DNA of 64,000 nucleotides, taken from Thermodesulfobacteriota bacterium. GTDB taxonomy: Bacteria; Desulfobacterota; RBG-13-43-22. Below, piece after piece: positions 1 through 64,000 of this stretch. Positions within the stretch are counted from its first letter, which is position 1. Each line of letters starts with the position of its first letter. A program made the position numbers and the translations under genes. The stretch lies in assembly GCA_049520575.1 (NCBI GenBank), contig JBEKPQ010000015.1, positions 17,527-81,526 of the forward strand. Reading direction: 5' to 3'. The notes beneath the pieces were generated by a model. The model was given only the letters and a program-made list of their open reading frames with translations. It was not told where the DNA came from and made no database searches.

Positions 1-729
1 ACCATAGCCGGTCTTTTGATCCGTTACATGGTAGAAAAAAGACTTAAACCGGTATTGGCCGTGGATGCCGACGCCAATGCCAATCTGAATGAAGTCCTGG
101 GGGTCCCGGCCAGACAAACGATTGGGGATGCTAGGGAAGAGATGAAAAAAGGTGGGCTGCCAGGGATGACCAAGGATATTTTTATGGAAATGAGGATTCA
201 AGAATCCCTGGTGGAGTCCGAAGGATTTGATCTGATCATCATGGGCCGGCCGGAAGGACAGGGATGTTACTGCGCAGCCAACTCCTTACTTTCACAATTT
301 ATAGAAAAATTATCTCAAAATTATCCCTATCTGGTGGTCGATAATGAGGCCGGCATGGAACATATCAGCCGGCTGACCACCCGAGAGATCGATGTCTTGT
401 TGATCGTTTCCGACAGTTCCCGCCGAGGTATCCAGGCAGCAGTTCGGATTGGAGAATTGACCCGGGAGTTAGGGCTTAAAATTGAAAAAAGATTGGTCAT
501 CATCAATCGGGCCGAGACGGAGGACCTTCCTGAACTCAAGGCCTGGGAAACCCTTTTGCAGGAACGGGGATTAACGCTTTTAGGGATTATCCCCAAAGAT
601 GAACTCATTTACGAGTTTGACAAAGAAGGAAAACCCTTCAGTACCCTTCCCGAAAATTCATTAGCCCGCGCAGCAGCTTTTAAATTATTTTGTTTGTTAT
701 TTAAACCTCTGGCCGAAGGAAAAAACTAA
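1..729 (+). CDS. cooC: CooC-family Ni-insertion ATPase (CO dehydrogenase maturation), N-terminus cut by window edge
   Basis: Frame is open from position 1. It contains the MinD/ParA-like segment VLAVDADANANL and the CooC-typical CxC motif (GQGCYCAANS). The P-loop must lie upstream of the window. Confidence 0.65.
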   Translation, partial: TIAGLLIRYMVEKRLKPVLAVDADANANLNEVLGVPARQTIGDAREEMKKGGLPGMTKDIFMEMRIQESLVESEGFDLIIMGRPEGQGCYCAANSLLSQFIEKLSQNYPYLVVDNEAGMEHISRLTTREIDVLLIVSDSSRRGIQAAVRIGELTRELGLKIEKRLVIINRAETEDLPELKAWETLLQERGLTLLGIIPKDELIYEFDKEGKPFSTLPENSLARAAAFKLFCLLFKPLAEGKN

Positions 730-753
730 TTATCATCGGGGAGGCCATTTCAA

Positions 754-1686
754 TCAGAAAACGACAGAGATTTTTTTAGGCAGGATCTGGAAGCGGGCCG
801 GGAGACGGCCGACCAGTTCTCCGTCCAGATCGATCAGGACCTCTTCCTCAGAGGTCAGTTCTATGGTTCCGGCTTGAAAGGTTTTCACCTTGGGGTGTTG
901 GGCGATGGTTCCGCGATAAAGGCGGCTGATATTGGTCAGGACATCAATTTTGGAGACATCCCCGATAACCACCAATTCGAAAAGACTGTCATTCAACTGG
1001 GCTTCCGGGGACACCCACATACCGCCTCCAAAATATTTTCCGTTGGCCACGACGACCGAACTGGCTCGTGTTTCCAATTCCTCTTTGCCATCGAGGGTTA
1101 TCCGGACAGGTTTGTTTTGGTAGCGGAACAGGGTTATCAGCACCCCTTTTAAAAAACTGAGTTTTCCTCCCAACCATTTGGAATGGCTGTTCACATAACG
1201 AACCAGATCCCCGCCGAAACCAACATCAGTGACATTGACAAAATACCGCTGAACCGGTTTGCCCTCCAGATCCGTAAAATGGACTTGACCGACATCAATG
1301 AATTGTGCGGTGCCCTGAAGGGCCTGCCGGGCTGCTTTGGAAAGGGAATGAGAAATCCCCAGGGTACGAACCAGGTCGGCCCCGGTCCCTTTGGGCAAAA
1401 AGACCAGAGGAATATTATCGGCTGAACGTATCAAAAGACCGTTGACCACTTCATTGAAGGTGCCGTCTCCTCCATGCACGGCAATGGTAGAAAAGCCGAG
1501 GTCAACCGCCTTTTGAGCCAGCTCCTGGGCATGACCGGGGTGCATGGTAGGCCATACTTCGAAGGGAGGCCAAAGAGGTCGCAGCAAGTTTTCCGTGCGT
1601 GACCATTGCCGGCCTGTCCTTCCATTGGCGCTGACCGGATTGACGATTACGACCCATGAAGGACTGTTGGATGCTTCTCGACTCAT
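754..1686 (-). CDS. diacylglycerol-kinase-family lipid kinase (YegS/DagK-like)
   Basis: 310 aa with the DAGK_cat signature HGGDGTFNEV and a C-terminal YegS-like region. Confidence 0.8.
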   Translation of the reverse strand: MSREASNSPSWVVIVNPVSANGRTGRQWSRTENLLRPLWPPFEVWPTMHPGHAQELAQKAVDLGFSTIAVHGGDGTFNEVVNGLLIRSADNIPLVFLPKGTGADLVRTLGISHSLSKAARQALQGTAQFIDVGQVHFTDLEGKPVQRYFVNVTDVGFGGDLVRYVNSHSKWLGGKLSFLKGVLITLFRYQNKPVRITLDGKEELETRASSVVVANGKYFGGGMWVSPEAQLNDSLFELVVIGDVSKIDVLTNISRLYRGTIAQHPKVKTFQAGTIELTSEEEVLIDLDGELVGRLPARFQILPKKISVVF

Positions 1687-1735
1687 TGGTTGGAAGGTCC
1701 TTTCTCTATCCTCATGACCGTTTGAGGCAGACGCT

Positions 1736-1833
1736 ATGAAATATGAAATGTTGAATATCGAATAATGAATACTGAAATGCGAAGGAAGGCAAGAAAAATC
1801 CCTTCATGATTCGAAATTCAGTGTTCGAAATTC
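1736..1833 (-). promoter_or_regulatory. copy 1 of a conserved upstream element of roughly 100 bp (core TGAATTTCGAACACYGAATTTCGAATYATGAA), in reverse orientation
   Basis: Near-identical to the elements at 33897-33998 and 38193-38288. In all three cases it lies 20-110 bp upstream of the next gene, in the same orientation relative to that gene. Confidence 0.6.
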
Positions 1834-1843
1834 CTATTTTTAA

Positions 1844-3031
1844 TTAAAGGTTCTGCAAGGCCTGCCCGACCTTTTGTCCCAATTGGAAGGCGGCCTCGAT
1901 GCCCTGTGAGCCGGGAACAAATTGGATCTTCAGACCCGGATCGATCAATTCAAATTTCATCTCTTCCAGTTCTTTGTTGATCAGCTTAACGGCTTCACCG
2001 CTCCAGCCATACGAGCCGAAGGCGGCGGCAATTTTTTTGCTGGGTTTCAGTCCCTTCATATAGGTCAGGAAATCTGCGACCGTCGGAAACAGGCCGTTGT
2101 TCAGGGTGGGAGAACCCACTAGGACCGCCCCGGCATCCAGGATCTCGGTTATGACATCACTACGATGGCTGGCCCGAAGATGCATGGGTTTGGCCTCAAC
2201 GCCTGTTTGGGCCAGACCATCCACAATAGCCTCAGCCAGTTTCTGGGTGCTGTGCCACATGGTGTCATAGACGACAACGGCCTTCTTTTTAGGTTTCTGT
2301 TGGCTCCATTCCACATAGGCCTGAATTATTTTGGAAGGGTCTTGCCTCCAGATGATTCCATGATCCGGACAGATCGTTTTGATTGACAGGCCCATCTGGG
2401 TGACCTTTTCCACCAATTGAAGGACCAGAGGGGCATACAAGAGCAAAATATTGGCAAAATATTTCCGGGCATGAGGCATGATAGCCTCACCCACTTGGTC
2501 GTCAAACCGATCCATCCCGGCAAAATGTTGACCGAAGGCGTCACTGGAAAAAAGGAGTTGCTCCTCTTTGACATAGGAAAACATGCTGTCCGGCCAGTGG
2601 AGCATCCGGGTTTCCAAAAAAGTTAAGGTCCTTTTCCCTAAATTCAACACCCCTCCGTTTTCCACCGGCTGATAATTCCATTTCTCCGGAAAGTGGAGGG
2701 AGAGATTTTTTTGCCCCACTTTGGAACAGTACAGGGGTTTGTCTGTTCCGATTTTAGACATGACCCGGGGCAGACCGCCGGAATGGTCCATCTCAGTATG
2801 ATTGCTGATCATATAATCAATTTTCTGGGGATCAATGATCTGGGCGATGTTATCCAGCAATTGATCGGCGAATTCCTTTTTGACCGTATCGATCAAAGTG
2901 ACTTTTTCATCCAGGATCAAATAGGCGTTATAGGTCGAACCTGCCGGAATAGCATAGCCATGAAAATCCCTAATGTTCCAATCCACCGCCCCTACCCAAT
3001 AAATACCCTTGACTACTTCCACTGGTTTCAT
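1844..3031 (-). CDS. fprA: flavodiiron protein (rubredoxin:oxygen/NO oxidoreductase, FprA/ROO type)
   Basis: 395 aa. Metallo-beta-lactamase-like diiron domain (NHTEMDHSGG) followed by a flavodoxin-like domain (VVYDTMWHSTQKLAEAI). Confidence 0.85.
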   Translation of the reverse strand: MKPVEVVKGIYWVGAVDWNIRDFHGYAIPAGSTYNAYLILDEKVTLIDTVKKEFADQLLDNIAQIIDPQKIDYMISNHTEMDHSGGLPRVMSKIGTDKPLYCSKVGQKNLSLHFPEKWNYQPVENGGVLNLGKRTLTFLETRMLHWPDSMFSYVKEEQLLFSSDAFGQHFAGMDRFDDQVGEAIMPHARKYFANILLLYAPLVLQLVEKVTQMGLSIKTICPDHGIIWRQDPSKIIQAYVEWSQQKPKKKAVVVYDTMWHSTQKLAEAIVDGLAQTGVEAKPMHLRASHRSDVITEILDAGAVLVGSPTLNNGLFPTVADFLTYMKGLKPSKKIAAAFGSYGWSGEAVKLINKELEEMKFELIDPGLKIQFVPGSQGIEAAFQLGQKVGQALQNL

Positions 3032-3069
3032 GATGTTTACCTCTTCCTAAAAAATATAAAAAATCTTCT

Positions 3070-4164
3070 TCATTCTTTTTTTCTTGAGACCAAAGGCAGG
3101 GAAATTTTAACCAGGGTCCCTTTCCCTTCTTCACTGTCCAACTCCAGCTTCCCTCCAGGATGTCCATCGATAATTTTTTTTGAAACGCTGAGACCCAGAC
3201 CCGTGCCCCGACGTTTGGTGGTAAAAAAAGGAGTAAACAACTTGTCCCGATCTTTTGTTGGTATCCCGGGGCCATTGTCAATAATGGAAATTTCCACCTG
3301 GTTGTCCAACGGTTTGGCCTGGATAGTCAAATTACCGCCTTTTTCCATGGCTTCCATGGCGTTTTTTACCAAATTCAAAAAAACCTGTTTTAATTTACCC
3401 GAATCACCCTTAACCCAAAGGGGATCTTTGGGCGTCTTCAACACCAAAGCGATCTTTGCCTTTTTGCAGTCCTCTTTGGAAAGGGAATAAATCTCCTTCA
3501 TCAGGGTATTGATATCCACTTGCTCGAAAACTAATTCTTGAGGACGGTACACATCCTTGAGTTCCAGGATCAGTTTTTCCAACCGCTGGACCTCGTCGGC
3601 GATAATTTTCAACTTGGTCTGACTTTTCTCATCCTGGATGGTCCTGGAAAGCTGCCTGGCGAATCCCCCGATCATGATCAAGGGGTTCTTTATCTCATGG
3701 GTGATTTCGGCCACCAGTTGTCCCAGTGCGGCCAGGCGTTCGGATTGGGCAATCTTTTCCTCGAGGGTCTTGGTTTCCGTCAGATCTCTGATGATTCCAG
3801 TAAAATAAATTTTGCCCTCGATTTCCGAAACGGAAAAGGAAATGGAGAGGGGGAACTTTTCCCCATTCTTCCGGGTAGTCAAAAATTCGGTTTGATGACC
3901 GATGAGTTTTGATTCCCCGGTATTTAAAAACCTGGAAACTGCCTGTTTATGGCCTTTTTCACACTCCGGAGAGAGAATCAATCCCAGATCTTTTCCGATG
4001 ACCTCTTCTCGGGAATAACCAAAGATCTTTTCAGCGGCCTTATTGAAAATGATCACCTGATGATGTTCATCGATGGTGACAAATCCCTCGTTGGTGTTTT
4101 CTGTTGTCCCCCGAAGGATGATTGATTCCAGATCGGAAGGGGGAAGGCCGCATTTTTTCCGCAT
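3070..4164 (-). CDS. PAS-domain sensor histidine kinase
   Basis: PAS region (FVTIDEHHQVIIFNKAAEKIFGY), HisKA H-box (AEITHEIKNPL) and HATPase_c N/G boxes (NLVKNAMEA, DNGPGIP, GTGLGL). Confidence 0.85.
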   Translation of the reverse strand: MRKKCGLPPSDLESIILRGTTENTNEGFVTIDEHHQVIIFNKAAEKIFGYSREEVIGKDLGLILSPECEKGHKQAVSRFLNTGESKLIGHQTEFLTTRKNGEKFPLSISFSVSEIEGKIYFTGIIRDLTETKTLEEKIAQSERLAALGQLVAEITHEIKNPLIMIGGFARQLSRTIQDEKSQTKLKIIADEVQRLEKLILELKDVYRPQELVFEQVDINTLMKEIYSLSKEDCKKAKIALVLKTPKDPLWVKGDSGKLKQVFLNLVKNAMEAMEKGGNLTIQAKPLDNQVEISIIDNGPGIPTKDRDKLFTPFFTTKRRGTGLGLSVSKKIIDGHPGGKLELDSEEGKGTLVKISLPLVSRKKE

Positions 4165-4197
4165 AGAGATTCCGTCCGTTATTTTGAAACGCGCTGG

Positions 4198-4356
4198 CTA
4201 TTCTTGCTCAAACTTGTCCTTGGTAGCCCCGCAAACCGGGCAGGTCCAATCCTCCGGAAGGTCTTCAAATCGGGTTCCTGGTTTTATTCCATTATCCGGA
4301 TCACCATTGGCCGGGTCATAAACATATCCACAGATCGAGCAAACATACTTTTCCAT
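4198..4356 (-). CDS. rub: rubredoxin (52 aa); absent from the ORF track because it is under 60 aa
   Basis: Manual translation gives [52 protein letters not shown], with the canonical CxxCG...CPxCG rubredoxin knuckles. A GGAGAGG Shine-Dalgarno lies 11 nt upstream. Confidence 0.85.
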
Positions 4357-4382
4357 CTCTTGATTTTCCTCTCCGTTTTTGA

Positions 4383-4637
4383 TTAAGCCGCTACCTCATA
4401 GCCTGCTTTTTTTACTTTATCTTTAATGATACTCAGGTCAATCGGTTTTGTTTCCGTAAAGGCGGCCTCGCCTTTTTCGAGATCAACGGCCACATTCTGA
4501 AGTCCGTCGATTTCTTTTAAGGTTTTGGTTACGGCCATGACACAATGCTGACAGGACATCCCTTTTATTTTTACAGTTGTTATCGTGATACTCCTTTCTA
4601 CGAAAGCGGTCCAAGGTAAAAGGGAAGGAATCGACAT
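4383..4637 (-). CDS. heavy-metal-associated (HMA/CopZ-like) domain protein
   Basis: GMSCQHC metal-binding motif in a ferredoxin-like beta-alpha-beta-beta-alpha-beta context. The true start may be internal to the 84-aa ORF. Confidence 0.55.
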
Positions 4638-4782
4638 TGGGAATTACCTTGCACCTTACTATTTTCCTACCCTCAAGGAAAACGATTTTTAATAAAACTA
4701 ATCACTAAGAAATGAAATGTAAAGTGACGGCAAGCCGTTCTCTTAATTTTCTAAAAAAGGCCAGGGTTGGATTTCCAAAACA

Positions 4783-5115
4783 TTAATAGGGAAGCCTGGT
4801 CTGAGGCCGCCGTTCCGGAACATAAGAATGAGGCCCTTCGGTCTCGTTCCATGCCTTGGAGACATAGAGGTTACAATAACAACTTCCGAAATCTTCCACA
4901 TCCTGGGTCCTGTAAGCACACGGGCAGATAATGTCCTGGTCGAGTTTTCGGTCTCCGGAAGCTAGCCGGCAAGGACAGCACATATAGCTATAACGATCTT
5001 TATTGAGAAGAAGTGCCTGGAGCAGGTCGTTTACCCTTTCCCGGTCTTTGTTAAAAAAATAGCCTTTGGGCTCCTGTGCCTTTTTTAACAGGTCATAGAG
5101 TTCTTTTTCATTCAT
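4783..5115 (-). CDS. ferredoxin:thioredoxin reductase catalytic-subunit-like protein (FTR-like)
   Basis: Cys pattern CPCR...CPC...CYC, matching the FtrC 4Fe-4S/disulfide motif CPCx(n)CPCx(n)CHC. Confidence 0.6.
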   Translation of the reverse strand: MNEKELYDLLKKAQEPKGYFFNKDRERVNDLLQALLLNKDRYSYMCCPCRLASGDRKLDQDIICPCAYRTQDVEDFGSCYCNLYVSKAWNETEGPHSYVPERRPQTRLPY

Positions 5116-5360
5116 AGGCCCAGGACCTCCTTGATCTCTTTTTCTTTGAATCCGACAATGATCCTATCGCCGATGAGGATAGTCGGGAAGGAAGTGTTGG
5201 GATTATATTTTTTCACCTCTTTAATTATCTCAGTCTGCTCCTGACCTTGAAGCAGATCGACATCGATATAGTCATAGGCGACGCCCATGTTGTTCAGGAA
5301 TTGTTTGGTGTTTTTGCAATGACTGCAGGTGCTCAAGGTGTAGAGTTTAACCGGCGGCAT
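5112..5360 (-). CDS. glutaredoxin-like thioredoxin-fold protein
   Basis: 82 aa with an N-terminal CSHC redox motif and a glutaredoxin-like fold signature (SFPTILIGDRIIVGF). Its start overlaps the stop of the FTR-like gene. Confidence 0.6.
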   Translation of the reverse strand: MPPVKLYTLSTCSHCKNTKQFLNNMGVAYDYIDVDLLQGQEQTEIIKEVKKYNPNTSFPTILIGDRIIVGFKEKEIKEVLGL

Positions 5361-5485
5361 AAATCCCTCCTTTATAGTTCTTATAGAATTTTATAATTAT
5401 AGCAAGGGCAAGAATATAAATGCAATTTCTTTCTTAGAAGTCATGATTTTAAATATCTTAATAAATATGATAAGATAAAAATACT

Positions 5486-7180
5486 TTGGATCTCTTGACT
5501 ATGGATAAAGTCTATTATCTAAATCTGGGTCTGGTTCCCTTTGAGCAGGCCTGGGACCTGCAAAAACAACTGGTTGCCCTGAAAAAGGAAAGGGAATTTC
5601 CGGATTTTCTTATTCTTTTGGAACATCCTCCGGTATACACGCTGGGTAAATGGGGGAAAAAAGAGAATCTGTACGTGTCCCCGGACTTTCTGAAGCAGGA
5701 GGGGATCTCCTTGATACGTTGTGAGCGGGGAGGAGATATTACTTACCATGGGCCGGGACAATTGGTGGGCTATCCTCTTCTCAATTTGAAAAAATATAGA
5801 CTGGGTGTTAAGGACTATGTAAATTTTCTTGAGGAGGTCCTGGTTAGAAGCCTGTTGGATTGGGAGGTTGTGGCTTCCCGGAGGGAGGGTTTGCCCGGGA
5901 TATGGGTGGGCGAAAAAAAAATTGCTTCTATCGGAATTGCCGTCCAAAAGGGGATCGCCTTCCATGGTTTTGCCCTAAATTATGCCCATAGAAGGGATCA
6001 TTTCGAACGGATTAATCCTTGCGGCCTGGATGGCGTGAAGATGACTTCCCTTCAGGAAATAAAGGGGCTGCCCATAGACCCAGAGCAGGTTAGAACGCGA
6101 GTGGTTTTCCATTTTGAAAAGATTTTTGATATTCAATTGAAATGGATAACCATGGAAGATGTGAGAAGGATACTGGATACTGGATACTGGATACTGGATA
6201 AAAAGACAGAATCCCAACCCCCAAATCCGATGGCTAAAATCCAGCAGTCCACCGTCCGCTATCCGCCATCCGCCATTGAGCGTTTACAAACTTCGAAGGG
6301 CGAACAGCAAATACTTCCCAAACCACAATGGCTTAAGAAAAGAATCCCTCCAAGTGCCCATAGGGTCCAAGTTGAAAGCCTTATTCGGAAAGGCGATCTG
6401 CATACCGTCTGCCAAGAGGCCTGTTGCCCTAATCAAGGAGAATGTTTCAATCAAGGAACAGCCACTTTTTTACTGATGGGAAATTGTTGTACTCGAAACT
6501 GCCATTTTTGTGCCGTTACCAAGGGCAGCCCGGAGCCTTTGAATCCAGAGGAACCCTTTCGGGTCGCTCAGGCCATCAAAGCCATGAGTATTTCTTATGC
6601 TGTATTGACCTCAGTGACCCGCGATGATCTGCCCGATGGAGGATCCGGGCATTTTGTCAGGACGGTCAGGGCTATCCGTGATCATTCCCCGGAAACGAAG
6701 ATAGAATGTCTTATACCGGACTTTAAAGGCTCTGAATCAGCCCTGGCCCAGGTGGCGGAGGCTGTTCCCTGTGTAATGAATCACAATATTGAAACCATAA
6801 ATCGGCTCTATCCATCGGTCCGTCCCGGTGCGGGGTTTAACCGTTCGCTGACTATTTTTAAATTTTTTAATAAAAATTATCCTAAAATATTGACCAAATC
6901 TGGATTTATGGTAGGATTAGTGGAAACGAAAATTGAAGTCAGGGCCTTGCTTCTCGATCTGTTGGAGCATGGTTGTAAGATGGTTACCATCGGCCAATAC
7001 CTCCAGCCTTCGTCTGCTCATTGTCCGGTGAAGCGCTATGTTACGCCGGAGGAATTTAAACAATGGGAGGAAGAGGCCTTAACCATGGGATTTGCGGCCG
7101 TGGCCTCTGGCCCGTTTGTTCGCAGTTCTTTTAATGCCCAAGGGTTGTATCAGCAGGCATTCTTAAAATTAACGTTATAA
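5486..7180 (+). CDS. lipB-lipA: octanoyltransferase LipB fused in frame to lipoyl synthase LipA
   Basis: N-terminal 230 aa are LipB (HPPVYTLGK, RGGDITYHGPGQLVGYP). C-terminal part is LipA (KPQWLK, CQEACCPNQGECF, radical-SAM CTRNCHFC). The junction lies at a GGATACT x4.7 tandem repeat. Confidence 0.8.
   Translation: MDLLTMDKVYYLNLGLVPFEQAWDLQKQLVALKKEREFPDFLILLEHPPVYTLGKWGKKENLYVSPDFLKQEGISLIRCERGGDITYHGPGQLVGYPLLNLKKYRLGVKDYVNFLEEVLVRSLLDWEVVASRREGLPGIWVGEKKIASIGIAVQKGIAFHGFALNYAHRRDHFERINPCGLDGVKMTSLQEIKGLPIDPEQVRTRVVFHFEKIFDIQLKWITMEDVRRILDTGYWILDKKTESQPPNPMAKIQQSTVRYPPSAIERLQTSKGEQQILPKPQWLKKRIPPSAHRVQVESLIRKGDLHTVCQEACCPNQGECFNQGTATFLLMGNCCTRNCHFCAVTKGSPEPLNPEEPFRVAQAIKAMSISYAVLTSVTRDDLPDGGSGHFVRTVRAIRDHSPETKIECLIPDFKGSESALAQVAEAVPCVMNHNIETINRLYPSVRPGAGFNRSLTIFKFFNKNYPKILTKSGFMVGLVETKIEVRALLLDLLEHGCKMVTIGQYLQPSSAHCPVKRYVTPEEFKQWEEEALTMGFAAVASGPFVRSSFNAQGLYQQAFLKLTL
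6168..6200 (+). repeat. heptanucleotide tandem repeat (GGATACT)x4.7 at the LipB/LipA junction
   Basis: Read directly: ggatactggatactggatactggatactggata. A TAA lies immediately after the repeat in the +1 frame. Confidence 0.9.
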
Positions 7181-7202
7181 TATTCATTCGAGGTGATTTT
7201 AC

Positions 7203-7577
7203 ATGACCAAAGAAAAATTTCATCCGGAACATGCCTGGGTATCGGTAAACGGCCACCACGGGACCATCGGTATCTCGGACTATGCCCAACAGCAATTGGG
7301 AGAAATCATCTATGTGGACCTGCCGGAAATCAATACCGAAATCCTGGCGGGTGAACCCTTGTGTGCCTTGGAATCCAGCAAAGTGGCCAGCGATGTGATT
7401 GCCCCGGTCAGCGGGACGGTCATAGAAACCAACGGGTCTTTAGATGAAGAACCCCAACAGATCAATGCTTCTCCCTATGAAGCGGGCTGGCTGGTTAAGG
7501 TCATTTTAAAGAAACCTTCGGAATTGGACGAATTAATGGACAAGGCTGCTTATGAGGAGTATATTGCCTCCAAATAA
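7203..7577 (+). CDS. gcvH: glycine cleavage system H protein (lipoyl carrier)
   Basis: 124 aa with the lipoyl-lysine motif ALESSKVASDV. Confidence 0.9.
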   Translation: MTKEKFHPEHAWVSVNGHHGTIGISDYAQQQLGEIIYVDLPEINTEILAGEPLCALESSKVASDVIAPVSGTVIETNGSLDEEPQQINASPYEAGWLVKVILKKPSELDELMDKAAYEEYIASK

Positions 7578-7643
7578 GCACTATTTTTTTAAAACAAAAC
7601 CTTTTGCCTCTTTGGGGCGCCACGAAACATGAAAATAATTTTA

Positions 7644-7700
7644 GGATTCAAGGATTCAAGTGAAAAGCGTGGAAGTTAAAACCCTTGAATCCTTGAATCC
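7644..7700. repeat. GGATTCAAGGATTCAAGTGAAA element with a matching inverted arm (CTTGAATCCTTGAATCC), hairpin-forming
   Basis: 17-bp inverted repeats 7644-7660 and 7684-7700. Same family as 29550-29605 and the composite copies near trpD. Confidence 0.7.
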
Positions 7701-7722
7701 TATTTTAAGGAGAGGAGAGGGT

Positions 7723-8178
7723 ATGGCTCCACAAAAAAGAAAAGACAAGCCCCTGGTTCTGCTAAAAAGCCTTGTTCTGGTTATTACCTGTCTGTCTTTT
7801 TTGGGCATTCTCTCTTGTAATTGGGGTTCCGGTACGGGCAGTACCTCCAGCTCCGGAAGCGGCTCAGGGACGGGGACGGGATGGACGATTGATATCCAAG
7901 TGGGTACAAACCCCATTCAAGTTGGTGGAACAACAACCGTGATGGCGATTATCAAGGACGGTAAAGGAGCGCCCGCCCCTAAAGGGACTTATGTCCGTAT
8001 GACGTCAGTTCTAAATAGTTTTTTAACAACATCAACACCAGTCAGAAGCGTATTTGGACCCACCGACAACGACCTTGGACAATTTATCCTTACCTATTAT
8101 GCTCAAAACACAGGGGACGATACCGTGGAAGTTTCTTCCCAAGGTGTAATTCAGAGAAAAACTATTACTGTTTATTAA
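7723..8178 (+). CDS. small lipoprotein with Ig-like (Big-type) domain
   Basis: AAGGAGAGGAGAGG Shine-Dalgarno before ATG 7723. Signal peptide with an LSC lipobox, then a Gly/Ser/Thr linker and a beta-rich domain. Paralogous to 9941..10354. Confidence 0.55.
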   Translation: MAPQKRKDKPLVLLKSLVLVITCLSFLGILSCNWGSGTGSTSSSGSGSGTGTGWTIDIQVGTNPIQVGGTTTVMAIIKDGKGAPAPKGTYVRMTSVLNSFLTTSTPVRSVFGPTDNDLGQFILTYYAQNTGDDTVEVSSQGVIQRKTITVY

Positions 8179-8254
8179 AGTCAGGCATTCCCTTTTTTGA
8201 CGGGACTAAACTAAATCGATTAAAATCATCCTTTTTCAAAAGGCTACATATTGT

Positions 8255-9934
8255 TCAGTCTGGTACCGCTTTATTAATGATTATTAAGAATGGTTCTGCT
8301 TTTTTCACACCGATGACCCGGGTTCCGGGGATCTCTTGCCCCTTTTGATCAAAAAACAAAATCGCCGGAGGGCCGAAAAGTCCGAATCTTTTTAAAAAAG
8401 CATCCGTTTCCTCATTGGTCGAGGTCACATCTGCCTTCAGGAGCTTCACTCCTTTGAGTTTTTCTTTGACCCGGGAATCTCTAAAGGTCAAAACCTCCAT
8501 CTCTTTACAGGATACGCACCAATCGGCAGAAACATAAAGCATTACCGCTCGTTCTTGAGTCTCTTTTATCTGGGCCTCTAATTGATTGAGGCTGGTCAGG
8601 CGCTGAAAAGAAAGGGATGAGGTCAAGGGCGGAGAGATAACGGGATAAATGATCCAAAAGGCAACGGCCAACAGGAGTATTCCAAAAAAGACTTTGACCC
8701 ATTTCATCCAGGCCCCGGCCCTCGGCAACAAGGCCCCGGCCGAGGTCCCTATGATTAATAAGGGGACGCCCATGCCCAAGGACAGGGCAAATAAGGCCGA
8801 ACCACCCAGCCAGACGTCGTTTGTCCGGCTGATATAAAGTAAGGCCCCGGCTAGAGGAGCGGTGACACAGGGACTGATAATAATGGCCGAGAGCAACCCT
8901 ATGAAAAAGACCCCCACGAAGGTACCGGCCTTGAACCTGTTCCCGGCGGCGGTCAATTTATTCTGTATGAAAACAGGGAGCTGCAATTCATAAAGCCCGA
9001 ATATGGAAAGGGCCAGGGCCACAAAGATCAAGGCAAAGGCAATCAGCACCCAAATATTTTGCAGCGCATGGGAAATTAATCGGCCTGAGTATCCGGCCGC
9101 CACACCGGCTGCTGTATAGGTCAAGGCCATGCCCAGCACATAGGTCATAGAAAGGAGGAAGGCTCTTTTTTTTATCAGATCCTTCCCCTGGGCAATAATG
9201 ATACCGGAAATGATGGGGATCATGGGCAAAACACAGGGCGTAAAAGAAAGCAGCAGGCCAAATCCAAAGAAGCTTAAAATGATCCAGAAATAGTTATTGC
9301 TTTTCAAAAGCCCGAAGATCTCACCTCCACTCTCCCCTATCGAGGTGGAGGGAGATGCCTTGGAAAAAGCTCCAGGTTCTTCCATCCCTTGGAGGGAAGG
9401 GGTTGAAGGGAAGGGGAAGGGATTCAAATGAACTTTTTGGGTCTTGGGCGGATAACATAAGCCGGCATCGGAACAACCTTGATAAGTGATACTGAGGATT
9501 ATTTGTAAGGTTCTCGGAGACAGTGAGGTTATTGGTATTATAATAACCGCTTCCTTACGGAAGATTTCCGCTCGGCCGAAGTATTTATCTTCTTTAACCT
9601 GGCCGGGTGGAAATTGAGGAGAGCCAATTTTTGTCTGTCTAGTTTCAACAGCAAATTTGAATTTATCCCGATACAGGTAATATTCTTGGGCAATCTGGAA
9701 ACGGATTTCAATCTGGCCGGCCTTGAGCAGGCGGGCTTGAAAGGAAAAGGCTTGTTCGGGTCTTAAAGGCTGACAATATACGGCCTGACACAGAAAAAGG
9801 ATTATAAAGAAAGATAAAATGAAAAAATGCAGGGTAAGACAAAAAGAAAAGTTGCCTTGGGATGTTGAACCTTGAACTTTGAACCTTGAACCTTTTTTAG
9901 GCTTTGAGCCTTGAGCCTTACACCTTGAACTCAT
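8255..9934 (-). CDS. dsbD: thiol:disulfide interchange protein DsbD
   Basis: N-terminal DsbD-alpha (QGCSDAGLCYPP), central multi-pass membrane domain (CVLPMIP) and C-terminal thioredoxin domain (DWCVSCK). The 5' 90 nt overlap a TTCAAGG tandem array, so the start is uncertain. Confidence 0.8.
   Translation of the reverse strand: MSSRCKAQGSKPKKGSRFKVQGSTSQGNFSFCLTLHFFILSFFIILFLCQAVYCQPLRPEQAFSFQARLLKAGQIEIRFQIAQEYYLYRDKFKFAVETRQTKIGSPQFPPGQVKEDKYFGRAEIFRKEAVIIIPITSLSPRTLQIILSITYQGCSDAGLCYPPKTQKVHLNPFPFPSTPSLQGMEEPGAFSKASPSTSIGESGGEIFGLLKSNNYFWIILSFFGFGLLLSFTPCVLPMIPIISGIIIAQGKDLIKKRAFLLSMTYVLGMALTYTAAGVAAGYSGRLISHALQNIWVLIAFALIFVALALSIFGLYELQLPVFIQNKLTAAGNRFKAGTFVGVFFIGLLSAIIISPCVTAPLAGALLYISRTNDVWLGGSALFALSLGMGVPLLIIGTSAGALLPRAGAWMKWVKVFFGILLLAVAFWIIYPVISPPLTSSLSFQRLTSLNQLEAQIKETQERAVMLYVSADWCVSCKEMEVLTFRDSRVKEKLKGVKLLKADVTSTNEETDAFLKRFGLFGPPAILFFDQKGQEIPGTRVIGVKKAEPFLIIINKAVPD
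9850..9934. repeat. tandem octamer array (G[TC]TCAAGG-like units) of the GGATTCAAGG family
   Basis: Minus-strand reading: gttcaaggtgtaaggctcaaggctcaaagcc...ggttcaaggttcaaagttcaaggttcaac. Confidence 0.7.
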
Positions 9935-9940
9935 AACTTT

Positions 9941-10354
9941 TTAAGGCGCATACACGTAAATACTGACCCAGGCAACAGCCCCTTGATAGGACGCAGTAAT
10001 TTGATCAACCTTGTTGGCGGCAGTGGTGGTGGCGACTGCCGGTGCGAGATAAGTGGCTGAACAGACCCCAAGGTTAATCGAATTAGGAGTATTAGTTGGA
10101 GTAATTGTCGCCCCTAAAGAAGAAGTAAATGTAACCCCCTTAGCTGAATCATTGACGGGATTTCCCTGGGCATCTTTCACTGAGGCGATCAGGGTGGTTG
10201 ACCCTCCTTGGGGGAGAAGGGTGCTGGTGGCTGTGAGATTGATCGAATAGCCCCCCCCCGTTGCATATCCGCTTGAGGAGGAAGTGTTGGAACATCCGGC
10301 GATCCCCAAAACACATAGCATCAGACAACAAAGAAATATTTTAGTATAAGTCAT
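9941..10354 (-). CDS. small lipoprotein with Ig-like domain
   Basis: Signal peptide with an IAGC lipobox and a Ser/Gly-rich linker. Paralogous to 7723..8178. Co-oriented with dsbD, 4 nt upstream of it. Confidence 0.55.
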   Translation of the reverse strand: MTYTKIFLCCLMLCVLGIAGCSNTSSSSGYATGGGYSINLTATSTLLPQGGSTTLIASVKDAQGNPVNDSAKGVTFTSSLGATITPTNTPNSINLGVCSATYLAPAVATTTAANKVDQITASYQGAVAWVSIYVYAP

Positions 10355-10632
10355 TCCCTGTTCCTTTATTAAACATATAGCCGTTAGTTTTTTATATAAT
10401 ACTATCTGTTATTAAACTTTTTGTCAAGTTAATTTAGAGAGATAAGATAGAAAAATTTGTCTTTCCCTATTTGTCAAAACCCACGGTTCTCGATTCGATG
10501 TGAAGTATCAATGCCTATCTTATTATTGGAGATATTTCCATTATCCTTCTTTTAAACTTGACTCCTTCCCTTAAAAAATACTATAAACAATCAAAGTTAA
10601 CTTATCTAATCTACTTGGAAATAATTATTTTT

Positions 10633-11940
10633 ATGCCCTTAGGCCTTATCCTCTATAATATCCTTACCGGGATTCTTTTTTTAATCGTGTTTCCTTTCCT
10701 GATCTTGTATAATCTGGCCCAAGGAAAGTTCAGCAATAATTTGGTTGAGAGGTTGGGGCGATATCCTCGCCATCTCCGGCCGGATGAACCCTTGACTGAT
10801 GCCGGGCCGGTCTGGATTCATGCTGTTTCAGTGGGTGAGATCAAGGCCGCCATTGCCCTGACCCGGAGGATCAAAGAGCAACTCCCCGAGGTTCCCATCC
10901 TTGTTTCAACGACAACACCGGCAGGAAGGGAAACAGCCGAAAAGTTCTTGGGGAAGGAAATACCCGTTATTTATTTTCCCCTGGATTTTTACCCTTGCGT
11001 AAAAATGGCAATGAACTTCTTTCACCCCAGGGCCTTTGTGGCCTTGGAAACCGAATTGTGGCCCAACTTTCTTTTTCAGGCCAATAAATCAGGCAGTAAA
11101 TTGATCCTGGCCAACGGACGGATCTCCAGCCGCTCTTTTAAGGGGTACTCCAGGATTCGCTGGCTCTTGCGGCCTATTCTTGAGAAATTCAGGGTATTGA
11201 TGGTCAGGGATCCTGATGACGCCAGGTGTTTGATCTCGCTGGGGGCTGTGCCTGAGCGGGTCCGGGTTTTGGGAAACATTAAATACGATGGTCTGGTGGA
11301 TCAGGCTCAGGAAGCCTTGCGGCTCAAGGTCCGGCAACGGCTTCATCTCCCCGAAGCAAGGCCTGTTATCGTAGCCGGAAGTACCCGGGGAGGAGAGGAA
11401 GCGGTTCTCCTTAAAGTCTATCTCCGTTTAAAGACCTCTTTCCCGGAACTGATTTTAGTTCTAGTCCCTCGCCATATCGATCGATGTGCGGAGATAGAAA
11501 CCCTATTACAACGGCAGGGGATTTCTTTTCAGTTGTATAGCCGGATCCTTTCATTGGAGGAGCAGAGGGAAGTTGACGTTATCCTCGTAGATCGCGTCGG
11601 CGATCTTTTTGGCCTTTACAGCCTGGCAACCATTGCCTTTTGCGGGGCCAGTCTGATCCCAAAGGGAGGCCAGAATATTTTAGAGCCGGCTGCCTGGGGG
11701 AAACTGGTCTTCTATGGACCTTACATGGAAGACTTCAAAGATGCCCGTCGGCTTTTGGAAGATGCCGGGGCCGGGATTATGGTTCGCGGTCAGATAGAGT
11801 TAGAAAAACAAATGGCCTATTTTTTAGAACACCCGGAAGAACGGGAAAGACGGGGAAATGCCGGCCGTGAAGCCTTAAAATCGCAGACAGGACTGACTAA
11901 AAAAGCGGCCGAGATCATTGCTGAAATTATTAGGAATTAA
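10633..11940 (+). CDS. waaA: 3-deoxy-D-manno-octulosonic acid (Kdo) transferase
   Basis: Glycos_transf_N motif (WIHAVSVGE). ATG at 10633 is preferred over the TTG at 10558 that begins the tracked ORF. Confidence 0.8.
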   Translation: MPLGLILYNILTGILFLIVFPFLILYNLAQGKFSNNLVERLGRYPRHLRPDEPLTDAGPVWIHAVSVGEIKAAIALTRRIKEQLPEVPILVSTTTPAGRETAEKFLGKEIPVIYFPLDFYPCVKMAMNFFHPRAFVALETELWPNFLFQANKSGSKLILANGRISSRSFKGYSRIRWLLRPILEKFRVLMVRDPDDARCLISLGAVPERVRVLGNIKYDGLVDQAQEALRLKVRQRLHLPEARPVIVAGSTRGGEEAVLLKVYLRLKTSFPELILVLVPRHIDRCAEIETLLQRQGISFQLYSRILSLEEQREVDVILVDRVGDLFGLYSLATIAFCGASLIPKGGQNILEPAAWGKLVFYGPYMEDFKDARRLLEDAGAGIMVRGQIELEKQMAYFLEHPEERERRGNAGREALKSQTGLTKKAAEIIAEIIRN

Positions 11941-11954
11941 TAATAATAAATAAG

Positions 11955-13094
11955 ATGAAAGCGTTATTGGCATTAGAAGACGGGACCGTGTTTCCGGCCC
12001 GATCCTTTACCGGCCCTGGGGAGGCCGAAGGGGAATGTGTTTTCAATACGGCCATGACCGGATATCAGGAGGTCCTGACCGATCCTTCTTACAAAGGGCA
12101 GTTGGTTGCCATGACCTATCCTTTGATCGGAAATTATGGGGTCAACGACCAGGACGTGGAATCGGATAGGATCCAGGTTGAGGCCTTTCTGGTCAAGGAA
12201 TATCTACCCTTCCCGAGTAACTTTCGATCGCAATCCCCTTTGGCTGTGTATCTGAAAAAAAGCAAGGTCTTTGGCCTGGAAGGGATCGACACCCGGGCTT
12301 TGACCCGTCACCTCCGAAACTATGGGGCCATGCGGGTAGCTGCCTCTACGGAGCAATTGAAAGCCGAGGCCTTGGTAGAAAAAGCCCGCTCCATCCCGAC
12401 CATGCTTGGTCTTGGATTGGTGGATCAAGTCACGACCGACCGTCCTTTTCTCTGGTCGAAGGAAAAGAAAATTCCCGTTGCCGAGGCTCAAAAGAAAAAC
12501 CCTTGGAAGGTGAACGGGTCTTCTTATAAAGTGGCGGTTCTGGATTGCGGGGTCAAGTTCAATATCCTGCGCAGTCTGGAGCGACGGAATTGTCAGGTTC
12601 TGGTAGTCCCTGCTCAGACTCCGGCCCAGGAAATCCTGGCAATCAAGCCCGATGGGCTTTTGATCACCAACGGCCCCGGGGATCCGGCGGCCAATCCGGG
12701 AATCGTTCGAACCGTCCGACAACTTCTGGACCTGCTGCCAATCTTCGGTATCTGCTTGGGCCATCAGATCCTGGGACTGGCCCTGGGCGGGGCCACTTTT
12801 AAACTCAAGTTCGGACATCGGGGGACCAATCAGCCGGTCAAGTATTTGAAGACCGGCCGGGTGGAAATCACCTCTCAGAATCACGGCTTCTCGGTAGATA
12901 TTAATTCTATAAAAGATCCGGATGTGGAACTGACCCATATCAATTTAAACGATCAGACCCTGGAAGGGTTGGAACATAAACGATTACCCATTTTTTCCGT
13001 TCAATATCATCCCGAGGCCTCGCCCGGTCCCCATGACGCCTCTTATTTATTCGATCATTTTCTGTCCCTCATGGGGAGACACCGGAGAAAATAG
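11955..13094 (+). CDS. carA: carbamoyl-phosphate synthase small subunit
   Basis: CPSase small-chain N-terminal domain and GATase active site (GICLGHQ). Confidence 0.95.
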   Translation: MKALLALEDGTVFPARSFTGPGEAEGECVFNTAMTGYQEVLTDPSYKGQLVAMTYPLIGNYGVNDQDVESDRIQVEAFLVKEYLPFPSNFRSQSPLAVYLKKSKVFGLEGIDTRALTRHLRNYGAMRVAASTEQLKAEALVEKARSIPTMLGLGLVDQVTTDRPFLWSKEKKIPVAEAQKKNPWKVNGSSYKVAVLDCGVKFNILRSLERRNCQVLVVPAQTPAQEILAIKPDGLLITNGPGDPAANPGIVRTVRQLLDLLPIFGICLGHQILGLALGGATFKLKFGHRGTNQPVKYLKTGRVEITSQNHGFSVDINSIKDPDVELTHINLNDQTLEGLEHKRLPIFSVQYHPEASPGPHDASYLFDHFLSLMGRHRRK

Positions 13095-13097
13095 TTC

Positions 13098-16000
13098 ATG
13101 CCCAAGCGAACCGACATTCAAAAAATCCTGATTATCGGCTCCGGCCCGATTATCATCAGCCAGGCCTGTGAATTTGATTATTCAGGCACCCAGGCCTGCA
13201 AGGCATTGCGGGAAGAGGGATTTGAAATCGTTCTGGTCAACAGCAACCCGGCCACCATCATGACCGATCCGGAGATGGCCCATCGGACCTATATCGAACC
13301 GGTCACCCCGGAAATCGTGGCCAAGATCATTGAGCGGGAACGACCGCAGGCCCTGCTACCGACTTTGGGCGGGCAGACCGGTCTTAACACCGCTGTTGCT
13401 GTGGCCGAGATGGGGGTATTGGACACTTTCGGTGTTGAAATGATCGGAGCATCTCTACCGGTGATTAAAAAGGCCGAGGACCGGGATGAGTTTAGACGGG
13501 CCATGTGGAAGATTGGGTTGCGGGTGCCGGAAAGCGTCATCGTCACCAGCCTGGAGGAGGCCCGCGCCCAGGTGGAAAAAATCGGCTATCCTATTATCAT
13601 CCGCCCCAGTTTTACCCTGGGCGGCACCGGCGGCGGAGTGGCCTATAACCGGGAGGAGTTCGAACTCCTGGTGACCTCCGGATTGGAAGCCAGCATGATT
13701 CATCAGATCATGCTGGAGGAATCCGTCCTGGGCTGGAAGGAATACGAACTCGAGGTCATGCGGGATTTCAAAGACAATGTCGTCATCATTTGTTCCATTG
13801 AAAATTTCGATCCCATGGGGGTCCATACCGGCGATTCCATTACCGTGGCCCCGGCCCAGACCCTGACTGACAAAGAATATCAGGCCATGCGGGATGCTTC
13901 TTTGGCTATCATCCGCGAGATCGGGGTGGAGACCGGCGGATCGAATATCCAATTTGCCGTGCATCCCGGAAACGGTGAGATGGTGGTCATTGAAATGAAT
14001 CCCCGGGTCTCCCGCTCCTCGGCCCTGGCTTCCAAGGCCACGGGATTTCCTATTGCCAAGATTGCCGCCAAGCTGGCCGTGGGTTATACACTGGATGAGA
14101 TCCCCAATGACATTACCAAGGAGACCATGGCCTCTTTTGAGCCGACCATCGATTATTGTGTGGTCAAGATTCCCCGCTGGACCTTTGAAAAATTCCCCGG
14201 CTCGGAAGATTATCTGACAACTTCCATGAAATCCGTGGGCGAAGCTATGGCTATCGGCCGTACCTTTAAGGAAGCCTTGCAAAAAGGGATTCGCTCTCTG
14301 GAGATCGGACGGTTCGGATTTGGTGCCGACGGAAAAGATTTTTTTCAAATTCCCCTGGATGAAATCCAGAAAAAAATGCGCCAGCCCAATTCCCAGCGGA
14401 TTTTTTATCTGAAGGCCGCTTTGGAAGCCGGCATGACCATCGAAGAGATAAATGCCCTAACCTGGATCGATCCCTGGTTTCTCCATAACCTGTCTCAGAT
14501 CCTGGCCATGGAAAAAACCTTGGCTGGTCAAACCTGGGAAAGTCTGTCGCCGGAACTCCTGAAACAGGCCAAGGAATACGGCTTCTCCGATGTCCAGATC
14601 GGATATCTGCTTCAAGTTTCTCCGTTGGAAATTTTTAAAAAAAGACAGGCGCTCAAGATGCTTCCGGTCTATAAATTAGTCGATACCTGCGCCGCCGAAT
14701 TCGAGGCCTATACCCCCTATTATTATTCAACCTATGACTTAGAAGATGAATCCCGGCCTTCGGAAAAAGAACGGATCATGATCCTCGGCGGCGGGCCAAA
14801 CCGGATCGGGCAGGGGATCGAATTCGATTATTGCTGTGTCCATGCCTCTCTGACGGCCAAGGAAGAGGGCTATGCCAGCATCATGGTCAACAGCAATCCG
14901 GAAACGGTCAGTACGGACTATGATATTTCCGACAAACTGTATTTTGAACCCCTGACCCATGAAGATGTCTTTCATATTATTGACCGGGAAAAACCCAAAG
15001 GGGTCATTGTCCAGTTCGGGGGCCAAACCCCTCTGAATCTGGCTGTGGGTCTTCAGGCGGTCCAGGCCCCGATTATCGGCACTTCTCCCGATAGTATCGA
15101 CCGGGCCGAAGACCGGGAACGATTTAAAGAATTACTGAAAAGGCTGGGATTGTTCCAGCCGGAAAACGGGACGGCCTTCACCACCCAAGAGGCCCTGACA
15201 GTTGCTGAATCGATCGGATTCCCCGTTGTGGTCCGTCCTTCTTACGTCCTGGGCGGCCGGGCCATGGAGATCGTGTATGAGCCGGCTGCCCTGGAAACCT
15301 TTATGGCCAAAGCGGTTCTGGTCTCACCGGGGCATCCCATCCTGATTGACAAATTCCTGGAAGAGGCCGTTGAAATCGATGTGGATGCGGTTTCCGACGG
15401 GCGGAAGACTTTGATTTGTGGAATTATGGAGCACATTGAAGAAGCGGGGATCCATTCGGGCGACAGTGCCTGCGTTCTTCCACCTTACACCCTCAAGGCG
15501 GACCAGATTGATCGGATCAAGTCCAACACCTATGCCTTGGCCCGGGAATTGGGTGTTCAGGGCCTCATGAATATTCAGTATGCGATCAAAGACGATATCC
15601 TTTATGTCCTGGAGGTCAACCCCCGGGCCTCCCGGACGATCCCTTTTGTCAGCAAAGCCACAGGAATTCCCTGGGCCAAGGTGGCCACCCGGGTCATGCT
15701 GGGCCAAGACCTGGAATCTCAGGGATTGACCGGAGAAATCGTTCCCAGTCATATTTCAGTCAAAGAATCAGTCTTCCCTTTTTTACGTTTCCCCGGAGTG
15801 GATACCCTGCTTGGCCCGGAGATGAAATCCACCGGAGAGGTCATGGGCATCGATCACAGTTTCGGTTTGGCCTTCGCCAAATCGCAGTTGGCCGCCGGCA
15901 TGGATCTGCCCCTATCAGGCACGGTCTTTATCAGCGTCAAGGATCAGGATAAAAAAATAATATTATCCACGGCTCAAAAATTATATCATTTGGGCTTTAA

Positions 16001-16319
16001 AATCATTGCTACTTCAGGGACCTCACGTTTTCTGGAACAGGCCGGGCTTCCCAATCAAAAGGTCAATAAAGTCCGGGAAGGAAGGCCTCATATCGTGGAC
16101 CTTATGAAGAACGGGGAAATCCAGTTGGTCATTAACACGACCATTGGTTCCAAAAGTGTTTCCGAATCCTCTTCCATCCGGCAAACCGCCCTGATCCGTC
16201 GGATCCCTTACACCACTACGGTCGCCGGGGCTAGGGCCACGGCCGAGGCTATTGAGGCCCTGCAGCAGAAAAAACTTTCCGTACGGACCATACAGGAGTA
16301 TCATCAGGATCTGAAATAA
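13098..16319 (+). CDS. carB: carbamoyl-phosphate synthase large subunit
   Basis: 1073 aa with two ATP-grasp halves plus oligomerisation and MGS-like domains. Confidence 0.95.
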
Positions 16320-16320
16320 A

Positions 16321-16440
16321 AAAAGAAGGGATCGAGGGTTCAAGAAGTCAAGGCTTGCGGCGAGCTCAGCCGAGCGGATTCGAGTAAAATGCTTGGAACC
16401 AATACCCTTGAATCCTCGGTCCCTTGAAACCTTTGTAGAT
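16321..16440. repeat. modular intergenic repeat of the GGTTCAAG/CTTGAATCC family
   Basis: Shares modules (gggttcaag, gagctcagccgagcgg, cccttgaatcc) with the elements at 42161-42300 and 43381-43625. Confidence 0.6.
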
Positions 16441-16457
16441 TAATAGGACCAGGCATT

Positions 16458-17864
16458 ATGGATAATTTCTATGAAGACCGGGCATTAAAAGAAGAATGCG
16501 GAATCTTTGGGATCTACGGCCATCCGGAAGCCTCTAAACTGACCTATTTCGGGTTGTATGCCTTGCAGCACCGCGGGGAAGAAAGCGCCGGAATCGTCAT
16601 TTCCGACGGCACCCAGGTCCGGGAACAAAAAGGAATGGGTCTGGTAGGCGATGTTTTTAAAGAACAAAACCTTTCCTCCCTTTCCGGAGATCTGGCTATC
16701 GGGCACGTCCGCTATTCCACAACGGGTTCTTCGATCTTGAAAAATGCCCAACCCTTTCTGGTCTCTCATGGTGCAATGGCCCTGGCCATTGCCCACAACG
16801 GAAATCTGACCAATGCCCATGAACTGCGCCTGGGTTTGGAAAAGAAAGGGGCTATCTTCCAGTCCACTATGGACAGTGAGGTATTTCTTCATCTGATCGC
16901 CCATGGCCTGGAACAGGGTTTTGAGCTGGCTTTGATTCAGGCCTTGTCTCAGGTTCAGGGGGCCTATTCCATGCTCCTTTTAACCCGGGATCAATTGATC
17001 GGCGCCCGGGATCCTCAAGGGTTTCGTCCTCTCTGCCTGGGGAAATTAAACGGGGCTTATGTGCTGGCTTCCGAGAGCTGCGCCCTGGATTTAGTCGAGG
17101 CCCAATACGTGCGGGATATCGAACCCGGGGAAATTGTTTTTATCGACAAGAGCGGCCTTCGCTCCATCAAACCTTACCCCAAGGTCCAAAGTGCCTTTTG
17201 CATCTTTGAGTTTATCTATTTTGCCCGACCGGACAGTTATATCTTCGGAAAGAATGTTTATCAGGTCCGGAAGAGGTTAGGACAAATTATGGCCAGGGAA
17301 TATCAGCCTCAGGCCGATCTGGTCATGCCCTTCCCGGACTCTGGGAATTATGCCGCCCTGGGATTTGCCGAAGCCGCCAAGATTCCATTTGAAATGGGAG
17401 TGATCCGCAATCATTACGTAGGCCGGACTTTTATCCAGCCCTCGCAAAGCATGAGGGATTTCGGGGTCCGGGTCAAACTCAATCCGGTCCGCTCGGTCCT
17501 GAAAGGGAAACGGGTGATCATCATCGAAGATTCGATTATCCGGGGGACAACCAGCCGTAACCGGGTTCAGGCCGTCCGTTCCTCCGGGGCCAGGGAAGTT
17601 TATATGCTGGTCAGTTGTCCTCCGCACCGACATCCTTGTTTTTACGGTATTGATTTTTCCACCAAAGGGGAATTGATCGCCTGCCAGCATTCGGTGGAGG
17701 AAATCAGGAAGTTTGTAGGACTGGATGGTTTGGGGTACCTCAGTATCGAGGGAATGGTGGAAGCGACCGGCCTACCCGAGTCCAGTTTTTGTCTGGCCTG
17801 TTTTAACGGCAACTACCCGGTCCAGCCGGATACAACCTTTGACAAACTTTGTTTGGAAAGGTGA
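16458..17864 (+). CDS. purF: amidophosphoribosyltransferase
   Basis: N-terminal Cys nucleophile (CGIFGIYG), PRTase domain and C-terminal Cys cluster. Confidence 0.95.
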   Translation: MDNFYEDRALKEECGIFGIYGHPEASKLTYFGLYALQHRGEESAGIVISDGTQVREQKGMGLVGDVFKEQNLSSLSGDLAIGHVRYSTTGSSILKNAQPFLVSHGAMALAIAHNGNLTNAHELRLGLEKKGAIFQSTMDSEVFLHLIAHGLEQGFELALIQALSQVQGAYSMLLLTRDQLIGARDPQGFRPLCLGKLNGAYVLASESCALDLVEAQYVRDIEPGEIVFIDKSGLRSIKPYPKVQSAFCIFEFIYFARPDSYIFGKNVYQVRKRLGQIMAREYQPQADLVMPFPDSGNYAALGFAEAAKIPFEMGVIRNHYVGRTFIQPSQSMRDFGVRVKLNPVRSVLKGKRVIIIEDSIIRGTTSRNRVQAVRSSGAREVYMLVSCPPHRHPCFYGIDFSTKGELIACQHSVEEIRKFVGLDGLGYLSIEGMVEATGLPESSFCLACFNGNYPVQPDTTFDKLCLER

Positions 17865-17876
17865 TATTAAAAGACT

Positions 17877-18857
17877 ATGATTTTGGATGACGCCAAAGAA
17901 GTCTTGGAAGTCGAAGCCCAGGGGATATTAAATCTCATTCCCAAACTTGGGCCGGAATTTGAAAAGGCCGTTGAAACCATTTACCAGAATAAAGGTCGGG
18001 TGATTCTCACCGGGATCGGAAAGGCGGGTATCGTGGCTCGGAAGATCGTGGCCACCTTAAACAGTACCGGAACCCCAGCTTTGTTTTTACACCCGGTGGA
18101 GGCCATGCATGGGGATCTGGGCATGGTCACCTCTAGAGATATCGTCCTGGCCATTTCCAACAGCGGAGAAACCGGGGAGCTGACCCTTCTCCTGCCCAGT
18201 CTTAAACAAATAGGGACCAAGCTGATTTCCTTCGTCGGAAATCCTGAATCGTCTTTGGCTAAACAAAGTGATCTGGTGATCGATGTCGGAGTGGAAAAGG
18301 AGGCCTGTCCCCTGGGATTGGCCCCGACGACCAGCACCACCGCGGCCTTGGCCATGGGAGACGCCCTGGCCGTGGCCCTGATTAAGCGGCGTCAATTCAA
18401 TCATCAGGATTTTAGGCGGTTCCATCCCGGTGGAACCCTGGGAGAACGGCTGTCGGTCAAGGTCTCAGAGGTCATGCTCACCGGGGCGCAGATACCCGTG
18501 GTATCACCTAAGCAAACTTTGTTTGAAGCCATTCAGGAGATGGATGCCAAAGACCTGGGGGCCACCCTGGTGGTGGAAGGCCATGACCGGAAATTAGTTG
18601 GTATTTTGACCGATGGAGATTTGAGAAGACTTTTTAAAAGGAGGTCGTCCCTGGAGCAGACCCTGACCGAACAGGTCATGACCCCTGACCCGAAGTCCAT
18701 TTTGCCCGAGGTCCGGGCCTCCGAGGCCCTGGAAATGATGGAACAGTATCTGATTACCATCCTACCGATTGTTGACTCGCATAAGCGAGTGTTGGGTATT
18801 TTACATCTTCACGACTTACTCGGTAAAGGGGAGTTTAAATTTAATATCCGGGAGTGA
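17877..18857 (+). CDS. kdsD: arabinose-5-phosphate isomerase (KpsF/GutQ family; SIS + tandem CBS)
   Basis: SIS domain (ILTGIGKAGIVARK) and two CBS domains. Confidence 0.85.
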   Translation: MILDDAKEVLEVEAQGILNLIPKLGPEFEKAVETIYQNKGRVILTGIGKAGIVARKIVATLNSTGTPALFLHPVEAMHGDLGMVTSRDIVLAISNSGETGELTLLLPSLKQIGTKLISFVGNPESSLAKQSDLVIDVGVEKEACPLGLAPTTSTTAALAMGDALAVALIKRRQFNHQDFRRFHPGGTLGERLSVKVSEVMLTGAQIPVVSPKQTLFEAIQEMDAKDLGATLVVEGHDRKLVGILTDGDLRRLFKRRSSLEQTLTEQVMTPDPKSILPEVRASEALEMMEQYLITILPIVDSHKRVLGILHLHDLLGKGEFKFNIRE

Positions 18858-18860
18858 ACG

Positions 18861-20219
18861 TTGGAATATTTAAACCAGCTAACCGACGAAGATCTTATTG
18901 TTGAGAACCTGGGCCAGCCCAAGACCCACACGCCGGTTCGATGTTTTGCTCCTCAAAAACAAGAGGCCGGAGGACCCCAGTGTAAAAATTTTATCACCGA
19001 TGACGATCGGGTGGTGATCGATAGGTCCAAAAATTGTTTTCTGGATTGTTTCGAAAAAGGGAAAACTCCTCCTTCTTTTGAAAAGGCCGGGCCGCGGGAG
19101 AAGATTTTTTTCGATCCCAAAAAGACCAAATGTGCCATCGTCACGGCCGGGGGCCTATGTCCGGGACTGAATAATGTCATCCGTTCTATTGTCCTTGAAC
19201 TGAACTATATTTACGGAGTTCACAATATTGTCGGTATCCCCTATGGGTACCAGGGTTTTATTCCCCAATACGGCCATCCGGTCATTGAACTGACCCCGGA
19301 GGTGGTTTCCTATATCCATGAACTGGGGGGGACGATCCTGGCTTCCTCCCGGGGCCAATACAAGATCGAAGAAATCGTGGATACCCTGCAACAGTTGAAT
19401 ATCAATATCCTCTTTTCCATCGGAGGGGACGGCACCTTGAGGGGTGCTCAAATGATTTCTCGGGAAATTAAAAAACGAGGGATGGTCACCTCGGTCATCG
19501 GCATTCCGAAGACCATTGACAATGACATCTCCTGTGTGGAAAAATCCTTTGGCTTTGAAACGGCTGTGGAAGATGCCGCCAAGGTGATTCGAAGCGCCCA
19601 TGTGGAATCCGTAGGAGCTCCTAATGGGATCGGTATGGTTAAGCTGATGGGGCGCTATTCCGGTTTTATTGCCGCCAATGCCGCCCTGGATTCAAGGGAA
19701 GTCAATTTTGTGCTGATTCCGGAATCGGATTTTGATTTGGAAGGTCCTATGGGATTATTGGCCTCTTTGGAGAAACGATTAAAAGAGAGAAGACATGCCG
19801 TCATTGTGGTCGCCGAGGGGGCGGGGCAAAGATACCTGGCCGATCTTCCCCAAACGAAAGATGCCTCGGGAAACATCAAATTAAAAGATATTGGAATCTT
19901 TCTAGCGGAACGGATCAACCGGCATTTTGCCGAGATCCATATGGAGGTCAACCTTAAATATATCGATCCTAGTTATATCATCCGCAGCCAGCCGGCCAAC
20001 TCCAATGATCGGATATTCTGCGGCTTCCTGGGTCAGCATGCCGTGCACGCCGGAATGGCCGGAAAAACCAATATGATGATCAGCCTTTGGAATAATGAGT
20101 ATGTCCATGTTCCCATCCGGGCCGCAGTGGGCAAGAGAAAGCAAGTGGAACTAGAAGGGAATATGTGGATGAGTGTCTTGGAATCCACCGGCCAGTCGTC
20201 TTTGAAGAATACTCAGTAG
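18861..20219 (+). CDS. pfk: 6-phosphofructokinase, long-form (group III PPi/ATP-dependent type)
   Basis: PFK-domain motifs GGLCPGLN, GGDGTL and PKTIDND. About 450 aa with an N-terminal extension. Apparent TTG start 4 nt after the kdsD stop. Confidence 0.8.
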   Translation: MEYLNQLTDEDLIVENLGQPKTHTPVRCFAPQKQEAGGPQCKNFITDDDRVVIDRSKNCFLDCFEKGKTPPSFEKAGPREKIFFDPKKTKCAIVTAGGLCPGLNNVIRSIVLELNYIYGVHNIVGIPYGYQGFIPQYGHPVIELTPEVVSYIHELGGTILASSRGQYKIEEIVDTLQQLNINILFSIGGDGTLRGAQMISREIKKRGMVTSVIGIPKTIDNDISCVEKSFGFETAVEDAAKVIRSAHVESVGAPNGIGMVKLMGRYSGFIAANAALDSREVNFVLIPESDFDLEGPMGLLASLEKRLKERRHAVIVVAEGAGQRYLADLPQTKDASGNIKLKDIGIFLAERINRHFAEIHMEVNLKYIDPSYIIRSQPANSNDRIFCGFLGQHAVHAGMAGKTNMMISLWNNEYVHVPIRAAVGKRKQVELEGNMWMSVLESTGQSSLKNTQ

Positions 20220-20322
20220 GGGATAAAACCGTTCGTCGTTTGGCGACAAAGACAAAATAATTTTCACACCTATTATCTATAACCAAAACCCTCAACCTTG
20301 AACCTTTTTATTGGAGTCTTTT

Positions 20323-20817
20323 ATGCCTGAAAGGGAAAGAGATTATCGAAACAGGGAAATATCCTGGCGAGAGATCGATCAACGCAAAGATCAGAGTAGC
20401 CATGTATCCCGCGAGCCGAGGCTGGTCGGGAAGAAAAAGGATCAGGCCGAATGGATTCGCAAAATGGCCCTTAAGGAGGCTAATAAGCATTTCCAGGGCA
20501 AGCAAGGGACCCCGGCCCATGAAAAAGCCGTCGGCCTCTTACAAGAAAATTTCGGGACCCGAAAATTTCAGACCTTGGCCAAACAATATCTGGAAGAATA
20601 CGAACTGCCGAAACATTGGGGAACTCAGTTTCTTTTTCTGGATTATGACGACCCCGAGGTGGTGATCGATTTGATCAACCGGATGGCTGTTGTTTATCCG
20701 GAGCGGTCCTTGCGGGAACAGCAGGCCTTTATTAGCAAGCTCCGTACCCTTAAGACCATGGCCGAGGATGGAGAAGTGCGGGATCAGGCGGCCGAGGTCT
20801 TGGTTTCCCTGTCCTGA
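20323..20817 (+). CDS. hypothetical protein
   Basis: ORF with a GGAG Shine-Dalgarno 6 nt before ATG 20323. No recognisable domain. Confidence 0.4.
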   Translation: MPERERDYRNREISWREIDQRKDQSSHVSREPRLVGKKKDQAEWIRKMALKEANKHFQGKQGTPAHEKAVGLLQENFGTRKFQTLAKQYLEEYELPKHWGTQFLFLDYDDPEVVIDLINRMAVVYPERSLREQQAFISKLRTLKTMAEDGEVRDQAAEVLVSLS

Positions 20818-20984
20818 TTCTGAACGAATATGTCTTTTAATCCAGGAAGAAAAAACTATTAGACAGGATTTACATGATAACCAGGATTTTTTCAGCCTTT
20901 CTTCCGGAAAGGTTGAAAAAAAACATCCTAACAATTCTGTTTATCCTGTCTGACCCGTGAAGCTATTTATTCCTCTGAGCAAAC

Positions 20985-21644
20985 CTATATTTGCCCCTCT
21001 TTCCTAAGCATTTTTACTGTACCGCCAATGTATGCTTTGAACGCCTCTTCATTCATTTTTGAGTGACTTCCAGCAGATGATGAGCTGATTTCATGATAAG
21101 CAGAACCTTTGGCAAATATGACAAAAGAACCTGAAAAGTATCGGATGACGATTCTTGCTCTGCTGGACAAAGGTATTTCTCTGCCGGTTTCATCATATTC
21201 ATAAGAGCCTAAATCCCAATATTTTCGGTCAGCATAATCTCCCGGAGAGATTTCAGTCAGTTCCTCCTTTATCCCCGTCAAATTCTCATACCATCCGCTC
21301 GGTTCAAGCTCTTTCGTTTCCAGTCGAAAATAAGCCCATGCATAGGCCTTGTTGAAAGATTGAAAGAATAAAATCCGAGGTTTTACAATACAAACCGGAT
21401 GGTCAACAAAATGAAGATCGAGGCAATCCGGTTCAGCCGAGTCTTCCCCCCTCTTTAAATTAAGGCAGCCTCCATCGGGTAAATAGGTCTGATTCATGGC
21501 CGGATTTCGGCCTACGAAATAAAGGATTTTTATGATATCTTTCTTTTCCGTCCAGGAGCGGCTTTCCGGAATTGGACCGTTGAATAGCGTTTTTAAAAGT
21601 TCTTCCCATTCTTTAAAAATATTTTTTCTAAATTCATCACCCAT
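20985..21644 (-). CDS. hypothetical protein in a local AT-rich patch
   Basis: 219-aa ORF in a low-GC stretch bounded by AT-rich spacers. No recognisable motif. Confidence 0.4.
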   Translation of the reverse strand: MGDEFRKNIFKEWEELLKTLFNGPIPESRSWTEKKDIIKILYFVGRNPAMNQTYLPDGGCLNLKRGEDSAEPDCLDLHFVDHPVCIVKPRILFFQSFNKAYAWAYFRLETKELEPSGWYENLTGIKEELTEISPGDYADRKYWDLGSYEYDETGREIPLSSRARIVIRYFSGSFVIFAKGSAYHEISSSSAGSHSKMNEEAFKAYIGGTVKMLRKEGQI

Positions 21645-21871
21645 ATATATTTATCCTTATCTTAGGGCATTCCTTCAACTATTTAGAAATCTTAATGATT
21701 GAAGGCAAACTACATTTTCTGATAAAAAATGTCAAATACAGATATCGGGTTCGTTGAAGTCGCCCAACATATACACGAAATAAAAGAATTAAATTTAAAT
21801 GGGACGGATTCATTTCCCCTTTTCCCTAATTTATGTTATTGAAAACCAAATCATATTGAAAGGAACTGGCC

Positions 21872-22522
21872 ATGTTTATCGGTCATTTTGCCTTGGGTTT
21901 TGCAGCCAAAAAAGTTGCACCCAAAGCATCCTTGGGAACCCTTTTTCTGGCCACGCAGTTTAGTGATCTGCTCTGGCCTCTGTTGCTTTTGCTGGGTTGG
22001 GAAAGGGTAGTGATCGAGCCCGGCAATACCGTGGTTACACCGCTGAATTTTACCCATTATCCCATCTCACACGGATTTCTGTCGGTGCTCATCTGGGGGG
22101 TGGTGATCGGAGGGATCTATTGGGTCATAAAAAAAGATAGAAAAACAGCTTTGTGGCTTGGACTGTTGGTGTTCGGTCACTGGATTTTGGATTTAATCTC
22201 CCATCGTCCGGATCTGCCCTTGCTGCCCGGCTTGGATATCAAAGTGGGACTTGGTTTGTGGAATTCCCTGATTGGAACCATCCTGTTGGAAGGGGGTTTA
22301 TTTGTCTTTGGGGTTTACTATTATATTAAGGCAACCAAAGCCAAAAATAAAATCGGTCTATGGGCCTTGTGGGGATTAGTGGCCTTTTTAGTGGTTACCT
22401 ATATCGGCAATCTTTTCGGCCCCACGCCACCGTCAGTGAAACCGATTACCTATCTCGGGTTATTTCAATGGCTGCTGGTCATCTGGGCCTACTGGATCGA
22501 TCACAACCGCACGGTTAATTAA
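21872..22522 (+). CDS. polytopic membrane protein, possibly a YdjM/DUF457-type membrane-bound metal-dependent hydrolase
   Basis: Five or six predicted TM helices with a His-rich N-terminal motif (MFIGHFALG...HYPISHGF). Confidence 0.4.
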   Translation: MFIGHFALGFAAKKVAPKASLGTLFLATQFSDLLWPLLLLLGWERVVIEPGNTVVTPLNFTHYPISHGFLSVLIWGVVIGGIYWVIKKDRKTALWLGLLVFGHWILDLISHRPDLPLLPGLDIKVGLGLWNSLIGTILLEGGLFVFGVYYYIKATKAKNKIGLWALWGLVAFLVVTYIGNLFGPTPPSVKPITYLGLFQWLLVIWAYWIDHNRTVN

Positions 22523-22536
22523 TTGGGAAAGCCGGT

Positions 22537-22851
22537 GTGCCGGCCATGAAGGTCCGCGGTTTTGAAGAAATCTGCGATGCCCCTTACCTCAAGGACAGAG
22601 AAATGCTGGTCAAGATCAAACAGCCCTTTGCCGGGGAAATTGAAATCTACAACAGTCCTTTTAGGATGACGGAAACTCCAGGCAGGGTCATGGGATATGC
22701 CCCTTTGCTCGGAGAAAACAATCGGGAGATTCTATCTAGGGATTTGAGGTATGGCGATGAAGCCATTGACCAACTCTTTGCCGAAGGAGTCCTCTCTCAA
22801 GAAGAAGCCGTGGACAGGTTACCTGAAGAATTGAAAAGATTAAAGGAATGA
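22537..22851 (+). pseudogene. C-terminal remnant of a family-III CoA-transferase (CaiB/BaiF-like)
   Basis: 104 aa matching only the C-terminal lobe of CaiB/BaiF-family enzymes (PLLGENNREIL...). No N-terminal catalytic part is present. Confidence 0.45.
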
Positions 22852-23012
22852 TAATAAACGCGGATTAAAATTTTAAATAAGGCCGCCCCGCCAGCTATGG
22901 GGGCGGCCTTGAAATGGACGCTTAGCCCTTACCCGCCTGAACGCTAAGACGGCCTTTCGGTCCTGTTATTGACCGAAAAAGCCCGAGCTTTAAAGCAAGC
23001 CTAAGTTCCCCC

Positions 23013-23303
23013 TTATCGTCTCCAGTGGTGGTAGTAAGGGCGAGGGAAAAACCCAAAGACTGGTGGAGGCGGAGGAGGTGGCAAAAAAACAGGAGGGGGA
23101 GGAGGATAATAATATCCCCGTCTGTGATAATACCTATCCCCATAATACCTATCCCCACGAGGGGGGCCCCAATGTCTGGGTTGTCCAAAGGCCGGTAGGG
23201 CCGATAACCCACCGACCATAGAAACCAATGCAAGCCCGATCATGATCTTGCCCACAGTGGACCTGATTTGCTTGTCTCTTTTCTTTATTTTTTTCATAAC
23301 CAA
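23013..23303 (-). CDS. small secreted Pro/Tyr-rich low-complexity protein
   Basis: Signal-peptide-like segment (MIGLALVSMVGGLSALPAFG) followed by YY/PPPPP repeats. Confidence 0.35.
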   Translation of the reverse strand: MVMKKIKKRDKQIRSTVGKIMIGLALVSMVGGLSALPAFGQPRHWGPPRGDRYYGDRYYHRRGYYYPPPPPVFLPPPPPPPVFGFFPRPYYHHWRR

Positions 23304-23370
23304 TCTCCCTTATTGAATTATTGGCCGATTGCCGGATAGGAGGTCCTATTTTGAGATGGCGGCTGGTCGA

Positions 23371-23877
23371 TTATTTACTTTGCTTTTTTGCTTGTTTTCT
23401 TTGTTGTCCATGTTTGCCCATCTTAAATATGGAATCGGCATTTTTCTTTTGTTCATCCGACATGCTGTTATAAAGGGCTTCAAAAGCCGGGATCATCTTC
23501 TTCATCCCTGCCAGATGGGTTTCAGAAAACTGGCAGTAGTTCTTGAGGTCCTCAACCGCATTCATATCCTTGTGCTTTTTAGTCCTGGCCTTGCTAAGCT
23601 CATCCATGTCCTTGGCATTGTCTTCCATCACCTGGACAAAGGCATTCCATGCACCCTGCTGCTCTGGGGTAATTTTGAGGGCAGTCTGAAGATTCTTAAT
23701 GCGGGCCTCGGTCCGTTCTACATGTGAGGGCCTAGCCTTGGGTGGTGTTTTCGGGTCGGTCGACGCCGCTATTGAAAGATTGGTCCAGGTAAAAAAGATA
23801 GCGGCCAGAAATACCGCCATGACGACAACGGGTGTAGCCGGACGAGTAAAACGATAAACCTTTTTTTTCATGATCAT
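23371..23877 (-). CDS. periplasmic Spy/CpxP-family (LTXXQ-motif) stress protein
   Basis: Signal peptide followed by two LTXXQ-like motifs (ITPEQQ, MSDEQKK) and a Lys-rich tail. Confidence 0.55.
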   Translation of the reverse strand: MIMKKKVYRFTRPATPVVVMAVFLAAIFFTWTNLSIAASTDPKTPPKARPSHVERTEARIKNLQTALKITPEQQGAWNAFVQVMEDNAKDMDELSKARTKKHKDMNAVEDLKNYCQFSETHLAGMKKMIPAFEALYNSMSDEQKKNADSIFKMGKHGQQRKQAKKQSK

Positions 23878-24511
23878 TTCTCCTTCCGAGAGTAATTTTT
23901 GGCGCCAAAAGGCGGATAGAGGTTAATACTACATTTGTTTAACAAAATAATTACTGAACTCTTCCTTTTTGTCAAGATTATTTAAAGTGTTAGCACAGCG
24001 CGGTCAGTTTGAGAATTTTGTGCTATCAAGTTTCTTAAGTCCATAAACAACTAAGATTTGTTTTGTAAGGTTCTTGAGTACCCCAAAGCTGAGTCGGTAT
24101 TCAGTTTAGAAGCTTCTTTTGGGGAGGGAAAGAGCACGTTAAGGTCCTTTTTTACCCCCCATTTTTTTATGGAATTCATTGAGATTTCAATCCCCTGGTT
24201 CGGTACACTTTCCCGTTCATATGAACTCTCATTTAGTTATTCAGACCCTTTATGCTTAAAAAGGTTAAATGGGCCGATTTCCAAAAAATGGGAGCGCCAG
24301 GGTTCTCTTCATCACAAGAAAATTTGGGGTCAGGCTGAACTTAAAATAGTTTGATAACGATTATCATTGAAATCTTGTTATTAAATGGAGGCTTGAAGAG
24401 TACAAGAAGAAGTTGTGATCTGATCGCACACTGTCAGGAACCTTAAATCGTCCTTTTCCCTCTCCACTTTGTTATTATTTGTAAAACTATATGGATTTTC
24501 TTCTGATCCGT

Positions 24512-25786
24512 TTACATCATCCAGTTTGGTCTTTCGGCTATCCATTGTTGAACCGTTGGGAGCAACCAATCTTCCAATCCCCTGGCCAGGTAAAAAGTGG
24601 GCAAAAGTAAATTGGTCTTTTCAGTAATCATTCCCTCCTGAAGGGCGATCCGGGCCAGGGGTGTTTCGGGATAAATTCGGATTCCTGTGGTTATTTTGAT
24701 GGCCTCGAGGTGCAACGTATCGGCAAAGGTCAGGCTTTCTTCCACCGTTTCTCTGGTTTCGCCGGGTCCGCCCAACAAGAGGAAGCCCATCCGTCCAATG
24801 CCCTGATCACCGAGCATTTGAGAGGTTTGACGGACATCATGAAGAGAAAAATGTTTATTCAGAGCACGAAGCACGCTTTCGGAACCGCTTTCAAACCCGA
24901 TGCTGGTACCGATACATCCTGCCTCGGCCATGAGCCTGGCCAACTCCGCATCGACCTTCCCGGGGTAGGGGATGCATTGCCAACGAGGCTTTGATGGAAG
25001 ATTCTTCAGTTGTCGGCATAAAGCTTTGGCATAGGCAGGAGGAAGATTAAAGGTGTTGTCGGTAAAATGAAACTTTCTGAGCCCGGCCCTCATCTGGTTG
25101 TTGATGTCCTCAACCACCGCCTCTGGAGAACGCTTGCGAATCTTTCTCCCTTCGATCATCGCTGTGGAGCAGTAACTACAATCCATGGGACAGCCTCGTC
25201 TGGTCTGCACGGTCATCCAGTATTCCTGGAGATTGCTGCCGAAGTTAAACCAGGAAAAGACATCCTGCCAGGGCAGGGAATCCAATTTGGTGATAAAGGT
25301 CCTTTTGCCCTGAAGACCTTTGCCCCGAAGGTATAGACCCGGAATCCCGGAAAGGTTTTCTTTTTGATTGAGCCGGTCCAACAGGAGGGGGAACACGCCT
25401 TCACCCTCCCCTTGAATGCCCATGTCGGCCTCCAGGTATTCGAGGGTCTGGTCGGGGAATATGCTGAAGCCGGCCCCGCCAAGAATAAGAGGGGCAGGAG
25501 AGAGTCGGCGGCACAGGGAAACAATCTCCTTGGTTCGATCCAAAAGGAATCGGGCCGGTTCCATTTTCTGGTCGTCGATGTTTCTGATTGACAGGCCGAT
25601 CGCTTCGGGATTAAAGGTGTTGATGATCTGCTGGATCGATTCCTCGGGGGTCTCCTTTTCCATCAGGTCCAAGAGCTCCACATCATGCCCCGCTTTCTTC
25701 GTGGCGGCGGCCACACAGGCCAATCCCAAGGGCAGGACCCGCAGGTTGATCTCTTCACGATTGGCGGAAATTAATAGTACCCGCAT
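24512..25786 (-). CDS. B12-binding-domain radical SAM protein
   Basis: N-terminal cobalamin-binding-like domain and a radical-SAM cluster motif (CPMDCSYC). Confidence 0.8.
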   Translation of the reverse strand: MRVLLISANREEINLRVLPLGLACVAAATKKAGHDVELLDLMEKETPEESIQQIINTFNPEAIGLSIRNIDDQKMEPARFLLDRTKEIVSLCRRLSPAPLILGGAGFSIFPDQTLEYLEADMGIQGEGEGVFPLLLDRLNQKENLSGIPGLYLRGKGLQGKRTFITKLDSLPWQDVFSWFNFGSNLQEYWMTVQTRRGCPMDCSYCSTAMIEGRKIRKRSPEAVVEDINNQMRAGLRKFHFTDNTFNLPPAYAKALCRQLKNLPSKPRWQCIPYPGKVDAELARLMAEAGCIGTSIGFESGSESVLRALNKHFSLHDVRQTSQMLGDQGIGRMGFLLLGGPGETRETVEESLTFADTLHLEAIKITTGIRIYPETPLARIALQEGMITEKTNLLLPTFYLARGLEDWLLPTVQQWIAERPNWMM

Positions 25787-25832
25787 GGATTCTTCAATAA
25801 TTCTTCTTTTGCGGAGAAAGGGGGATTCTTTT

Positions 25833-26504
25833 TCAACAACTGTCCATCTCTTTTTTGAACCTGGCGATCGTCTCCCGGTAATCCTTGCTATGAAAAACGG
25901 CCGAACCGGCCACGACTACATCGGCCCCGGCCTTGCATACCAAAGCCACATTGTCCGGCGTAATCCCCCCGTCTACCTCGATATCCACCTTGAGTCTCTT
26001 CCCGCTTATTAGGGCTTTGAGGGCTTGAATCTTTTTCACTGATTCGGGAATAAATTTCTGACCCCCGAAGCCGGGATTGACGCTCATGATTAAGGCCATG
26101 TTCACTTCGTCCAGAATCTGATCCAGGAAAGAAACAGGAGTGGATGGATTGATGACCACCACCGGTTTGACCGATTGTTCCCTGATCAGGGCCATTGTAC
26201 GGTGAAGGTTCGGACACGTTTCGAAGTGAACGGCCAGAAAATCCGCCCCGGCCTTGGCAAAGTCGGGGATATATCGTTCCGGATTTTCAATCATCAAATG
26301 GACATCCAAAGGAAGCTTGGTGATCTTGCGAACGGCTTCCACCACCACCGGACCGATGGTTATATTGGGTACAAAATGGCCGTCCATGACATCCACATGG
26401 ATGTAATCGGCCCCGGCCGCTTCCACGGCCTGGACTTCTTCTTTCAATCTCCCAAAATCGGCTGAAAGTATGGAAGGGGCAATACGTCTCCGTCTCATAG
26501 GCAC
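25833..26504 (-). CDS. rpe: ribulose-phosphate 3-epimerase
   Basis: Motifs SILSADF, HVDVMDGHFVPN and the conserved C-terminal barrel. Confidence 0.9.
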   Translation of the reverse strand: MPMRRRRIAPSILSADFGRLKEEVQAVEAAGADYIHVDVMDGHFVPNITIGPVVVEAVRKITKLPLDVHLMIENPERYIPDFAKAGADFLAVHFETCPNLHRTMALIREQSVKPVVVINPSTPVSFLDQILDEVNMALIMSVNPGFGGQKFIPESVKKIQALKALISGKRLKVDIEVDGGITPDNVALVCKAGADVVVAGSAVFHSKDYRETIARFKKEMDSC

Positions 26505-26536
26505 CTCATGGATTCAAAAGTTTTTTCATAATTTTA

Positions 26537-26752
26537 GGGCCTTTGGAATTTTGATTTCAGGTTTGCCCAAAGGGTGGCCAGGAGATCAAATCCGGCCCAA
26601 CGGTCTGAGTTTGTATTGAGATATTTCCATTAAAAGCGCTTCGAGTGCACGATGGTGTAGGCCTGCCCTGAAAATATTTCATCAATTCCTGCCTGAATTC
26701 CTGCTTATTGTTTTTGAAGGACAAAGCCTGAAATCAAAATTCCAAAGGCCCT
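26537..26752. mobile_element. MITE-like element with 26-bp perfect terminal inverted repeats
   Basis: AGGGCCTTTGGAATTTTGATTTCAGG at 26537-26562 and its exact reverse complement at 26727-26752. It lies in the rpe/rsmB spacer. Confidence 0.55.
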
Positions 26753-26768
26753 TTTATAGAAAACGTAG

Positions 26769-28130
26769 TTAATGACCTTTTATCTTTTTCATCCTGGCGG
26801 CAAAAAAACCGTCCATCCTATGGGCCGGAGGATAGGTCTGAAAAAAACCTTGGGCATCAATCAGCATACAGGCCGGTTCCGGCAGAAAAGGAGAAACATC
26901 TTCCAATAAAAATTCCGGATGTCCGTTTAAAAAATTTTTAATGACATCCTGATTCTCTTCCCGGCTTAGGGTGCAGGTGCAATAAACCAGAATACCTTTT
27001 GGTTTAAGCCATCTGGCCGCATTTTGCAAGAACTTGTTTTGCATCCGGGCCAGGCGCTTACTGTCTTCCGGGCCGAGCCTCCATTTAAGGTCCGGATTAC
27101 GGCCTATGACCCCCCAGCCTGAACAGGGGGCATCGATCAGGATCCGGTCAAAAGGTCGGGCCGTTTTAGGAAAGAGATCTTCCCTCAGACCATCGCCAAC
27201 CTTCCCTTGAATTACAGTTACCCCCAATCTTCGGGCATTTTCCAGCAAGGCCGTTATCTTTTTGGGATGAAAATCAACAGCCAGGATACTCCCCTGATTA
27301 TTCATCAATTGAGCTAGGTGCCCGGCTTTTCCTCCCGCCCCGGCACAAAGGTCCAAAATCCTTTCACCGGGGTGGGGATCAACCATAGGAGCAATCATCT
27401 GGGAGGCCTCATCCTGGATCTGAAACAGGCCTTGTTGATACAAAGCATCCTGGACCAAGGGTCGTTCCGGCTCTTCAATACGAATCCCTTCCGGAGAGAA
27501 GAAAGTGGTTTCAACCCCAAGGGCCTTGGGTTGAAACCTTTCCAGAAGCTGCTCTCGATCGATCTTCAGGGTATTAACCCGGATGGTGATTGGGGGGATT
27601 TGATTGTTGGCCTGACACAAGGCCTCGGTCTTTTCAAAACCAAAAAGTTCAAGCCAGTGTTCCACCAGCCAGGCCGGGTGGGAGAAGTTGACCGCTAAAT
27701 AGGAAACGGGATCTTCTCGGGAAGGAAAAAGGAGATTTGCTTTCCCCCGCTCCAGAGAACGCAATACGGCATTGACAAAACCTCCTGTCCAAGGCGCCCG
27801 GCTGGATTTAGCCAGCTTTACCGATTCATTGACCGCAGCGGATACCGGAATCCGGGAAAGGAAAAGGAGTTGAAAGACCCCCAGCCTTAAAATAAACAAG
27901 GTCTTCAAAGACAACTTGTTTAAAGGTCTTTGGGAAAATTGTTTTAGGACCCAATCGAGTTTTCCCTGCCAGCGTAGGACCCCGTAAACCAATTGATAAA
28001 GAAGAGCCCGGTCAAGAGTTTTGATTGGGGGATTTTTCCCCAGCAGATCCCGCAAAAGCTGATCCGGATAGGTTCCTGTTCGATGCCAGGCAAGAAGGAC
28101 CTGAAAGGCCATGGATCGTGCAGTGGTCAT
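26769..28130 (-). CDS. rsmB: 16S rRNA (cytosine967-C5)-methyltransferase RsmB/Sun
   Basis: NusB-like N-terminal domain and a SAM-dependent MTase domain (DLCAGAGGK, PCSG). Confidence 0.9.
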   Translation of the reverse strand: MTTARSMAFQVLLAWHRTGTYPDQLLRDLLGKNPPIKTLDRALLYQLVYGVLRWQGKLDWVLKQFSQRPLNKLSLKTLFILRLGVFQLLFLSRIPVSAAVNESVKLAKSSRAPWTGGFVNAVLRSLERGKANLLFPSREDPVSYLAVNFSHPAWLVEHWLELFGFEKTEALCQANNQIPPITIRVNTLKIDREQLLERFQPKALGVETTFFSPEGIRIEEPERPLVQDALYQQGLFQIQDEASQMIAPMVDPHPGERILDLCAGAGGKAGHLAQLMNNQGSILAVDFHPKKITALLENARRLGVTVIQGKVGDGLREDLFPKTARPFDRILIDAPCSGWGVIGRNPDLKWRLGPEDSKRLARMQNKFLQNAARWLKPKGILVYCTCTLSREENQDVIKNFLNGHPEFLLEDVSPFLPEPACMLIDAQGFFQTYPPAHRMDGFFAARMKKIKGH

Positions 28131-28137
28131 CAGCCGA

Positions 28138-29088
28138 TCAGCGTCTCAATCTATCGCCGGCTTTCAAAGCAAACCCTCTCAGCAATTCTTCAGAAGACAT
28201 TCGTCGATGTCCTTCCCATTGTGCTTCCAGTATGGTCAGTAAACCCTGACCGGTCTGAATTTGAATTCGACCTTGCTCTAACGAATTGATCGTCCCCGGA
28301 GTTCCCCTCATTTCCATCGAATCCGGTCTGGCCCGGTGAATGATAAGCCGTTTACCCTGCCAAAAGGTAAAGGCTCCGGGCCAGGGTGACAAACCCCGTA
28401 TCCAGTGGTCTATTTCCACGGCCGGAAGGTCCCAGCGGATCTCTCCCTGGGCCTTTTTTAAGGGTGGGGCATAGCAGACCTGTGAAGGATCCTGCGGTTG
28501 AGGGATAAGGGTGCCTTGTCGAAGCAGCGTCAGTGTTTGAAGCAACAAACGCCCTCCAAGTTCTGAAAGCCGATCATGCAAACTCTGGGCCGTATCGGTT
28601 TCAAAAATTGGCTCGTGTTTCTGAAGCAGGATATCCCCGGTGTCCATCCCGGCATCAAGGCGCATGGTGGTTACGCCGGTTTCTTTTTCCCCGGAGATAA
28701 TGGCCCACTGGATCGGGGCTGCACCGCGATATTTAGGGAGCAAAGAGGCATGGACATTAACAGCCCCCCAGGTTGGGATATCAAGGACTGCCTGGGGAAG
28801 GATCAGGCCATAGGCGACGACAATCAAAAAATCCGGCTTTTGTTCGGCCAGTTGTGCTTGAACAAAACTTTCTTTTAAAGAGACCGGCTGAAAAACAGGC
28901 AGATTATGGGAAAGGGCCAGCTCCTTGACCGGAGAGGGTTGGGATTTTCTGCCCCTTCCTTTCGGCCGATCAGGCTGGGTGTATATTGAAATCACATCTT
29001 CCCCGGCTTTTAGTAAGGCCTTCAGAGACGACAGGGCAAAATCAGGGGTGCCCATAAAGATGAGACGGGGATAATTGGTTGGCTTCAC
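28138..29088 (-). CDS. fmt: methionyl-tRNA formyltransferase
   Basis: Formyl_trans_N (FMGTPDFA, HASLLPKYRGAAPI) and C-terminal domain. Confidence 0.9.
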   Translation of the reverse strand: MKPTNYPRLIFMGTPDFALSSLKALLKAGEDVISIYTQPDRPKGRGRKSQPSPVKELALSHNLPVFQPVSLKESFVQAQLAEQKPDFLIVVAYGLILPQAVLDIPTWGAVNVHASLLPKYRGAAPIQWAIISGEKETGVTTMRLDAGMDTGDILLQKHEPIFETDTAQSLHDRLSELGGRLLLQTLTLLRQGTLIPQPQDPSQVCYAPPLKKAQGEIRWDLPAVEIDHWIRGLSPWPGAFTFWQGKRLIIHRARPDSMEMRGTPGTINSLEQGRIQIQTGQGLLTILEAQWEGHRRMSSEELLRGFALKAGDRLRR

Positions 29089-29542
29089 TCTGGCTTTTTC
29101 AGCTTTTTTTTGACCTTTTTTTTGTAAAGGGCCCGTTTCAGGGCGCTGATGCGGTCGATAAAAAGGATGCCGTCCAGGTGATCAATCTCATGCTGCAGGA
29201 CCGTGGCCAGGACTCCTTCCCCGCAAATCTCCATTGGTTTCCCCTTGGCATTCAGCCCCCGGACTTTTACCTTGGCCTTTCTTTTGACCTCCGAAAAATA
29301 TTCCGGCACACTCAGACAGCCTTCTTCTAAGGTCTGCTCTCCCTCAGCGTCAATAATTTCCGGATTAATCAGGAAGGAGGGTTTTCGGACCTCTTCCCTG
29401 GGCGTTGTATCAAAGACGATGAGCCGTATCGGTCTTCCTACCTGAGTGGCGGCCAGTCCGATCCCCGGGCTATGTCCTTGACCGGTTCCGCCTTCTTTTG
29501 CAGGACAGGATCAGGGTATTTGTATATTTCAAGTAAGGCCAT
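29085..29542 (-). pseudogene. def: peptide deformylase with an internal frameshift/deletion
   Basis: Frame A from ATG 29542 gives MALLEIYKYPDPVLQKKAEPVKDI, then RGSDWPPLR and a stop. The -1 frame continues with motif 1 GIGLAATQV, motif 2 EGCLS and motif 3 QHEIDHLDG. About 19 residues between KDI and GIGLAA are missing. Confidence 0.55.
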
Positions 29543-29549
29543 AAAATCT

Positions 29550-29605
29550 GGATTCAAGGATTCAGGGATTCAAGTGAAAGGCTTGGAAATCAATCTCATG
29601 AATCC
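29550..29605. repeat. GGATTCAAGGATTCAGGGATTCAAGTGAAAGG ... ATGAATCC element (same family as 7644-7700)
   Basis: Sequence identity to the 7644-7700 element. Lies immediately upstream of the def start. Confidence 0.65.
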
Positions 29606-29820
29606 TAGTTTTTTTTAATAAAACTCTTTATTATTTCTTTCCTTAAAATTTGAATTATTAACAATATGCAGAAAAACCCTCTATTACAGGTTGCTCAAAA
29701 AGGTTCAGATACAAGGCGCCCGAAATTCCGAAGAATGAGGCGTAATAGAAGTACGCCGCAATGACGAGGGATGAGGGCAACGCTGTAGATGGGCCTTTTT
29801 CAGTAACCTGTTAATTTTCT

Positions 29821-32313
29821 TTATAACATATCCACCGGGTCCACATCCAGAATAATTTGAACCCCCGTGCCCTGAATCAGCGACTTTTCAGCGCCTTGGA
29901 TCAGGCCGGCCGCCTGATGTAATATCCGGTTGTTTTCCCCTTTTAACAACATCTGCCAGCGATATCTGCCTTTAATTTTACTGATCGGTGCCGGAACCGG
30001 CCCTAATAATTCCAAAGATGCAGCCCACTTGTTTTTTTGTATTTCTTTTCTGAGATACCCGCCGGCTTTTTCGGCCACTTGGGCCACCGCTGTTTCTTGG
30101 TTTCCCTGAAATAAACAATTAATTAATCGGGAGAAGGGCGGGTATTTCAAGGCCCGTCGAAATCGTATTTCCTGGTTATAAAAACCCAGATAGTCATGGT
30201 GCCCAACGTAGTTAAAAATATAATGGTCGGGATTAAAGGTTTGAATATAGACCTGGCCTGGATGAACCCCCCGGCCGGCACGGCCGGCCACCTGGGCCAA
30301 AAGCTGAAAGGTGCGTTCTCCGGCCCGAAAATCAGGCCAGTTCAGAGAAAGGTCGGCAGAGAGGACCCCGATCAGGGTCACCTGGGGGAAATCATGACCT
30401 TTGGTGATCATCTGGGTCCCGATCAGGATATCGGTTTTTTGGTCCCTGAGCTTTTTCAGGATTTCGAAATGGGCCCCTTTTCGATTCACCGTATCCCGAT
30501 CCATGCGGTCGATAGAGGCCTTGGGGAACAAAGCGGCCAATTCCCGTTGAACCTTTTCCGTTCCCATGCCCAGGGCCTTGATCCCTTCCTGATGACAATT
30601 AGGACAGCGTAGCGGCAAAGGCATACGATAGCCGCAGGTGTGGCAGAGGAGTTGGCCTTCCCTGGCGTGATAGGCCAGGGTCAAAGAGCAGTTCCGGCAT
30701 TTGATGACCGCACCACAAAGCGTGCAAAGGATCAAGGTATCAAAGCCCCGGCGATTCAGAAAAAGCAGGGTTTGCTTCCCTTGATCCAGGTTCCGGCCAA
30801 TGGCTTCTTCGAGAGGAGGAGAAAACAAAGAAATCCGTCGGCCCCGGCGAAACTCTTTCATGTCGACAAATTTGATATCCGGTAGGGTTTGTTCCTGAAC
30901 CCGTTTATGTATTCCCAGGTAACCGATTTTTTTTTGCCGCCGCAGATAGAGGGTAGAGATAGAAGGGGTGGCCGATCCCAGAACCACCACAGACGAGGTC
31001 TGCTGACCCCGAACCAAAGCTAGATCCCGGGCATGATAGCGAAGGGAGTCCGTCTGTTTGTAGGAAGAATCGTGCTCCTCATCAACCACGATCAAACCCA
31101 GGGAATTGAAAGGGGCAAAAATCGCCGACCGGGTTCCAATGACCACCGGGGACAAGCCCTCCTGGATCCGCCGCCATTGGTCCAGCCGTTCTCCTGAGTT
31201 CAGGCCGCTGTGAAGCAGAGCGATTTTATCTCCGAAACGCAGGCGAAACCGGCCTTCCATCAGAGGGACCAGACCGATTTCAGGGATCAGGATCAGGACC
31301 TGACGACCCTGTTGTATGGTTTCATCTGCCGCCCTCAAATAGACCTCGGTCTTTCCCGATCCGGTGATCCCATGAAGAAGCAGGCTGTTGTAAGAGCCCG
31401 ACCTCAGCCCTTCCTGTATTCGTGTCAAGGCCTGTTCTTGTTCGGAGGTCAGAACCAAAGGACCTGTTTCCTGGGCCAGGATTTCTCCGAAAGGATTCCT
31501 CATGCAGATCTGTTCCCTGATTTCAATCAAGCCTTTTCGACCAAGAGTGGATAAGCGCTGGGCCGACAGAGGAAAATGTTTCCGTAGATCCTTCAAAGGC
31601 AAACCGGGGAGAGGAGAAAGAAAATCAAAGAGGGGATGATCTTTTATTGAAAATTTGTTTTTTTGGAAATTCGGTCCCGGAAAAACCCATCTTTCTTTTT
31701 TGGGGCGGGCGGTTTCTTTTTTCAGCCGGGTAGTTCGCTGAATCCAACCGTGGTCTTCAAAAGACTTTAGAATTTTTTTCTCTTCCGGCGAGAACCGAGA
31801 GAAAGAACGGCTTTTTGAGGAGGATATGGATTGAAGGATTTCTTTTTCATTTTCTTGCAGACCTCCGGCCTGCAAGGCCTTTATTCCCAGGGGAGTTATT
31901 TCAACCATTTGATAATCGGATACCGACAGACCGGGGGGTAAGGCCGCCTTCAGGACCTGTCCCAGGGGATGAAGATAGTAATGGGCAATCCAGGTAAAAA
32001 AAGGGCGCATGGTCTCTGAAAAAAGGGGCTTCGGATCAAGGATGCTGGAGACGGGTTTAATCGTCGGCCCGACTTCCGGTTTAGTGCATTCCTCCCAAAG
32101 ATAGCCGGTAACCCGCTTTTTTTTCAAGGGCACCAGGACCCGCTGGCCAATCCGGGGTTCTATGGAAAAGTCCGACGGAACCTCGTAAATGAGGGGCTGA
32201 TGGAGCGGCGGGACAATGACTTGAAAGAAAGGCATGATTAAATCTGCTTCTGGTGGAATTTCCAGCGGTTTAATTAATTGATGGAATGACGGTGCTTTTC
32301 TTTCTCGGTCCAT
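29821..32313 (-). CDS. priA: primosomal protein N' (replication-restart helicase PriA)
   Basis: Walker A (GITGSGKT), DEEH box and zinc-binding CxxC pairs (CTLCG...CRNC...CHTC...CPNC). Confidence 0.9.
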   Translation of the reverse strand: MDRERKAPSFHQLIKPLEIPPEADLIMPFFQVIVPPLHQPLIYEVPSDFSIEPRIGQRVLVPLKKKRVTGYLWEECTKPEVGPTIKPVSSILDPKPLFSETMRPFFTWIAHYYLHPLGQVLKAALPPGLSVSDYQMVEITPLGIKALQAGGLQENEKEILQSISSSKSRSFSRFSPEEKKILKSFEDHGWIQRTTRLKKETARPKKERWVFPGPNFQKNKFSIKDHPLFDFLSPLPGLPLKDLRKHFPLSAQRLSTLGRKGLIEIREQICMRNPFGEILAQETGPLVLTSEQEQALTRIQEGLRSGSYNSLLLHGITGSGKTEVYLRAADETIQQGRQVLILIPEIGLVPLMEGRFRLRFGDKIALLHSGLNSGERLDQWRRIQEGLSPVVIGTRSAIFAPFNSLGLIVVDEEHDSSYKQTDSLRYHARDLALVRGQQTSSVVVLGSATPSISTLYLRRQKKIGYLGIHKRVQEQTLPDIKFVDMKEFRRGRRISLFSPPLEEAIGRNLDQGKQTLLFLNRRGFDTLILCTLCGAVIKCRNCSLTLAYHAREGQLLCHTCGYRMPLPLRCPNCHQEGIKALGMGTEKVQRELAALFPKASIDRMDRDTVNRKGAHFEILKKLRDQKTDILIGTQMITKGHDFPQVTLIGVLSADLSLNWPDFRAGERTFQLLAQVAGRAGRGVHPGQVYIQTFNPDHYIFNYVGHHDYLGFYNQEIRFRRALKYPPFSRLINCLFQGNQETAVAQVAEKAGGYLRKEIQKNKWAASLELLGPVPAPISKIKGRYRWQMLLKGENNRILHQAAGLIQGAEKSLIQGTGVQIILDVDPVDML

Positions 32314-32591
32314 AGACCGGCTTAAAGAAGGCTGATTTTAATAATTAATATAAATCATAACAAACAGGTTAAGTCAATCCCAAAGGGATCTTCCTTTTTT
32401 CATTGGGGTCTTAGCTCCTCCAAGGCCTTTTCCTTCACGCCTTCAAAGGCTTGGTTTTCTGCCAAACTTTTTGATAAATTTGATAAAATTGAATACCTTT
32501 GATCTTGACATTTTTCTTTTTCTCAAAGATAAAGAAGCGATCTTATAATTTTTCCGGATCTTTCGGGAAACTATTTAGGCGAACCGTCACT

Positions 32592-33824
32592 ATGGTCCTC
32601 AACGTCATTTGGATAGCCTTTTTCGTCATCGCCTTTTTTCTTGGCCTGGTTAGGCTGCTCTTTTTCGGGGACACGGCCATCTTCCCGGCCATGATGAACA
32701 GCACTTTTGAGATGGCTAAAACCGGCTTTGAGATTTCCCTGGGCCTTACCGGTGTAATGACCCTGTGGATGGGACTGATGCGGGTGGGAGAGAAAGGCGG
32801 GATTGTCAACCTGATGTCCAGGGCGGTCGGTCCGCTTTTTCGGCGTTTGTTTCCGGAAATTCCCAAAGACCACCCGGCGGCCGGTTCGATCATGCTGAAC
32901 ATTGCGGCCAACATGCTCGGGCTCGACAATGCGGCCACCCCGCTCGGTCTGAAAGCCATGACGCAGCTTCAGGAGATCAACCGGGAAAAGGACACCGCCT
33001 CCAATGCCATGATCATGTTCCTGGTGCTGAACGCCTCGGGGCTGACCGTCATCCCGGTCAGCATCATGGTTTACCGCGCCCAGCTCGGCGCCGCCGATCC
33101 TTCGGATGTTTTTATCCCTATCCTTCTGGCCACCTTTTGCTCCGCGCTGGCCGGGCTGGTCTCGGTCGCCTTGATCCAGAGGATCAGCCTGCTGAACAAA
33201 GTGGTGCTTGCCTATCTGGGCACCTTTACCTTGCTGGTTTCAGGCATCATCTGGTATTTTTCCACTATCCCGCAGGACCGGATCAACACCCTATCTACGG
33301 TTTCAGCCAACATCATCCTGTTCGGCATCATCATGGCTTTTATCCTTTTGGCTTTCTTTAGGAAGGTGAATGTCTACGAAGCGTTCATTGAAGGTGCGAA
33401 AGACGGTTTCTTCATCTCCATTAAGATCATCCCTTTTCTGGTGGCCATCCTGGTGGCAGTCGGAGTCTTCAGGGTCTCCGGCGCCTTGGATTATATAGTG
33501 GGCGGGATTGGTAACCTGGTTGCCGCTATGGGGGTGGACAGGGAATTCGTGAATGCCCTGCCAACGGCTTTTATGAAACCCTTGAGCGGGTCCGGCTCCC
33601 GGGGCATGATGGTGGATGCTATGAAACAATTCGGGGCCGATTCCTTTGTCGGACGGTTGTCGTGTATCTTCCAGGGTGCGTCCGATACCACCTTCTACAT
33701 TATCGCGGTCTACTTTGGTTCGGTCGGTATCCGCAAGACACGTTATGCGCTGACTTGCGGGTTGATCGCCGACTTTGCCGGAGTCCTGGCCGCCATTTTC
33801 ATCGCTTATCTGTTCTTTCGCTGA
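32592..33824 (+). CDS. fused SpmA/SpmB-like nucleoside-recognition (Gate) domain membrane protein
   Basis: Two Gate/nucleoside-recognition halves with multiple TM helices. ATG 32592 (MVLNVIWIAFF) is the likely start. Confidence 0.65.
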   Translation: MVLNVIWIAFFVIAFFLGLVRLLFFGDTAIFPAMMNSTFEMAKTGFEISLGLTGVMTLWMGLMRVGEKGGIVNLMSRAVGPLFRRLFPEIPKDHPAAGSIMLNIAANMLGLDNAATPLGLKAMTQLQEINREKDTASNAMIMFLVLNASGLTVIPVSIMVYRAQLGAADPSDVFIPILLATFCSALAGLVSVALIQRISLLNKVVLAYLGTFTLLVSGIIWYFSTIPQDRINTLSTVSANIILFGIIMAFILLAFFRKVNVYEAFIEGAKDGFFISIKIIPFLVAILVAVGVFRVSGALDYIVGGIGNLVAAMGVDREFVNALPTAFMKPLSGSGSRGMMVDAMKQFGADSFVGRLSCIFQGASDTTFYIIAVYFGSVGIRKTRYALTCGLIADFAGVLAAIFIAYLFFR

Positions 33825-33896
33825 CCGTCTGCTCAACCAATCCCTATTCGTGGTGCCCGCACAGACGGGTATAAGTGTTTAGTTCGAAAATAAGAA

Positions 33897-33998
33897 TGTT
33901 GAATTTCGAACACCGAATTTCGAATCATGAATGGATTGGTCTCGTTTTAACTTCGACATTCAATATTTGTGTAATTTGATATTCGACATTTTCATACC
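33897..33998 (+). promoter_or_regulatory. copy 2 of the conserved upstream element (TGAATTTCGAACACCGAATTTCGAATCATGAA...GATATTCGACATTTT)
   Basis: Aligns with the elements at 1736-1833 (reverse complement) and 38193-38288. Precedes the CbbQ-like gene. Confidence 0.6.
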
Positions 33999-34092
33999 TC
34001 ATGGTGCCCTGCTAGGAGCAGGAGGGTTTAATAAGAAAAACGACCTTCCATTCCGGTTGTAAGAAAGGAGAAACTATGATAGCCTTCCTTTT

Positions 34093-34938
34093 ATGGAAAC
34101 CGTCAAGATTGAAGGGGTAACCCTATATCTAAGTCATCCCGACACCCTGCCTTTAGATTGGGTTGGTCAGCCCGATCTAATCGACCAGGTCTTGGCCGCT
34201 TGGCTGGTGGTGGAGGAAAAGGACCTGCCTTTGCATCCCCGGCTGATCGGCAAACCTGGGGTAGGAAAAACCACCCTGGCTTATGCCGCAGCCCGAAGAT
34301 TGGGACGGGAAATCTATTTCTATCAGGCCACCATGGATACCCGGCCGGAAGACCTGATCATTACTCCGGTGATCGCTGAGCAGGGGAAGATCCATTATAT
34401 GGCCAGTTCCTTGGTCACGGCCATGATTCGCGGCGGGGTCCTGATCCTCGATGAAGGCAACCGGATGAGTGAAAAGAGCTGGGCCTCTTTAGCCCCCTTA
34501 TTGGACAACCGTCGCTATGTGGAGTCCGTGGTTACCGGCATCAAGATCCCGGCCCATCCGGAGTTTCGATTCTGTACCACCATGAACGACGATGCCAGTA
34601 CCTTTGAGTTGCCGGAATATATCCATTCCCGGCTGCAGCCCCAGATTTTTATCGATTTTCCCGAACCGGAAGAAGAACGACTGGTCATGAAAAGGAATCT
34701 GCCCTTTGCCCCGGAGGATATCCTTGATTATGTGGTTCATTTTCTTCAAAGAGCGCATCAGGCCCAAGAACGCTTTACGGTTCGGGACGGTATCAATATC
34801 GCTCGCTATGCCCTGAAGTGTTTGGAAGGCCGTCAGATCCTCAGGAAGGTCGCCTTAGAAGAACGCAAACTCCTCACCCTGCGACTTTCCATTGAAATGA
34901 TTTTAGGAGAAAAGGCCCTGGACTTTTGGCCCTATTAA
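34093..34938 (+). CDS. CbbQ/NorQ/NirQ/GvpN-family AAA+ ATPase (MoxR-like)
   Basis: AAA_5 Walker A (GKPGVGKTT) and Walker B (VLILDEGNR), 281 aa. Confidence 0.75.
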   Translation: METVKIEGVTLYLSHPDTLPLDWVGQPDLIDQVLAAWLVVEEKDLPLHPRLIGKPGVGKTTLAYAAARRLGREIYFYQATMDTRPEDLIITPVIAEQGKIHYMASSLVTAMIRGGVLILDEGNRMSEKSWASLAPLLDNRRYVESVVTGIKIPAHPEFRFCTTMNDDASTFELPEYIHSRLQPQIFIDFPEPEEERLVMKRNLPFAPEDILDYVVHFLQRAHQAQERFTVRDGINIARYALKCLEGRQILRKVALEERKLLTLRLSIEMILGEKALDFWPY

Positions 34939-35034
34939 CTGTAGACAAACTCGTAAAAAGTGAAGGGCGATGGGTTTTCTTTTCATGTTTGGCATCACAT
35001 GATTTTTTTGTAAAAAGGGCTAATTTTTAAAGAT

Positions 35035-36123
35035 ATGCCGATGAGGGACATCTACCAAGAAATAGACCGGGAACTCGGTCAAAATAAGGAAGTGATCCTG
35101 GCCACTATTGTTGCCCGGAAAGGGTCAACTCCCCGCGCTCTGGGGACCCAGTTTTTGATTCGGCCCGACGGGTCTTTTTGGGGAACGATCGGAGGCGGAA
35201 AGGTGGAGGCCGATGTTCTGGCCGAAGCCCCAAGGGTTTTCGCGGAGAAGAAAAACAGGATCTTCCTTTTTCGATTAACCGGCGAGGAAGCGGCCGAGAC
35301 CGGAATGATTTGCGGGGGCGAGCTTGAAATCTATCTGGAATTTTTTTCCGGACGGAATCCTTTTCACCGGGATTTTTTTAAAAAGATATCCGAGTTTCGG
35401 AAATTCGGCCAACCCGGCCTGATAGTAACCCTTATGGAGGAAGGAAAATCAACAGGCCGTTCTGATGACAAATACCTTTATGTGCCGGGGGAAGAACAAG
35501 GACTTGAAAACGTGCCTTGGATAACCCCTGTTCTGGAACACATTCCCCGGATCCTTTCGGGCCAACAACCGGCTTTGTTGATGGCTGAGGTTCAAGGGGA
35601 AAAAAAGAAATTTTTTCTGGAACCTATAATAGCCCCGTCCCATTTATACATTTTTGGGGCCGGTCACGTTTCTCTATATCTGTGTGCCTTGGCCAAAACG
35701 GTTGGATTTCAGGTGACGGTTTTGGATGACCGGGCTGAATTTGCCGATCGGCGGCGATTTCCTGATGCGGACGACCTTGTAGTCCGGCCGTTTGATCAGA
35801 TGCTGAAGGATTTTCCGATTGAGCCCAATGCTTTCGTGGTCATCGTAACCCGTGGTCATCTGCACGACCATATGGTTCTTCGAGAGGTCTTGAAAAACCC
35901 TCCACGTTATATCGGGATGATCGGCAGCCGGCATAAGAAAGAAATTATCTTCACGGCCCTGCGGCAGGAAGGGTTTTCTGAGGACCTCATTCAATCCATC
36001 CATACTCCTATCGGACTGGACATCAGGGCCGAAACGCCGGAGGAAATCGCCGTTTCCATCGTAGCCGAGCTCATCCAGGTCAGGGGTTCTGGAAAAACCA
36101 AAAAGAAAAAAATACCGACCTGA
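35035..36123 (+). CDS. XdhC/CoxI-family molybdenum-cofactor insertion chaperone-like protein
   Basis: N-terminal XdhC_CoxI motif (ATIVARKGSTPRALGTQFLIRPDGSFWGTIGGGKVEADV) and C-terminal Rossmann-like XdhC_C (YIFGAGHVS). Confidence 0.8.
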   Translation: MPMRDIYQEIDRELGQNKEVILATIVARKGSTPRALGTQFLIRPDGSFWGTIGGGKVEADVLAEAPRVFAEKKNRIFLFRLTGEEAAETGMICGGELEIYLEFFSGRNPFHRDFFKKISEFRKFGQPGLIVTLMEEGKSTGRSDDKYLYVPGEEQGLENVPWITPVLEHIPRILSGQQPALLMAEVQGEKKKFFLEPIIAPSHLYIFGAGHVSLYLCALAKTVGFQVTVLDDRAEFADRRRFPDADDLVVRPFDQMLKDFPIEPNAFVVIVTRGHLHDHMVLREVLKNPPRYIGMIGSRHKKEIIFTALRQEGFSEDLIQSIHTPIGLDIRAETPEEIAVSIVAELIQVRGSGKTKKKKIPT

Positions 36124-36178
36124 TCCCTCGATGCTAGGATCATCTTTTAAAAGCTAACTCAATTCAAAGGAGTACATT

Positions 36179-38116
36179 ATGAGTTCATTAAGCCATATTC
36201 TGTCACCCATTACCATCAAATCCATGACCCTGGCCAACCGGGTGGTTATGCCCCCTATGGGAACGAATTTGGGCAATGACGATGGAACAGTCAGCGCCGA
36301 AAACCTGGCCTACTTGAAACGCCGGGCCAAAGGCCAGCAGGGATTGATCATCACGGAAATAACCGCGGCTCACCCCGGAGGGATCGTCACCCCGAATCAA
36401 CTGGGGGCTTACGATGACCGGTTCATACCAGGATTGAAGAAAATGGTATCCGTGGCCCACGAAGCGGGAACCAAGATCGCCATGCAGATCCATCATGTCG
36501 GCCGGGAGAGTATATTCCTTTTGAATCAGGGAAAGGCTGTGGGGCCGTCGGCGGTCCCGAGCATCGTCTATCGAAGGACCCCTCGGGAGATAACCCTGGA
36601 AGAAATTCAGGAAGTGATCACCGGTTTTGGAGCGGCGGCAGACCGGGCCCGGCAGGCTGGCTTCGATGCGGTGGAAATCCACGCTGCCCACGGTTACCTG
36701 CTGATGCAATTCCTCTCAGCCATATCGAATCGACGGACGGATGATTACGGAGGAGCGACCTTAAAAGACCGGTCGCGCTTTGTGATTGAGGTCATCGAGG
36801 AAGTTCGACGCCGGGTAGGCCCTGCCTATCCCATATCGGTGCGGGTTTCCGCTGAAGAACACATCCGTGGGGGATACACGGCCGAGGACATGCAGACCAT
36901 CCTGCCGGATATGGTCCGGGCCGGAGCTGACCTGATTCACGCTTCCATCGGCACCCACGGGAGCCCAGGGGCCATAACCCAGGCAACGGCCGAGCACGAG
37001 CCGGGATTCAATGCCCAACTGGCCAGAAAAATGAAAGATGTCGTTGACGTTCCTGTTATCGCTGTAGGACGGTTCAACGATCCGGCCCAGGCTGACGAAG
37101 TAATCGCCCGGGGAGATGCGGACCTGGCGGCCTTCGGCCGGCAATTTCTGGCTGATCCCGATTTCCTGATCAAGGCTAAGTCGGGGAGATCGGCCGACAT
37201 CCGCAAATGCATTGCCTGTAATCAGGGGTGCATCGAGCGAGAAATGCTCGGGGAAGGAAATATCCGCTGTTCGATCAATCCCGAGACCGGTCAGGAGACG
37301 ATTTATCCGCAAGGCCCAGCGGCAAAACCTAAAGACGTTTGGGTAGTGGGATCAGGCCCCGGAGGTCTGACCGCAGCCTTCGAAGCAGCGCGGCTGGGAC
37401 ACCGTGTGACCCTTTTCGAGCAGGAAAAGGAATTGGGAGGCCAGATCCGCTATGCACGGATACCGCCTTACAAAGCAATCTATGGAGAGTGGATTGATTG
37501 GCAGATCGGCCAGGTCAAGAAGGCTGGGATAACGATAAAAAATAACACCGAGGTCAGCGAGTCAATGTTAAAGGCTCAAAGACCCGAACATGTCATACTG
37601 GCGACAGGTGGTGAAAAGATTGTACCCAAAATTACAGGTATCGACAAAAGCCACGTCTGCGACGCTTGGCAGATTTTGAGTAAGAAAGTTGCCCCTAAGA
37701 ATCATGTTCTAGTGGTTGGCGGTGGATTAATCGGTATGGAGACGGCCGATTTCTTAAGTGAGCAAGGGAGTCAGGTAACGCTGGTTGAGATCCTGGAGCG
37801 GTCACCGGTACGAAAGATCACCTCTCACGGGTTCATGGTGCACCAGCGTCTTCAGGACAGGAAATGCCGTTTGCTCTTTAGCACGGCCTTAACGGTCATC
37901 GGCGACGGAAAGGTGGAGATCGAAACCAAAGGGGAAACATCGACACTGTCTCCTGTCGATCAAGTGGTCTTAGCCGTGGGCTTGAAGCCCAGAGATGAAT
38001 TAAAAGAGGTATTGGAGGCTTTGAAGATTCCCTATGTGGTAATTGGTGATGCCCGCCAACCCCGGCGGATATTTGAGGCCGTGGAAGAAGGGGCTCGGGC
38101 CGCCTGGGAATTGTAG
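36179..38116 (+). CDS. Old-Yellow-Enzyme/2,4-dienoyl-CoA-reductase (FadH)-like FMN + Fe-S + FAD/NAD(P) oxidoreductase
   Basis: OYE TIM-barrel, a 4Fe-4S Cys cluster (CIACNQGC...C) and a C-terminal dinucleotide-binding domain (VVGSGPGGLTAAFEAA). Confidence 0.85.
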   Translation: MSSLSHILSPITIKSMTLANRVVMPPMGTNLGNDDGTVSAENLAYLKRRAKGQQGLIITEITAAHPGGIVTPNQLGAYDDRFIPGLKKMVSVAHEAGTKIAMQIHHVGRESIFLLNQGKAVGPSAVPSIVYRRTPREITLEEIQEVITGFGAAADRARQAGFDAVEIHAAHGYLLMQFLSAISNRRTDDYGGATLKDRSRFVIEVIEEVRRRVGPAYPISVRVSAEEHIRGGYTAEDMQTILPDMVRAGADLIHASIGTHGSPGAITQATAEHEPGFNAQLARKMKDVVDVPVIAVGRFNDPAQADEVIARGDADLAAFGRQFLADPDFLIKAKSGRSADIRKCIACNQGCIEREMLGEGNIRCSINPETGQETIYPQGPAAKPKDVWVVGSGPGGLTAAFEAARLGHRVTLFEQEKELGGQIRYARIPPYKAIYGEWIDWQIGQVKKAGITIKNNTEVSESMLKAQRPEHVILATGGEKIVPKITGIDKSHVCDAWQILSKKVAPKNHVLVVGGGLIGMETADFLSEQGSQVTLVEILERSPVRKITSHGFMVHQRLQDRKCRLLFSTALTVIGDGKVEIETKGETSTLSPVDQVVLAVGLKPRDELKEVLEALKIPYVVIGDARQPRRIFEAVEEGARAAWEL

Positions 38117-38192
38117 GACGATAAAATGCAGAATTCGTTCGTCATAAAGCGTGCGGCGTTCGGGGAAATCAAGAACAAAGAAAATATGACTA

Positions 38193-38288
38193 TTGAAATT
38201 CGAACACTGAATTTCGAATTATGAAGGGAGTTCGATTTGATTTCCTTCGATATTCAGTATTCGTTATTCGATATTCGACATTTTTGGC
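38193..38288 (+). promoter_or_regulatory. copy 3 of the conserved upstream element
   Basis: ATTGAAATTCGAACACTGAATTTCGAATTATGAAGGGA...TTCGATATTCGACATTTTT. Ends 3 nt before ATG 38292. Confidence 0.6.
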
Positions 38289-38291
38289 TTC

Positions 38292-39632
38292 ATGTCCCAG
38301 CCTGCCGGCGGACATGAGACTTTAGAGAAGATTAGTAAAAAAACGATAATGTCCATCCCCGCTTTGGTCAAGGTGCTCTGTGTCTTCGGTTTGGTTCTCG
38401 TTCTTAACCGAGTACGCCTTGGTTTGAGTCTCTGTCTCTTCATCGGTTCTTTGGTGCTTGGTATCTGGATGCAAATGGGTCCCGCCGATCTGGTTTGGAG
38501 CGCCCTTCAAAGTCTCGTGCACATCCAGACGATCAGCCTGATCCTGATTGTCGGATTTATCCTGGTTATCAGCTGTCTGATGAAAGAGAGCCGGCATCTG
38601 GACCGGATCGTGGAAGGCTTTGCCCGGATTTCGGGTGATGATCGTACCGCAAGTTTGGTGTTGCCGGCCCTGATCGGGTTACTTCCCATGCCCGGGGGCG
38701 CGCTTTTCTCTGCACCCATGGTTGAAGCCTCCCTTAGTAGATACCCTTTAACCGGCGAATATCAAACAGTAGTCAATTATTGGTTCCGGCATATCTGGGA
38801 ATACTGGTGGCCGCTCTATCCGGGGGTGGTGCTGGCAGTGGCCTTACTGAAGGTGGAGATGTGGCGTTTTATTGCCATCATGGTGCCTATGACCATTGTG
38901 ATGGTCTTGGCCGGCGTGATCTTCATTCTAAGACCCATCAGACAAGAGTCCATTTCTCGGAAGAAGGTCTTCTCCTCATCAGGGCTGAAAAGTTTTTTGT
39001 GGGAGATCATGCCAATCCTCGTTGTTGTTATGGTCATTATTCTCCTGGCGGGTCTGACCGGCCTTTTGAATCTTTCCGGGATCAATATCAACCTGCCTGG
39101 GGCCGTGTCTATTCTTCCCGGTCTCCTGGTATCCGCCATCTGGGTATGCGTAGTCAACCGTATTCATTTCAGGCAATTGACGACAGCGGTCTTTGATCGG
39201 AACATCCTTTTCATTATATTTTTAGTGGCAGCCATTATGATCTTCCAGGGGATTATGAAAGACAGCCGGGCTGTGGTCGAAATTCGAAACGAACTTATGG
39301 CCTACAGGATTCCTCTTCTGCTGGTTATCATCATCATGCCTTTTCTGTCTGGTCTTATCACTGGAATTGCCATCGGATTTGTGGGGACCTCTTTCCCTCT
39401 GATCATTCCTCTGTTTCCTGTTTATCCCCTTATTAATTTTCTCTCCTATGCTGCACTGGCCTATGTTTTCGGCTTTGTGGGCATGATGCTATCTCCGGTC
39501 CACCTTTGTTTCCTGGTCACCAAAGACTACTTTAAAGCCAATCTCCTGGGCAGCTATCGCCTCATCATTTACCCCACGTTGAGTGTTTTATTAACGGCCG
39601 TTGTTTTCTTTGTAATTTCCAGGGCGCTCTAA
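38292..39632 (+). CDS. polytopic membrane protein (about 12 TM, DUF401-like; function unknown)
   Basis: Long hydrophobic ORF. The alternative start at 38349 cannot be excluded. Confidence 0.5.
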   Translation: MSQPAGGHETLEKISKKTIMSIPALVKVLCVFGLVLVLNRVRLGLSLCLFIGSLVLGIWMQMGPADLVWSALQSLVHIQTISLILIVGFILVISCLMKESRHLDRIVEGFARISGDDRTASLVLPALIGLLPMPGGALFSAPMVEASLSRYPLTGEYQTVVNYWFRHIWEYWWPLYPGVVLAVALLKVEMWRFIAIMVPMTIVMVLAGVIFILRPIRQESISRKKVFSSSGLKSFLWEIMPILVVVMVIILLAGLTGLLNLSGININLPGAVSILPGLLVSAIWVCVVNRIHFRQLTTAVFDRNILFIIFLVAAIMIFQGIMKDSRAVVEIRNELMAYRIPLLLVIIIMPFLSGLITGIAIGFVGTSFPLIIPLFPVYPLINFLSYAALAYVFGFVGMMLSPVHLCFLVTKDYFKANLLGSYRLIIYPTLSVLLTAVVFFVISRAL

Positions 39633-39668
39633 AGACTCCCAGGGCCATCTAATGTTGTCAAAAAAAGT

Positions 39669-39697
39669 ATTGACACTGATTTTTCGTTCTGATATAA
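39669..39697 (+). promoter_or_regulatory. consensus sigma70-type promoter (TTGACA-17-TATAAT) of the trp operon
   Basis: TTGACA at 39669-39674, a 17-nt spacer, then TATAAT at 39692-39697. Confidence 0.7.
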
Positions 39698-39728
39698 TTC
39701 TTCTTAAATTTTTTCAGGAATCCGAATT

Positions 39729-39803
39729 ATGAATCAAAATTCAACAAGTAACAAAAATTGGTGGTGGTGGAAGGATTCAAGGGAGGGGTTCGTCCACCGC
39801 TAA
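39729..39803 (+). CDS. trpL: trp leader peptide with four consecutive Trp codons
   Basis: ATG AAT CAA AAT TCA ACA AGT AAC AAA AAT TGG TGG TGG TGG AAG ... TAA gives MNQNSTSNKNWWWWKDSREGFVHR. Followed by a terminator hairpin. Confidence 0.75.
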   Translation: MNQNSTSNKNWWWWKDSREGFVHR

Positions 39804-39821
39804 CCTGATAAGATAAACCAT

Positions 39822-39910
39822 AAGCCGTGGAGAACTTCTCATAGTCTCCACGGCTTTTTTATTTGTACTGCTAAAAAGGCCGTGAAGAAGAAAATCACGG
39901 TCTTTTTTTT
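39822..39910 (+). terminator. attenuator terminator pair (two stem-loops, each followed by a T-run)
   Basis: AAGCCGTGGAGA...TCTCCACGGCTTTTTTATTT, then GGCCGTGA...TCACGGTCTTTTTTTT. Confidence 0.7.
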
Positions 39911-40024
39911 ACGTGGAAGCGGCCAGGGGTTGCCTTTTGGACAACATCAAAAATAAGACCCCATAAGACCCATAAGCTATGATTGATAGAAAAATTACAA
40001 ATTGCTTTGGTTAGGAGCTTGATA

Positions 40025-42160
40025 ATGAATGATTACTATGTAACCTCTACCGGGATAAAGATTCTTCGAAGTGTTGAGGCATTGGACTATGAATCCGCAC
40101 TGGAAATTCCCCTGGCGGATATCGATCGATTCAAAGGCGCTGTTTTTGCCAGTGGTTATGAATATCCGGGAAGATACAGCCGCTGGGATATTGCCTTTTT
40201 AAATCCTCCGCTTCAGATTATCTGTTACGGCCGGGAATTCCGCCTGGATGCCCTGAATGATCGGGGGGAAATCCTTTTAAATTTTCTTTACCTGCCGTTG
40301 ACCCAAAATCCCCACCTGGTTGAGATAGAAAGAACCGAAGGTGGAATAAAAGGGAATATTGTTCCCATTTCCGGTTATTTTCCTGAAGAGGAACGCAGCA
40401 AACAGCCCAGTTTCTTTTCCATTATCCGTTCTTTTATTAAACTGTTCGGTTCCAATGCCGATCCCCATCTCGGATTATATGGGGCCTTTGGTTATGATCT
40501 GGCCTTTCAGTTTGAACCGATTCAATTGAAACATAAGCGTCCGGCCTTTTATAAAGAGGCTCATCTATTCCTGCCCGATGACTTGATTCTGGTCGATCAC
40601 CGCAAAGAAACAGCCCAAAGAAGGCGTTATGATTTTATTTTTAATGGACAGGACACACTGGGATTGGAACGGAAGGGAGAAAGGATAGAGATTAAGCGCG
40701 GCACACCCGGTGAAATTGAGATAGATCACGGGCCGGGGGAGTATGCCGACAAGGTTCGTCAGGTCCAGGAGGGTTGCCGAAAGGGTGATTTTTTCGAGGT
40801 CGTCCCCAGTCAGCTTTTTTATACCGGTTATGCCGGTACACCGGGGGAATTATTTAACGTTGTCCGAACGGTCAACCCAAGCCCGTACGAGTTTTTAATC
40901 AATTTGGGAGACGAACAACTGGTCGGTTCATCACCGGAAATGTTCGTCCGCGTAGATGGAGACTTTGTGGAAACCTGCCCCATCTCCGGGACGATCAGTC
41001 GGGGAAGGGACGCCATGGAAGATTCGGACCAGATTCGTACCTTGCTTAATTCCATAAAAGATGAATCGGAACTGACCATGGTTACGGATGTGGATCGCAA
41101 TGATAAATCACGCATCTGTAAACCGGGTACAGTGCACTTAAAGGGCCGCCGCCTTATTGAGACCTATTCCCGTCTCTTCCATACGGTCGACCATGTGACC
41201 GGCACATTACAGGAAGATTGCGATTCCTTAGATGCCTTTTTATCCCATATGTGGGCTGTCACTTTGACCGGCGCCCCAAAAAGAGCCGCTATGCAGCGAA
41301 TTGAAGACCTGGAAAATTCACCGCGACAGTGGTATGGCGGCGCCATAGGCTTTATCAGCTTTAACGGCAACCTGAATACCGGCATTACCATTCGTACGAT
41401 CCATCTGAAGGACGGAGTGGCCCGAGTAAGGGTCGGTGCGACCCTTCTTGTAGACTCGGACCCGGATGAGGAAGAAAAAGAGACCCGCCTTAAGGCCGCC
41501 GCCTTTATCGACGCTGTTTTAGGAAAAAGGCCGCCGGAGCGCGCACCGTTCGTTCCGCCTCGTCCAAAGGGAAGGCCGCCGAAAATCCTTTTTGTGGATC
41601 ACCAGGACTCCTTTGTGCATACCCTGGCCAATTACGTCCGTCAGACCGGGGCCCAGGTTATTACTTTGCGGGCCGGCTTTCCCCTTGAAGTCCTGGAGAA
41701 AGAGAAGTGGGACATGATTTTTCTCTCTCCCGGTCCGGGCCGTCCGTCCGATTTCGGGGTGGCCGCTCTGGTCAAGGCCTGTGTGGAACGCAACCTGCCG
41801 GTATTTGGTGTGTGCTTAGGTCTGCAAGGGATGGTCGAGGCCTTTGGCGGAAGACTCAGCCTTCTGGATTATCCGATGCACGGAAAACCCTCGATCATCA
41901 GGAATAATCAGAAAGGAATTTTCGAAGGGTTCCCGGAGACCTTTAAGGCCGGGCGATATCACTCCATCTTTGCGAAGATGGAGGATCTGCCTTCGTGTTT
42001 AGAAAGAACGGCCGTAAGCGATGACCAGATTATTATGGCAATTGCCCATAAAGAGCTGCCGATAGCGGCCGTGCAATTTCATCCGGAATCCATCCTGACA
42101 CTCAAGGATGACCGGGGTTTGAAACTGCTGACCAACGTAGTACGGTTAGTTCGAAAATAG
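40025..42160 (+). CDS. trpEG: anthranilate synthase, fused components I and II (TrpE-TrpG)
   Basis: Chorismate-binding domain followed by a class-I glutamine amidotransferase (VFGVCLGLQG, HPES). AGGAG Shine-Dalgarno 7 nt before ATG 40025. Confidence 0.9.
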   Translation: MNDYYVTSTGIKILRSVEALDYESALEIPLADIDRFKGAVFASGYEYPGRYSRWDIAFLNPPLQIICYGREFRLDALNDRGEILLNFLYLPLTQNPHLVEIERTEGGIKGNIVPISGYFPEEERSKQPSFFSIIRSFIKLFGSNADPHLGLYGAFGYDLAFQFEPIQLKHKRPAFYKEAHLFLPDDLILVDHRKETAQRRRYDFIFNGQDTLGLERKGERIEIKRGTPGEIEIDHGPGEYADKVRQVQEGCRKGDFFEVVPSQLFYTGYAGTPGELFNVVRTVNPSPYEFLINLGDEQLVGSSPEMFVRVDGDFVETCPISGTISRGRDAMEDSDQIRTLLNSIKDESELTMVTDVDRNDKSRICKPGTVHLKGRRLIETYSRLFHTVDHVTGTLQEDCDSLDAFLSHMWAVTLTGAPKRAAMQRIEDLENSPRQWYGGAIGFISFNGNLNTGITIRTIHLKDGVARVRVGATLLVDSDPDEEEKETRLKAAAFIDAVLGKRPPERAPFVPPRPKGRPPKILFVDHQDSFVHTLANYVRQTGAQVITLRAGFPLEVLEKEKWDMIFLSPGPGRPSDFGVAALVKACVERNLPVFGVCLGLQGMVEAFGGRLSLLDYPMHGKPSIIRNNQKGIFEGFPETFKAGRYHSIFAKMEDLPSCLERTAVSDDQIIMAIAHKELPIAAVQFHPESILTLKDDRGLKLLTNVVRLVRK

Positions 42161-42300
42161 GATTTGAGGGTTTAGACACTCGACTTTGTCGAGCTATAGA
42201 AAAGGTTCCCCTCCGGGGAACCCGGGATTTAACTTCCGCGCATTTCACTTGAATCCTTGACCCCTTGAATCCTGGGACCCTACTTAGTATTAATTAAAGA
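42161..42300. repeat. composite structured repeat (hairpins, GGTTCCCC/GGGGAACC stem, TTTCACTTGAATCC module)
   Basis: Shares about 70 nt (cgagctatagaaaaggttccc ... gggaacccggg.t.taacttcc...tttcacttgaatccttg) with 43381-43625. Confidence 0.65.
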
Positions 42301-42313
42301 AGGAGGACGGAAA

Positions 42314-43375
42314 ATGATTCAGGGAGCGATCGGGAAGGTCGTAAACAGAGAGGATCTGAGCCAGGTAGAGATGGAAGCGGTCATGAATGAGATCATGAGC
42401 GGGGAAGCTACTCCGGCCCAGATTGGGGCCTTTATCACGGCCCTCAGGATGAAAGGAGAAACGGTTGATGAGATCGTCGGCGCGGCGCGGGTGATGCGGG
42501 AGAAGGCCACAAAAATCCATGTGATCGACACCTCATTGAGCCTTGACCGTGACGAGATCAATGTTGATGCCGAGACGATTCTAGACACCTGCGGGACCGG
42601 TGGAGACGGCACCAACACCTTTAATGTTTCGACCGCTACCGCTCTGGTGGCTGCCGGAGGGGGTGTCAAGGTCGCCAAGCACGGCAATAGGGCCGTTTCA
42701 AGCCAATGTGGAAGCGCGGATGTTTTGGAAAACCTGGGAGTCAAACTCGACATCAGCCCTCTGGATGTTGAAAGATGTATACGTGAGATCGGCCTGGGGT
42801 TTTTATTTGCCCCTCTTTTTCATGGGGCCATGAAATTTGCCGCCGGGGCCAGAAAGGAGATAGGTTTGAGGACCATATTCAATGTCCTTGGACCATTGAC
42901 CAACCCGGCCGGGGCGACAGCCCAGGTCCTCGGGGTCTACTCCCCCGACTTAACGGAAAAAATGGCCCAGGTCCTCGGCAAATTGGGTTCAAAAGAGGCC
43001 TTTGTGGTCTGTGGGGAAGGAACCTTCGATGAGATCAGCATCTGCAGCCCGACCCGGATCGCTCATCTCAAGGACGGAGAGGTCAAAAGTTATCAAATTA
43101 CCCCCGAGGAGTACGGATTTCAAAGGGCCGCGATTGGTTCTATCAAAGGCGGAGACGCCCAGGAAAACGCCCGGATCATTCGAAACATACTGGATGGCCA
43201 GGAAGGGGCCAAACGGGATATGGTCCTGTTGAACACAGGCGCAGCCTTTGTGGCCGCCGGACTTGATCAGGACCTGAAGGCCGGCATCCAACGGGCCAGG
43301 GAAGTGATTGATTCGGGCAAGGCCAAACTTAAGCTTGAACAGTTGATTGCATTTACCAACAGTGTTAGCTCTTAA
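42314..43375 (+). CDS. trpD: anthranilate phosphoribosyltransferase
   Basis: Motifs [14 protein letters not shown] and KHGNRA. Confidence 0.95.
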
Positions 43376-43380
43376 TACAC

Positions 43381-43625
43381 AAAAGGGTTCGAGGATTCAA
43401 GGGTTCGAGGGTTCAGCCGCTCGGTCCGCTCGGCTCCGCCGAGCTTCTGAAGAGGCTCCCTCTTGGGAGCCGATCCGGCGAGCTATAGAAAAGGTTCCCG
43501 TACGGTCGGCTTTGCCGACCTAAAAGGGAGGCTTCCGAATGGAAGCCGGATCGGGGAACCCGGGTCTAACTTCCATGCCTTTCACTTGAATCCTTGGACC
43601 CCTGACCCCTTGAATCCTTTTTCAG
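43381..43625. repeat. longer composite copy of the same structured repeat, with two extra inserted hairpins
   Basis: Contains ggattcaagggttcgagggttcag, gccgctcggtccgctcggctccgccgagc, and hairpins ggtcggctttgccgacc and ggcttccgaatggaagcc. Confidence 0.65.
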
Positions 43626-43648
43626 CAACCTGTTAATCGGTGAGATAC

Positions 43649-44428
43649 ATGCATTCGCGACTAATAGAAATACTTGAAGTCAAAAAACAGGAAGTGGCTC
43701 AACTGAAGAAGAAGGGGATATCCACCCCCGGTCAAAGGAGCATCCCTGGAATTCGTGATTTTAAATCGGCCATATCTCAACCGGACAGGATCAATCTGAT
43801 CGCCGAGATTAAATTTGCCTCTCCTTCAGCCGGTACGATTCGGGAAAGGACAGACCCGGTAAAGATCGGTCGGATTTATGAGCGGGCCGGTGCAGTCGCT
43901 ATCTCTTTATTGACGGATCAAAAATATTTTCACGGGCATCTGGAAAATATGCCCGGGGTGAAGCAGGCTGTAACCCTGCCTATCCTGCAGAAGGATTTCA
44001 TCATCGATGAGATACAGATCCGGGAGGCCCTGGTCTGGGGAGCGGATGCCATCCTGTTGATCGTAAGAATCCTTTCCGGGAAGCAACTAAAGGAGTTACT
44101 CCATGTCTGTTATGAAAACGGCCTGGCCGCGCTGGTCGAAGTCCATGACCGGGAAGACCTTGAAAGGGCCATTGATTCCAAAGCGGAAATTATCGGCATA
44201 AATAACCGGGACCTGGACACCTTTGAGATCAACCTTCAGACTACCCATGAGCTGGCCGGGCAGGTTCCTATAGGCCATATCATCGTTGGTGAGAGCGGTA
44301 TCCACAACCAAAAGGACATTGAAGGCCTGAAAGGATCAAAGGTTAATGCCGTCCTGGTCGGTTCGTCCCTAATGAGCAGTGATGACATGGAGTCCAAGAC
44401 CAGAGAGATGGTCGAAGCAGGAAGATGA
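43649..44428 (+). CDS. trpC: indole-3-glycerol phosphate synthase
   Basis: IGPS TIM-barrel motifs (IAEIKFASPS, LLIVRIL). The ORF opens with GTG at 43640; ATG 43649 is preferred. Confidence 0.9.
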   Translation: MHSRLIEILEVKKQEVAQLKKKGISTPGQRSIPGIRDFKSAISQPDRINLIAEIKFASPSAGTIRERTDPVKIGRIYERAGAVAISLLTDQKYFHGHLENMPGVKQAVTLPILQKDFIIDEIQIREALVWGADAILLIVRILSGKQLKELLHVCYENGLAALVEVHDREDLERAIDSKAEIIGINNRDLDTFEINLQTTHELAGQVPIGHIIVGESGIHNQKDIEGLKGSKVNAVLVGSSLMSSDDMESKTREMVEAGR

Positions 44429-44691
44429 GAACCATTAATTCATGTCTCGCCCGTTCCCTTCTGTCTCTCGAGTTCGCAGAGGGCACAAAGAAAGCAAGAG
44501 GAGATTGGGCTAATTTCCTGAGAGGAAATTAGCCCATCCGGCTCAGCCTCCGGCGGATGAGCGCGACAGCGCTGAGCATTTTTTCATTGCGGTCTTCTCA
44601 ACCGCAAGGAAAAGATAAAGGGTACCCTTAATAAACTCTGTGTTCTCTAGCGAGGCGAGCGAGAGATCGAGAGGTTTATGGAGAAAAGAAT

Positions 44692-45318
44692 ATGACCAGG
44701 GTTAAAATTTGCGGCATAACTAATAAGAAAGATGCACTGCTGGCGATAGAAATGGGAGCCGATGCCATCGGATTTATTTTCGCCGAAAGTCCTCGGCAGA
44801 TCACGCCGGCAAAGGCCAAAGCAATAATCCGTACCCTGCCGCCGTTGGTTAAGACCGTGGGGGTCTTTGTTAATGAAGAACCGGCGAGGATCAAAGAGAT
44901 TAAATCGTTTTGCGGCCTTGATCTTATTCAACTGCACGGGGATGAATCACCGGAAATATGTCGAGACCTGATGCCTCATTCTATCAAGGCCTTTCGTATT
45001 CAAAATGAAAGGGATTTAAAAAACATTAAAAGATACAAAGGTGTTGTAAGGGCCATACTCCTGGATACCTTTCAGAAGGGGAAAGCCGGAGGAACGGGCA
45101 AGACCTTTGACTGGTCTCTGGCCATAAAGGCCAAAGAAACAGGCATTCCTATTATCCTGTCAGGAGGATTGGGGCCTGAAAATATTCAAGAGGCTATTGA
45201 CACCGTCAAACCTTATGCCGTAGATGTCAACAGCGGTATTGAGAAACGGCCCGGAAAGAAGGATCCGGTGTTGATGAAGCAGTTGATGGAAAAAATAAGA
45301 AAGATCGTAACATCTTAG
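44692..45318 (+). CDS. trpF: phosphoribosylanthranilate isomerase
   Basis: PRAI motifs (KICGIT, DAIGFIF, LLDT). Confidence 0.9.
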   Translation: MTRVKICGITNKKDALLAIEMGADAIGFIFAESPRQITPAKAKAIIRTLPPLVKTVGVFVNEEPARIKEIKSFCGLDLIQLHGDESPEICRDLMPHSIKAFRIQNERDLKNIKRYKGVVRAILLDTFQKGKAGGTGKTFDWSLAIKAKETGIPIILSGGLGPENIQEAIDTVKPYAVDVNSGIEKRPGKKDPVLMKQLMEKIRKIVTS

Positions 45319-45342
45319 CTTTTTTAATTTTTGGCACGGATT

Positions 45343-45494
45343 TCACGGATAACTCGGATGCTTTAATTTTTCCCCTGCGGAAGGAGCGCAGGGGAAAAGG
45401 CATTAAACCCGCCAGAGGCCGAAGGCAAGGGATTGGCAACCTTGCCAATCCCTTTTATATTTTAACCGTGTTTATCTGTGAAATCCGTGCCAAC
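45343..45494. repeat. MITE-like structured element: 14-bp terminal inverted repeats (GGCACGGATTTCAC) enclosing two perfect hairpins
   Basis: GGCACGGATTTCAC at 45343-45356 and GTGAAATCCGTGCC at 45481-45494. Internal hairpins CCCCTGCG-gaaggag-CGCAGGGG and GGGATTGGCAA-cc-TTGCCAATCCC. Confidence 0.5.
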
Positions 45495-45545
45495 AAATTG
45501 GTTTTACCATATTATGTATTACAAAAAATCTAAGGAGTTTAATTC

Positions 45546-46772
45546 ATGAAAAACCGCGGTTATTATGGAATGTTCGGAGGGGCCTTCATTCCCGAAATCC
45601 TGGTGGCCACCTTTGATGAACTGGTTGAGACCTTTGAAAAAGCCAAGAACGATCCCGGCTTCTGGAAAGAATATATGGAGATCATGTCCACCTATTCCTG
45701 CCGGCCTACCCCCTTGACCCGGGCTGAAAACCTTAGCCGGTATTTCGGGGGGGCGCGCATTTACATCAAGAGAGAAGATCTGAACCACACCGGGGCGCAC
45801 AAAGCCAATAACGTCATGGGCCAGGGACTTTTAGTCAAAAGGATGAAAAAGACCCGGGTCATTGCCGAAACCGGGGCCGGCCAGCACGGCGTAGCCACGG
45901 CTACCATGGCCGCCAAATTCGGCTTTCGCTGCACCATTTATATGGGTGAAGTGGATGTCAAAAGGCAACGGCCCAATGTCTTCTGGATGCAGCGCCTGGG
46001 CGCAGAGGTTGTTCCGGTCAAGGATGGAACGGCCATACTCAAGGATGCCATCAATGAGGCCTTTCGGGACTGGATCACTCACATGGATGATACCCACTAT
46101 GTCTTGGGCACGGCCTGCGGTCCTCATCCTTTCCCGGAGATGGTGGCCTATTTTCAATCCATCATCGGACAGGAAGCCCGAAAACAGATTCTGGAAAAGG
46201 AAGGCAAACTCCCGAGGCGGATTTATGCCTGCGTGGGAGGCGGTTCGAATGCCCTGGGGATTTTTCAGTCCTTCCTGAATGATCCGGTGGAACTGGTCGG
46301 TGTGGAGGCTGCGGGGAGGGGACTCACCACCGGTCAGCATGCCTCGAGATTGGCCTCCAAAGACGGCTCCATCGGTGTGGCCCAGGGGTATAAGACCTAC
46401 TTTTTGCAAAATAACGACGGGCAGATGAAAGAGACCCACAGCGTGGCCGCGGGCCTGGATTATGTAGGGGTTTCTCCGATATTATCCTCACTCAGAGAGG
46501 AGGGAAGGATCCGGGTGGAGGCCGCCACCGACCAGGAGGTGATCGATGCCTTATCCCTGACCATGAAAAAAGAAGGGTTGATTCCGGCCCTGGAGGCCGC
46601 TCATGGCTTTGCCCAGGCCTTTAAGGAGGCCGGAAGTTTAAGCCGGGATGATGTTATCCTGATCAATCAGTCGGGCCGGGGCGATAAGGACATCTTCACC
46701 ATTGCCGATGCCTTTGAAGACCCGAGTTGGAAAGCATTTATCCGGGAGAAAGCCCATGAATATACCGTTTGA
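45546..46772 (+). CDS. trpB: tryptophan synthase beta chain
   Basis: PLP-lysine motif (HTGAHKANN) and GGGSNA. Confidence 0.95.
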   Translation: MKNRGYYGMFGGAFIPEILVATFDELVETFEKAKNDPGFWKEYMEIMSTYSCRPTPLTRAENLSRYFGGARIYIKREDLNHTGAHKANNVMGQGLLVKRMKKTRVIAETGAGQHGVATATMAAKFGFRCTIYMGEVDVKRQRPNVFWMQRLGAEVVPVKDGTAILKDAINEAFRDWITHMDDTHYVLGTACGPHPFPEMVAYFQSIIGQEARKQILEKEGKLPRRIYACVGGGSNALGIFQSFLNDPVELVGVEAAGRGLTTGQHASRLASKDGSIGVAQGYKTYFLQNNDGQMKETHSVAAGLDYVGVSPILSSLREEGRIRVEAATDQEVIDALSLTMKKEGLIPALEAAHGFAQAFKEAGSLSRDDVILINQSGRGDKDIFTIADAFEDPSWKAFIREKAHEYTV

Positions 46773-47526
46773 TACCTATCTCAACAAAAGACTGGCTAAA
46801 AAAGATATCCTGCTCATGACCCATATCGTCCTTGGATACCCTTCCTGGGAGACCTGCCTTCGGGTCGTCGAGGCCATGGTTGAGGCCGGGGTAGACCTGA
46901 TGGAAATGCAAATCCCTTTTTCCGAACCGATGGCCGACGGGCCGGTGATCCTTAGGGCCAATCAGAAGGCCTTGAAAAATGGGGTAACCGTGCAGAGATG
47001 TCTTGATTTTGCCCAGGAGGTGGCCAGACGATTCGATATCCCTTTTCTTATCATGAGTTATTACAATATCCTTTTCAAATACGGGGTCGAACGATTCGCC
47101 CTCACCTTGGCGGAAAGAAACCTCAAGGGGGCCATCGTCCCGGACCTTCCGCTGGAAGAAGGGCGGGAGTATCTCCAACGGATGACAGAGTATGGGCTTT
47201 CACCTATCCTTTTCTTTTCGCCTACCACGCCGGACGACCGGATGCGATATATCGCTTCCCTGGCCAAAGGTTTTATCTATTGCCTGAGCCGAAAAGGGGT
47301 CACCGGTGCCGACACCCAATTTTCTTCCGAACTGGCCGGTTATTTGGCCAGATGCCGCCAAGCCACTTCTCTCCCTTTGGCTCTGGGTTTTGGGATTAAA
47401 GAGAAAGCCGATATTGATTTTATTAAAGGCAAAGCGGAGATCGCCGTCATCGGATCACAAACGATCCGGATCGTTGAGGATCAAGGAAGCGGGGCAGTGG
47501 GGGCTTTTATCCGCAGTTTAAGATGA
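46756..47526 (+). CDS. trpA: tryptophan synthase alpha chain
   Basis: TrpA TIM-barrel (EMQIPFSEPMADGPVI). Start overlaps the trpB stop by 17 nt. Confidence 0.9.
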   Translation: MNIPFDTYLNKRLAKKDILLMTHIVLGYPSWETCLRVVEAMVEAGVDLMEMQIPFSEPMADGPVILRANQKALKNGVTVQRCLDFAQEVARRFDIPFLIMSYYNILFKYGVERFALTLAERNLKGAIVPDLPLEEGREYLQRMTEYGLSPILFFSPTTPDDRMRYIASLAKGFIYCLSRKGVTGADTQFSSELAGYLARCRQATSLPLALGFGIKEKADIDFIKGKAEIAVIGSQTIRIVEDQGSGAVGAFIRSLR

Positions 47527-47636
47527 AACTAAAGGTTGCAAAAGCCGAAGATGCCGCAGATCCGCGATGGCAAGGGCAAAGTCCCGCCAATGGCGGGATA
47601 CTGCGAAGCCTATTATTCAGAGAAAGGTAATTTATT

Positions 47637-48032
47637 ATGAGTAATGCCAACATAGTTTTTGACCACGTTCACCTCGTCAGTAAAGACCCTAAATCAACAG
47701 CAGCCTGGTATGCGGAAAAATTGGGAGGAAAGGTGGTCAACAGCTCTGAAGTCCGCGGGGCCCCTTCAATTGTTGTGGCCTTCAAAGGTGCCACCATTAT
47801 TATTCGCGGTCAGAGGACAGGAGAACAGGTTAATGAGAAAAACAAAATACAGTGGGGTACGGATCATTTCGGGTTCCGGGTTGATGGGGATTTCGACGGG
47901 TTTTGCGAAGACCTGAAAAAGAACGGAGTTAAGTTTACGATCGATCCTATGGATTTCGGCCCAACTCTGCGTATCGCCTTTATCGAAGCCCCGGATGGTG
48001 TGGGCATTGAATTGCTTCAGAGAAAAGGGTAG
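47637..48032 (+). CDS. VOC/glyoxalase-family protein
   Basis: Paired beta-alpha-beta-beta-beta modules with metal-binding His/Glu positions (HVHLVS...IELLQ). Confidence 0.65.
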   Translation: MSNANIVFDHVHLVSKDPKSTAAWYAEKLGGKVVNSSEVRGAPSIVVAFKGATIIIRGQRTGEQVNEKNKIQWGTDHFGFRVDGDFDGFCEDLKKNGVKFTIDPMDFGPTLRIAFIEAPDGVGIELLQRKG

Positions 48033-48174
48033 TGACAAGCTTTCCCTGGGTATTCATCACCATCACCTCTTCAATGAGTGGATGAAGTGGAAACGTCCCC
48101 TCTACCATAAGCATCCCACTCCCTTGTTTTTTTCTTTACTCTTCTTCGGGCTTTTTCTATATTTTTACTAACTC

Positions 48175-48327
48175 GTTCTCATCCGGAAACAACCTTTCCG
48201 GATGAGAACATACAGCTGCCGGCTATCATCTATGGCCAGAAACCCTTTGAAAAAGGGTTTCTGGCGAGAGCTTAACGCGGAAATCCAGGTGTTTCCATCC
48301 GGAAATTCAAATTTCCGGATGGAAACT
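48175..48327. repeat. cluster of three long perfect palindromes; the outer two share the core CATCCGGAAA...TTTCCGGATG
   Basis: GTTCTCATCCGGAAA-caacc-TTTCCGGATGAGAAC (48175-48209); CAGAAACCC-tttgaaaaa-GGGTTTCTG (48237-48263); GTTTCCATCCGGAAATT-caa-AATTTCCGGATGGAAAC (48291-48327). Confidence 0.7.
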
Positions 48328-48488
48328 GACTCGATGGAAAATAGCTTCTTATAAACTTTATCCTGGAGCCCGGAGGCCAGAGATAGCAACCTGGTGGGCG
48401 AGGTCTCCAGGGAATTTAAGCCATATCAAAAGTAACCTTAGAAAATCCGAGGCGAACAGGGCTTGACCACCATCGGCAAGGGGGGAAA

Positions 48489-48956
48489 ATGGAAGAGCAG
48501 CGCCGACAAACGGGAACTCAAGATTTACTCAAGGCTGAAATCGGGCATGAAATGAAACCGGTAGAGATGGTCATTACCGAGGAGATGGCCGAAAGGCATG
48601 CCTGGGCCAATGAGGATTATAATCCGTGGTATCTGGAAAATTCACCCTTCGGCGGCCGCATCATCTCACCGACCTTTCTGGCCTATGACACCGACATCAT
48701 GCTTTGGAATTATTTTGCCCTTCCCAAGGGCTACGGGCTATGGGCCAAACAGGAGTTCGAATTCATTAACGCTCTTAAGGTCGGAAAACGGATCAGAATA
48801 ACCGGCCGGATTTCCGATAAGATACACAAGCGGGGCAGAGATCATATTACCTTTGAATTCCTGGTCATAGACGAGGACGGGCAGGAAATCATCCATATGA
48901 GAATGACCCAGGCCTTTCCTTTACTCCCCGGCAGTGAGAAAGAATCAAACAGGTAA
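48489..48956 (+). CDS. MaoC-like hotdog-fold dehydratase subunit (N-type)
   Basis: Hotdog-fold length and motifs. Adjacent to a second hotdog gene, a HadAB/PhaJ-like pair arrangement. Confidence 0.55.
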   Translation: MEEQRRQTGTQDLLKAEIGHEMKPVEMVITEEMAERHAWANEDYNPWYLENSPFGGRIISPTFLAYDTDIMLWNYFALPKGYGLWAKQEFEFINALKVGKRIRITGRISDKIHKRGRDHITFEFLVIDEDGQEIIHMRMTQAFPLLPGSEKESNR

Positions 48957-48965
48957 AGGTAAAAT

Positions 48966-49424
48966 ATGGATACCATTCGGACCGACCCTACGGCCTTCAA
49001 GCCGATGAAAATCACCGCCGGCAAGGATATCGAAGTCGGCTTTCAACTGGAACCCATCATCAAGAAGGTAACGCTGGACAAGATGCGCCTGTACCGGAGC
49101 CAGTGGCCGCGAATCAGGAATTGGCACAATGACTACACCATAGCCCAAAATTGGGGGGTCGATCAGCCCCTGGTCTTTGCCAGCCAGATCATGGAGTATT
49201 TCGGGGAGCTGTTGGTTAAATTTTTCGGCCTTGGCTATCTTGGAGGCACCCTTTCCCTGGCTATCATCCGGTCGGCCTGGCCGGATGACGTGATAACCGT
49301 CAAGGGCACAGTCCGGGAGAAGACAATCGAGGGTGAAAAGGTCAGATTGATGTTGGATGTCTGGTGCGAGAACCAGCACGGTGAGAAGGTGATGGTGGGA
49401 ACAGCGAGTGGGCTCGTTCCCTAG
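48966..49424 (+). CDS. MaoC-like hotdog-fold dehydratase subunit
   Basis: 152-aa hotdog fold. Start is 10 nt after the previous stop. Confidence 0.6.
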   Translation: MDTIRTDPTAFKPMKITAGKDIEVGFQLEPIIKKVTLDKMRLYRSQWPRIRNWHNDYTIAQNWGVDQPLVFASQIMEYFGELLVKFFGLGYLGGTLSLAIIRSAWPDDVITVKGTVREKTIEGEKVRLMLDVWCENQHGEKVMVGTASGLVP

Positions 49425-49476
49425 AAAAAATCCTTTCATTCATGTTTATATCCTTCTCTTTCGTCAAACTGGGGGA

Positions 49477-49510
49477 GGTTCATTAAATCCCTGGAATTCG
49501 TATTTTATGG
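49477..49510 (+). repeat. left direct repeat (CATTAAATCCCTGGAATTCGTATTTTATGGGG) bounding the pyrF/PRTase cassette
   Basis: 29 of 31 nt identical to 52567-52597 in the same orientation. Confidence 0.75.
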
Positions 49511-49913
49511 GGAGGGCCATCTATTTCCACAATAAATAAATGAAGTGAACAACATCCCCTTGAACAATGTTGCCGCTTAACAGCTTCTTTTTAAGGGGAA
49601 AAAGATCAGTTCAAGACCATTTTTATCCCCTACTTTTCATGAAATTTCCACATGAATTCAATATGTTGACCTGGAAAGGGCCCGGGATTATTAAGATCTT
49701 AAAACCTTTGGGTGTTCCTATCGGGTATAATCAAATCATGTGAAAAAAGCTTAGTAAGGGCATTGAGATGATTCTAAAAATTTGATTATTATATATTTTT
49801 TTTTCTTGACTTTATACAATATATAGTATTAGATTTCTTTATAGTATACATCATAAGGTACCTTTCAAGGGTAAGTATGATTTATGACTATAAATATTCT
49901 CATAAGATTATCT

Positions 49914-49945
49914 AAACGCAGTAATTCACTGCGTTTTTTTTTTAG
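49914..49945 (+). terminator. rho-independent terminator/attenuator immediately upstream of pyrF
   Basis: AACGCAGT-aattc-ACTGCGTT followed by a T-run of 10-11, ending 11 nt before the pyrF ATG. Confidence 0.6.
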
Positions 49946-49956
49946 AGAATGGCATT

Positions 49957-50688
49957 ATGAATAATAAAAATAAAATAAGAGAGAAAATCTGTATTGCCCT
50001 TGATGTAGATTCAGGTGCCGAAGCCTTGAGGTTATCAGGCATGTTAAAAAATTATTGTGGATTTTTTAAAATTGGGGTCCAGTTATTTTCTCAGGAAGGG
50101 CCCGATATAGTTAAAAAAGTTATCTCGCTAGGCCCAAAAGTTTTTTTGGACTTAAAATATCATGACATACCCAATACAATAAAAAACACAGTAAAAGTTA
50201 TTGTTGGCCTAGGGATTTCCGTCTTTAATGTCCATACAACAGGCGGGTATGAAATGATGTTGGAAACATCGAATGCTGTAAAAGAGGAATCAAAAAAGTT
50301 AGGTATTCCTAAACCCATGGCAATTGGTGTTACAGTACTTACAAGTATAAATTCAAAAATTCTATCCGAAGAATTAATGATTAAACAGGATTTGAGTGAA
50401 TATGTTGTACATTTATCAAAATTGGCTAAAAAGGCTGGCTTAGATGGGGTTGTCGCATCTCCGCATGAAATAAAAATAATTAGGAAATCCTGTGGACCTA
50501 ATTTCAAAATTATAACACCAGGGGTAAGACCTTCATGGTCCTTAGGAGTAGATGACCAAAAAAGGATAATGACTCCGAATGAAGCAATAAAAAATGGAGC
50601 AGATTTTATTGTTGTTGGACGTCCAATAATAAAGGCTAAGGATCCCGTTGAGGCTGCAAAAAAACTCCTTAACGAGATATTAAGTTAA
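49957..50688 (+). CDS. pyrF: orotidine-5'-phosphate decarboxylase (type 1, B. subtilis-like), AT-rich
   Basis: Full-length OMPdecase. Catalytic DLKYHDIP (DxKxxD), substrate-loop motifs and a C-terminal GRPI phosphate-binding motif. Confidence 0.9.
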   Translation: MNNKNKIREKICIALDVDSGAEALRLSGMLKNYCGFFKIGVQLFSQEGPDIVKKVISLGPKVFLDLKYHDIPNTIKNTVKVIVGLGISVFNVHTTGGYEMMLETSNAVKEESKKLGIPKPMAIGVTVLTSINSKILSEELMIKQDLSEYVVHLSKLAKKAGLDGVVASPHEIKIIRKSCGPNFKIITPGVRPSWSLGVDDQKRIMTPNEAIKNGADFIVVGRPIIKAKDPVEAAKKLLNEILS

Positions 50689-50689
50689 G

Positions 50690-51112
50690 ATGAAAGAACT
50701 CCCCGACTTATTAGTATTTACTGGCGAAGAGGTTATAAAATCTGAGGTTAATAATACATTAAATTTGGCCCCTTTTAAAAAGCTTAGATATAAGGGGCTC
50801 CCGAAGTATTTATCCGTTGAGTATCCAAAGGAAATAAGGTTTTTATCTTTCTTTCTAATAAATTTATTGGAAGATATATTTTATAATTTGATCGGGGACT
50901 TCCCATATGAAGATAGTTTTGGGGATCAAATTCATGCGGTTAGGAAAGATTTTTTTAAATTTATGAGCGAAAAGTTTATCGAGATTGGAAAAGCAATATT
51001 AATCAATGATTATTTAATAATACCTACTAGGTTTACAGAGTTGGTAGTAGACTATTTGACAGTAATAGAAAAGATAAACACTATTATTGACGAAGGACAT
51101 TTGAAGTGCTGA
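50690..51112 (+). CDS. hypothetical protein (140 aa, soluble, AT-rich)
   Basis: ATG lies 1 nt after the pyrF stop. No recognisable motif. Confidence 0.4.
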   Translation: MKELPDLLVFTGEEVIKSEVNNTLNLAPFKKLRYKGLPKYLSVEYPKEIRFLSFFLINLLEDIFYNLIGDFPYEDSFGDQIHAVRKDFFKFMSEKFIEIGKAILINDYLIIPTRFTELVVDYLTVIEKINTIIDEGHLKC

Positions 51113-51528
51113 GCATAAGCCTTTTTTTGACTACAAAAACATTGTGGGCTTTAATATGCTATGCTAGCCGAATTATCCTTGAGGGAATAATAGATGAATT
51201 CAGGTTAATAAAAAGATTGGGAGTGGATTTTTCATATATTTCACTTGTATTTATCGGCTTTAATTTGATTCAAAAAGAACCACGTCCTCGATTCTACTCC
51301 TTTGTTGATATGTTAACAAAACAATATCCGGATATAAATGAAAAATTTTCACCAATAATATTAGTAGTTTTTACTCTTCTTCTTTTAGGATTATCAATAT
51401 TCTGTCAAAAACATTTTAATAAAACAAGCAGTAATACTTTTAAAGGCCTGCTAATAAAAGGATTGGCAATTACAATCAGTTATGGTATAGGTGTTGCTTT
51501 ATTTTTATTGGCTGTAGTTATTCAGTAA
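51106..51528 (+). CDS. hypothetical small membrane protein (about 4 TM)
   Basis: Overlapping GTG start. Hydrophobic segments throughout. Confidence 0.4.
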   Translation: MLSISLFLTTKTLWALICYASRIILEGIIDEFRLIKRLGVDFSYISLVFIGFNLIQKEPRPRFYSFVDMLTKQYPDINEKFSPIILVVFTLLLLGLSIFCQKHFNKTSSNTFKGLLIKGLAITISYGIGVALFLLAVVIQ

Positions 51529-51551
51529 AATAAGTGGAAAAGGAGGGCGTA

Positions 51552-52208
51552 GAGATGGAAAATTTATACATTCTAAAAATTTTCCTTGAACCAACAATAA
51601 TATTGCCCACCATTTTAATGATGATAATCATCTTTTTTGTCATGGTAAGAATTATTAAAAAGGAAAGGACAGAATCTTTAGTATATCCAGGTATAAGTAA
51701 AAGTCATTGGTTTACGGTAGGGGGAACAGAAAGCAAATTCTATTATGATATTGATAAGGGCGCCTCTTCCCTGGAAGGAATTCAAAGAATTTCAAATTGG
51801 TATGTTGATAACATCAAAGAATTAAAGAAAAAGAAAAAAATTGATGGCTTAGCGTTTATTGAACGCGAAGATGGTCCAATTGGTGCTATAACAAAAAAAG
51901 ATCTTATTTCCTTTATGACAAATATTTCTTCTTTTGTTGTCCGGCCAAAGAGAAGAATTAAAGCTTCGGCTATCAAAGGGGCAGAAAATATTCAAGGCAA
52001 GGATATTGTTGTAATCAGTGATGTGGCGACTACGGGTTATTCTGTTGAAAAGGTAATAGATATTATTCAAACTTGTAACGCGCGAGTTGTTGCCGCAATA
52101 ACTATTCTTAACCGCGGCGGTTCAAAAACAGAGGACCTTTTTAAAGAAAAGAAAATCGATTTTATTTACGCCGCTGATAATGATGATATAAAAAATTATG
52201 TGTCTTAA
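51552..52208 (+). CDS. membrane-anchored type-I phosphoribosyltransferase, orotate-PRTase-like
   Basis: AAGGAGGG Shine-Dalgarno 7 nt before ATG 51552. N-terminal TM helix (LEPTIILPTILMMIIIFFVMV), then a PRTase fold with a PRPP-binding motif (DIVVISDVATTGYS) and OPRT-like SKFYYDID. Confidence 0.6.
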   Translation, partial: EMENLYILKIFLEPTIILPTILMMIIIFFVMVRIIKKERTESLVYPGISKSHWFTVGGTESKFYYDIDKGASSLEGIQRISNWYVDNIKELKKKKKIDGLAFIEREDGPIGAITKKDLISFMTNISSFVVRPKRRIKASAIKGAENIQGKDIVVISDVATTGYSVEKVIDIIQTCNARVVAAITILNRGGSKTEDLFKEKKIDFIYAADNDDIKNYVS

Positions 52209-52566
52209 AATTTTATTAAATGGCAATAAAATTTAAATTGAGAGGACATCACACTTATTTTTTTAAGTTAAAAATTAAATGAGTATGGTGTCCCCTGTTA
52301 TTGCAGTTCTTGTACTGACTTTTATTGATAAAAAATTGCTTTTTTTGAAGAGTATAAAATGAGAAAAAGGAACGGTCAAGGATAAAAACTGGGCGGAAGG
52401 GATAGGGGGCGTCTTCTGAAGAAAATGAGACTATGCAGGGTTGTGCCTTACAAATTGATTACCATTTGTAATATAGCATAAAGAGCCAAAATTTAAATTC
52501 ACGACTACAGGAAGAATGCACCATCAAACTTGATGATGCCTGTATAGTCAAATCCTGACTTTCACA

Positions 52567-52597
52567 CATTAAATCCCTGGAATTCACATTTTATGGG
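52567..52597 (+). repeat. right direct repeat (CATTAAATCCCTGGAATTCACATTTTATGGG) of the pyrF/PRTase cassette
   Basis: See 49477-49510. Confidence 0.75.
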
Positions 52598-52671
52598 AAA
52601 TGTCTCGCACAGATCGGAAATAAAGAACCGTGCGCAACCTCTATTTTCGTCCTTAGAATAGACCTCCTCTT

Positions 52672-54156
52672 CTATTGGGACTTAAAATGACTCTCTTGAA
52701 TAAGATTAGTTTCTTTAAAATTTAAATGGTTTTTTTCGGCTTCATATGCTTCCTCTCCATGTGTGAAGAAGTGTTTGTTTCTAATCTCATCTGTTATAGA
52801 GCCTGAAGTCCCAACAAGTTTTGTATCTATATACTTTTTATAAATAGAATTCACAATTGTTTTAAAAAACTCATCATAATTCTTTTCGTCGATAGTAAGA
52901 TTTATTTCATTGCCATCCTTTGAATATTTCAAAATCTTTCGTATTCTGAAAACTATGACAGGGAATATATGCTCGATGTTATAATTCGTCATCTTTTTTA
53001 TTGCTTTATCGCTCTCTTCTGTTAGTTCGTTATTATTAATTAATCGTATTTTGTCTCTTAGCGATGTTTCTCCTAGTTCTTCCAACAATGCCTTTTCTTT
53101 GATATCTCTGTAGATTATTTCTTTTTGAATCCTGAGGTATCGTAATACGTAGTTTTCCCGAATTTGATACAAAAAGGGAATCAATTTTGAAATGACCTGA
53201 ATAGTCTCCTGTGCTTTTTCTCTATTTTTTATTAATTTTATAAAAAGATTATAAATTGGTATTCTTTGATTTGCGTATTTATGAATGTCCTTTTCTTTGG
53301 TCAAAATACCAGTAGATACCACCGGCCTTAGTAAAGTAAGAATGTGTACTTTTGGCCCCTTTTCAACAATCTCCCCCAATCGATATTCTATCTTGAGAGA
53401 TTCTCCGTATTTATTTTCAAATTCTTTAAAAATATTATCCTTCAGCTCTCTTTTATATCTAGAGCCAAATATATCGTCGATAGCAACTTTTTGGGTTTCA
53501 TTATTTGCCCCGGCTATTAGAGTTCCAGCTGAATATTCATCTAACTCATCAACAGCATCGAGAATACGATCAATCACATTAATTTGTATCCTGATCTTGC
53601 TTGTTAAAAAATCCTCTAATTTTAGCTCATTAAAACATCTTTGGTATTTCCCTTCTCCCTTAATAAAGGATACAATTTCATTCACCCTCCCAAACTTTAC
53701 AAATTTAAGGAAGGATATGACTTTTTCGTCTCTGAGGTTTTCTTTTAGAAATTGATGAAAGGACTTGGCCGTGATATTCTCTAATAAATTTTCTGATGTA
53801 TAATATTTTAATAGGGCCAGTATTAGGATTATGAACCTAGTTTGATTTCCATTGGTCAAACAACAGCTTTTAAACTTTAGAGTATTTTCGCTGGAAAAGC
53901 TCAAACCAGTTAGAGAAACGATCATTCCTGAATGCAAAAATCGGAACATATTTTTTGGATCTTTTAGAAGGCTTTTTATGATTTCAATATTGGACTTTTT
54001 CAAACCATTATATTCCCGGGGATTGCTTCCAGCTTCACTATCTCTATAATCCAAAAATAGAATATCTTTAAATAAAGTTTCTCCTAAAATACTTTTTTTA
54101 TCTCCTGAGTACCAATATTTATCTGGAAAAGAGATAGTGTTTTCTTTTGAGAACAT
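52672..54156 (-). CDS. large hypothetical protein (494 aa), possible Abi/AIPR-like abortive-infection protein with a C-terminal HEPN-like Rx6H motif
   Basis: AT-rich, Lys/Glu-rich. C-terminal motif EIRNKHFFTHGEE. Translationally coupled to the upstream HEPN gene (14-nt gap). Confidence 0.45.
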   Translation of the reverse strand: MFSKENTISFPDKYWYSGDKKSILGETLFKDILFLDYRDSEAGSNPREYNGLKKSNIEIIKSLLKDPKNMFRFLHSGMIVSLTGLSFSSENTLKFKSCCLTNGNQTRFIILILALLKYYTSENLLENITAKSFHQFLKENLRDEKVISFLKFVKFGRVNEIVSFIKGEGKYQRCFNELKLEDFLTSKIRIQINVIDRILDAVDELDEYSAGTLIAGANNETQKVAIDDIFGSRYKRELKDNIFKEFENKYGESLKIEYRLGEIVEKGPKVHILTLLRPVVSTGILTKEKDIHKYANQRIPIYNLFIKLIKNREKAQETIQVISKLIPFLYQIRENYVLRYLRIQKEIIYRDIKEKALLEELGETSLRDKIRLINNNELTEESDKAIKKMTNYNIEHIFPVIVFRIRKILKYSKDGNEINLTIDEKNYDEFFKTIVNSIYKKYIDTKLVGTSGSITDEIRNKHFFTHGEEAYEAEKNHLNFKETNLIQESHFKSQ

Positions 54157-54170
54157 TTCACACCCCTATT

Positions 54171-54791
54171 TTATTTAATTAATTTTCTCATATTTATAGA
54201 GGCCATCTTAAAAGCAGACAGCAATTTCATAAAGCGATCCCCTTTTCCATGGTTTAAAAATAATCCAGGCTTTTGAAAGTTGTTTTGTTTATAGAGACCC
54301 ATATAACCTTCTATTAAAGTTTTTTTCGAAAATGTAGAATAATGTGAAAGGTAGTTTCTGATTTTATAAATAAAACTAATTTTGTTTATTTGGTCTTTGG
54401 AAACATTTAAAAGAAGATTATAGCGTTCACATAAAATTTTTTTATAGAACCCTTTTGTTCTTTCCAAGTCATGTAGGTCTCTATACCTATCTGAAAAAAT
54501 TATGGCTCTAACAAGTTCAGCAGTAAGTCGTGTATTAGGTGTTAAACCAAATTCTGCCTTTATATTTTTAGTATCAAGAAGGGTACAAAATATCACTTCT
54601 TTCTCAAGAAAAAGTTCCCAAAATGCGCATGCTCTTAAAACCAACGACTCTAATATTAGATATTTTTCCTCTTTTTTTATTTGACGTGAATAAGGAATTC
54701 CACAAATAATTTCGGAAGCATACTGCAATAGATTTTCTATTTCTTTCTCAAAAGTCTCGTGATTTTTTAAAATGGATTTTCTAATATCCAT
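54171..54791 (-). CDS. HEPN-superfamily protein (R-N-x-x-x-H motif)
   Basis: 206 aa, mostly alpha-helical, with the canonical Rx4-6H motif KIRNYLSHYS at residues 136-145. AT-rich. Confidence 0.5.
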   Translation of the reverse strand: MDIRKSILKNHETFEKEIENLLQYASEIICGIPYSRQIKKEEKYLILESLVLRACAFWELFLEKEVIFCTLLDTKNIKAEFGLTPNTRLTAELVRAIIFSDRYRDLHDLERTKGFYKKILCERYNLLLNVSKDQINKISFIYKIRNYLSHYSTFSKKTLIEGYMGLYKQNNFQKPGLFLNHGKGDRFMKLLSAFKMASINMRKLIK

Positions 54792-54820
54792 AACATCTAT
54801 ACCTTTAAGAGGGAACTTTA

Positions 54821-54929
54821 GTTCTAAAACAACTTATTTCTCCTCAATTGTCCGATTGTCAAGTTGATTTTAATTTTACCTTATTATACCCTCTTTTTTC
54901 ACCCAACCCAAACTGAAAAATCCCTTTGG
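54821..54929. repeat. copy 1 of a 110-bp direct repeat (GTTCTAAAACAAC/GTTATTTCTCC...CTGAAAAATCCCTT) at the island boundary
   Basis: Aligns with 56604-56732 at about 85% identity, apart from a 40-nt insertion in copy 2. Confidence 0.7.
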
Positions 54930-54939
54930 AAATTTTCGG

Positions 54940-56496
54940 CTAAAAACCAGTAGGCCAGTTCGCCAGCTTATGTTTGCCAATCGCATTCCCTCGATTCCCC
55001 CTGATAATATCCAGCGCCTCGGCTATCCATTTGCGGGTGTCCCGCGGGTCAATCACCTCCAGAGCAGTTATCCCTGCTGCCTCCCAGGGCGCACTATTGA
55101 TCGCCCATTCCTCCATTAACCGCTTCTTCTCGCCTTCCGGGTCCTGTGCTTGAGACAACTTGCGCCCGTGAACCAACTCGATCCCAGTCGCCGGGTCTAC
55201 AAAACTAATCGAGGCAATCGGCCAGGCGGCTTGCAGGTGTGATTGATCGGCTCCCATGCACCTCCATCCTATCCCGTAGGCTTTCCGAAATAGAAGAGAA
55301 ACCTTCGGTACCGTCACCAACCCAATGGCCTGCAGGAGAACCATGATCTTCGTCGGTATCTTTTGCTTCTCGGCATCCCTGCCCGGAAGCATCCCGGGAA
55401 CGTCCTGGAGAAAAACAAGAGGGATATTGAACGAATCACACAGGCACAAAAAGTGAACTATTTTCTCCGTGGCGGGTGCATCCGGGGCACCGGCATTGTA
55501 TATCGGATTGTTACCTACGATCCCTACCACTTTGCCTCCAATCCTCGCCAGGCAGGTGATCACGGCTCTGCCCCACTCCGCTTTGATCGGAAGATACTCG
55601 CCGTTGTCCACCAAGAGCTTGACCACACGGTACATGTCATATCCTCTATTAAACTGGTCGGAGACGATTTTCCCTATCCGGTCCAACCTTCTATCTATGG
55701 GGTCTTGGTTTGGGACATACGGCGGTTCCTCGCCATGGTGCGAAGGCATATAGGATAAAAACCTCTTTATGATGGCCAGGGCCTCATCGTCATTATCGGC
55801 AAAGGCACCGACCTGCCCGGTGTAATTGGCGTGGATCTCCCAACCGCACAGCTCTTGCGGCGTGATCTCTTCACCAATCGATTCCTTAATAATCCTTGGC
55901 CCCGCTGCCCCCATCGCTGTCCCTTTGACCATGACCACAAAGTCTGACTGGCAAGCGTTCCAGCTCGGCTCACCAAAACACTCTCCCATGATGACGGTAA
56001 CCCGCGGCGTCTCACGGCTCACCTGAAATGTCTCATTGGGTATCCCTCCCCCCATACGCTTATCTCCCACCATACCTCTTGACCCCATCTGCTCTGGCAA
56101 TCGGACACCACCCACCCCATCCATCAATCTGACGATCGGGTATCCTCTCTCGGTCGCCATCTTCACCAACTCAGATACCTTCTGATGGCCGACCCGACCC
56201 CCACTCCCCCCAAGGATCGTATTGTCTTGAGCTTCAACCGCAACTCGCCGACCGTTAATAAGGCCAAGGCCGCATATCCGCCCGTCGGCTGCGCTCTTCG
56301 CCTCCATTCCTGGAACATTGGAGGTATTGAGCATCCCCGCCTCCCAGAAACTATCGGCATCCAGCAGCTTTTCTATTCTTTCCCGGGCAGTCAGCCGGCC
56401 CCGAGCATGTTGGGCTCGGATCTTCTCCTTACCGCCCATCTGTCTGGCTATTTCCCGGCGCGAGTAAAGTTCTCGCTTTCTATCTTCCATTTCCAC
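54940..56496 (-). CDS. acyl-CoA carboxyltransferase (propionyl-CoA carboxylase beta / methylmalonyl- or glutaconyl-CoA decarboxylase alpha family)
   Basis: Tandem crotonase-like carboxyl-transferase domains across 518 aa. Confidence 0.85.
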   Translation of the reverse strand: MEMEDRKRELYSRREIARQMGGKEKIRAQHARGRLTARERIEKLLDADSFWEAGMLNTSNVPGMEAKSAADGRICGLGLINGRRVAVEAQDNTILGGSGGRVGHQKVSELVKMATERGYPIVRLMDGVGGVRLPEQMGSRGMVGDKRMGGGIPNETFQVSRETPRVTVIMGECFGEPSWNACQSDFVVMVKGTAMGAAGPRIIKESIGEEITPQELCGWEIHANYTGQVGAFADNDDEALAIIKRFLSYMPSHHGEEPPYVPNQDPIDRRLDRIGKIVSDQFNRGYDMYRVVKLLVDNGEYLPIKAEWGRAVITCLARIGGKVVGIVGNNPIYNAGAPDAPATEKIVHFLCLCDSFNIPLVFLQDVPGMLPGRDAEKQKIPTKIMVLLQAIGLVTVPKVSLLFRKAYGIGWRCMGADQSHLQAAWPIASISFVDPATGIELVHGRKLSQAQDPEGEKKRLMEEWAINSAPWEAAGITALEVIDPRDTRKWIAEALDIIRGNRGNAIGKHKLANWPTGF

Positions 56497-56603
56497 AGCA
56501 TCCTCCTTCCCTCTACATCGAAGAACAGGCTCAATAAAGGAGCCAAGTCTCCGTTTAACCTATGGTCAATGCCTTCCTTAATATCTCAAAAGAGGGTACG
56601 CTG

Positions 56604-56732
56604 GTTCTAAAACAAGTTATTTCTCCCCATTTGTCTGATTGATTTTAATTTAACCCTCGGTTTAACCCATGGTTAAACCCAATTATGATGCTCTCTTTTT
56701 CACCCAGCCTTAACTGAAAAATCCCTTCTTTG
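56604..56732. repeat. copy 2 of the 110-bp direct repeat, upstream of the carboxyltransferase gene
   Basis: See 54821-54929. Contains an extra palindromic insert GGTTTAACCCATGGTTAAACC. Confidence 0.7.
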
Positions 56733-56769
56733 CAAATCGAGATTAGTATGCTTTTTTTGATCCACCCGT

Positions 56770-57996
56770 CTAAGGGATCCCTGCTCCGATGCCCATTTTC
56801 CTCGACGGCAGGACGACCGTGGCCGTTCCGTTGGGGATCATGAAATTGCCATCGTGGTCCTCAACGGTAACCGTCAGTTCGACCAGATGTTCCCTGTCCT
56901 GTATGTATTTTTTGACCACCCTGCCCTTGCAGAGCGCCAGGGAATCCCGATAAAGCACCCCGCGAAGCTGGTCTCCCATCTTCTGGATGAACCCGTCGTC
57001 TCCCATCCAGTTCGAAATCATGCGTCCCAGCCAGGCCCGCATTTGCATACCCAAAGCATTGGCCCGCGGCATGCCGAGCCGTTGAGCAGCGGCATCGGTC
57101 AGATGCCAGTGTGTGAAATCGGGCAGGCCGCTCTCCGGATCGATCATATTTTTCCAGGTGTCCCGGGTGTGGGCCATATGCGTCCGCCAACTGACGCTTT
57201 TACCCATGGCGGCAGAATAGGCGATCGCTTCCGCCTGGGTGAAAAGGTGGTGCGTGGGCGGAAGCTCGTCCCCTACCTTGACATCTTCCCAGAAGAGCGG
57301 ATTTCCGCCCCGGATTTTCTCTTTTTCCGCCCGCTTAAACCAGTCTTCCACTTCGCGCTTTGAAAAGCGGCGAAATTGAGGCGGTTTCCCAACCTGCACC
57401 TTGCCCGGTGAAGGCTCCCTGAGCACTACAGCAATCCCGGCAATATCCACAATGGCTACGACTTCGTCTCTTTGATTTTTAAACACCCGGTTTCCATTGA
57501 CTAAAAACTGTAAGGCCGTATTCTCCCGGGTGATGTCCTTAACGGACGTAGGATACTCAAATACCGTAAAGCGGTCGTCCTCCCGTATGATCTTGAACCA
57601 TTCGACTGAAACGCCCGCATCGACCCGGGCGACATGAAAGTCCAGATCCTCTGCCGCCTTGGCGATCCCGGAATAGGGGGCAACGGCGCCCAGGAATTGA
57701 GGAGGGGCGATGAGGCCGCCGTATCGAGTGTTTTTTAAATAATCCCGGTTACGGTAGAGGGGATTGAACTCGCCTATGGCATCACAGAATTGTCGTATGG
57801 CATCTTCGGTGGCCACCCGGCGCGTCATTCGGTAGGCGCCCATCTTATAACCGGTCTCCGGGTCGGGCCCGTCAACTGTCACCGGCCGCGGTTTTCCTAT
57901 TTCCAGTTTCGCTTCAAGTTCAGCGATAATTCCTTCCCTTATCTTTTTATCCGCCTTCGCCCGCTTTATTTCTTCGTCTGTCAGATATCTCTTCAT
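56770..57996 (-). CDS. double hotdog-fold (MaoC-like N + C) acyl dehydratase
   Basis: 408 aa with two hotdog halves (FAS1-DH/MaoC-like). Confidence 0.55.
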   Translation of the reverse strand: MKRYLTDEEIKRAKADKKIREGIIAELEAKLEIGKPRPVTVDGPDPETGYKMGAYRMTRRVATEDAIRQFCDAIGEFNPLYRNRDYLKNTRYGGLIAPPQFLGAVAPYSGIAKAAEDLDFHVARVDAGVSVEWFKIIREDDRFTVFEYPTSVKDITRENTALQFLVNGNRVFKNQRDEVVAIVDIAGIAVVLREPSPGKVQVGKPPQFRRFSKREVEDWFKRAEKEKIRGGNPLFWEDVKVGDELPPTHHLFTQAEAIAYSAAMGKSVSWRTHMAHTRDTWKNMIDPESGLPDFTHWHLTDAAAQRLGMPRANALGMQMRAWLGRMISNWMGDDGFIQKMGDQLRGVLYRDSLALCKGRVVKKYIQDREHLVELTVTVEDHDGNFMIPNGTATVVLPSRKMGIGAGIP

Positions 57997-58160
57997 GAAT
58001 TGTACCTTTCGTCTATCAGGCCTAAGGGAACCAAGGAGACGTTGTTCGGGAGTTCAGTAATTAACATGGGCTTTCGCCAATCCTTTTCTTTTCCCCCACC
58101 ACCCCGGACAGTCGTTTTTATTTTCTTCCTTCTTCTCAAAGCCTGGTTCAGTAAATTTTA

Positions 58161-58541
58161 TTAACCGGTCAGTTGAAGCCCAAGTATGTCCTTCAGGCGT
58201 CTAAAATGGTTATCCAGTGAATAAATTTCGCAACGATTTTGTATTGCGTTTTGGGCAACAATAAGATCTGGGATACCGATTCCATTTATTCCATTCTTTA
58301 AGCATTTGAATTGGAACTCAACAATTTGATTCCAGTCAATGGCTAATTTCAACTTTTTAATACTGTATAATAAAGTTACAATCTTTGATTGATGGTGGAC
58401 TTTTAAAGAAGGGACCAATTCTGCCAGGATCAGGTCATTAATAACCATAAGGTTTTCATCGATTAAGAAGTCAAGTTTTTCAGAATTATTCCCGCTCCTG
58501 AAATACTCTATCCATAAGGAAGTATCGACTAATACCGACAT
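58161..58541 (-). CDS. vapC: PIN-domain toxin VapC
   Basis: PIN acidic residues (VLVDTSLWIEY...DLILAE...D). AT-rich. Confidence 0.85.
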   Translation of the reverse strand: MSVLVDTSLWIEYFRSGNNSEKLDFLIDENLMVINDLILAELVPSLKVHHQSKIVTLLYSIKKLKLAIDWNQIVEFQFKCLKNGINGIGIPDLIVAQNAIQNRCEIYSLDNHFRRLKDILGLQLTG

Positions 58542-58732
58542 TGACGCCCTCTGATGGCGTTCAAATCAATGTCCAAATTAACCTTGCCCTTGAATTTTTT
58601 CAACCCGGATATCTTTGATTTTATGATTAAATCTTCTAAAGCGGTGATAATGACTTTGGTTTTTGTATTAATGTGAGCCACCTTCATGGCCTCATCAATT
58701 AAATTTTCAGGTAAATCAAGTGTTGTTCTCAT
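58529..58732 (-). CDS. vapB: VapB-type antitoxin
   Basis: AAGGAGG Shine-Dalgarno 6 nt before ATG 58732 (MRTTLDLPENLIDEA, RHH/Arc-like). Its stop overlaps the vapC start. Confidence 0.7.
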   Translation of the reverse strand: MRTTLDLPENLIDEAMKVAHINTKTKVIITALEDLIIKSKISGLKKFKGKVNLDIDLNAIRGRQCRY

Positions 58733-59017
58733 GATCGTCCTCCTTAACCATCTGCATAATAATAACATTATATGCATATGATGTCAAGGTTTTCGAAGAG
58801 GATGAGCAGTACATTAACCTATTATCCTCGGCCTTCCCAGCCTTCTAAACAAAATTACTCCAATCGTTCAAAATCATGACTATTGCTTTTTAATCCTCCT
58901 CATGTTATTTTTCTGATAGAAATCAATCTTCATTCCTGCTTTAGCAGGAGGGTAGCGGTCTTATCCGAAATTTCACCCTTTGGAGCAAGCTTCAAGGAGC
59001 CTTAAACCAATGGAGGT

Positions 59018-61429
59018 GTGTCCATGATATCCGATTCAACCGTCTCCGCCCTCTCCCCAACCCAGTTATGGTCGGCGTCCTCAACCCTTTCACCTCGTGT
59101 GGAACACTTACGCCGGCAATTCTTTTCCTTCTATGAACGAGATTACACCAACGAGGTGCGTGCCTTCACCACCGGCACACCCTGGGATGTTGTCTATTCC
59201 ATTTGGAATTGGACGAATGTGCCTGAAATCGCCCTATTTCAGAAGGGATTTCGCAGTTACCTTTGGGCTGGCGCCGAGCCGGTCGAGTTGCCGCCGGACT
59301 TTTGGCAAGAGCCCCTGGCGGTTCGCCAAGCCCTGTTCTTTCGTGAAGTGGTTCGCTCTCACTTGCCTGTTGAAATACTGGAAGGAGAGCTGATCGTCGG
59401 CTCCCATTTCAGCACGGCCCTCTCCCGCTGCCTTAAAAAAGACGAAGCCCGCCGTCGCGACCGGGAAGAGCAAGCATTCCTCAAGGCCTGGGATAAACTC
59501 AACAGTGTCGGAGTTGGAAACTGCGGCGCCGTTCCCGGTCATCTGCTGCCCAACTACCCCAAGATCCTTAAAATCGGCTGGAAAGGAATCCGGGATGAGG
59601 CCCAGGTTCTGTTCGATGATCCTGTGAGTACGGTCGAACAAAAGAATATGGCCCGGGCTATTATTATTTCTGCAGAGGCAACGCGCGATCTGGCAGACCG
59701 CTATACCGTCAAAGCTAAACGCCTGGCCGAAAACGAAACGGATCCGAAACGTCGAGACGAGTTGCAGGAGATCGCCCGCATCTGCCAAAAGGTCCCTTGG
59801 CTGCCGCCCGAAACATTCTCCGAAGCCCTGCAAGCCCTGTGGTTCACCCACATGCTGGCCATGGCCGCCGAAAGTTATCCGGGGCCGGGCTTATCGCCGG
59901 GGCGAGTGGATCAGTACCTTTATCCGTACTACAAGTCAGATCGAGATGCGGGCCGCCTTACGGAAGAGTCCGCTCGCGAATGGCTGCAATGCCTGTGGAT
60001 CAAACATAATTATGTCTATGATTATCAGGGCTGGACCGGTACCAATCAGGGTATCAATTCTTCGTTCGGCCAGCTTATAACCCTGTCCGGAATGGATGCC
60101 CAAGGCCATGACGCCACCAATGACCTGACCTATCTGATGCTTGAGGTTATCGAAGAAATGAACCTTTTGGAACCCAAGCCCAATGTGCGTGTCCATGCCG
60201 GTACCTCCGACAAGTTACTCGATCGTTTGGTGGAGATGTTAGCCAAGGCCCAAGGTTCCCCTTTCCTGATCAACTTTGACGAGAATTCCATCGCCGGTTT
60301 GCGTTGGCAGGGCCTGCCGGAAGAAAGGCTCTGGGATTACGCACCGGTCGGCTGCCTGGAAAACACCTTAATCGGTGACGACCGCTCCGGGACTGTTGAT
60401 GTCAACCTGAACCTGGCCAAAGCCATCGAATTGGTTTTAAATGACGGCCGTGATATGGCCACGGGAAAACAAATCGGACCGCGCACCGGTGACCCTGAAA
60501 AGTTTAAAGGGTTCCCTCAGTTTATGGAAGCCTTTAAACAACAACTCAAAACTATCCTGGAACAGCTCATCGCTGCCAATAACCTGGCCGATGCAGGGCG
60601 AGCCCGTTGGGAACCGGTCCCTTACCTGAGCGCCCTGGTGGATGGCTGTCTGCAAAGCGGTAAGGATTGCAACGCGGGCGGCGCCCGTTTTAATTTCTTA
60701 ACGGTGGAAGGAGTGGCCTTGGCCACCGTTGTTGACAGTCTGGCTGCCGTAAAAAAGCTGGTCTATGAAGATCGCCAGATAGAAATGGGAAAACTGGTTG
60801 GGGCCATCCGGGCCAGCTTTGAAGGGCAGGAGAGTTTACGCCGGACTTTGCTGGCCAAAGCACCCAAGTACGGCAACGATGATGGTTATGCGGATGAAAT
60901 CGCCCGCGATGTCAGCCGCTTTTGGACCGAAGAGGCCTTTAAGCACACTTCGTCTACCGGAAAGCGCTATCGTGGCGGCTATCTATCCTGGAATTACTGG
61001 ATCGCCTATGCGCCGACGACTGCGGCAACACCCGACGGCCGCCTTCGAGGGCAGTTTCTTTCCAATGCGGTGTGCCCGGTCAATGGGGCCGACCGCAAAG
61101 GACCGACCTCGGTCATCAAGAGTGTCGGCAAACTGGGATTAGAGACCGCACCCAACGGCGCCAGTCACACCATGAGCTTCAGTCCGAACCTCTTGCGGAA
61201 TCCCGAACAACGCCAAAAGCTCAAAGCCCTCTTACGGGCCTATGGCCAAGTAGGCGGGACTTGCCTGCAGGTCAATGTAATCGACGCCGACACCCTTAGA
61301 GAGGCCCAAAGGTTTCCCGACGAATACCACAACCTGTTGGTGCGGGTCACCGGCTACAACGCCTATTTTGTCGGCCTGGGGAAAGAGATTCAAGACGAAA
61401 TCATCGCTCGCGAATCGCACCCGATTTGA
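59018..61429 (+). CDS. glycyl radical enzyme, 1,2-eliminase class (glycerol/diol dehydratase, CutC, HypD or IslA-like; substrate unknown)
   Basis: 803 aa of the PFL-like fold. Glycyl radical motif RVTGYNAYF near the C-terminus and a CxE active-site loop (PVGCLEN) instead of PFL's CC. Confidence 0.85.
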   Translation: MSMISDSTVSALSPTQLWSASSTLSPRVEHLRRQFFSFYERDYTNEVRAFTTGTPWDVVYSIWNWTNVPEIALFQKGFRSYLWAGAEPVELPPDFWQEPLAVRQALFFREVVRSHLPVEILEGELIVGSHFSTALSRCLKKDEARRRDREEQAFLKAWDKLNSVGVGNCGAVPGHLLPNYPKILKIGWKGIRDEAQVLFDDPVSTVEQKNMARAIIISAEATRDLADRYTVKAKRLAENETDPKRRDELQEIARICQKVPWLPPETFSEALQALWFTHMLAMAAESYPGPGLSPGRVDQYLYPYYKSDRDAGRLTEESAREWLQCLWIKHNYVYDYQGWTGTNQGINSSFGQLITLSGMDAQGHDATNDLTYLMLEVIEEMNLLEPKPNVRVHAGTSDKLLDRLVEMLAKAQGSPFLINFDENSIAGLRWQGLPEERLWDYAPVGCLENTLIGDDRSGTVDVNLNLAKAIELVLNDGRDMATGKQIGPRTGDPEKFKGFPQFMEAFKQQLKTILEQLIAANNLADAGRARWEPVPYLSALVDGCLQSGKDCNAGGARFNFLTVEGVALATVVDSLAAVKKLVYEDRQIEMGKLVGAIRASFEGQESLRRTLLAKAPKYGNDDGYADEIARDVSRFWTEEAFKHTSSTGKRYRGGYLSWNYWIAYAPTTAATPDGRLRGQFLSNAVCPVNGADRKGPTSVIKSVGKLGLETAPNGASHTMSFSPNLLRNPEQRQKLKALLRAYGQVGGTCLQVNVIDADTLREAQRFPDEYHNLLVRVTGYNAYFVGLGKEIQDEIIARESHPI

Positions 61430-61822
61430 ACATGAACAATAGAGTCAATTGTTGTTCCACCATTTGCGGAACCGGAGAGATTCGAATAGTCCGGGCGTTC
61501 GAGAGAATACTAACCAAAGAAATTTTTCTCTCAAGCTTGAGAATAGGGTCAGAGGGGTGTCTTGTTTTTAGAGTGGTCCAAAGGGTAATCATGATGTTCC
61601 AACCCGGCCCAAAAGTAAAGTTGGGTTCGAGACCGGGTCCACATCAAAGCCTGTTTCTGGCACTGGTGTAGGCCTGCTTTCGAAAAAGGTTCATGTCTTG
61701 GCTCGGCAAAAACGAGTATGGCTTGCGGATGGACCACTCAAAAACAAGCCCCCCCTATGACCCCTGAATAGAAAGTTAGAGATACATTCTCAGATAACAA
61801 AGTGTAAGAATCTAACATCACC

Positions 61823-62740
61823 ATGGAATCCGGCCTGATCTTTAATCTCCAACAATTCAGCACCGAGGACGGACCCGGCATCCGTACGACGGTCTTCCTC
61901 AAGGGCTGCCCCCTGCGCTGCCCGTGGTGTCATAATCCAGAAGGACTCCGGGCCGAACCTGATCTCATCTGGTATGACGTTCGATGCATCGGCGCCCAGG
62001 ATTGTGTGAAGGTTTGTCCGGAAAAGGCCTTACACCTTTCGTCTGAGGGGATGAAAATCGACCGGAAACATTGCACCCTCTGCGGGAAATGTGAGAAAGC
62101 CTGTCCGGCAGCGGCCATAGAGAGTATCGGCCGAAGCGTTACCCCCGAGGAGTTGATCAGCGAACTTTTGAAAGATCAGGTCTTTTACCAGACCTCAGGG
62201 GGAGGCATCACCTTTAGCGGCGGCGAGCCGATGATGCAGAGGGATTTCCTTGGCCAAGTCCTGCCTCGCTGTAAGGAGGCGGGGATGCACGTGGCCCTGG
62301 ATACCGGTGGCCCAGTCCCCTGGGAGGGCTACGAAAAGGTTTTATCTTGGGTGGACTTGGTATTGTTCGATCTTAAACTGATGGATGAGGAAGGCCACAA
62401 ACAGGCCACGGGCGTCTCAAACGCCACTATCTTGGAGAATGCTCGCCGCATCGCCGCTGCAGGCAAATCGATGTGGATCCGAACTCCGGTCATCCCAGGT
62501 TATACCAATGATCCGGAAAATATCCGGGCCATCGGCGATTTTATCCGTGAAGCCTTGCCAACCGTGCAGCGTTGGGATTTGCTCGCCTACACCAATTTAG
62601 GCAAACCCAAATACCATCGGCTTGACAGGCCGTATTTGTTAGAAGCAACGCCCCTGTTAACCCGGACCGAGATGGACACCCTTTGGCAAGCCGCAGTGGA
62701 ACTAGTGCCGACCGCCAGATGGTCAGGGGCGACAATTTAG
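61823..62740 (+). CDS. glycyl-radical-enzyme activating enzyme (radical SAM + two ferredoxin-like clusters)
   Basis: CPLRCPWCHNPE radical-SAM motif, plus CIGAQDCVKVCP and CTLCGKCEKACP. Confidence 0.9.
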   Translation: MESGLIFNLQQFSTEDGPGIRTTVFLKGCPLRCPWCHNPEGLRAEPDLIWYDVRCIGAQDCVKVCPEKALHLSSEGMKIDRKHCTLCGKCEKACPAAAIESIGRSVTPEELISELLKDQVFYQTSGGGITFSGGEPMMQRDFLGQVLPRCKEAGMHVALDTGGPVPWEGYEKVLSWVDLVLFDLKLMDEEGHKQATGVSNATILENARRIAAAGKSMWIRTPVIPGYTNDPENIRAIGDFIREALPTVQRWDLLAYTNLGKPKYHRLDRPYLLEATPLLTRTEMDTLWQAAVELVPTARWSGATI

Positions 62741-62769
62741 CCTATTTCATTGTTATTCGGAGGCCGATC

Positions 62770-63579
62770 ATGTCCCTACTCGAACAAACACCCGGTGTAT
62801 TGGTCGCCTTACGCGGAGAGATGACGCCTAAATTCCTGGCCACCCGCTCGGCCGAGGGCATCCCCAACGTCGTCCCGTGTATATCCCTGTTGCCGACCGA
62901 AGATCAAGAGGATACGGTCTTTTTTGGAAATTTCTTGTTGCGCAAGAGCATCAAAAATCTCCAGGAGGACCGGCGCGTCAGCATCCTGGTGGTCACACCA
63001 GAACTTCATGGGTGGATTCTCAAGGGAGACTTTATTGAGTTTCAGCCTACCGGACCTTATGTGGACCAACAAAAGAGCAGCCCCCTTTTGCGTTATAACG
63101 CCTACACAGGCGTTCGTAATGCCGGGGTCATCCGATTGCGCTCACTGGAAGGAACCTTTGCCATCTCCAAACTCCAGGTGCTCAAGGATTATTGGCTGGC
63201 CCGGCTGGCAGCTATGAGGCAGGGAAATGAACAGAAGACATTATCGGGCAATAGCGTGATCATACCCTTAGCTGTAAGACTTGAATTTGCCAGGATGGCG
63301 GCCGTCAAAGTCCTGGCCTGGGTCGGACCGGACGGATATCCAAAGGTTATCCCATCCCTGTCGTTGCAGCCTGCGGGTCAAAAGAAACTGGTATATTGGA
63401 AAAAGGCGGGGTTCCCCTCTCCTGCGGCCCATGCCTTGGTCGCCGCCAACATCCTCACCTTTGAGGCCATTTCCTATCAGACCAAAGGGCGCTGGTCGGA
63501 ATCCGATCGTTCGGGGGTTATCCAGGTTGAAGAAATTTATGCCGGCGGGCCGCCTTATCCGGGAGGGCGAATAGTCTGA
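62770..63579 (+). CDS. tandem PNPOx-like (FMN-binding split-barrel) domain protein
   Basis: GGAGG Shine-Dalgarno before ATG 62770. Two repeats of a pyridoxamine-5'-phosphate-oxidase-like beta-barrel pattern. Confidence 0.4.
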   Translation: MSLLEQTPGVLVALRGEMTPKFLATRSAEGIPNVVPCISLLPTEDQEDTVFFGNFLLRKSIKNLQEDRRVSILVVTPELHGWILKGDFIEFQPTGPYVDQQKSSPLLRYNAYTGVRNAGVIRLRSLEGTFAISKLQVLKDYWLARLAAMRQGNEQKTLSGNSVIIPLAVRLEFARMAAVKVLAWVGPDGYPKVIPSLSLQPAGQKKLVYWKKAGFPSPAAHALVAANILTFEAISYQTKGRWSESDRSGVIQVEEIYAGGPPYPGGRIV

Positions 63580-63585
63580 TGGTGA

Positions 63586-63680
63586 ATATGGCCGTCATCG
63601 GTTCCCAGACGATCCGGATCGTGGAGGATCAAGGAAGTACGGCAGTGGAGGATTTCATCCGCAGCTTGCGCTGGAGAGTT
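63586..63680 (+). pseudogene. duplicated fragment of the trpA 3' end
   Basis: About 85% nt identity to 47435-47521. It encodes AVIGSQTIRIVEDQGSTAVEDFIRSLR, versus TrpA's AVIGSQTIRIVEDQGSGAVGAFIRSLR. Confidence 0.55.
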
Positions 63681-64000
63681 TATTTGGGAGTCGGACTGTT
63701 TGCCTTGTATCCTGTTTTTCAACTCTTCAATCAACTCATTGATAAAAAGTGTAACCCCGGATGGCCGGTCGCTTCCAGTTGGGTTTAACCCTTTTCCTTA
63801 ACCGCTTCAGCAGGTCAGTTATATATTTTTTACTTGACTCTATTCTTTCCCCCATTTTACACTCCTTCCGATCAAAAAGTTTTTTCCATATTGTTTATTA
63901 TTTTGATCCCCTTTGAGGGTCTCAGGTGTTTTTGACGCCTGATTCTATTATCCCGGTATCAAGTTACGGGAGAAAAAATAACCAACGATGATTTCAAGGA

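Follow-up and report, generated by a model that had tools for sequence, protein, structure and literature searches.

A fused lipB-lipA gene with a heptanucleotide repeat at its domain junction: evolutionary hinge or phase switch?

In a Thermodesulfobacteriota genome of metagenomic origin, the octanoyltransferase LipB and the lipoyl synthase LipA share one reading frame, and the two halves meet at a tandem array of a 7-nt unit. Such an array could be a slipped-strand switch between a fused and a split lipoylation enzyme, it could be an error of assembly, or it could be simply the material of which an inter-domain linker was built. We examined these readings in the window, meaning the whole 64,000-nt stretch analyzed (GenBank assembly GCA_049520575.1, contig JBEKPQ010000015.1, positions 17,527 to 81,526 of the forward strand), and in related loci (L numbers) and proteins (P numbers).

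A fused gene for two lipoylation enzymes

The gene, its two domains and its downstream neighbor are:
5501..7180, + strand: lipB-lipA fused gene (ORF list; Pfam and NCBIfam matches in both halves)
5510..6181, + strand: LipB octanoyltransferase domain, residues 9-232 of the 564-aa ORF (PF21948, TIGR00214, PDB 2qht)
6314..7177, + strand: LipA lipoyl synthase domain, residues 277-564 (TIGR00510, PDB 5exi, Cys/Ser motifs)
7203..7577, + strand: gcvH, the glycine cleavage H protein, a lipoyl-acceptor substrate (PF01597, GCV_H, 6.9e-39)

The preliminary description of a single 564-aa ORF holding both enzymes is borne out: it occupies 5486..7180 (+) in the ORF list, and curated models for both enzymes score above their cut-offs. 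Public gene calls use either of two starts, ATG 5501 giving 559 aa (P0001) or TTG 5486 giving 564 aa (P0121); P0001 is 100% identical to the ORF product, and its record is titled 'MAG: lipoyl synthase [Thermodesulfobacteriota bacterium]'. Pfam places LplA-B_cat at residues 20-210, LIAS_N at 265-314 and Radical_SAM at 331-490.

The LipB half scores 171.6 bits with TIGR00214 (NCBIfam lipB; curated cut-off 83.55) and 155.2 with PF21948 (2.8e-45; cut-off 27; profile positions 3-199 of 200 covered), matches PDB 2qht at 5e-46, and closes with a helix at 223-232 (MEDVRRILDT). K145 (within KIASIG) and P178-C179-G180 are invariant in an alignment of 23 sequences (A1); we take K145 and C179 to be the counterparts of the catalytic Lys/Cys dyad K135/C169 of E. 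coli LipB. The LipA half scores 367 bits with TIGR00510 (NCBIfam lipA; cut-off 310.25) and 395 with NF009544 (cut-off 210), and matches PDB 5exi at 1.7e-80. Three of its motifs are invariant in A1 and confirmed by regular expression: the radical-SAM CX3CX2C (C335-C339-C342), the auxiliary-cluster CX4CX5C (C309-C314-C320), and the C-terminal serine ligand motif RSS(Y/F), here RSSF (R546-S547-S548). In the AF2 model both domains fold at pLDDT ~90. Within the overall explanation that we consider probable, the ORF encodes a genuine enzyme predicted to be bifunctional. By family membership, its N-terminal domain would take octanoate from octanoyl-ACP and attach it to the lipoyl-lysine of GcvH or E2 proteins, and its C-terminal radical-SAM domain would put in the two sulfurs. 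The gene for one such acceptor, gcvH, does lie directly 3′ of the fusion, as first noted, with the GCV_H match over ORF 7203..7577 and a GAGGTG ribosome-binding site before it; the lipBA-gcvH synteny is kept in L002 and L111-L119.

Fusion of these two domains is common. Fused homologue clusters number more than 120 over several phyla, and in each of the best 120 a single protein, 456-630 aa long, has both PF21948 and PF04055. Their sources are Thermodesulfobacteriota, Bacillota, Planctomycetes and Anaerolineae, finished genomes of cultured isolates among them; the Bacillota examples are Desulfoscipio gibsoniae (finished genomes), Desulfofundulus and Propionispora. Entries called 'Multifunctional fusion protein' in UniRef/NCBI (Desulfonema limicola, Desulfoscipio gibsoniae, Propionispora vibrioides) have the same domain order at 43-48% identity, yet like other distant fusions they have short linkers free of heptamer arrays. 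Conserved genuine fusions of this repeat-free kind are what the preliminary description itself named as evidence against its reading. A scan of a genome collection returned mostly distant loci, both fused and split, the split ones with lipB preceding lipA as in the fusion; many of its loci were left unclassified by the motif-based classifier, and the scan is used qualitatively only. The public protein collection returned no LipB-only protein above 68% identity, a negative that is the sole use made of that search, which oddly did not list the fused proteins. Our literature search found no paper on a LipB-LipA fusion; 'LipB-LipA' there denotes the pathway or lipase genes. The family thus appears widespread and experimentally uncharacterized; the gene itself is an ordinary, apparently unstudied member of it, and its linker is less ordinary.

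Stand-alone LipB (TIGR00214; PDB 2qht, 1w66) and LipA (TIGR00510; PDB 5exi, 4u0p) have the same motifs and gene order, but are usually encoded by adjacent or overlapping genes, whereas here one polypeptide contains both, with a repeat-encoded, predicted-disordered linker of ~40-60 aa. The LplA-LipA fusion (NF053790, bifunctional lipoate-protein ligase/lipoyl synthase) likewise sets an acyl-transfer enzyme of the same superfamily before LipA. Its N-terminal domain is LplA, however, and ours is LipB: the ORF scores 377.5 bits against a cut-off of 800, matching only profile positions 322-604, the LipA half.

An assembly or sequencing artefact would mean that the real genome has another copy number and separate lipB and lipA genes, and the metagenomic source and the proneness of tandem repeats to mis-assembly invite that thought. 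The preliminary description raised it too. Nevertheless a contig from a second sample (L003) agrees at 100% over 5.5 kb, the tract at 33 nt falls well short of a sequencing read and is also below the usual k-mer sizes, five relatives from different studies (L115, L001, L110, L111, L112) are fused with equal length at this place, and finished isolate genomes also carry fusions. The fusion is not an assembly error; the artefact explanation is effectively refuted, and its residual probability is negligible.

Reading frames at the heptamer tract

Three features at the junction bear on switching:
6168..6200, + strand: perfect array (GGATACT)x4.7 (TRF, shuffle test, relatives)
6199..6201, + strand: out-of-frame TAA formed from GAT-AAA codons, which would end LipB at +1 or -2 units
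6230..6232, + strand: in-frame ATG (Met249, MAKIQ), read from the sequence

The array that joins the halves was recovered by TRF with the same coordinates and copy number as in the preliminary description (33 nt, 100% perfect, score 66). No other perfect heptamer array in the window reaches 2.5 copies, and the expectation from dinucleotide shuffling is 0.03 per window. GGATACT does not behave as a dispersed repeat: with up to 3 mismatches it has 8 matches in the window against 4.3 expected, and 4 of the 8 are inside the tract. The tract encodes R228-K240 (R-I-L-D-T-G-Y-W-I-L-D-K-K), its first 1.5 units coding for the conserved stretch ([IM]-L-[DE]-T-G) in which the last LipB helix ends and the remainder opening the linker. 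It is open in all six frames and, because its unit has no stop codon in any frame, it tolerates slippage and even frame changes.

TRF, together with simulated changes of -3 to +3 units, upholds the premise that a perfect repeat whose unit is not a multiple of three lies within the ORF. Gain or loss of three units retains the fusion. With one extra unit LipB would stop at the TAA after 235 aa (...ILDTG), 28 nt before the in-frame ATG, and loss of two units gives a LipB of 228 aa; with -1 or +2 units LipB acquires a junk tail of ~90 aa. The TAA directly after the tract is real and would indeed stop LipB upon gain of one unit, though its frame is +2/-1 and not the +1 first assigned. The start codon proposed as LipA's own also exists in frame, but at 6230-6232 rather than 6229, and is not conserved.

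A separate LipA initiated at ATG 6230 was rejected: the Met is not conserved, no ribosome-binding site precedes it, and the junction has no promoter-like site nearby. The missing Shine-Dalgarno motif 5′ of this ATG is weak evidence, since the annotated start of the fused gene also has no clear one. The nearest + strand promoter matches (5711-5740 and 6890-6917) fall inside the LipB and LipA domains, and the 7 promoter-like matches in the region barely exceed the shuffle mean of 4.0. Programmed ribosomal frameshifting was also set aside: no slippery sequence of the X XXY YYZ type occurs in the tract, and translation in the zero frame already yields the fusion.

Tract length among relatives and the question of switching

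We compared tract lengths through the slot from a Met codon to a poly-A run. The slot is 48 nt in the window, L115, L001, L110 and L111, with an equivalent slot in L112, and differences among these six are point substitutions only. Tract length is equal in the window/L002, L003 (100% identity), L115 (93.6% nt identity) and L001 (91% nt identity), the agreement between window and L003 being one of assemblies, which report the majority allele only; it does not change among fused relatives with protein identities as low as 65%. L001 (GAC) and L112 (GGG) have lost the TAA, and a Met codon (ATG) in the linker occurs only in the window and L115, being absent from L001 and L110-L114. Of the two points proposed for comparison among orthologues, the fusion is conserved, both in the homologue clusters and in the fused relatives, and the TAA is not.

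Other relatives do show length change at the slot. In L114 it is 69 nt (+21, or +3 units) and the gene is still fused. In L116 and L117, identical in two samples, it is 41 nt (-7, or -1 unit), and lipB and lipA are separate: in L116 lipB runs 115-843 and lipA 840-1784, overlapping at ATGA, both genes intact and with their catalytic motifs. The 5′ end of the L116 array is in the LipB frame of the fused relatives (KRMLDTRYW) and its 3′ end in their LipA frame (ILDKNPES). The L116 LipB domain is 82% identical to that of the fused P0005 and nests among fused proteins. Polarity from fused to split depends on this placement, in an unbootstrapped NJ tree of ~205 residues, and on the linker remnants borne by both L116 genes; which mutation came first in L116 is beyond proof, its linker having diverged further downstream. 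Nucleotide identity of L116/L117 is 76% to L112 and ~73% to the window, and the latter value sets the -1-unit split on an evolutionary, not a population, time scale.

Units within the slot also differ in sequence between relatives, with GGAAACT x3 in L112 and GGATACG x2 in L115, which suggests that the units of an array may evolve in concert. In P0124 the tract is read in another frame, and a compensating indel brings the original frame back. The tract is more perfectly homogeneous in the window than in any relative, and this homogeneity could come from recent slippage activity.

Do these observations amount to a phase switch? A true contingency locus would switch frequently and reversibly between fused LipB-LipA and truncated LipB with separately initiated LipA, altering the dosage or organization of lipoylation enzymes. 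A perfect 4.7-unit repeat with a frame-changing unit inside an ORF would suit it, as would the clean LipB end that +1 or -2 units give shortly before an in-frame ATG, the apparent concerted evolution of units, and a relative (L116/L117) in the -1-unit state with separate, predictedly functional genes. Copy number, however, is the same in two assemblies of one population and in three further genomes at 91-94% nt identity; the variation among closely related strains that a contingency locus would show is not found, and length is likewise constant across the more distant fused relatives. Neither TAA nor ATG is conserved, and the ATG has no ribosome-binding site; changes of -1 or +2 units would leave a junk-tailed LipB and a LipA dependent on an unassisted internal ATG; and the gene belongs to a housekeeping cofactor pathway of a free-living anaerobe, not to surface or restriction-modification functions.

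The best comparison is neuO of the E. coli K1 CUS-3 prophage, which phase-varies by a heptanucleotide, (AAGACTC)n, inside its coding sequence. There too a 7-nt unit lies within an ORF, and only unit counts that preserve the frame allow the full-length protein to be made. But neuO has 3-53 units, varying between and within strains, with 66% of genomes out of phase, against just 4.7 units here, invariant among close relatives. The neuO repeat is 5′-terminal in an accessory gene for surface modification, ours in the inter-domain linker of a housekeeping enzyme, and the 'off' state here would be gene fission rather than loss of the protein. The classic slipped-strand switch first proposed is consequently not upheld, given the invariant length, the unconserved TAA and ATG and the few units; we hold a frequently switching contingency locus to be quite improbable. 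Equally improbable in our judgment is a low-frequency switch, in which a minority of cells with +1 or -1 alleles would make separate LipB and LipA, the arrangement that is fixed in the L116 lineage. Population-level switching is, in short, unlikely. Were it to occur, the lineage would keep trying out both the fused and the split version of an essential cofactor pathway, and stop-free heptamer arrays would be reversible hinges for gene fusion and fission in this clade.

The reading that we prefer, with good confidence from the sequence comparisons, is that of an ordinary fused enzyme whose linker, built from repeats, probably mediated evolutionary fusion and fission, rather than a demonstrated phase switch. 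Selection probably holds both domains in phase, and the tract looks stable at present. Over evolutionary time slippage at the slot probably gave in-frame length variants (+3 units), and at least once, probably, a -1-unit allele that split the fusion into two genes, lipB and lipA, coupled in translation. The notion that unit slippage toggles fused and split forms thus survives on the evolutionary scale (L116/L117 split, L114 fused) and fails as a fast switch. Slot length across relatives (-1 split, 0 fused, +3 fused) tracks one protein versus two, a concrete sequence-level case of simple-sequence slippage making and breaking gene fusions. Annotators should not take a repeat at such a junction by default for an assembly error or for a phase switch, and the natural fused and split variants offer a ready comparison for any channelling benefit of LipB-LipA fusion.

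Composition of the linker

Two further features make up the junction:
6197..6313, + strand: predicted disordered inter-domain linker, residues 238-276 (AF2 pLDDT <50)
6240..6276, + strand: second, degenerate heptamer-periodic array (ATCCAGC AGTCCAC CGTCCGC TATCCGC CATCCGC)

The domains are joined by a linker of roughly 40-60 residues that is predicted to be disordered. The linker region is unalignable and length-variable among relatives; the whole junction, measured between the close of the conserved 'HF..[IV]F' motif in LipB and the 'PxWLKK' motif in LipA, has 65 aa here and 54-96 aa in relatives. In this Desulfobacca-related Thermodesulfobacteriota clade short heptanucleotide arrays make up the linker as a patchwork, and (GGATACT)x4.7 is the best preserved of them. 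The second array, within which TRF reports TCCGCCA x3.1 at 6255-6276, is by its letters the putative decayed reverse-complement partner of the first.

Linker DNA of this kind might be a palindromic repeat element or its derivative, in which a forward heptamer array and a reverse-complement array downstream form a long hairpin, much as tandem octamers do in intergenic regions of this genome. The structure, as RNA or DNA, may act for instance in ribosome pausing between the domains, mRNA processing or protein binding, a reading compatible with the main explanation and able to co-exist with it. In relatives, GGATRCT arrays are followed downstream by clear ATCCAGT arrays, and several linkers fold better than their shuffles (z -5.0 in L113, -4.8 in L111, -3.2 in L114, -2.1 in L110 and L112). 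The MFE fold of the window pairs GGAU with AUCC of the forward and reverse-complement arrays in 7-nt register; the window has 3 arrays of lag 7 and 0 of other lags, a specific enrichment; and an intergenic hairpin at 7642-7702 has the same inverted arms of tandem units, its 19-nt arms 100% complementary. Yet in the window, L115, L001, L116 and L005 the fold does not reach significance (z -1.5 to 0), inverted arrays bring a low z-score as a matter of course, which is no proof of function, and the linker interior is dispensable, being deleted in L120 and absent from L119 and the distant fusions. We regard a palindromic element as doubtful, if somewhat less so than switching. A functional hairpin in the window's own linker was rejected (z = -1.5, with significance only in some relatives), and Rfam had no match anywhere in the window, the linker and intergenic repeats included.

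Short heptamer direct-repeat arrays occur in bacterial genomes, the cyanobacterial STRR heptamers being an example. TAACTGA heptamer repeats of Beggiatoaceae, Cyanobacteria and Bacteroidetes form scattered arrays of 2-6 copies, mostly intergenic or just 5′ of start codons; inside an ORF they are tolerated at the domain periphery only (PMC4679880). The unit sequences differ, however, and forward TAACTGA has stops in all frames where GGATACT has none; we found no reported link of short heptamer repeats of the TAACTGA type to this phylum.

Other heptamer arrays in the window are at 38246 (5′ of an ORF), 1735 (intergenic) and 9865 (at the 5′ end of an ORF).

The fused gene and its two domains

The gene under study joins lipB and lipA in one reading frame, just upstream of gcvH:

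5486-7180, + strand, fused lipB-lipA ORF (564 aa in the ORF list)
Residues 20-210 of the fused ORF, LipB catalytic domain (Pfam)
Residues 265-490 of the fused ORF, LIAS_N plus Radical_SAM (Pfam)
7203-7577, gcvH ORF (Pfam)

Public gene calls start the fused gene either at ATG 5501 (559 aa, P0001) or at TTG 5486 (564 aa, P0121). The fused ORF exceeds the cut-off of both NCBIfam equivalog models, lipB and lipA, and each half is matched by solved structures of its family. In an alignment of 23 fused homologues, LipB residues K145 and C179 and the LipA motifs CX4CX5C, CX3CX2C and RSS[FY] are invariant. By sequence, the halves are bona fide members of their families. In the best-supported reading the ORF would specify a genuine enzyme with both LipB and LipA functions, encoded next to gcvH, the gene of its substrate.

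The preliminary description had allowed for an assembly error at the junction. This is excluded: contig L003, from a different sample, encodes the same fused protein and matches the window at 100% identity across 5.5 kb. In all of the best 120 homologue clusters a single protein (456–630 aa; "Multifunctional fusion protein" in UniRef) contains both the LipB and the radical-SAM domain. The fusion occurs in the finished isolate genomes of Desulfonema limicola (6.9 Mb) and Desulfoscipio gibsoniae (4.9 Mb), and in the cultured isolates Desulfofundulus, Propionispora and Desulfotomaculum arcticum. Distant fusions have short linkers without repeats; such conserved repeat-free fusions are what the earlier account had named as telling against both an artefact and a switch. 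On these comparisons the fusion is real. LipB-LipA fusions are present in databases; no papers on them were found in the literature searched. The window protein falls outside the curated LplA-LipA fusion family: it scores 377 bits against the cut-off of 800, and its LipA half alone matches.

The heptamer tract and its length among relatives

Tandem Repeats Finder gives (GGATACT)x4.7 at 6168-6200, 100% perfect; no other perfect heptamer array in the 64 kb reaches 2.5 copies, and dinucleotide shuffles predict 0.03 such arrays. The unit is stop-free in all six frames. The tract encodes R228-K240, which closes the last LipB helix (223-232, MEDVRRILDT) and opens a predicted disordered linker: AlphaFold2 is confident over residues 9-232 and 277-563, with pLDDT < 50 over 238-276. 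The protein is best read as two domains joined by a predicted disordered linker that stop-free heptamer arrays encode.

The tract had been proposed as a classic phase switch, in which gain of one unit would end LipB at a TAA directly after the repeat and leave LipA to its own start. Its anatomy and frame logic held up, with two corrections: the frame of the TAA is +2/-1, and the in-frame ATG is at 6230, not 6229. In simulation, one added unit yields a LipB of 235 aa ending ...ILDTG* at TAA 6199-6201, loss of two units a LipB of 228 aa, and loss of one or gain of two a LipB with an out-of-frame tail of ~90 residues; gain or loss of three keeps the fusion.

Table. Junction slot in the window and its relatives, measured from the conserved Met codon (..TMEDV..) up to the poly-A run
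Locus; identity to window; slot; gene
Window and L003; 100%; 48 nt; fused
L115 (1.09-Mb contig of another study); 93.6% nt; 48 nt; fused
L001; 91% nt; 48 nt; fused
L110 and L111; ~66% protein; 48 nt; fused
L112 (Desulfobacca sp.); 65% protein; equivalent; fused

These slots differ by point substitutions, the array reading GGATACG GGATACG GGATACT GGATACT GGAT in L115 and GGATACT GGATACT GGATGCG GGATACA GGAC in L001. The out-of-frame TAA is gone in L001 (GAC) and L112 (GGG), and Met249 is confined to the window and L115. ATG 6230 has no Shine-Dalgarno motif ahead of it, which is weak evidence because a clear one is likewise missing at the fused gene's annotated start. Stand-alone LipB proteins of more than 68% identity were absent from the results of a search with the LipB half. 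In mechanism, the proposed switch comes closest to neuO, an established coding heptamer switch with 3–53 units among 64 genomes, 66% of them out of phase, and subpopulations of 20, 21 and 22 units inside one culture; the lipB-lipA tract, in contrast, lacks this key inter-strain variation in copy number. Comparative data speak against hypervariability, and no comparative evidence among genomes lends support to a classic phase switch. A tract that is stable at present, and would be held in phase by selection, is best supported.

Probable slippage, fission and the make-up of the linker

Changes of slot length were found in the clade. In L114, where the gene is fused, the slot measures 69 nt (+21 nt, three units more) and keeps a 7-nt period along its whole length. 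L116 and L117, identical contigs from two samples, have a 41-nt slot that is shorter by exactly one unit (GGATGCT GGATACT CGATACT GGAT). Here lipB (115-843, 242 aa) and lipA (840-1784, 314 aa) are separate genes with an ATGA overlap; both are intact and keep every catalytic motif. The array's 5′ end is in the LipB frame and matches fused relatives (KRMLDTRYW...), its 3′ end and the next bases are in the LipA frame and also match them (...ILDKNPES), and the two frames are out of register solely by the missing 7 nt. The LipA of L116 still has an N-terminal stretch with homology to the linkers of fused proteins. The L116 LipB domain shares 82% identity with that of P0005, the fused L112 protein, and nests among fused proteins in a neighbor-joining tree without bootstrap support. 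Adjacent units bearing the same substitution (GGAAACT x3 in L112, GGATACG x2 in L115) suggest that units evolve in concert through slippage while the length is restored.

P0124, a cluster mate of P0003, appears to read the tract in another frame at linker residues ~222-240 (RRDAGYRFLDTRIKESESK vs. the usual RKMLDTGSWIPDKKSESK), giving the peptide DAGYRFLDTRIKE before a compensating indel regains the normal frame, as judged from its protein sequence only; we infer that shifts of frame within the tract can be tolerated.

Fission has also taken other routes in the clade. L120 (P0134), with a LipB domain 96% identical to that of fused P0124, has at 960-1010 a deletion of the whole linker interior, not a multiple of three in length (junction GGATGCT|CAAAAAACT); its lipB and lipA are separate genes overlapping by 23 nt, and the LipA start codon is the ATG within a GGATGCT unit. 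L119 has overlapping lipB and lipA genes and no linker. In L118 a lipA pseudogene (3080-3720) lies between an intact lipB (P0136, 69% identical in the LipB domain) and an intact gcvH; its N-terminal half, with both Fe-S cluster motifs, is missing and its C-terminal half is split over three frames. This lineage may have lost lipoyl synthase; the contig could carry long-read indel errors, which would not explain the large lipA deletion. Across bacteria generally, fused and split loci are both common. The history best supported for this slot is one in which slippage over evolutionary time would have given in-frame variants and, at least once, a return to separate lipB and lipA genes coupled in translation.

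In 8/8 close relatives for which DNA was obtained, heptamer-periodic arrays form a patchwork at the junction, with linkers of 54–96 aa and units that include GGATACT-like, its reverse complement ATCCAGT, CCGAACT, GCAACCC, CCGCAAT, CAGCAAC and GTTTCAA. Since arrays occur both forward and reverse-complement, the linker RNA has hairpin potential, significant in L113 (z -5.0), L111 (-4.8) and L114 (-3.2) and weak in the window (z -1.5), whose second arm at 6240-6276 is decayed. In the window, lag-7 arrays are specifically enriched (3 vs. none for lags 4–6 and 8–11). The linker may have been built or invaded by a kind of short-unit repeat found elsewhere in the lineage, and the repeat would be tolerated there because it is stop-free and between domains. 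For this genomic background the closest parallel is found in Beggiatoaceae and Cyanobacteria, whose short heptamer arrays are likewise scattered and, within ORFs, tolerated solely at domain peripheries, as here. We rate the fused gene as ordinary, and repeat-mediated fusion and fission as a modestly novel variant of known phenomena.

Other repeats and neighboring genes in the window

Just downstream of gcvH, intergenic 7642-7702 has tandem short units as inverted arms, the same design as the linker: a perfect inverted repeat with 19-nt arms, 100% complementary, around a loop (TGAAAAGCGTGGAAGTTAAAACC). Tandem octamers AGGATTCA / GGATTCAAG compose this element and those at 29550-29612, 42230-42290 and 43383-43415, the latter three having the octamers in common plus a core that resembles TGAAAGGCTTGGAA or GCGCGGAAGTTAAA. 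They look like a small dispersed repeat family, with no match in Rfam.

Another heptamer array at a coding-region edge, (TTGAACC)x4.3 then (TTGAGCC)x2.3 at 9864-9919, lies in the first ~25 codons of a DsbD-like ORF (8255-9934, - strand); it may be translated (peptide ...KAQGSKPKKGSRFKVQGS..., upstream of the hydrophobic signal segment) or belong to the 5′ UTR. Degenerate heptamer arrays at 38246-38282 (TTCGATA TTCAGTA TTCGTTA...) and 1735-1790 (TATGAAA...TATCGAA TAATGAA TACTGAA) are one family in opposite orientations, both intergenic. The former ends ~10 nt ahead of the ATG of ORF 38292-39632, reminiscent of the Beggiatoaceae TAACTGA arrays upstream of start codons (PMC4679880).

Upstream of lipBA is a redox gene cluster (3070-5360, - strand), which has a PAS histidine kinase and also includes:

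4198-4356, - strand, rubredoxin
4383-4637, - strand, HMA-domain protein
4783-5115, - strand, ferredoxin-thioredoxin reductase (FTR) catalytic-subunit-like protein
5112-5360, - strand, glutaredoxin

Its synteny beside lipBA-gcvH is kept in L001 and L115. The FTR-like gene is uncalled in L002 (the window's own locus record) and L003 despite identical DNA, an annotation inconsistency. Finally, 48175-48326 holds dense nested palindromes based on GTTTCCATCCGGAAA / TTTCCGGATGAGAAC, with 17-nt and 15-nt arms 100% complementary and a 54-nt imperfect pair.

Follow-up and report, generated by a model that had tools for sequence, protein, structure and literature searches.

The DNA analysed here, a stretch of 64,000 nucleotides (the window) from an uncultured, sulfate-reducer-like lineage, carries a family of structured repeats in the spacers between its genes. 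The nonamer GGATTCAAG/CTTGAATCC tops all 9-mers in the window, with 15 exact copies against about 0.5 expected by simple arithmetic from base composition. Five sites (7601-7712, 16316-16440, 29544-29609, 42146-42293, and 43374-43628) have in common a single element, a long imperfect hairpin in which arms of tandem 8-nt units flank a conserved loop (module B). A profile made from 59 related copies matched the window at 7601-7701 (+), 16316-16433 (+), 29544-29609 (+), 42147-42290 (-), and 43374-43625 (-). Modules are re-assorted among the copies, including tandem GGATTCAA/GGGTTCGA units, TTTCACTTGAATCC, GAGCTATAGAAAAGGTTCCC, a GGTTCCCC/GGGGAACC stem, and GCCGAGCGG-type hairpins, and four of the window copies fold far better than shuffled sequences (z -2.9 to -7.5). 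An earlier note on this DNA had proposed a modular repeat family at eight sites. The 9-mer count, the profile matches, and the re-assortment of modules uphold the family, and five of the eight sites share the element, but those at 39770, 9850-9934, and 20285 are not members.

Copies within the window

The first copy, a short form on the plus strand (7603..7712; profile E=7e-19), lies between gcvH and a small ORF. It begins near 7603, not at 7644, and had been assigned to a gene start, but the true start codon (ATG 7723), which aligns with the ortholog in L086, lies downstream of it; in L086 an unrelated GC-rich palindrome occupies the site instead. It consists of a decayed left-end module A (a hairpin at 7606-7620, then CACGAAACATGAAAAT at 7621-7636), hairpin B (7644-7700), with 2+2 perfect GGATTCAA units flanking the loop TGAAAAGCGTGGAAGTTAAAAC, and right-end module C, truncated to CTATTTT (7700-7706) and continuous with the ribosome-binding site; the predicted fold reaches -36.7 kcal/mol (z -4.25). 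Only one of the window copies of GGATTCAAG keeps a degenerate module A. Between carB and purF lies a diverged hairpin B (16316..16440, plus strand; E=4.5e-12; -50.1 kcal/mol, z -5.8), with an extra GC hairpin (GCGAGCTCAGCCGAGC) inserted in its left arm and no recognisable module A or C. The priA-fmt spacer holds a truncated short form (29544..29609, plus strand; E=2.5e-10), antisense to both genes and made up of three left units, the conserved loop, and a single degenerate right unit; its fold is not significant against shuffles (z -1.7).

Two further copies, both long forms, lie between trp genes. The one between trpE(G) and trpD (42146..42293, core on the minus strand; E=7e-18; fold z -2.9) starts at 42146, not at the previously proposed 42161, within the last codons of trpE(G), so that the stop TAG (42158-42160) is inside the element. 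Besides arms and loop it contains a GGTTCCCC-GGAG-GGGGAACC hairpin, TTTTCTATAG, and a CTCGAC-AAAG-GTCGAG hairpin; its boundaries are an exact minus-strand module C (ATTTTCGAACTAA, 42146-42158) and a degenerate plus-strand one (ACTTAGTATTAA, 42282-42293), and a terminator-like hairpin is present on the minus strand only. The orthologous spacers of L109, L110, and L112 hold different hairpins. The copy between trpD and trpC (43374..43628, minus strand; E=8e-26; -129.6 kcal/mol, z -7.5) is enlarged by expansion hairpins (GGCTCCC..GGGAGCC, GCTCGGC..GCCGAGC, GGTCGGC..GCCGACC, and GGCTTCC..GGAAGCC) that recur in L085 and L098; read on the plus strand, the hairpin is followed by TTTTT. In L106 and L035 the trpD-trpC spacer contains the short form. 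The proposed placement between operon genes is thus borne out by the copies in the carB-purF, trpE(G)-trpD, and trpD-trpC spacers.

A complete framed miniature element, recognised by pattern matches and sequence, lies at 33879..34040 on the minus strand and had been missing from the original list of sites. It opens with a C-like left flank (TTTTTCTTATTAA, 34040-34028) and left end A (ACCCTCCTGCTCCTAGCAGGGCACCATGAGGTATGAAAAT, 34027-33988), continues with a cargo that is not of the octamer type, a TCGAAT-type heptamer-armed hairpin (33987-33892), and closes with right end C (ATTTTCGAACTAA, 33891-33879). Directly beyond it lies another left-end remnant (33878-33842). The DNA fold has a z of -2.8.

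Three of the proposed sites are excluded. The GGATTCAAGG at 39770-39795, previously read as a family member inside the trp leader ORF, codes for the leader-peptide part WWWW(K/Q)DSREGFV, which is kept in all five of the orthologous trp leaders (5/5). Between a hypothetical gene and dsbD, 9850..9934 carries direct arrays with a TRF period of 7 rather than 8, (CCTTGAA)n, read on the minus strand as (GGTTCAA)n and (GGCTCAA)n. These units run in one direction, without inverted arms, conserved loop, or fold (z +0.3), and the family profile does not match them; they form a related class outside the family, and the same (CCTTGAA)n array is the cargo within an A..C frame in L038. At 20285..20315 (+), just upstream of a ribosome-binding site, two to three weakly matching units (CCCTCAACCTTGAACCTTTTTATTGG, against the canonical CCCTCGAATCCTTGAACCCTATTTTCGT) may at best be a remnant of a right arm and right end; the profile found no match there.

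Build and spread of the family

Absence elsewhere had been named as grounds for giving up the family; the opposite was found, and it is plentiful outside the window. A 20-base core pattern places the element at at least 108 loci, holding 140 elements by nhmmer, in about a dozen related Thermodesulfobacteriota MAGs, in which copies are always intergenic. An intact unit measures about 145 nt and the long form about 200-250 nt. The unit begins with a left flank ending in YTAA, followed by module A, the insertion sequence (IS) left end (RCCCWCATGC, a 5-9 bp hairpin of variable sequence, and CACCACGAAnCATGAAAA). Next comes cargo B, the long imperfect hairpin, with arms of tandem 8-nt units (GGGTTCAA, GGGGCCGA, GGGGTCAA, and GGATTCAA) around the loop TGAAAGGCrTGGAAGTTAAAA, to which the long form adds nested GC mini-hairpins; the conservation of the loop is partly one of ascertainment, because the loop belonged to the search pattern. 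Module C, the IS right end (ATTTTCGWAYTAA), completes the unit; its short motif is ATTTTCGTAYTAA.

By the patterns used, A and C occur together in 35 of 116 core copies; C stands without A in 28 and A without C in 8, and 45 have neither. The hairpin structure of A is kept across at least eight different stem sequences. The A and C modules also frame other cargo, namely heptamer arrays, GC palindromes, a GGAATGAC-type repeat, or just 6-7 nt (GGATCT, tGAATCT), and units stand in tandem, four in L007 and three in L040.

Copies of 142 nt, including A and C, are 98-99% identical between loci that are unrelated, both inside CAVYLJ and from CAVYLJ to CAWIRY; the composite A-B-C therefore moves as a unit. 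The nearest neighbour of a copy comes from the same MAG in 37 of 94 cases (19.7 expected), and L010 and L101 carry the unit in opposite orientations at the same intergenic site. In L088, four additional 8-nt units are present relative to L021, with flanks 96% identical. The element has no terminal inverted repeats, and the tetramers to its left and right match in just 12 of 35 copies, indicating no target duplication. YTAA ends the left flank in 29/35 copies and the right end in 30/35, and this manner of insertion fits the IS110 family; beyond YTAA, the left flanks of miniature copies differ more than a single fixed guide would permit.

Full-length relatives and their RNA

In full-length IS, the same A and C ends flank an approximately 200-nt non-coding RNA gene and a gene for a DEDD_Tnp_IS110/Transposase_20 recombinase. 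The left side of L230 reads ..TATTTTCGAATCAA|ACCCTCATGCC..CACCACGAAGCATGAAAAT, followed by the non-coding RNA region, a 412-aa ORF (PF01548, 1.3e-29; PF02371, 2.6e-21), and the right end ..CTTATTTTCGAATCAA|; PF01548 and PF02371 are also assigned to P0179 and P0192 in precomputed annotation. L233 and L234 have the left end GCATTCATGCC..GACGAATCATGAAAAT and the right end ..TATTTTCGTACTAA|, and each IS stands directly after a miniature element, which in L234 has the octamer hairpin, core loop included. A like layout occurs in L236, L152, L147, and a soil group (L118/L136/L157/L224/L231), with an RE|LE junction present in L231.

Within the IS RNA, one segment repeats the final 7-9 nt of the left flank, the target, and a second repeats the final 7-8 nt of the right end, the donor. 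In five IS variants, the first segment agrees with the left flank in GAATCAA, GTGTTAA, GTAAAAAAC, GTCCAAAC, and GACAGAGC, and the second with the right end in GAATCAA, GTACTAA, CATAATAA, GTATTAA, and AAGGCAG, where GTATTAA matches the right end of minimal elements with the left flank of L147, the L147 copy itself being truncated with its right end not visible. Compensatory change affects 18 of 62 predicted RNA pairs. Judged from sequence, the covariation of these two 5' RNA segments with left flank and right end is a bridge-RNA signature. The window and about 0.9 Mb sampled from related MAGs yielded no full-length partner IS. Such partners are known from metagenome and ENA contigs of unassigned genome, two of which, L233 and L234, share their sampling project with the close relatives L109 and L112.

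Origin of the repeats and known systems

From the shared A and C ends and the bridge-RNA signature of the full-length IS, the family is best explained as non-autonomous miniature derivatives of IS110-family elements and their decayed remains, most copies being decayed, with the hairpin as cargo, piled up between genes next to earlier right ends; we give this reading a probability of roughly two in three. Against it count the lack of a full-length partner IS in the window and the sampled MAG DNA, the 45 core copies with neither A nor C, the single degenerate A among the window copies, and the variation of left flanks beyond YTAA. IS110 elements have no terminal inverted repeats and integrate site-specifically into repeats by recombination around a short core common to target and donor, and with the bridge RNA provided in trans, 22 bp of donor are enough (PMC11208160); MITEPpu9 is a MITE-like derivative of an IS110-family IS (PMC12288879). 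Recombinase and bridge RNA would act in trans on any DNA between a C-like site and a C end, which would be excised as a circle and re-inserted 3' of another C-like YTAA site. The target guide in this lineage would resemble the element's own right end, and units would therefore land beside earlier units and build tandem intergenic arrays. After insertion, 8-nt units may be gained or lost in the arms by slippage while the end modules decay. The long hairpins, some with T runs behind them, would be transcribed together with the trp and carB-purF genes and probably act incidentally as barriers to exonucleases, as RNase III sites, or as weak terminators; the suggested roles in mRNA processing, stability, or termination are plausible as side effects.

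A less likely but substantial alternative is that B, often with inverted C-like A/T runs, is an older independent host palindrome of the REPIN/foldback type, on whose C-like end IS110 types land, so that A-B-C is secondary and the window copies were never IS110-derived. At the L082/L064 site, B stands alone in L082 and A units look added beside it in L064; the hairpin may therefore be an older palindrome that was captured. The many core copies with C only or with neither end module, the lack of A and C at 16316, 29544, and 43374, and the inverted C-like ends of 42146-42293 point the same way, as do the orthologous spacers of relatives, which hold other 7-nt-unit hairpins without A or C. REP-like repeated palindromes are known IS110 targets (PMC11208160), and L041 has a second IS110-like gene within another repeat. 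Against this stand the nearly identical A-B-C composites at unrelated loci, the failure to find an enzyme or mechanism that spreads B alone, and the faster decay expected for end modules than for a self-complementary hairpin.

A REP/REPIN family moved by a RAYT, an IS200-like tyrosine transposase, on single-stranded hairpins is already disfavoured, and we consider it very improbable. The REP/BIME-like character ascribed to the repeats holds insofar as they are dispersed, modular, palindromic, extragenic, and placed between operon genes; their inverted arms give a hairpin of about 100 nt, they have neither terminal inverted repeats nor target-site duplications but a short conserved left-flank sequence, and they persist across related species in hundreds of copies and tandem clusters, as REPINs do (PMC3116915). 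They are not REP proper: the arms are tandem octamers and not small GTAG-headed palindromes, the sole RAYT-like gene found (one MAG, L012; Pfam Y1_Tnp, 3.2e-6) is flanked by its own different REP, CACAGCCGGGGGCGGCTGTGCTAC, no further Y1 transposase occurs in about 1.6 Mb of element-rich DNA, and IS110-type elements already explain the A and C ends.

The repeats are best explained otherwise than as the structured-RNA gene family also envisaged earlier, and small RNAs or cis-regulatory mRNA elements conserved through selection on RNA function are a scarcely credible source: folds predicted to be strong (z as low as -7.5), compensatory changes in the A hairpin, copies inside operons, an A-run/hairpin/T-run layout with a terminator-like sub-hairpin, and a core kept across species with just 70% identity in trpD DNA are set against an unbiased orientation relative to co-directional flanking genes (40 same, 42 opposite), no preference for 3' ends (19 divergent and 15 convergent spacers), no promoter or terminator frame of their own, no Rfam match at gathering or permissive thresholds, orthologous spacers with unrelated hairpins or a reversed element, and a hairpin middle mismatched in the consensus on both strands.

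The closest known systems to these presumed miniature IS110 derivatives are IS110 elements with bridge RNA or seekRNA (IS621, ISPpu9, and ISPpu10; PMC11208160, PMC12288879), which are likewise free of terminal inverted repeats and target duplication, share a short sequence between left flank and right end, insert site-specifically into repeated DNA, and have RNA segments matching target and donor; the full-length relatives code for a PF01548+PF02371 recombinase of 412-480 aa after a structured non-coding RNA of about 200 nt. Unlike them, the window elements have neither recombinase nor RNA gene, the target would resemble their own right end, giving head-to-tail arrays, and the left end has a conserved hairpin with the CACCACGAAnCATGAAAA motif. 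We know of no description of this left-end motif. MITEPpu9 of Pseudomonas putida (ISPpu9; PMC12288879) similarly carries unrelated cargo, the ssr9 sRNA gene, and movement with a trans-supplied transposase has been proposed for it. It has 8 copies in one strain, whereas the present family, known from sequence alone, has at least 100 sampled copies in a dozen MAGs from many habitats, tandem arrays, and interchangeable cargo ranging from 6-7 nt to 250-nt nested hairpins.

REP, BIME, and REPIN sequences with their RAYT (Bertels & Rainey 2011, PMC3116915) are also extragenic, form long hairpins in single-stranded DNA or mRNA from inverted arms, occur in clusters and tandem arrays, persist long in related genomes, and are targets of IS110 types; here, the arms are octameric, conservation of the loop equals or exceeds that of the arms, a different REP accompanies the RAYT found, and the ends come from an IS110-type element. 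Paired tandem octa- or heptanucleotide sites in Geobacter metallireducens (Aklujkar 2009, PMC2700814), cyanobacterial STRR heptamers, and TAACTGA repeats (PMC4679880) resemble our elements as intergenic arrays of 3-5 tandem 7-8-nt units, often in inverted pairs at variable distance and between biosynthetic genes (near trpB2, proB-proA). Their sequences are unrelated to the elements here, they have been read as regulator (IHF/HU) binding sites, and no IS link is reported except for ISGme8/9 at a fixed distance from class 1 sites. Pneumococcal BOX (boxA-boxB(n)-boxC) and Neisseria Correia elements are modular MITE-like repeats with stable hairpins; they are transcribed together with adjacent genes and can give rise to terminators or RNase III sites. 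Correia elements have terminal inverted repeats and a TA duplication, by a DDE-type mechanism, and differ in both features from the family described here; BOX and Correia otherwise resemble it, also in the A-B-C modular build with a varying number of internal subunits.

Anatomy and distribution of the repeat unit

The consensus unit is ~145 nt long and is built of three modules. Module A, the left part, consists of ..YTAA followed, across the boundary, by RCCCWCATGC, a small hairpin and CACCACGAAnCATGAAAAA. Module B is a hairpin with a left arm of octamers (AGGGTTCAA GGGGCCGA GGGGTCAA GGATTCAA G), the loop TGAAAGGCrTGGAAGTTAAAA and a right arm CCCTTGAA CCCTCGAA TCCTGGAA TCCTTGAA CCCT, and module C, the right part, is ATTTTCGTATTAA. 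In per-sequence folds, with varying hairpin lengths, the hairpin of module A was kept through at least eight different stem sequences; a strand test favored the complementary strand (32 versus 15, p=6e-4), the signal coming from the conserved flanks. Hairpin B is imperfect, and the same internal mismatches recur in most copies and on both strands, which indicates that the copies descend from a master sequence and did not originate locally. A long form carries an additional CGGTTCCCCGGAGGGGAACC-TTTTCTATAG-CTCGACGAAGTCGAG-CGGCTGAA between loop and right arm, and its stems are expanded with further GC mini-hairpins in a subfamily comprising the window copy at 43374 and those of the related loci L085 and L098. 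Arms also change by whole units: locus L088 has four more 8-nt units than L021, with flanks 96% identical, and at the same site L087 keeps only a decayed right arm.

Hairpin B is one of several inserts found between modules A and C. Others are arrays of (CTCCGAA)n, (CGAACGN)n, (CCTTGAA)n or (TCGAATN)n, GC-rich palindromes and GTAGGGGCGGGTTTTAAACCCGCCCCTAC, and among the metagenome matches to module A insert length ranges from 6-7 nt (GGATCT, tGAATCT) to more than 150 nt, the octamer hairpin being one of the inserts. Units framed by A and C occur head to tail, four at L007 and three at L040. Among the matches listed, the 116 core copies divided by our patterns into 35 with both A and C, 28 with C only, 8 with A only and 45 with neither.

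With its complement included, GGATTCAAG ranks first among the 9-mers of the 64-kb window, at 15 exact copies. A profile HMM built from related copies matched the window at exactly five sites, 7601-7701, 16316-16433 and 29544-29609 on the plus strand and 42147-42290 and 43374-43625 on the minus strand, of which 29544-29609 is a truncated copy. All five are built from tandem 8-nt units (GGATTCAA, GGGTTCGA and similar) in the left arm and complementary units in the right, with the loop TGAAA.GC..GGAAGTTAAA.. between the arms. Compared with dinucleotide shuffles, four of them fold far better (z -2.9 to -7.5), and the truncated copy at 29544 does not. TRF gave period 8 at 7643-7701, 29550-29574 and 43384-43414 and period 7 at 9865-9919, 6168-6276 and 38246-38282. 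The earlier note had listed the five profile sites with three others as a single family, which holds for the five that share arms and loop. The remaining three drop out: 39770-39795 belongs to a leader peptide (..WWWW K/Q DSREGFV..) that five orthologous trp leaders have kept, 9850-9934 repeats 7-nt and not 8-nt units in a single direction and has no predicted structure, and 20285-20315 is a remnant at most. The copy at 7644 had been placed at a gene start; the real start codon is ATG 7723, and the copy lies upstream of it. The flanking genes had been guessed correctly (gcvH, dsbD, carB, purF, priA, fmt, trpEG, trpD and trpC).

The window copies are mostly fossils. Only one copy of the GGATTCAAG type, at 7603-7712, keeps a left end, in degenerate form; the element at 42146-42293 keeps right-end-like sequence on both sides, and the stop codon of trpE(G) falls within it. 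At 33879-34040 (minus strand) lies a complete, intact miniature element framed by A and C, its cargo being a TCGAAT-type heptamer hairpin; a second left-end remnant comes next at 33842-33878 on the same strand. The complete element was absent from the earlier list.

Several other noncoding features were observed in the window. Intergenic hairpins with 7-nt arm units and without A or C ends occur at 6168-6276, with (GGATACT)n versus (..ATCCGCC)n, and at 38190-38282, with (GAAnnnn)n versus (TTCGATA)n. The interval 39670-39860 is a textbook trp attenuator kept in five relatives and without an Rfam match: a perfect TTGACA-17-TATAAT promoter (39670-39698) is followed by the leader peptide MNQNSTSNKNWWWWKDSREGFVHR, which contains four Trp codons, and, near 39826-39856, by a terminator hairpin and its T run. 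A noncoding stretch of the priA-fmt spacer, 29658-29815, is 85-87% identical to sequences of other MAGs (L008 315-473 and L065 7089-7238), and has no Rfam match; a conserved small RNA, a small gene and a further repeat are all possible readings. The 159 bp at 48169-48327 are 89% identical to L066 584-742.

A search of species-representative genomes with the 20-base core pattern GGATTCRAGTRAAANGCNNGGAA returned at least 108 stretches; among the matches listed, nearly all fell in about 12 uncultured "delta proteobacterium" or Thermodesulfobacteriota MAGs. Comparison of TrpD placed Deltaproteobacteria bacterium RBG_13_43_22 (90% identity) as the nearest named relative of the window. In the loci matched by the core pattern nhmmer found 140 elements, all intergenic; the twelve cases "inside" genes among the matches listed are spurious short ORFs reading through the element. 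At L005 5549-6340 (minus strand) an ORF caller would add ~42 residues (MKNRVQGAEGSRIQVKGVEVKTLEPSNPGILGPYFRIIKGVP) to a TAT-signal protein (MFGRSRRKFL..), residues that result from in-frame reading of the element, starting at the ATG of CATGAAAAAC; read-through of this kind is a likely source of misannotated N termini in these genomes. Among the matches listed, 82 elements lie between codirectional, 19 between divergent and 15 between convergent genes. Mean copy identity among the same matches is 86% within a MAG and 83% between MAGs, and 37 of 94 copies have their nearest neighbor within their own MAG, where 19.7 would be expected; some 142-nt copies are 98-99% identical at unrelated loci, both within and between species. 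A metagenome search for module A with the pattern GGCRCCACGAANCATGAAAA matched at least 120 stretches, of sediment, wetland and soil origin, and neither the core pattern nor the A pattern matched any viral contig.

Full-length IS110 relatives and their 5' noncoding region

Clustering of ORFs at the metagenome loci yielded one recurrent family, an IS110-family recombinase present at ten loci. The ORF of metagenome locus L230 matches DEDD_Tnp_IS110 (PF01548, 1.3e-29) and Transposase_20 (PF02371, 2.6e-21), and both domains are precomputed for the recombinase proteins P0179 and P0192. The L230 insertion sequence (IS) runs from ..TATTTTCGAATCAA across the boundary into ACCCTCATGCCCATCCGGGGCACCACGAAGCATGAAAAT, ~200 nt of noncoding sequence, a 412-aa ORF and ..CTTATTTTCGAATCAA, after which the flank begins. 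Homologs on the long ENA contigs L233 and L234, whose sampling project also supplied the close relatives L109 and L112, have a left end GCATTCATGCC..GACGAATCATGAAAAT and a right end finishing in ..TATTTTCGTACTAA. Each of these two ISs lies directly after a miniature unit ending in ..TATTTTCGTGTTAA, and the unit beside the L234 IS bears the octamer hairpin, core loop included. L236, L152, the truncated copy L147 and a soil group (L118, L136, L157, L224 and L231) share this layout and have flank and end sequences of their own; in the soil group, L231 has a junction of right end to left end.

Module A matches the left ends of L230, L233, L234, L236, L152 and L147, and module C matches the right ends of the same elements except L147, of which only the left end is present. 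The consensus of A, ACCCTCATGCCCC..GGGGCACCACGAAtCATGAAAA, corresponds to the L230 left end ACCCTCATGCCCATCCGGGGCACCACGAAGCATGAAAAT, and module C, ATTTTCGWAYTAA, to the right ends ATTTTCGAATCAA and ATTTTCGTACTAA. From these matching ends and the layout of the full-length ISs, A is the left end and C the right end of an IS110-family element. The window and the 108 MAG loci (~0.9 Mb of related MAGs) yielded no matching IS110 gene. Clustering of ORFs around these loci for a recurrent transposase gave housekeeping families only, no arrangement of A, ORF and C was present (all A-to-C distances were 20-300 nt), and the ORFs between oppositely oriented A modules were ordinary genes.

Two further observations concern IS110-like genes. 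At L235 and L237-L240, 2440-2500, an IS110-type element without its left end and most of its 5' RNA region adjoins an IS1595-type transposase gene, as if another insertion had truncated it. On the reverse strand of L041 (~5000-6250) a second IS110-like gene, a distant one, lies inside a GTCATTCCCGCGCAGGCGGGAATCCAGG...CTGGATTCCCG repeat, a repeat type that is also cargo in several A..C frames (L159, L164, L184 and L212).

Alignment of the 5' noncoding regions of five IS variants revealed a conserved scaffold, ..AGGTCG..GGCGGT.AGACCCCGAG[x]ACTGACC..GTTGCCCC..GGGAG..GCG[y]ATTTTT..ATAATCTGCCCCC.., with compensatory changes in 18 of 62 predicted pairs. In all five, segment x corresponds to, and covaries with, the last bases of the element's own left flank, and segment y likewise with the last bases of its own right end. 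Both segments are GAATCAA in L230; x and y are GTGTTAA and GTACTAA in L233/L234, GTAAAAAAC and CATAATAA in L236, and GACAGAGC and AAGGCAG in the soil group. In L147 x is GTCCAAAC, and y, GTATTAA, was matched to the right end of minimal elements with the same left flank, the right end of L147 itself being unseen because the copy is truncated. Judged from the alignment, x and y in the full-length relatives look as the target and donor guides of a bridge RNA should look. The miniature copies encode no RNA. Rfam had no match for the A..C units or for the 5' RNA of the ISs.

Explanations considered

The best explanation of the repeats, to which we assign a probability of about 70%, is that they are miniature derivatives of IS110-family elements and remains of such derivatives. 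The A-B-C units behave as IS110-type donors without genes. Their ends are unlike and are not inverted repeats, no variable duplication surrounds near-identical copies, and just 12 of 35 copies have identical tetramers left and right. The copies have YTAA both in the left flank and at the right end, with TAA at both places in most. Units are inserted immediately after C-like sequence, which accounts for the tandem arrays, and in either orientation at palindromic TTAA.

Orthologous spacers differ in content, and we therefore regard them as turnover hot spots, with gain, loss and flipping of units. Between trpD and trpC the window has the long form, L106 (86% DNA identity) and L035 (70%) have the short form, L110 has a heptamer hairpin, and L109 (7090-7240) and L112 (7100-7230) have a different repeat, of the GTCATTCCCGCGCAGGCGGGAATCCAGG...CTGGATTCCCG type. 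The trpE/trpD spacers of L109, L110 and L112 contain other hairpins of 7-nt units, and the gcvH spacer of L086 contains an unrelated GC palindrome. L010 and L101 have complete A-B-C units at the same site in opposite orientations, each bounded by TTAA, and another site exists in three states, the short form (L082), the expanded long form (L098) and an additional A-B'-C unit plus A plus the long form (L064). None of the orthologous spacers compared was a clean empty site; they were filled by other repeats or decayed copies. In L106 a run of N (~1300-1390, trpE/trpD spacer) occupies exactly the position of the window's element.

The same comparisons bear on the principal alternative, that hairpin B is an older, independent palindrome that was captured later. 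Many hairpins lack both ends, and at the L082/L064 site A looks as though it had joined a B that was already present, so the hairpin may be such a captured palindrome.

The earlier reading of a REP/BIME-like or small structured-RNA family is partly borne out: in form the repeats do resemble REP/BIME, but they do not make up an RNA family. The orientation statistics that had been proposed as a check gave, among the matches listed, 40 elements in the same and 42 in the opposite orientation to their codirectional genes, and a strand-specific RNA function is therefore unlikely. The window had no match in Rfam 15 at the gathering threshold, and 42100-43700 gave only chance-level matches at E up to 10. 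A CsrA sponge or SD mimic of CAAGGAU repeats was set aside, the motifs lying in stems and on either strand. The trp and carB-purF transcripts do include long hairpins, in some cases with a T run behind them, which could affect processing or read-through.

Mobilization as REP/REPIN by a RAYT was rejected. The arms are 3-5 tandem 8-nt units that are not palindromic in themselves, and the spacer (loop) is highly conserved, against the expectation that arms exceed spacer, though the loop was part of the search pattern. A RAYT/IS200 search with Y1 transposase sequences as queries gave one match, a RAYT-like gene in one MAG, at L012 2314-2892 (minus strand), with HVHMIF and YICQNPV motifs and Pfam Y1_Tnp; it is flanked on both sides by its own REP, CACAGCCGGGGGCGGCTGTGCTAC, and not by A, B or C. 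A copy of CACAGCCGGGGGCGGCTGTGCTAC also lies inside the 5' coding region of this gene.

A classical MITE of a DDE transposase does not fit unlike ends without TIR or direct target duplication, a hammerhead or other ribozyme in module A lacks the core nucleotides (by eye) and an Rfam match, and a small ORF (ATGAAAAAC...TAA) fails because arms vary by 7-8 nt and the frame is not kept.

Proposed mobilization and comparison with known systems

IS110 elements have no TIRs, integrate site specifically and often into repeats, recombine around a short core common to target and donor, and express a two-loop RNA from the left noncoding end; when that RNA is supplied in trans, a 22-bp donor is enough (PMC11208160). 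Under the IS110 explanation, a partner recombinase and its RNA would excise and reinsert the gene-less units in trans. A more specific proposal, which we put forward tentatively and hold at somewhat under even odds, is that the target guide of one clade of IS110 bridge-RNA recombinases is tuned to the right end of its own relatives, so that full elements and a large population of gene-less miniatures, mobilized in trans, would pile up head to tail in intergenic "safe harbors." Each miniature would then combine ~45 nt of left end with 14-20 nt of right end and hold cargo of any kind, from as little as 6-7 nt up to 250 nt of nested hairpins.

If this proposal is true, it would represent a natural, high-copy, cargo-swapping donor system for bridge recombination across many sediment and soil lineages, one that defines the minimal natural donor. 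The IS110 explanation, if correct, would turn a puzzling intergenic repeat into a readable record of RNA-guided recombination in nature, suggest minimal natural donor ends and illustrate how retargeting of a guide to the element's own end leads to tandem arrays in harmless sites. For annotation, it would explain why genomes of an abundant uncultured lineage show long hairpins, and spurious N-terminal extensions, between operon genes, and it would flag places to look for mRNA processing or partial termination.

The repeat sequences themselves had no match in the literature searched; their build has several parallels. Tandem 7- to 8-nt intergenic units, often in inverted pairs, are present here by TRF as in STRR-like repeats, and such periodic arms are lineage-wide. 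The tandem build of the arms resembles that of cyanobacterial heptamer repeats and of the paired octa- and heptanucleotide sites (classes 1-3) of Geobacter metallireducens (PMC2700814), the likeness being one of form only, with no sequence relation. A parallel in kind is MITEPpu9 of ISPpu9, a comparable MITE-like derivative already described (PMC12288879) and the one small example that the literature searched offered; if our explanation is correct, IS110-type bridge recombinases support large nonautonomous families.

Follow-up and report, generated by a model that had tools for sequence, protein, structure and literature searches.

The def gene is normally essential, which raises the question of what its split form represents in the 64,000-nt stretch of Thermodesulfobacteriota DNA analysed here (the window): a genuine lesion, a fault of assembly, or two reading frames that are joined at the ribosome. 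On balance we favour the first answer, namely that the def of the window is an ordinary type-1 peptide deformylase (PDF) gene in an allele that was broken recently, and that such alleles at this locus are real and loss-of-function.

In the window, def lies downstream of priA and opens a def-fmt-rsmB cluster (Table 1). Read from its ATG, frame 0 encodes MALLEIYKYPDPVLQKKAEPVKDI followed by ten further codons (ARGSDWPPLR) and a stop, and PF01327 matches this fragment over profile positions 2–23 with 16.8 bits, below the curated cut-off. The remainder of the gene reads PGIGLAATQV ... EGCLS ... QHEIDHLDG ... KKPE in the −1 frame and matches profile positions 44–155 (E = 5.9e-37), which leaves about 20 positions absent between the two fragments. 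The catalytic motifs I (GxGxAAxQ), II (EGCLS) and III (HExxH), as defined in PMC12690207, all lie in this 3' part, as GIGLAATQ, EGCLS and HEIDH. Within its −1 frame, no ATG, GTG or TTG occurs ahead of GTG 29309, which is already past motif 2. No single open reading frame (ORF) of the window's def matches the whole PF01327 profile. The GTG start of fmt at 29088 overlaps the def TGA (GTGA); JGI places the fmt start at ATG 29055 (305 aa). These frames, stops and profile fragments agree with the first-pass annotation, which had described the def upstream of fmt as disrupted, its N-terminus stopping ten codons on in one frame and its motifs 1–3 continuing in the −1 frame.

Table 1. Features of the def-fmt locus, in window positions
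Feature	Position	Strand	Details
rsmB-like 16S rRNA methyltransferase, 453 aa, intact	26769..28130	(-)	Downstream neighbour; Pfam families of the JGI gene call
fmt, methionyl-tRNA formyltransferase, 316 aa, intact	28138..29088	(-)	Pfam PF00551 + PF02911
def 3' part, -1 (+2) frame	29085..29468	(-)	PGIGLAATQV, EGCLS, QHEIDH; TGA 29087-29085
def 5' fragment	29438..29542	(-)	ATG 29542; 24 native + 10 out-of-frame codons; TAG 29440-29438
Deletion junction; 52 nt ACGCCTCCATACAAAAGCTGATTGAGGACATGCTCGAAACCATGTATCAGGC absent (def nt 74-125)	between 29470 and 29469	(-)	Alignment with L001 and nine intact same-strain contigs
Three tandem 8-mers (GGATTCAA family)	29550..29575		8 nt upstream of the def ATG
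priA, 830 aa, intact	29821..32313	(-)	Upstream neighbour of def

The gene is found whole elsewhere in the same strain. An exact look-up of the window's Fmt protein led to a Logan contig (L001, run SRR13021902) that is 100% identical to window positions 27106–29660, over 2555 nt, except for 52 extra nt between 29470 and 29469, and that encodes an uninterrupted Def of 169 aa. Exactly this protein (P0121) is present on 13 contigs; among the matches listed are 10 contigs from 10 metagenomes, eight at JGI (3300039412, 3300038423, 3300040942, 3300017929, 3300044824, 3300017940, 3300038429 and 3300037843) and two Logan runs (SRR13021902 and SRR13201612). The 52 nt are present in all 10 of the same-strain contigs among the matches listed, none of which exceeds 5.7 kb, and in eight of the 10 the DNA overlapping the window is identical to it (the exceptions are L169 and L172). 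The intact gene is therefore the common state of the strain. P0121 matches PF01327 over its full length (positions 2–155, E = 4e-54), and its alignments with solved PDFs (about 1e-43) likewise run from end to end; as judged from its sequence, the organism's normal def product is a standard 169-aa enzyme.

The two exceptions are observations in their own right. L169 (with L082, JGI Ga0187849_1042460), from a 2015 sample and of the same strain, has one mismatch to the window and a 1-nt deletion in the G6 run of fmt (window position 28769), with def intact. Its fmt is called as pieces of 138 and 175 aa, which points either to an error from low coverage or to a further, independent lesion of the formylation cycle in this population. 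L172 (JGI Ga0427951_081667), compared with window positions 28863–29163, matches the window exactly upstream of 29163; from there downward it carries 23 mismatches (about 96% identity), through the 3' end of def and fmt. Its alignment reads as the pattern of closely related strains that co-occur in these samples, or of a chimeric contig.

Among relatives, which per their sources are Thermodesulfobacteriota, Deltaproteobacteria bacterium RBG_13_43_22 and Desulfobacca, Def proteins at 75–93% identity are full-length, so that alignment with close relatives also marks the window's def as disrupted. N-terminally truncated Def proteins do occur in relatives (P0091 and others), with an internal Met as their start. 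P0091, on ENA ERZ25039554 contig_91261 (L184), is the only one of these on a long contig, where homopolymer indels have left def broken, priA shortened and fmt and rsmB fused. A break common to the relatives was therefore rejected: homopolymer indels across several genes are the pattern of long-read error and not of a hot spot. Errors of this type account for truncated "MIETMY..." deformylase entries in protein databases.

The region upstream of def contains repeated sequence, as the first-pass annotation had noted in reporting a repeat element adjoining the gene start; this element is the set of three tandem 8-mers in Table 1. The window holds 25 matches to the GGATTCAAGG family (at most one mismatch) against 9.7 expected, a count reached in none of 100 shuffles, and further tandem 8-mers of the family lie at 7644–7700, 16406–16431, 42247–42281, 43383–43415 and 43584–43617. 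Three relatives (L084, L002 and L184) have analogous CTGAATYC/CTGGATTC tandem copies upstream of def, and the 8-mers look like a lineage-wide feature of the 5' leader. The priA-def spacer additionally holds an element of roughly 150 nt (29662–29815), which is single-copy in the window; Rfam gives no match at gathering score here or anywhere else in the window. In relatives it is found between fmt and rsmB (L002, 11498–11703), at 3588–3644 (L084), and both after rsmB and upstream of def (L083), with the downstream copies of L002 and L083 in opposite orientation. It resembles a small intergenic element of the mobile or repeated kind. Farther away, at about 49957–54791, the GC content falls to 0.325 from about 0.49. 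This low-GC stretch encodes an OMP-decarboxylase homologue, two 140-aa ORFs with no Pfam match, a 206-aa ORF, a phosphoribosyltransferase-domain protein with a weak ShosT match and a 494-aa ORF with weak AIPR and PtuB matches, and could be an accessory or defence island of acquired origin.

Relative to the intact gene, the window lacks one contiguous segment of 52 nt (17 1/3 codons), whose placement is unique (nt 74–125, ACGCC...CAGGC) and whose ends have 0 nt of microhomology. As 52 = 17×3 + 1, frameshift and codon loss are one event; the first-pass reading of a frameshift plus a loss of about 19 codons was right as to both defects, and it is their separation into two events that does not hold. 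The deletion moves motifs 1–3 into the −1 frame, so that translation from the ATG stops after 34 codons, and it removes Def residues 25–42 (DASIQKLIEDMLETMYQA), corresponding to profile positions 24–43. These residues, the segment before GIGLAA that had already been reported as absent, are what we take from PDF structures to be the N-terminal helix preceding motif 1 and packing on the catalytic core; they align with DESLQTLINDMFDTMYDA of the solved PDF 6CAZ. The window's copy would be expected to yield no functional deformylase.

None of the local 11-mers of the deletion site recurs nearby, and the intact site shows nothing unusual in its DNA fold (z = 0.15, no hairpin); a deletion driven by a hairpin or repeat was rejected. 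Excision of an adapter or vector was rejected by eye, as the missing sequence (52 nt here, 39 nt when the window is compared with the second allele described below) resembles no Illumina, PacBio or ONT adapter to our knowledge. At NCBI, a broken def of this kind appears as MGA3084100.1 (P0123), a 125-aa "peptide deformylase" (MGLAATQV...) whose contig, of 85,128 nt, belongs to a Thermodesulfobacteriota MAG. The ATC start of this protein lies inside motif 1 and it bears no pseudogene flag, which marks it as an annotation artefact.

def is broken on two independent contigs. The PriA, CarB and TrpB proteins of the window all led to Ga0427919_0000629 (85,151 nt, JGI sample 3300037993), which comes from a separate JGI assembly and carries a different deletion. 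Against window positions 3098–56772 (53.7 kb) this contig is 100.000% identical, with 0 mismatches and 0 gaps outside the def site. At that site it reads ...CTCGAAACCCGGGGATCGG and has 39 nt more than the window; compared with the intact gene it lacks 13 nt, a deletion that has 2 nt of microhomology and can be placed from nt 113–125 through 115–127. In the leftmost placement it ends at nt 125, where the 52-nt deletion also ends. This common end, between nt 125 and 126, immediately precedes CCCGGGG, where the intact gene has the palindrome CCCCGGGG. The lengths of the two deletions are each 1 mod 3. JGI calls the def of this contig as pieces of 47 and 74 aa, the 47-aa product being found on this contig alone. 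The only long contigs are those two that carry broken alleles, and the odd point of the locus is just this: two different deletions with a common end on long contigs that are otherwise identical.

How, then, is the pair to be explained? We propose that one abundant peat population of Thermodesulfobacteriota carries broken def alleles; these would be real losses of function that arose very recently in the single population in which this organism is abundant. The copy in the window is disrupted where its same-lineage orthologues, on the 10 same-strain contigs and in the relatives, are intact, as after a recent loss of function, and the complete lack of substitutions in the flanks points to a very recent lesion. 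The two deletions could have arisen by breakage and end-joining at one point, with 0 and 2 nt of microhomology. A de Bruijn assembler, moreover, requires reads that contain a given junction when no repeats flank it. That the lesion lies in the organism's DNA is supported indirectly by the second, different deletion in the separate JGI assembly.

A real def knock-out would imply compensation, for example by a second def, which the first-pass annotation had named beside an assembly error and recoding. A tblastn search of the 64-kb window with E. coli PDF brought up the broken copy but no second def. Its one weak match, at 481–723, falls within an unrelated 237-aa ORF that has no deformylase motifs, presumably ParA/CooC-like to judge from its sequence, and was set aside. 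The examined parts of the 85-kb contig Ga0427919_0000629 likewise held no second def. If the lesion is real, deformylase activity may be supplied by a second def elsewhere, or the premature stop may lower translation of the overlapping fmt, since a premature stop in def would be expected to uncouple the translation of fmt from it. Roughly one bacterial species in two has more than one PDF gene, and E. coli remains viable as a def-fmt double mutant (PMC12690207). Loss of def is also tolerated in fmt-deficient backgrounds, according to the account that PMC12690207 gives of Mazel et al. 1994.

A distinct possibility, although we consider it less probable than not, is that the organism has an intact def and that an assembler, a bin re-assembly or a polisher mis-resolved a difficult or heterogeneous spot in one deep-coverage data set; a local re-assembly that was anchored at a break where reads are clipped, for example, would produce a second deletion with the same end. 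All other assemblies of the strain are intact, and the broken alleles are restricted to two long contigs of deep coverage that differ, across 53.7 kb, at the def site only. The lengths of the NCBI MAG contig and of the JGI contig suggest independent assemblies of one population, and strains about 96% identical co-occur in these samples, as L172 indicates. The shared 3' end of the 52-nt and 13-nt deletions would also fit such an error, and def is normally essential. The 52-nt allele, furthermore, is absent elsewhere in the collections searched: exact look-ups there gave 0 matches for the products of 34, 39 and 74 aa and for NCBI's 125-aa protein, and the relatives that came up in scans of GTDB representative genomes and JGI metagenome contigs were all intact. 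Against an assembly error, however, a graph assembler would find at the site neither repeat nor microhomology nor hairpin by which to skip the 52 or the 13 nt. The remaining large ORFs of the window are long and intact (up to 1073 aa), so that its sequence is not error-ridden overall, and away from the def site the window is in perfect agreement with other assemblies. The JGI contig carries a deletion too, although the JGI pipeline that produced it is not known to include a polishing step.

The coincidence of the two end points can be taken further. For independent random events in a 510-nt gene, a coincident end is expected in roughly 3 of 510 cases, which suggests that something non-random is at work. 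A nuclease might cut def at the CCCCGGGG palindrome, just 5' of the motif-1 codons, with end-joining then producing an anchored series of deletions; a homing or mobile-element endonuclease, a self-targeting CRISPR system and a restriction enzyme are candidates. Alternatively, selection might act, with natural deformylase inhibitors favouring loss of the formylation cycle. We consider it quite improbable that either operates here. In favour are the two different deletions with their common end at nt 125/126 in an otherwise clonal background, the little or no microhomology at the junctions, the separate 1-nt frameshift of fmt in another sample of the strain, and the low-GC island at about 50–55 kb with its weak defence-like matches. 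On the other hand, the window has neither a CRISPR-like array nor a further copy of the site, a point mutation would be a cheaper escape from a nuclease, and the whole idea is inferential. CCCGGG is kept in both deleted alleles, which argues against a SmaI/XmaI-type cut with loss of the site, and the junction is off the SmaI/XmaI cleavage position; a restriction cut at CCCGGG was accordingly rejected. Only two alleles are known, and on these a fragile or targeted site is possible. That def in a clonal peat population has been struck repeatedly between nt 125 and 126, by a nuclease or through selection, to give a family of anchored knock-out deletions, seems a long shot. If it were so, a nuclease aimed at conserved def sequence would be a weapon of a mobile element or phage, or a case of self-targeting.

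Recoding, which the first-pass annotation had left as an option and in which a programmed −1 ribosomal frameshift near GCC CGG GGA would make the split def into one protein, is hardly tenable: the 3' part does lie in the same (−1) frame in both deleted alleles, but the frame overlap GAC ATA GCC CGG GGA TCG GAC ... has no X XXY YYZ slippery heptamer, def is one uninterrupted ORF on the intact contigs of the same strain and in all close relatives, a fused product would be without the conserved helix of residues 25–42, and unsubstituted flanks indicate a very recent, derived lesion and not an evolved device.

Thus, our preferred reading remains that of real and recent knock-out alleles. The case is in any event ordinary in kind, whether a standard def has recently lost its function by deletion or has been mis-assembled, and it represents no new system. 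Annotations should flag the window's def as a disrupted or possibly mis-assembled allele; it is not a 125-aa "peptide deformylase", nor should it be cited as evidence of recoding. If the alleles are real, this is a natural population in which an essential translation gene has been knocked out at one fragile or targeted site; if they are not, it is a reproducible failure of assembly.

Comparison with known systems places the locus as follows. The strain's intact Def is a full-length member of the type 1 (E. coli-like) PDFs of PF01327 (1BS4, 6CAZ), with GIGLAATQ, EGCLS and HEIDH. The window's copy keeps these motifs in its DNA, but its ORF is split, residues 25–42 are gone and the catalytic part is out of frame and lacks a usable start codon. 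With genes expressed by programmed −1 frameshifting, such as dnaX and the IS3-family transposases, it has in common overlapping frames and a downstream part in the −1 frame; unlike them, it has no slippery heptamer and no conservation, and it is a derived deletion with the helix missing. The order def, fmt, rsmB is that of the def-fmt(-rsmB) operon of E. coli and Vibrio cholerae (PMC12690207), and the GTGA overlap of def and fmt is the arrangement expected for translational coupling. In contrast to those operons, def is truncated here about 350 nt before fmt, and any coupling would therefore be lost. Finally, genomes with accessory PDFs and fmt-deficient backgrounds are the known routes to a viable def knock-out, and the window differs from the fmt-deficient backgrounds in that its fmt is intact.

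Follow-up and report, generated by a model that had tools for sequence, protein, structure and literature searches.

Three heptad-armed palindromes of a Thermodesulfobacteriota bacterium as probable members of a dispersed intergenic repeat family

Repetitive extragenic palindromes (REPs) have two related forms, BIMEs, which are mosaic clusters of REPs, and REPINs, which are hairpin-forming doublets (Bertels and Rainey 2011, PMC3116915; Di Nocera et al. 2013, PMC3733652). REPs are reported to be located chiefly between unidirectional and convergent ORFs (PMC3733652). A different architecture is known from Geobacter metallireducens, which carries three classes (1-3) of paired tandem-repeat "putative global regulator binding sites" (Aklujkar et al. 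2009, PMC2700814). These sites are multi-copy intergenic pairs on opposite strands, each member holding three to five tandem repeats of 7-9 nt, with a variable distance between the members of a pair. Their repeat words are GTTGCTYN, TCTCCGTSY, and MTYCTGA; the classes are described as unique to one genome, and class 1 sites are insertion targets of IS (PMC2700814). These paired tandem hepta-/octanucleotide sites are the closest precedent for the elements described here. The family to which these elements belong is described neither in Rfam nor in the literature searched, and a literature search by sequence strings returned nothing relevant.

The stretch of DNA analyzed here (the window, 64 kb) contains three look-alike stretches of about 100 bp, copies A, B, and C, at 33897-33998 (+), 38193-38288 (+), and 1736-1833 (-), as the initial annotation had reported. 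A 25-nt core, GAATTTCGAACACYGAATTTCGAAT, occurs three times in the window when up to three mismatches are allowed, versus 0.00 expected from 100 shuffles, and a profile HMM built from 86 relatives gives exactly three matches in the window, which are copies A, B, and C. The pattern underlying the three copies is a 7-nt periodicity. Runs of five to six GAA or TTC at period 7 are found in the window only at the three copies and at one CCTTGAA array, and in none of 50 shuffles; the window has no such runs at periods 5, 6, 9, 10, and 11, and one at period 8. The GAA run of copy A spans 33894-33931 within an HMM match at 33887-33996, whereas copy B has a GAA run at 38195-38225 and a TTC run at 38246-38276. 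The GAATTTCGAA dyads, previously placed 16 bp apart, start 14 bp apart (33901 and 33915), which corresponds to two heptads.

Features of the three copies and of one unrelated period-7 array in the window
Feature	Position	Strand	Basis or remark
Copy A, left GC-rich flanking module ATTCGTGGTGCCCGCACAGACGGGTATAAGTGTTTAG	33846..33882	+	opens the 181-nt segment missing from L125/L126
Copy A, left arm, six in-phase nnnnGAA heptads including both GAATTTCGAA dyads	33883..33935	+	
Copy A, variable center	33936..33950	+	fold; hairpin loop if extruded or transcribed
Copy A, right arm, degenerate TTCnnnn heptads, terminal GATATTCGACATTTT	33951..33998	+	alignments
Copy A, right GC-rich module TCATGGTGCCCTGCTAGGAGCAGGAGGG	33999..34026	+	closes the segment missing from the relative
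Copy B, 53-nt segment on the left side of the palindrome, specific to the window	38124..38176	+	without counterpart in the relative (alignment)
Copy B, heptad palindrome	38180..38288	+	arms 38180-38229 and 38244-38288, center 38230-38243; HMM match
Copy B, right GC-rich module	38290..38328	+	TCATGTCC..GGACATGA hairpin, then GACTTTAGAG
Copy C, heptad palindrome	1736..1841	-	upstream of DAGK/YegS-like gene (754-1686, -); core search, period-7 run, HMM
Copy C, right GC-rich module TTCATAGCGTCTGCCTCAAACGGTCATGAGGATAGAG	1704..1740	-	alignments
Unrelated CCTTGAA array	9867-9890		period-7 run detection

The size of about 100 bp holds for the core, but similarity runs beyond it into GC-rich flanking modules, and copy A extends over ~181 nt (33846-34026). 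Its left module begins 22 nt past the stop codon of a Gate-family gene, and a module resembling it is also found to the left of the copy at locus L007. The 53-nt segment beside copy B may be the left module of that copy. On the other side, copy B does end 3 nt before an ATG, at 38292, as first stated, but this is probably not the true start codon. The DUF401 Pfam match begins at residue 28 of the ORF called from this ATG, and 38292-38351 aligns with the noncoding right module of other copies, which suggests that the DUF401 protein probably starts at ATG 38351 instead. The right module of copy B overlaps the 5' end of the longer ORF.

Each unit has two arms of ~35-45 bp, with four to six heptads per arm, inverted about a variable center of 15-45 nt that differs among subfamilies. 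Left-arm heptads follow the consensus T-R-T-C-G-A-A, and right-arm heptads its complement. A master inverted repeat of ~30 nt (AATGTCGAATATCGAACAAGGAATTTCGAAT and its complement) is perfect in L096, L044, and L013. Units are often coupled to small GC-rich hairpin modules, sometimes in tandem clusters, as in contig L026, which is a tandem cluster of 114-nt units. One subfamily, with extra modules and ragged boundaries, shows 92% identity over at least eight distinct loci, a distribution that points to recent multi-copy spread; the boundaries of subfamily 2 are variable. Other tandem-repeat-armed palindromes, made of GGATTCAA octamers, are present in the same genomes.

The exact 21-mer core was found at 13 genome loci, among them loci of two Desulfobacterota relatives and of several MAGs labeled Bacteroidota. 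The same heptad words recur in MAGs labeled as two phyla. A two-anchor pattern retrieved 105 metagenome loci, nearly all of the same architecture and representing 90 distinct flank contexts; metagenomes of sediment, soil, and groundwater commonly contain the family. The fetched loci carry about one additional array per 20 kb, and the window carries three per 64 kb. Neighboring genes are co-directional in 44 cases (26 -|- and 18 +|+), convergent in 10, and divergent in 6. The flanking genes show no functional coherence and are unrelated housekeeping genes: 263 flanking ORFs, searched in two batches, matched 153 Pfam families in one and 129 in the other, and no family had more than five members.

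Presence and absence at orthologous sites were compared in relatives. In L125/L126, the AAA5 protein is 98% identical and the synteny is the same, yet 21 unrelated nt stand where the window has the 181 nt of copy A. That relative does retain copy B, with a left arm that differs at ~9 of 45 nt, a nearly identical right arm, and a 53-nt indel. The element is also missing upstream of AAA5 in L127 and L128, which are more distant AAA5-XdhC loci. An orthologue of copy C is present in L003, where the flanks are 90% identical across 2.7 kb. The arms of the element turn over faster than the DNA around them. The retention of copies B and C between two species is also compatible with a host function.

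We conclude, with a probability of roughly 0.7, that the three copies are members of a multi-copy, noncoding, intergenic palindromic repeat family. The family behaves like BIME/REPIN/MITE-type repeats, occupying short spacers, most of which separate co-directional or convergent genes. This orientation distribution matches that reported for REPs (PMC3733652), which supports the assignment to a repeat. The repeat also breaks assemblies, which is further support: four independent assemblies end within copy A, and many metagenome contigs terminate at an element. The upstream position of the window copies reflects insertion into spacers between co-directional genes and not a shared operator. The initial annotation had offered, as its second option, a REP-like mobile unit that delimits the AAA5-XdhC-OYE cluster; this was right in kind, but the delimiting role is not supported, since the relative has the same cluster at the same position with copy B only.

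The family is best filed as an uncharacterized variant of extragenic palindromic repeats. Like REPs, BIMEs, and REPINs, its members are extragenic, multi-copy, ~100 nt long, and hairpin-capable, with inverted doublets; they form mosaics with short modules and tandem clusters (L026), and they are present or absent between close relatives. High copy number is judged here from the 90 contexts and the density of about one array per 20 kb. Unlike the single 20-40-nt palindrome of REPs, the present arms are arrays of 7-nt units, and their words occur in MAGs labeled as two phyla, whereas REPs are usually lineage-specific. No unpaired GTAG or CGTC tag marks the end of a 20-40-bp palindrome: across 79 elements these tetramers are no more frequent than in shuffled sequence, or are rarer; copy B has none, and the left flank of copy A has a single GACG. 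No RAYT was found in the searched loci. The family resembles MITEs and foldback elements in its ~30-nt terminal inverted repeat, variable center, noncoding character, dispersal, and variable number of subrepeats. It differs from MITEs in its ragged outer boundaries and in lacking a target-site duplication, as judged from the one filled/empty pair (site A, 181 nt versus 21 nt); searches of the loci, plasmids, and viral contigs revealed no parent IS sharing these ends. The Geobacter sites share with the present family the inverted pairs of short tandem repeats, the variable spacing, and occurrence in Desulfobacterota. However, the words differ, the present family is widespread, and no IS insertion was seen in it.

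Copies of such a repeat would spread or be homogenized in trans. A putative recombinase or transposase could recognize the terminal inverted repeat made of heptads, either as such or folded into a hairpin, and slippage, template switching, or gene conversion between heptads would assist the spread. We infer mobility from the distribution of copies only, because no transposase, target-site duplication, or sharp boundary was found. Transposase families are absent from the 25 commonest Pfam families listed for each batch of the 263 flanking ORFs, and plasmid BLAST and viral scans gave nothing or chance matches within coding sequence. Within a transcribed mRNA, the unit is able to form an imperfect, AU-rich hairpin of ~35-40 bp, which may affect RNA processing or stability; any such effect would be a side effect rather than a dedicated switch.

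A more specific proposal, which we regard as unlikely, is that the elements form a distinct nonautonomous class in Desulfobacterota and Bacteroidota that is unrelated to RAYT/REP, with a dedicated putative protein that reads 7-bp units. The GGATTCAA octamers and the Geobacter words GTTGCTYN and MTYCTGA would then belong to sister systems, each with its own reader. If a heptad-reading protein exists, it would represent a new recognition system for dispersed bacterial repeats and might also explain the similar Geobacter elements.

Contiguous 7-bp units, direct and inverted, are also the operators of ribbon-helix-helix proteins (omega of pSM19035; related type Ib centromeres). Omega-type arrays are single regulatory regions on plasmids, adjoining the genes that they control. 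The present elements are likewise runs of 7-bp units, but they are dispersed over chromosomes and have no linked gene. It is rather unlikely that the arrays serve as double-stranded DNA sites for a chromosomal protein, either a nucleoid-associated protein or "global regulator" or a ribbon-helix-helix protein coating consecutive heptads like the omega repressor, so that the dispersed elements would organize DNA or modulate many promoters. What is conserved is the heptad word TRTCGAA rather than element-specific base pairing, neither strand is favored in folding, and the words are shared by MAGs of two labeled phyla, all of which would suit protein binding; IHF/HU binding has been proposed for the architecturally identical paired sites of G. 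metallireducens (PMC2700814). However, no candidate protein was found, a close relative does without copy A, and copies between convergent genes have no promoter to regulate. A 7-bp period would also place successive sites on different faces of B-DNA, and the tandem clusters and ragged mosaic boundaries look more like those of selfish repeats.

It is improbable that the element acts mainly as a structured RNA in mRNAs, whether as a 3'-end stabilizer, an RNase III site, or a weak bidirectional terminator. All three copies fold better than shuffled sequences (z = -1.7, -3.3, and -2.5; copy B, -29.3 kcal/mol at z = -3.3), and the window copies are flanked by an A-run on the left and a T-run on the right. 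Most copies lie between co-directional or convergent genes and are therefore likely transcribed, and such roles are reported for REPs (PMC3733652). The folding shows no strand preference, however, with the top strand better in 45 of 100 elements, and wobble-compatible mismatches are only slightly in excess on the top strand (272 versus 223). Complementarity between the two arms of an element does not exceed that between arms taken from different elements. Both this test and that of strand folding are low in power, since a single master inverted repeat is the source of all arms; they gave no positive evidence for selection on the hairpin itself. RNAalifold returns no pairs, and hence no conserved structure, in the right GC-rich module. 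The window has no Rfam match at gathering score, and matches elsewhere are sub-threshold, to generic miRNA hairpins, and far below gathering. An intrinsic terminator was rejected, as the terminator scan does not flag the copies and the stem adjoining the T-run is AT-rich.

The initial annotation favored a specific operator: a dimeric or tetrameric regulator, once bound there, would co-regulate the DAG-kinase-like gene, the AAA5-XdhC-OYE cluster, and the DUF401 membrane protein. All three window copies do lie upstream of genes with TTCGAA palindromes and share one orientation relative to the right-hand gene (by chance ~1 in 4 for n = 3), but this reading is very improbable given the ~90 other contexts beside genes without a shared function, the mixed orientations relative to genes, the copy between the 3' ends of the convergent ssb and hemA genes (L007), the absence of copy A from the orthologous site of the close relative and from other AAA5-XdhC loci (copies B and C being retained), and the lack of a regulator gene adjoining copy A or B. 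Many copies in mixed orientation relative to genes, which that annotation had named as evidence against an operator, were looked for and found. The false regulon is thereby removed, and no common operator links the lipid kinase, the AAA5-XdhC-OYE cluster, and the DUF401 protein.

Several other candidates were rejected. Sigma-54 and sigma-70 promoters in the GC-rich module and right arm do not fit, as visual inspection shows the wrong GG-N10-GC spacing and the promoter scan does no better than chance. Resemblances to the Spo0A 0A-box (TGNCGAA) and to the H-NS motif were put down to coincidence, as these motifs belong to the wrong taxa. Integron attC sites were set aside because RYYYAAC/GTTRRRY cores are not visible in the three copies and orientation across loci is not uniform, in contrast to one-way cassettes. 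An apparent composite transposon at L034 proved to be an assembly artifact, a foldback of the whole contig. Matches in the Bacteroidales locus L002 fall within the coding sequence of a T9SS C-terminal domain and may be nonhomologous.

The element fits the description of a BIME/REPIN/MITE-like repeat: palindromic, non-coding, extragenic, and dispersed, without conforming strictly to any one of these families. The three copies described in the initial annotation were recovered at the positions in the table, with a core that aligns in all of them. A 25-nt core occurs three times in the 64 kb, versus 0.00 expected, and a profile HMM built from 86 relatives matches exactly the three sites within the window. 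Each copy is an imperfect palindrome with a variable center; the left arm is a series of nnnnGAA heptads, and the right arm is a series of TTCnnnn heptads terminating in ..GATATTCGACATTT. All three carry such triplets in runs of 5-6 at 7-nt steps, GAA in the left arm or TTC in the right. The two GAATTTCGAA dyads, previously placed 16 bp apart, are spaced by 14 bp as part of this general periodicity. Such runs number 0 in 50 shuffles, 0 at periods 5, 6, 9, 10, and 11, and one at period 8; one further period-7 run in the window is an unrelated CCTTGAA array. Beyond the 100-bp core, the copies remain similar through small modules rich in GC. Folded as single strands, they form long, imperfect hairpins with energies of -24.4, -29.3, and -20.5 kcal/mol (z-scores of -1.7, -3.3, and -2.5, respectively); the reverse strand folds about equally well.

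In 86 non-redundant relatives, the heptads have the consensus T-R-T-C-G-A-A, and arm complementarity averages ~70%. A near-perfect "master" inverted repeat, AATGTCGAATATCGAACAAGGAATTTCGAAT plus its complement, is present in many relatives (e.g., L096, L044, and L013); the window's copies form a variant subfamily with CAC(C/T)GAA in place of CAAGGAA. One subfamily is 92% identical across at least eight unrelated loci and has extra modules and ragged outer boundaries. Copies also cluster, as in contig L026, where 114-nt units lie in tandem with alternating arms. Inverted copies flanking genes in L034, a 4387-nt metagenome contig, were rejected as an assembly artifact, since the whole contig is a near-perfect foldback whose halves are reverse complements.

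In the species-representative genome set, the 21-mer TTCGAACACNGAATTTCGAAT matches 13 loci, including three contigs of the close relative MFD04492.bin.2.115, another "delta proteobacterium" MAG, a Thermodesulfobacteriota MAG, a Desulfobulbales MAG, and MAGs labeled Saprospiraceae, Chryseolinea, Bacteroidia, and Bacteroidales. The element is an intergenic palindrome at two of these loci (L013 and L009), whose neighbors are identified by Pfam only generically (two-component regulator propeller domain, alpha-2-macroglobulin, DUF2911, DUF1761, and LytTR response regulator); the Bacteroidota assignment of these two loci therefore rests on record labels. In the Bacteroidales MAG contig L002, the 21-mer, together with five GAA heptads in phase, falls within coding sequence, in the Por_Secre_tail (T9SS C-terminal) region of two paralogous 630-aa proteins. 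These matches may be unrelated chance occurrences or elements absorbed into coding sequence. A two-anchor pattern retrieved 105 metagenome loci in 90 distinct flank contexts, nearly all with the common architecture; the viral contigs and plasmids searched lack the element.

Presence/absence polymorphism is evident between close relatives. The window corresponds to contig Ga0427919_0000629 of JGI 3300037993, which belongs to a Thermodesulfobacteriota MAG. MFD04492.bin.2.115 has the same PriA-Gate-AAA5-XdhC-OYE-DUF401-PabB gene order as the window, and its AAA5 ATPase is 98% identical. At site A, however, 21 unrelated nt replace the window's 181 nt, with perfectly aligned flanks and no duplication found; four other assemblies of the window's species terminate within copy A. 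Site B is subject to arm-specific turnover: the relative keeps the element with ~9/45 positions changed in the left arm, whereas the right arm and downstream sequence are nearly identical, and a 53-nt segment left of the site is found only in the window. Site C is occupied in both genomes. AAA5-XdhC pairs in another genomic context (L127 and L128; 92% and 89% identity) lack an upstream element. Given this and its absence from site A in the relative, the element is dispensable for the AAA5 cluster. The suggestion that two copies delimit this cluster as a unit is likewise contradicted by the relative, which has the cluster in the same place with only copy B of the two.

Neighboring genes are oriented -|- in 26 cases, +|+ in 18, convergently in 10, and divergently in 6, as counted with a crude ORF caller for elements with both neighbors called, so element orientation relative to genes is not fixed. 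The bias to co-directional and convergent spacers agrees with that reported for REPs (PMC3733652). Within the window's own subfamily, the element is inverted relative to the downstream gene in L004; in L007 it is flanked by the 3' ends of ssb and hemA. The 263 flanking ORFs fall into 153 and 129 Pfam families (two batches), with at most five members per family; no transposase family, RAYT or otherwise, is among the commonest families listed for these flanking ORFs. The loci compared hold further arrays at roughly one per 20 kb, the density of the window.

The earlier "REP-like" alternative was right in kind. However, the element lacks the REP tags GTAG and CGTC and, unlike MITEs, has neither a target-site duplication nor a sharp end at the sites compared; no Rfam family matches it. 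The nearest described precedent is in G. metallireducens, whose paired tandem octa-, nona-, and heptanucleotide sites Aklujkar et al. proposed to be putative IHF/HU sites (PMC2700814). The kind is already known, and the family is without earlier description. Its unusual features are arms built of a 7-nt word and the same word in MAGs labeled as two phyla.

Copies may be spread or homogenized in trans by an enzyme that recognizes the inverted repeat of heptads or the hairpin it forms, perhaps helped by slippage or gene conversion; within transcripts, the element would be an RNA hairpin with incidental effects. Folding shows no strand bias among elements, and no element-specific arm covariation was found, in tests whose power is low, given that every arm derives from a single master repeat. 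These observations keep alive, as an improbable rival, a role for the heptad arrays as double-stranded DNA sites for a putative protein array. Function as an RNA is weaker still and quite unlikely. The operator of a small three-operon regulon proposed initially is essentially excluded by the many copies, mixed orientation, and absence of gene association; numerous copies in varying orientation are what the initial annotation itself had named as refuting it.

Positions of the elements and neighboring features (window coordinates unless a compared locus is named)
Feature	Position	Remark
Copy A	33897-33998 (+)	upstream of AAA5
Copy B	38193-38288 (+)	upstream of DUF401
Copy C	1736-1833 (-)	precedes DAG-kinase-like gene
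Site A segment	33846-34026	left module, palindrome, right module
Period-7 CCTTGAA run	9867-9890	
CCTTGAA direct array	9860-9930	GAACCTT, GAACTTT, GAACCTT, GAACCTT, then GAGCCTT x2
Second palindromic family	7632-7705; 29538-29593; 42216-42293; 43372-43415; 43553-43622; L007 7877-7940	
nTCAGAA/TCAGAAT arrays	L007 7800-7835; L004 4536-4575; upstream of L094 element	
Coding matches	L002 439-469; 2741-2771	
DUF401 ORF, first 20 codons	38292-38351	
Likelier DUF401 start	38351	ATG
uORF/AAA5 start region	34066-34120	
Shine-Dalgarno	34066-34071	AAGGAG
uORF start	34076	ATG; 14 codons, MIAFLLWKPSRLKG*
AAA5 start	34093	METVKIEG..., conserved in homologues
Direct repeats	47440-47519 vs 63588-63667; 54807-54926 vs 56590-56727; 47192-47235 vs 58066-58109	

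Other repeats were also observed. A second dispersed palindromic family, also present in the related MAG, has arms of 2-3 tandem GGATTCAA octamers inverted about a conserved center (GTGAAAAGCGTGGAAGTTAAAA), sharing with the main element the tandem-repeat-armed palindrome design. The CCTTGAA array, a third short-tandem-repeat element, is located where two minus-strand ORFs meet. The nTCAGAA/TCAGAAT heptad arrays adjoin or lie near TRTCGAA elements; the G. metallireducens class 3 heptad MTYCTGA (PMC2700814) fits their reverse complement. Several direct repeats (85-90% identity, 1.8-16 kb apart) resemble segments of paralogous genes more than members of these families.

As called, the DUF401 ORF probably starts too far upstream: its Pfam match begins at residue 28, and the right module of the other copies, which is non-coding, aligns with its first 20 codons. 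Upstream of AAA5, the sole good Shine-Dalgarno sequence serves a uORF overlapping the AAA5 start. Similar overlapping frames are visible in L125 (the relative's AAA5 locus), L127, and L128, so translational coupling of the two is possible.
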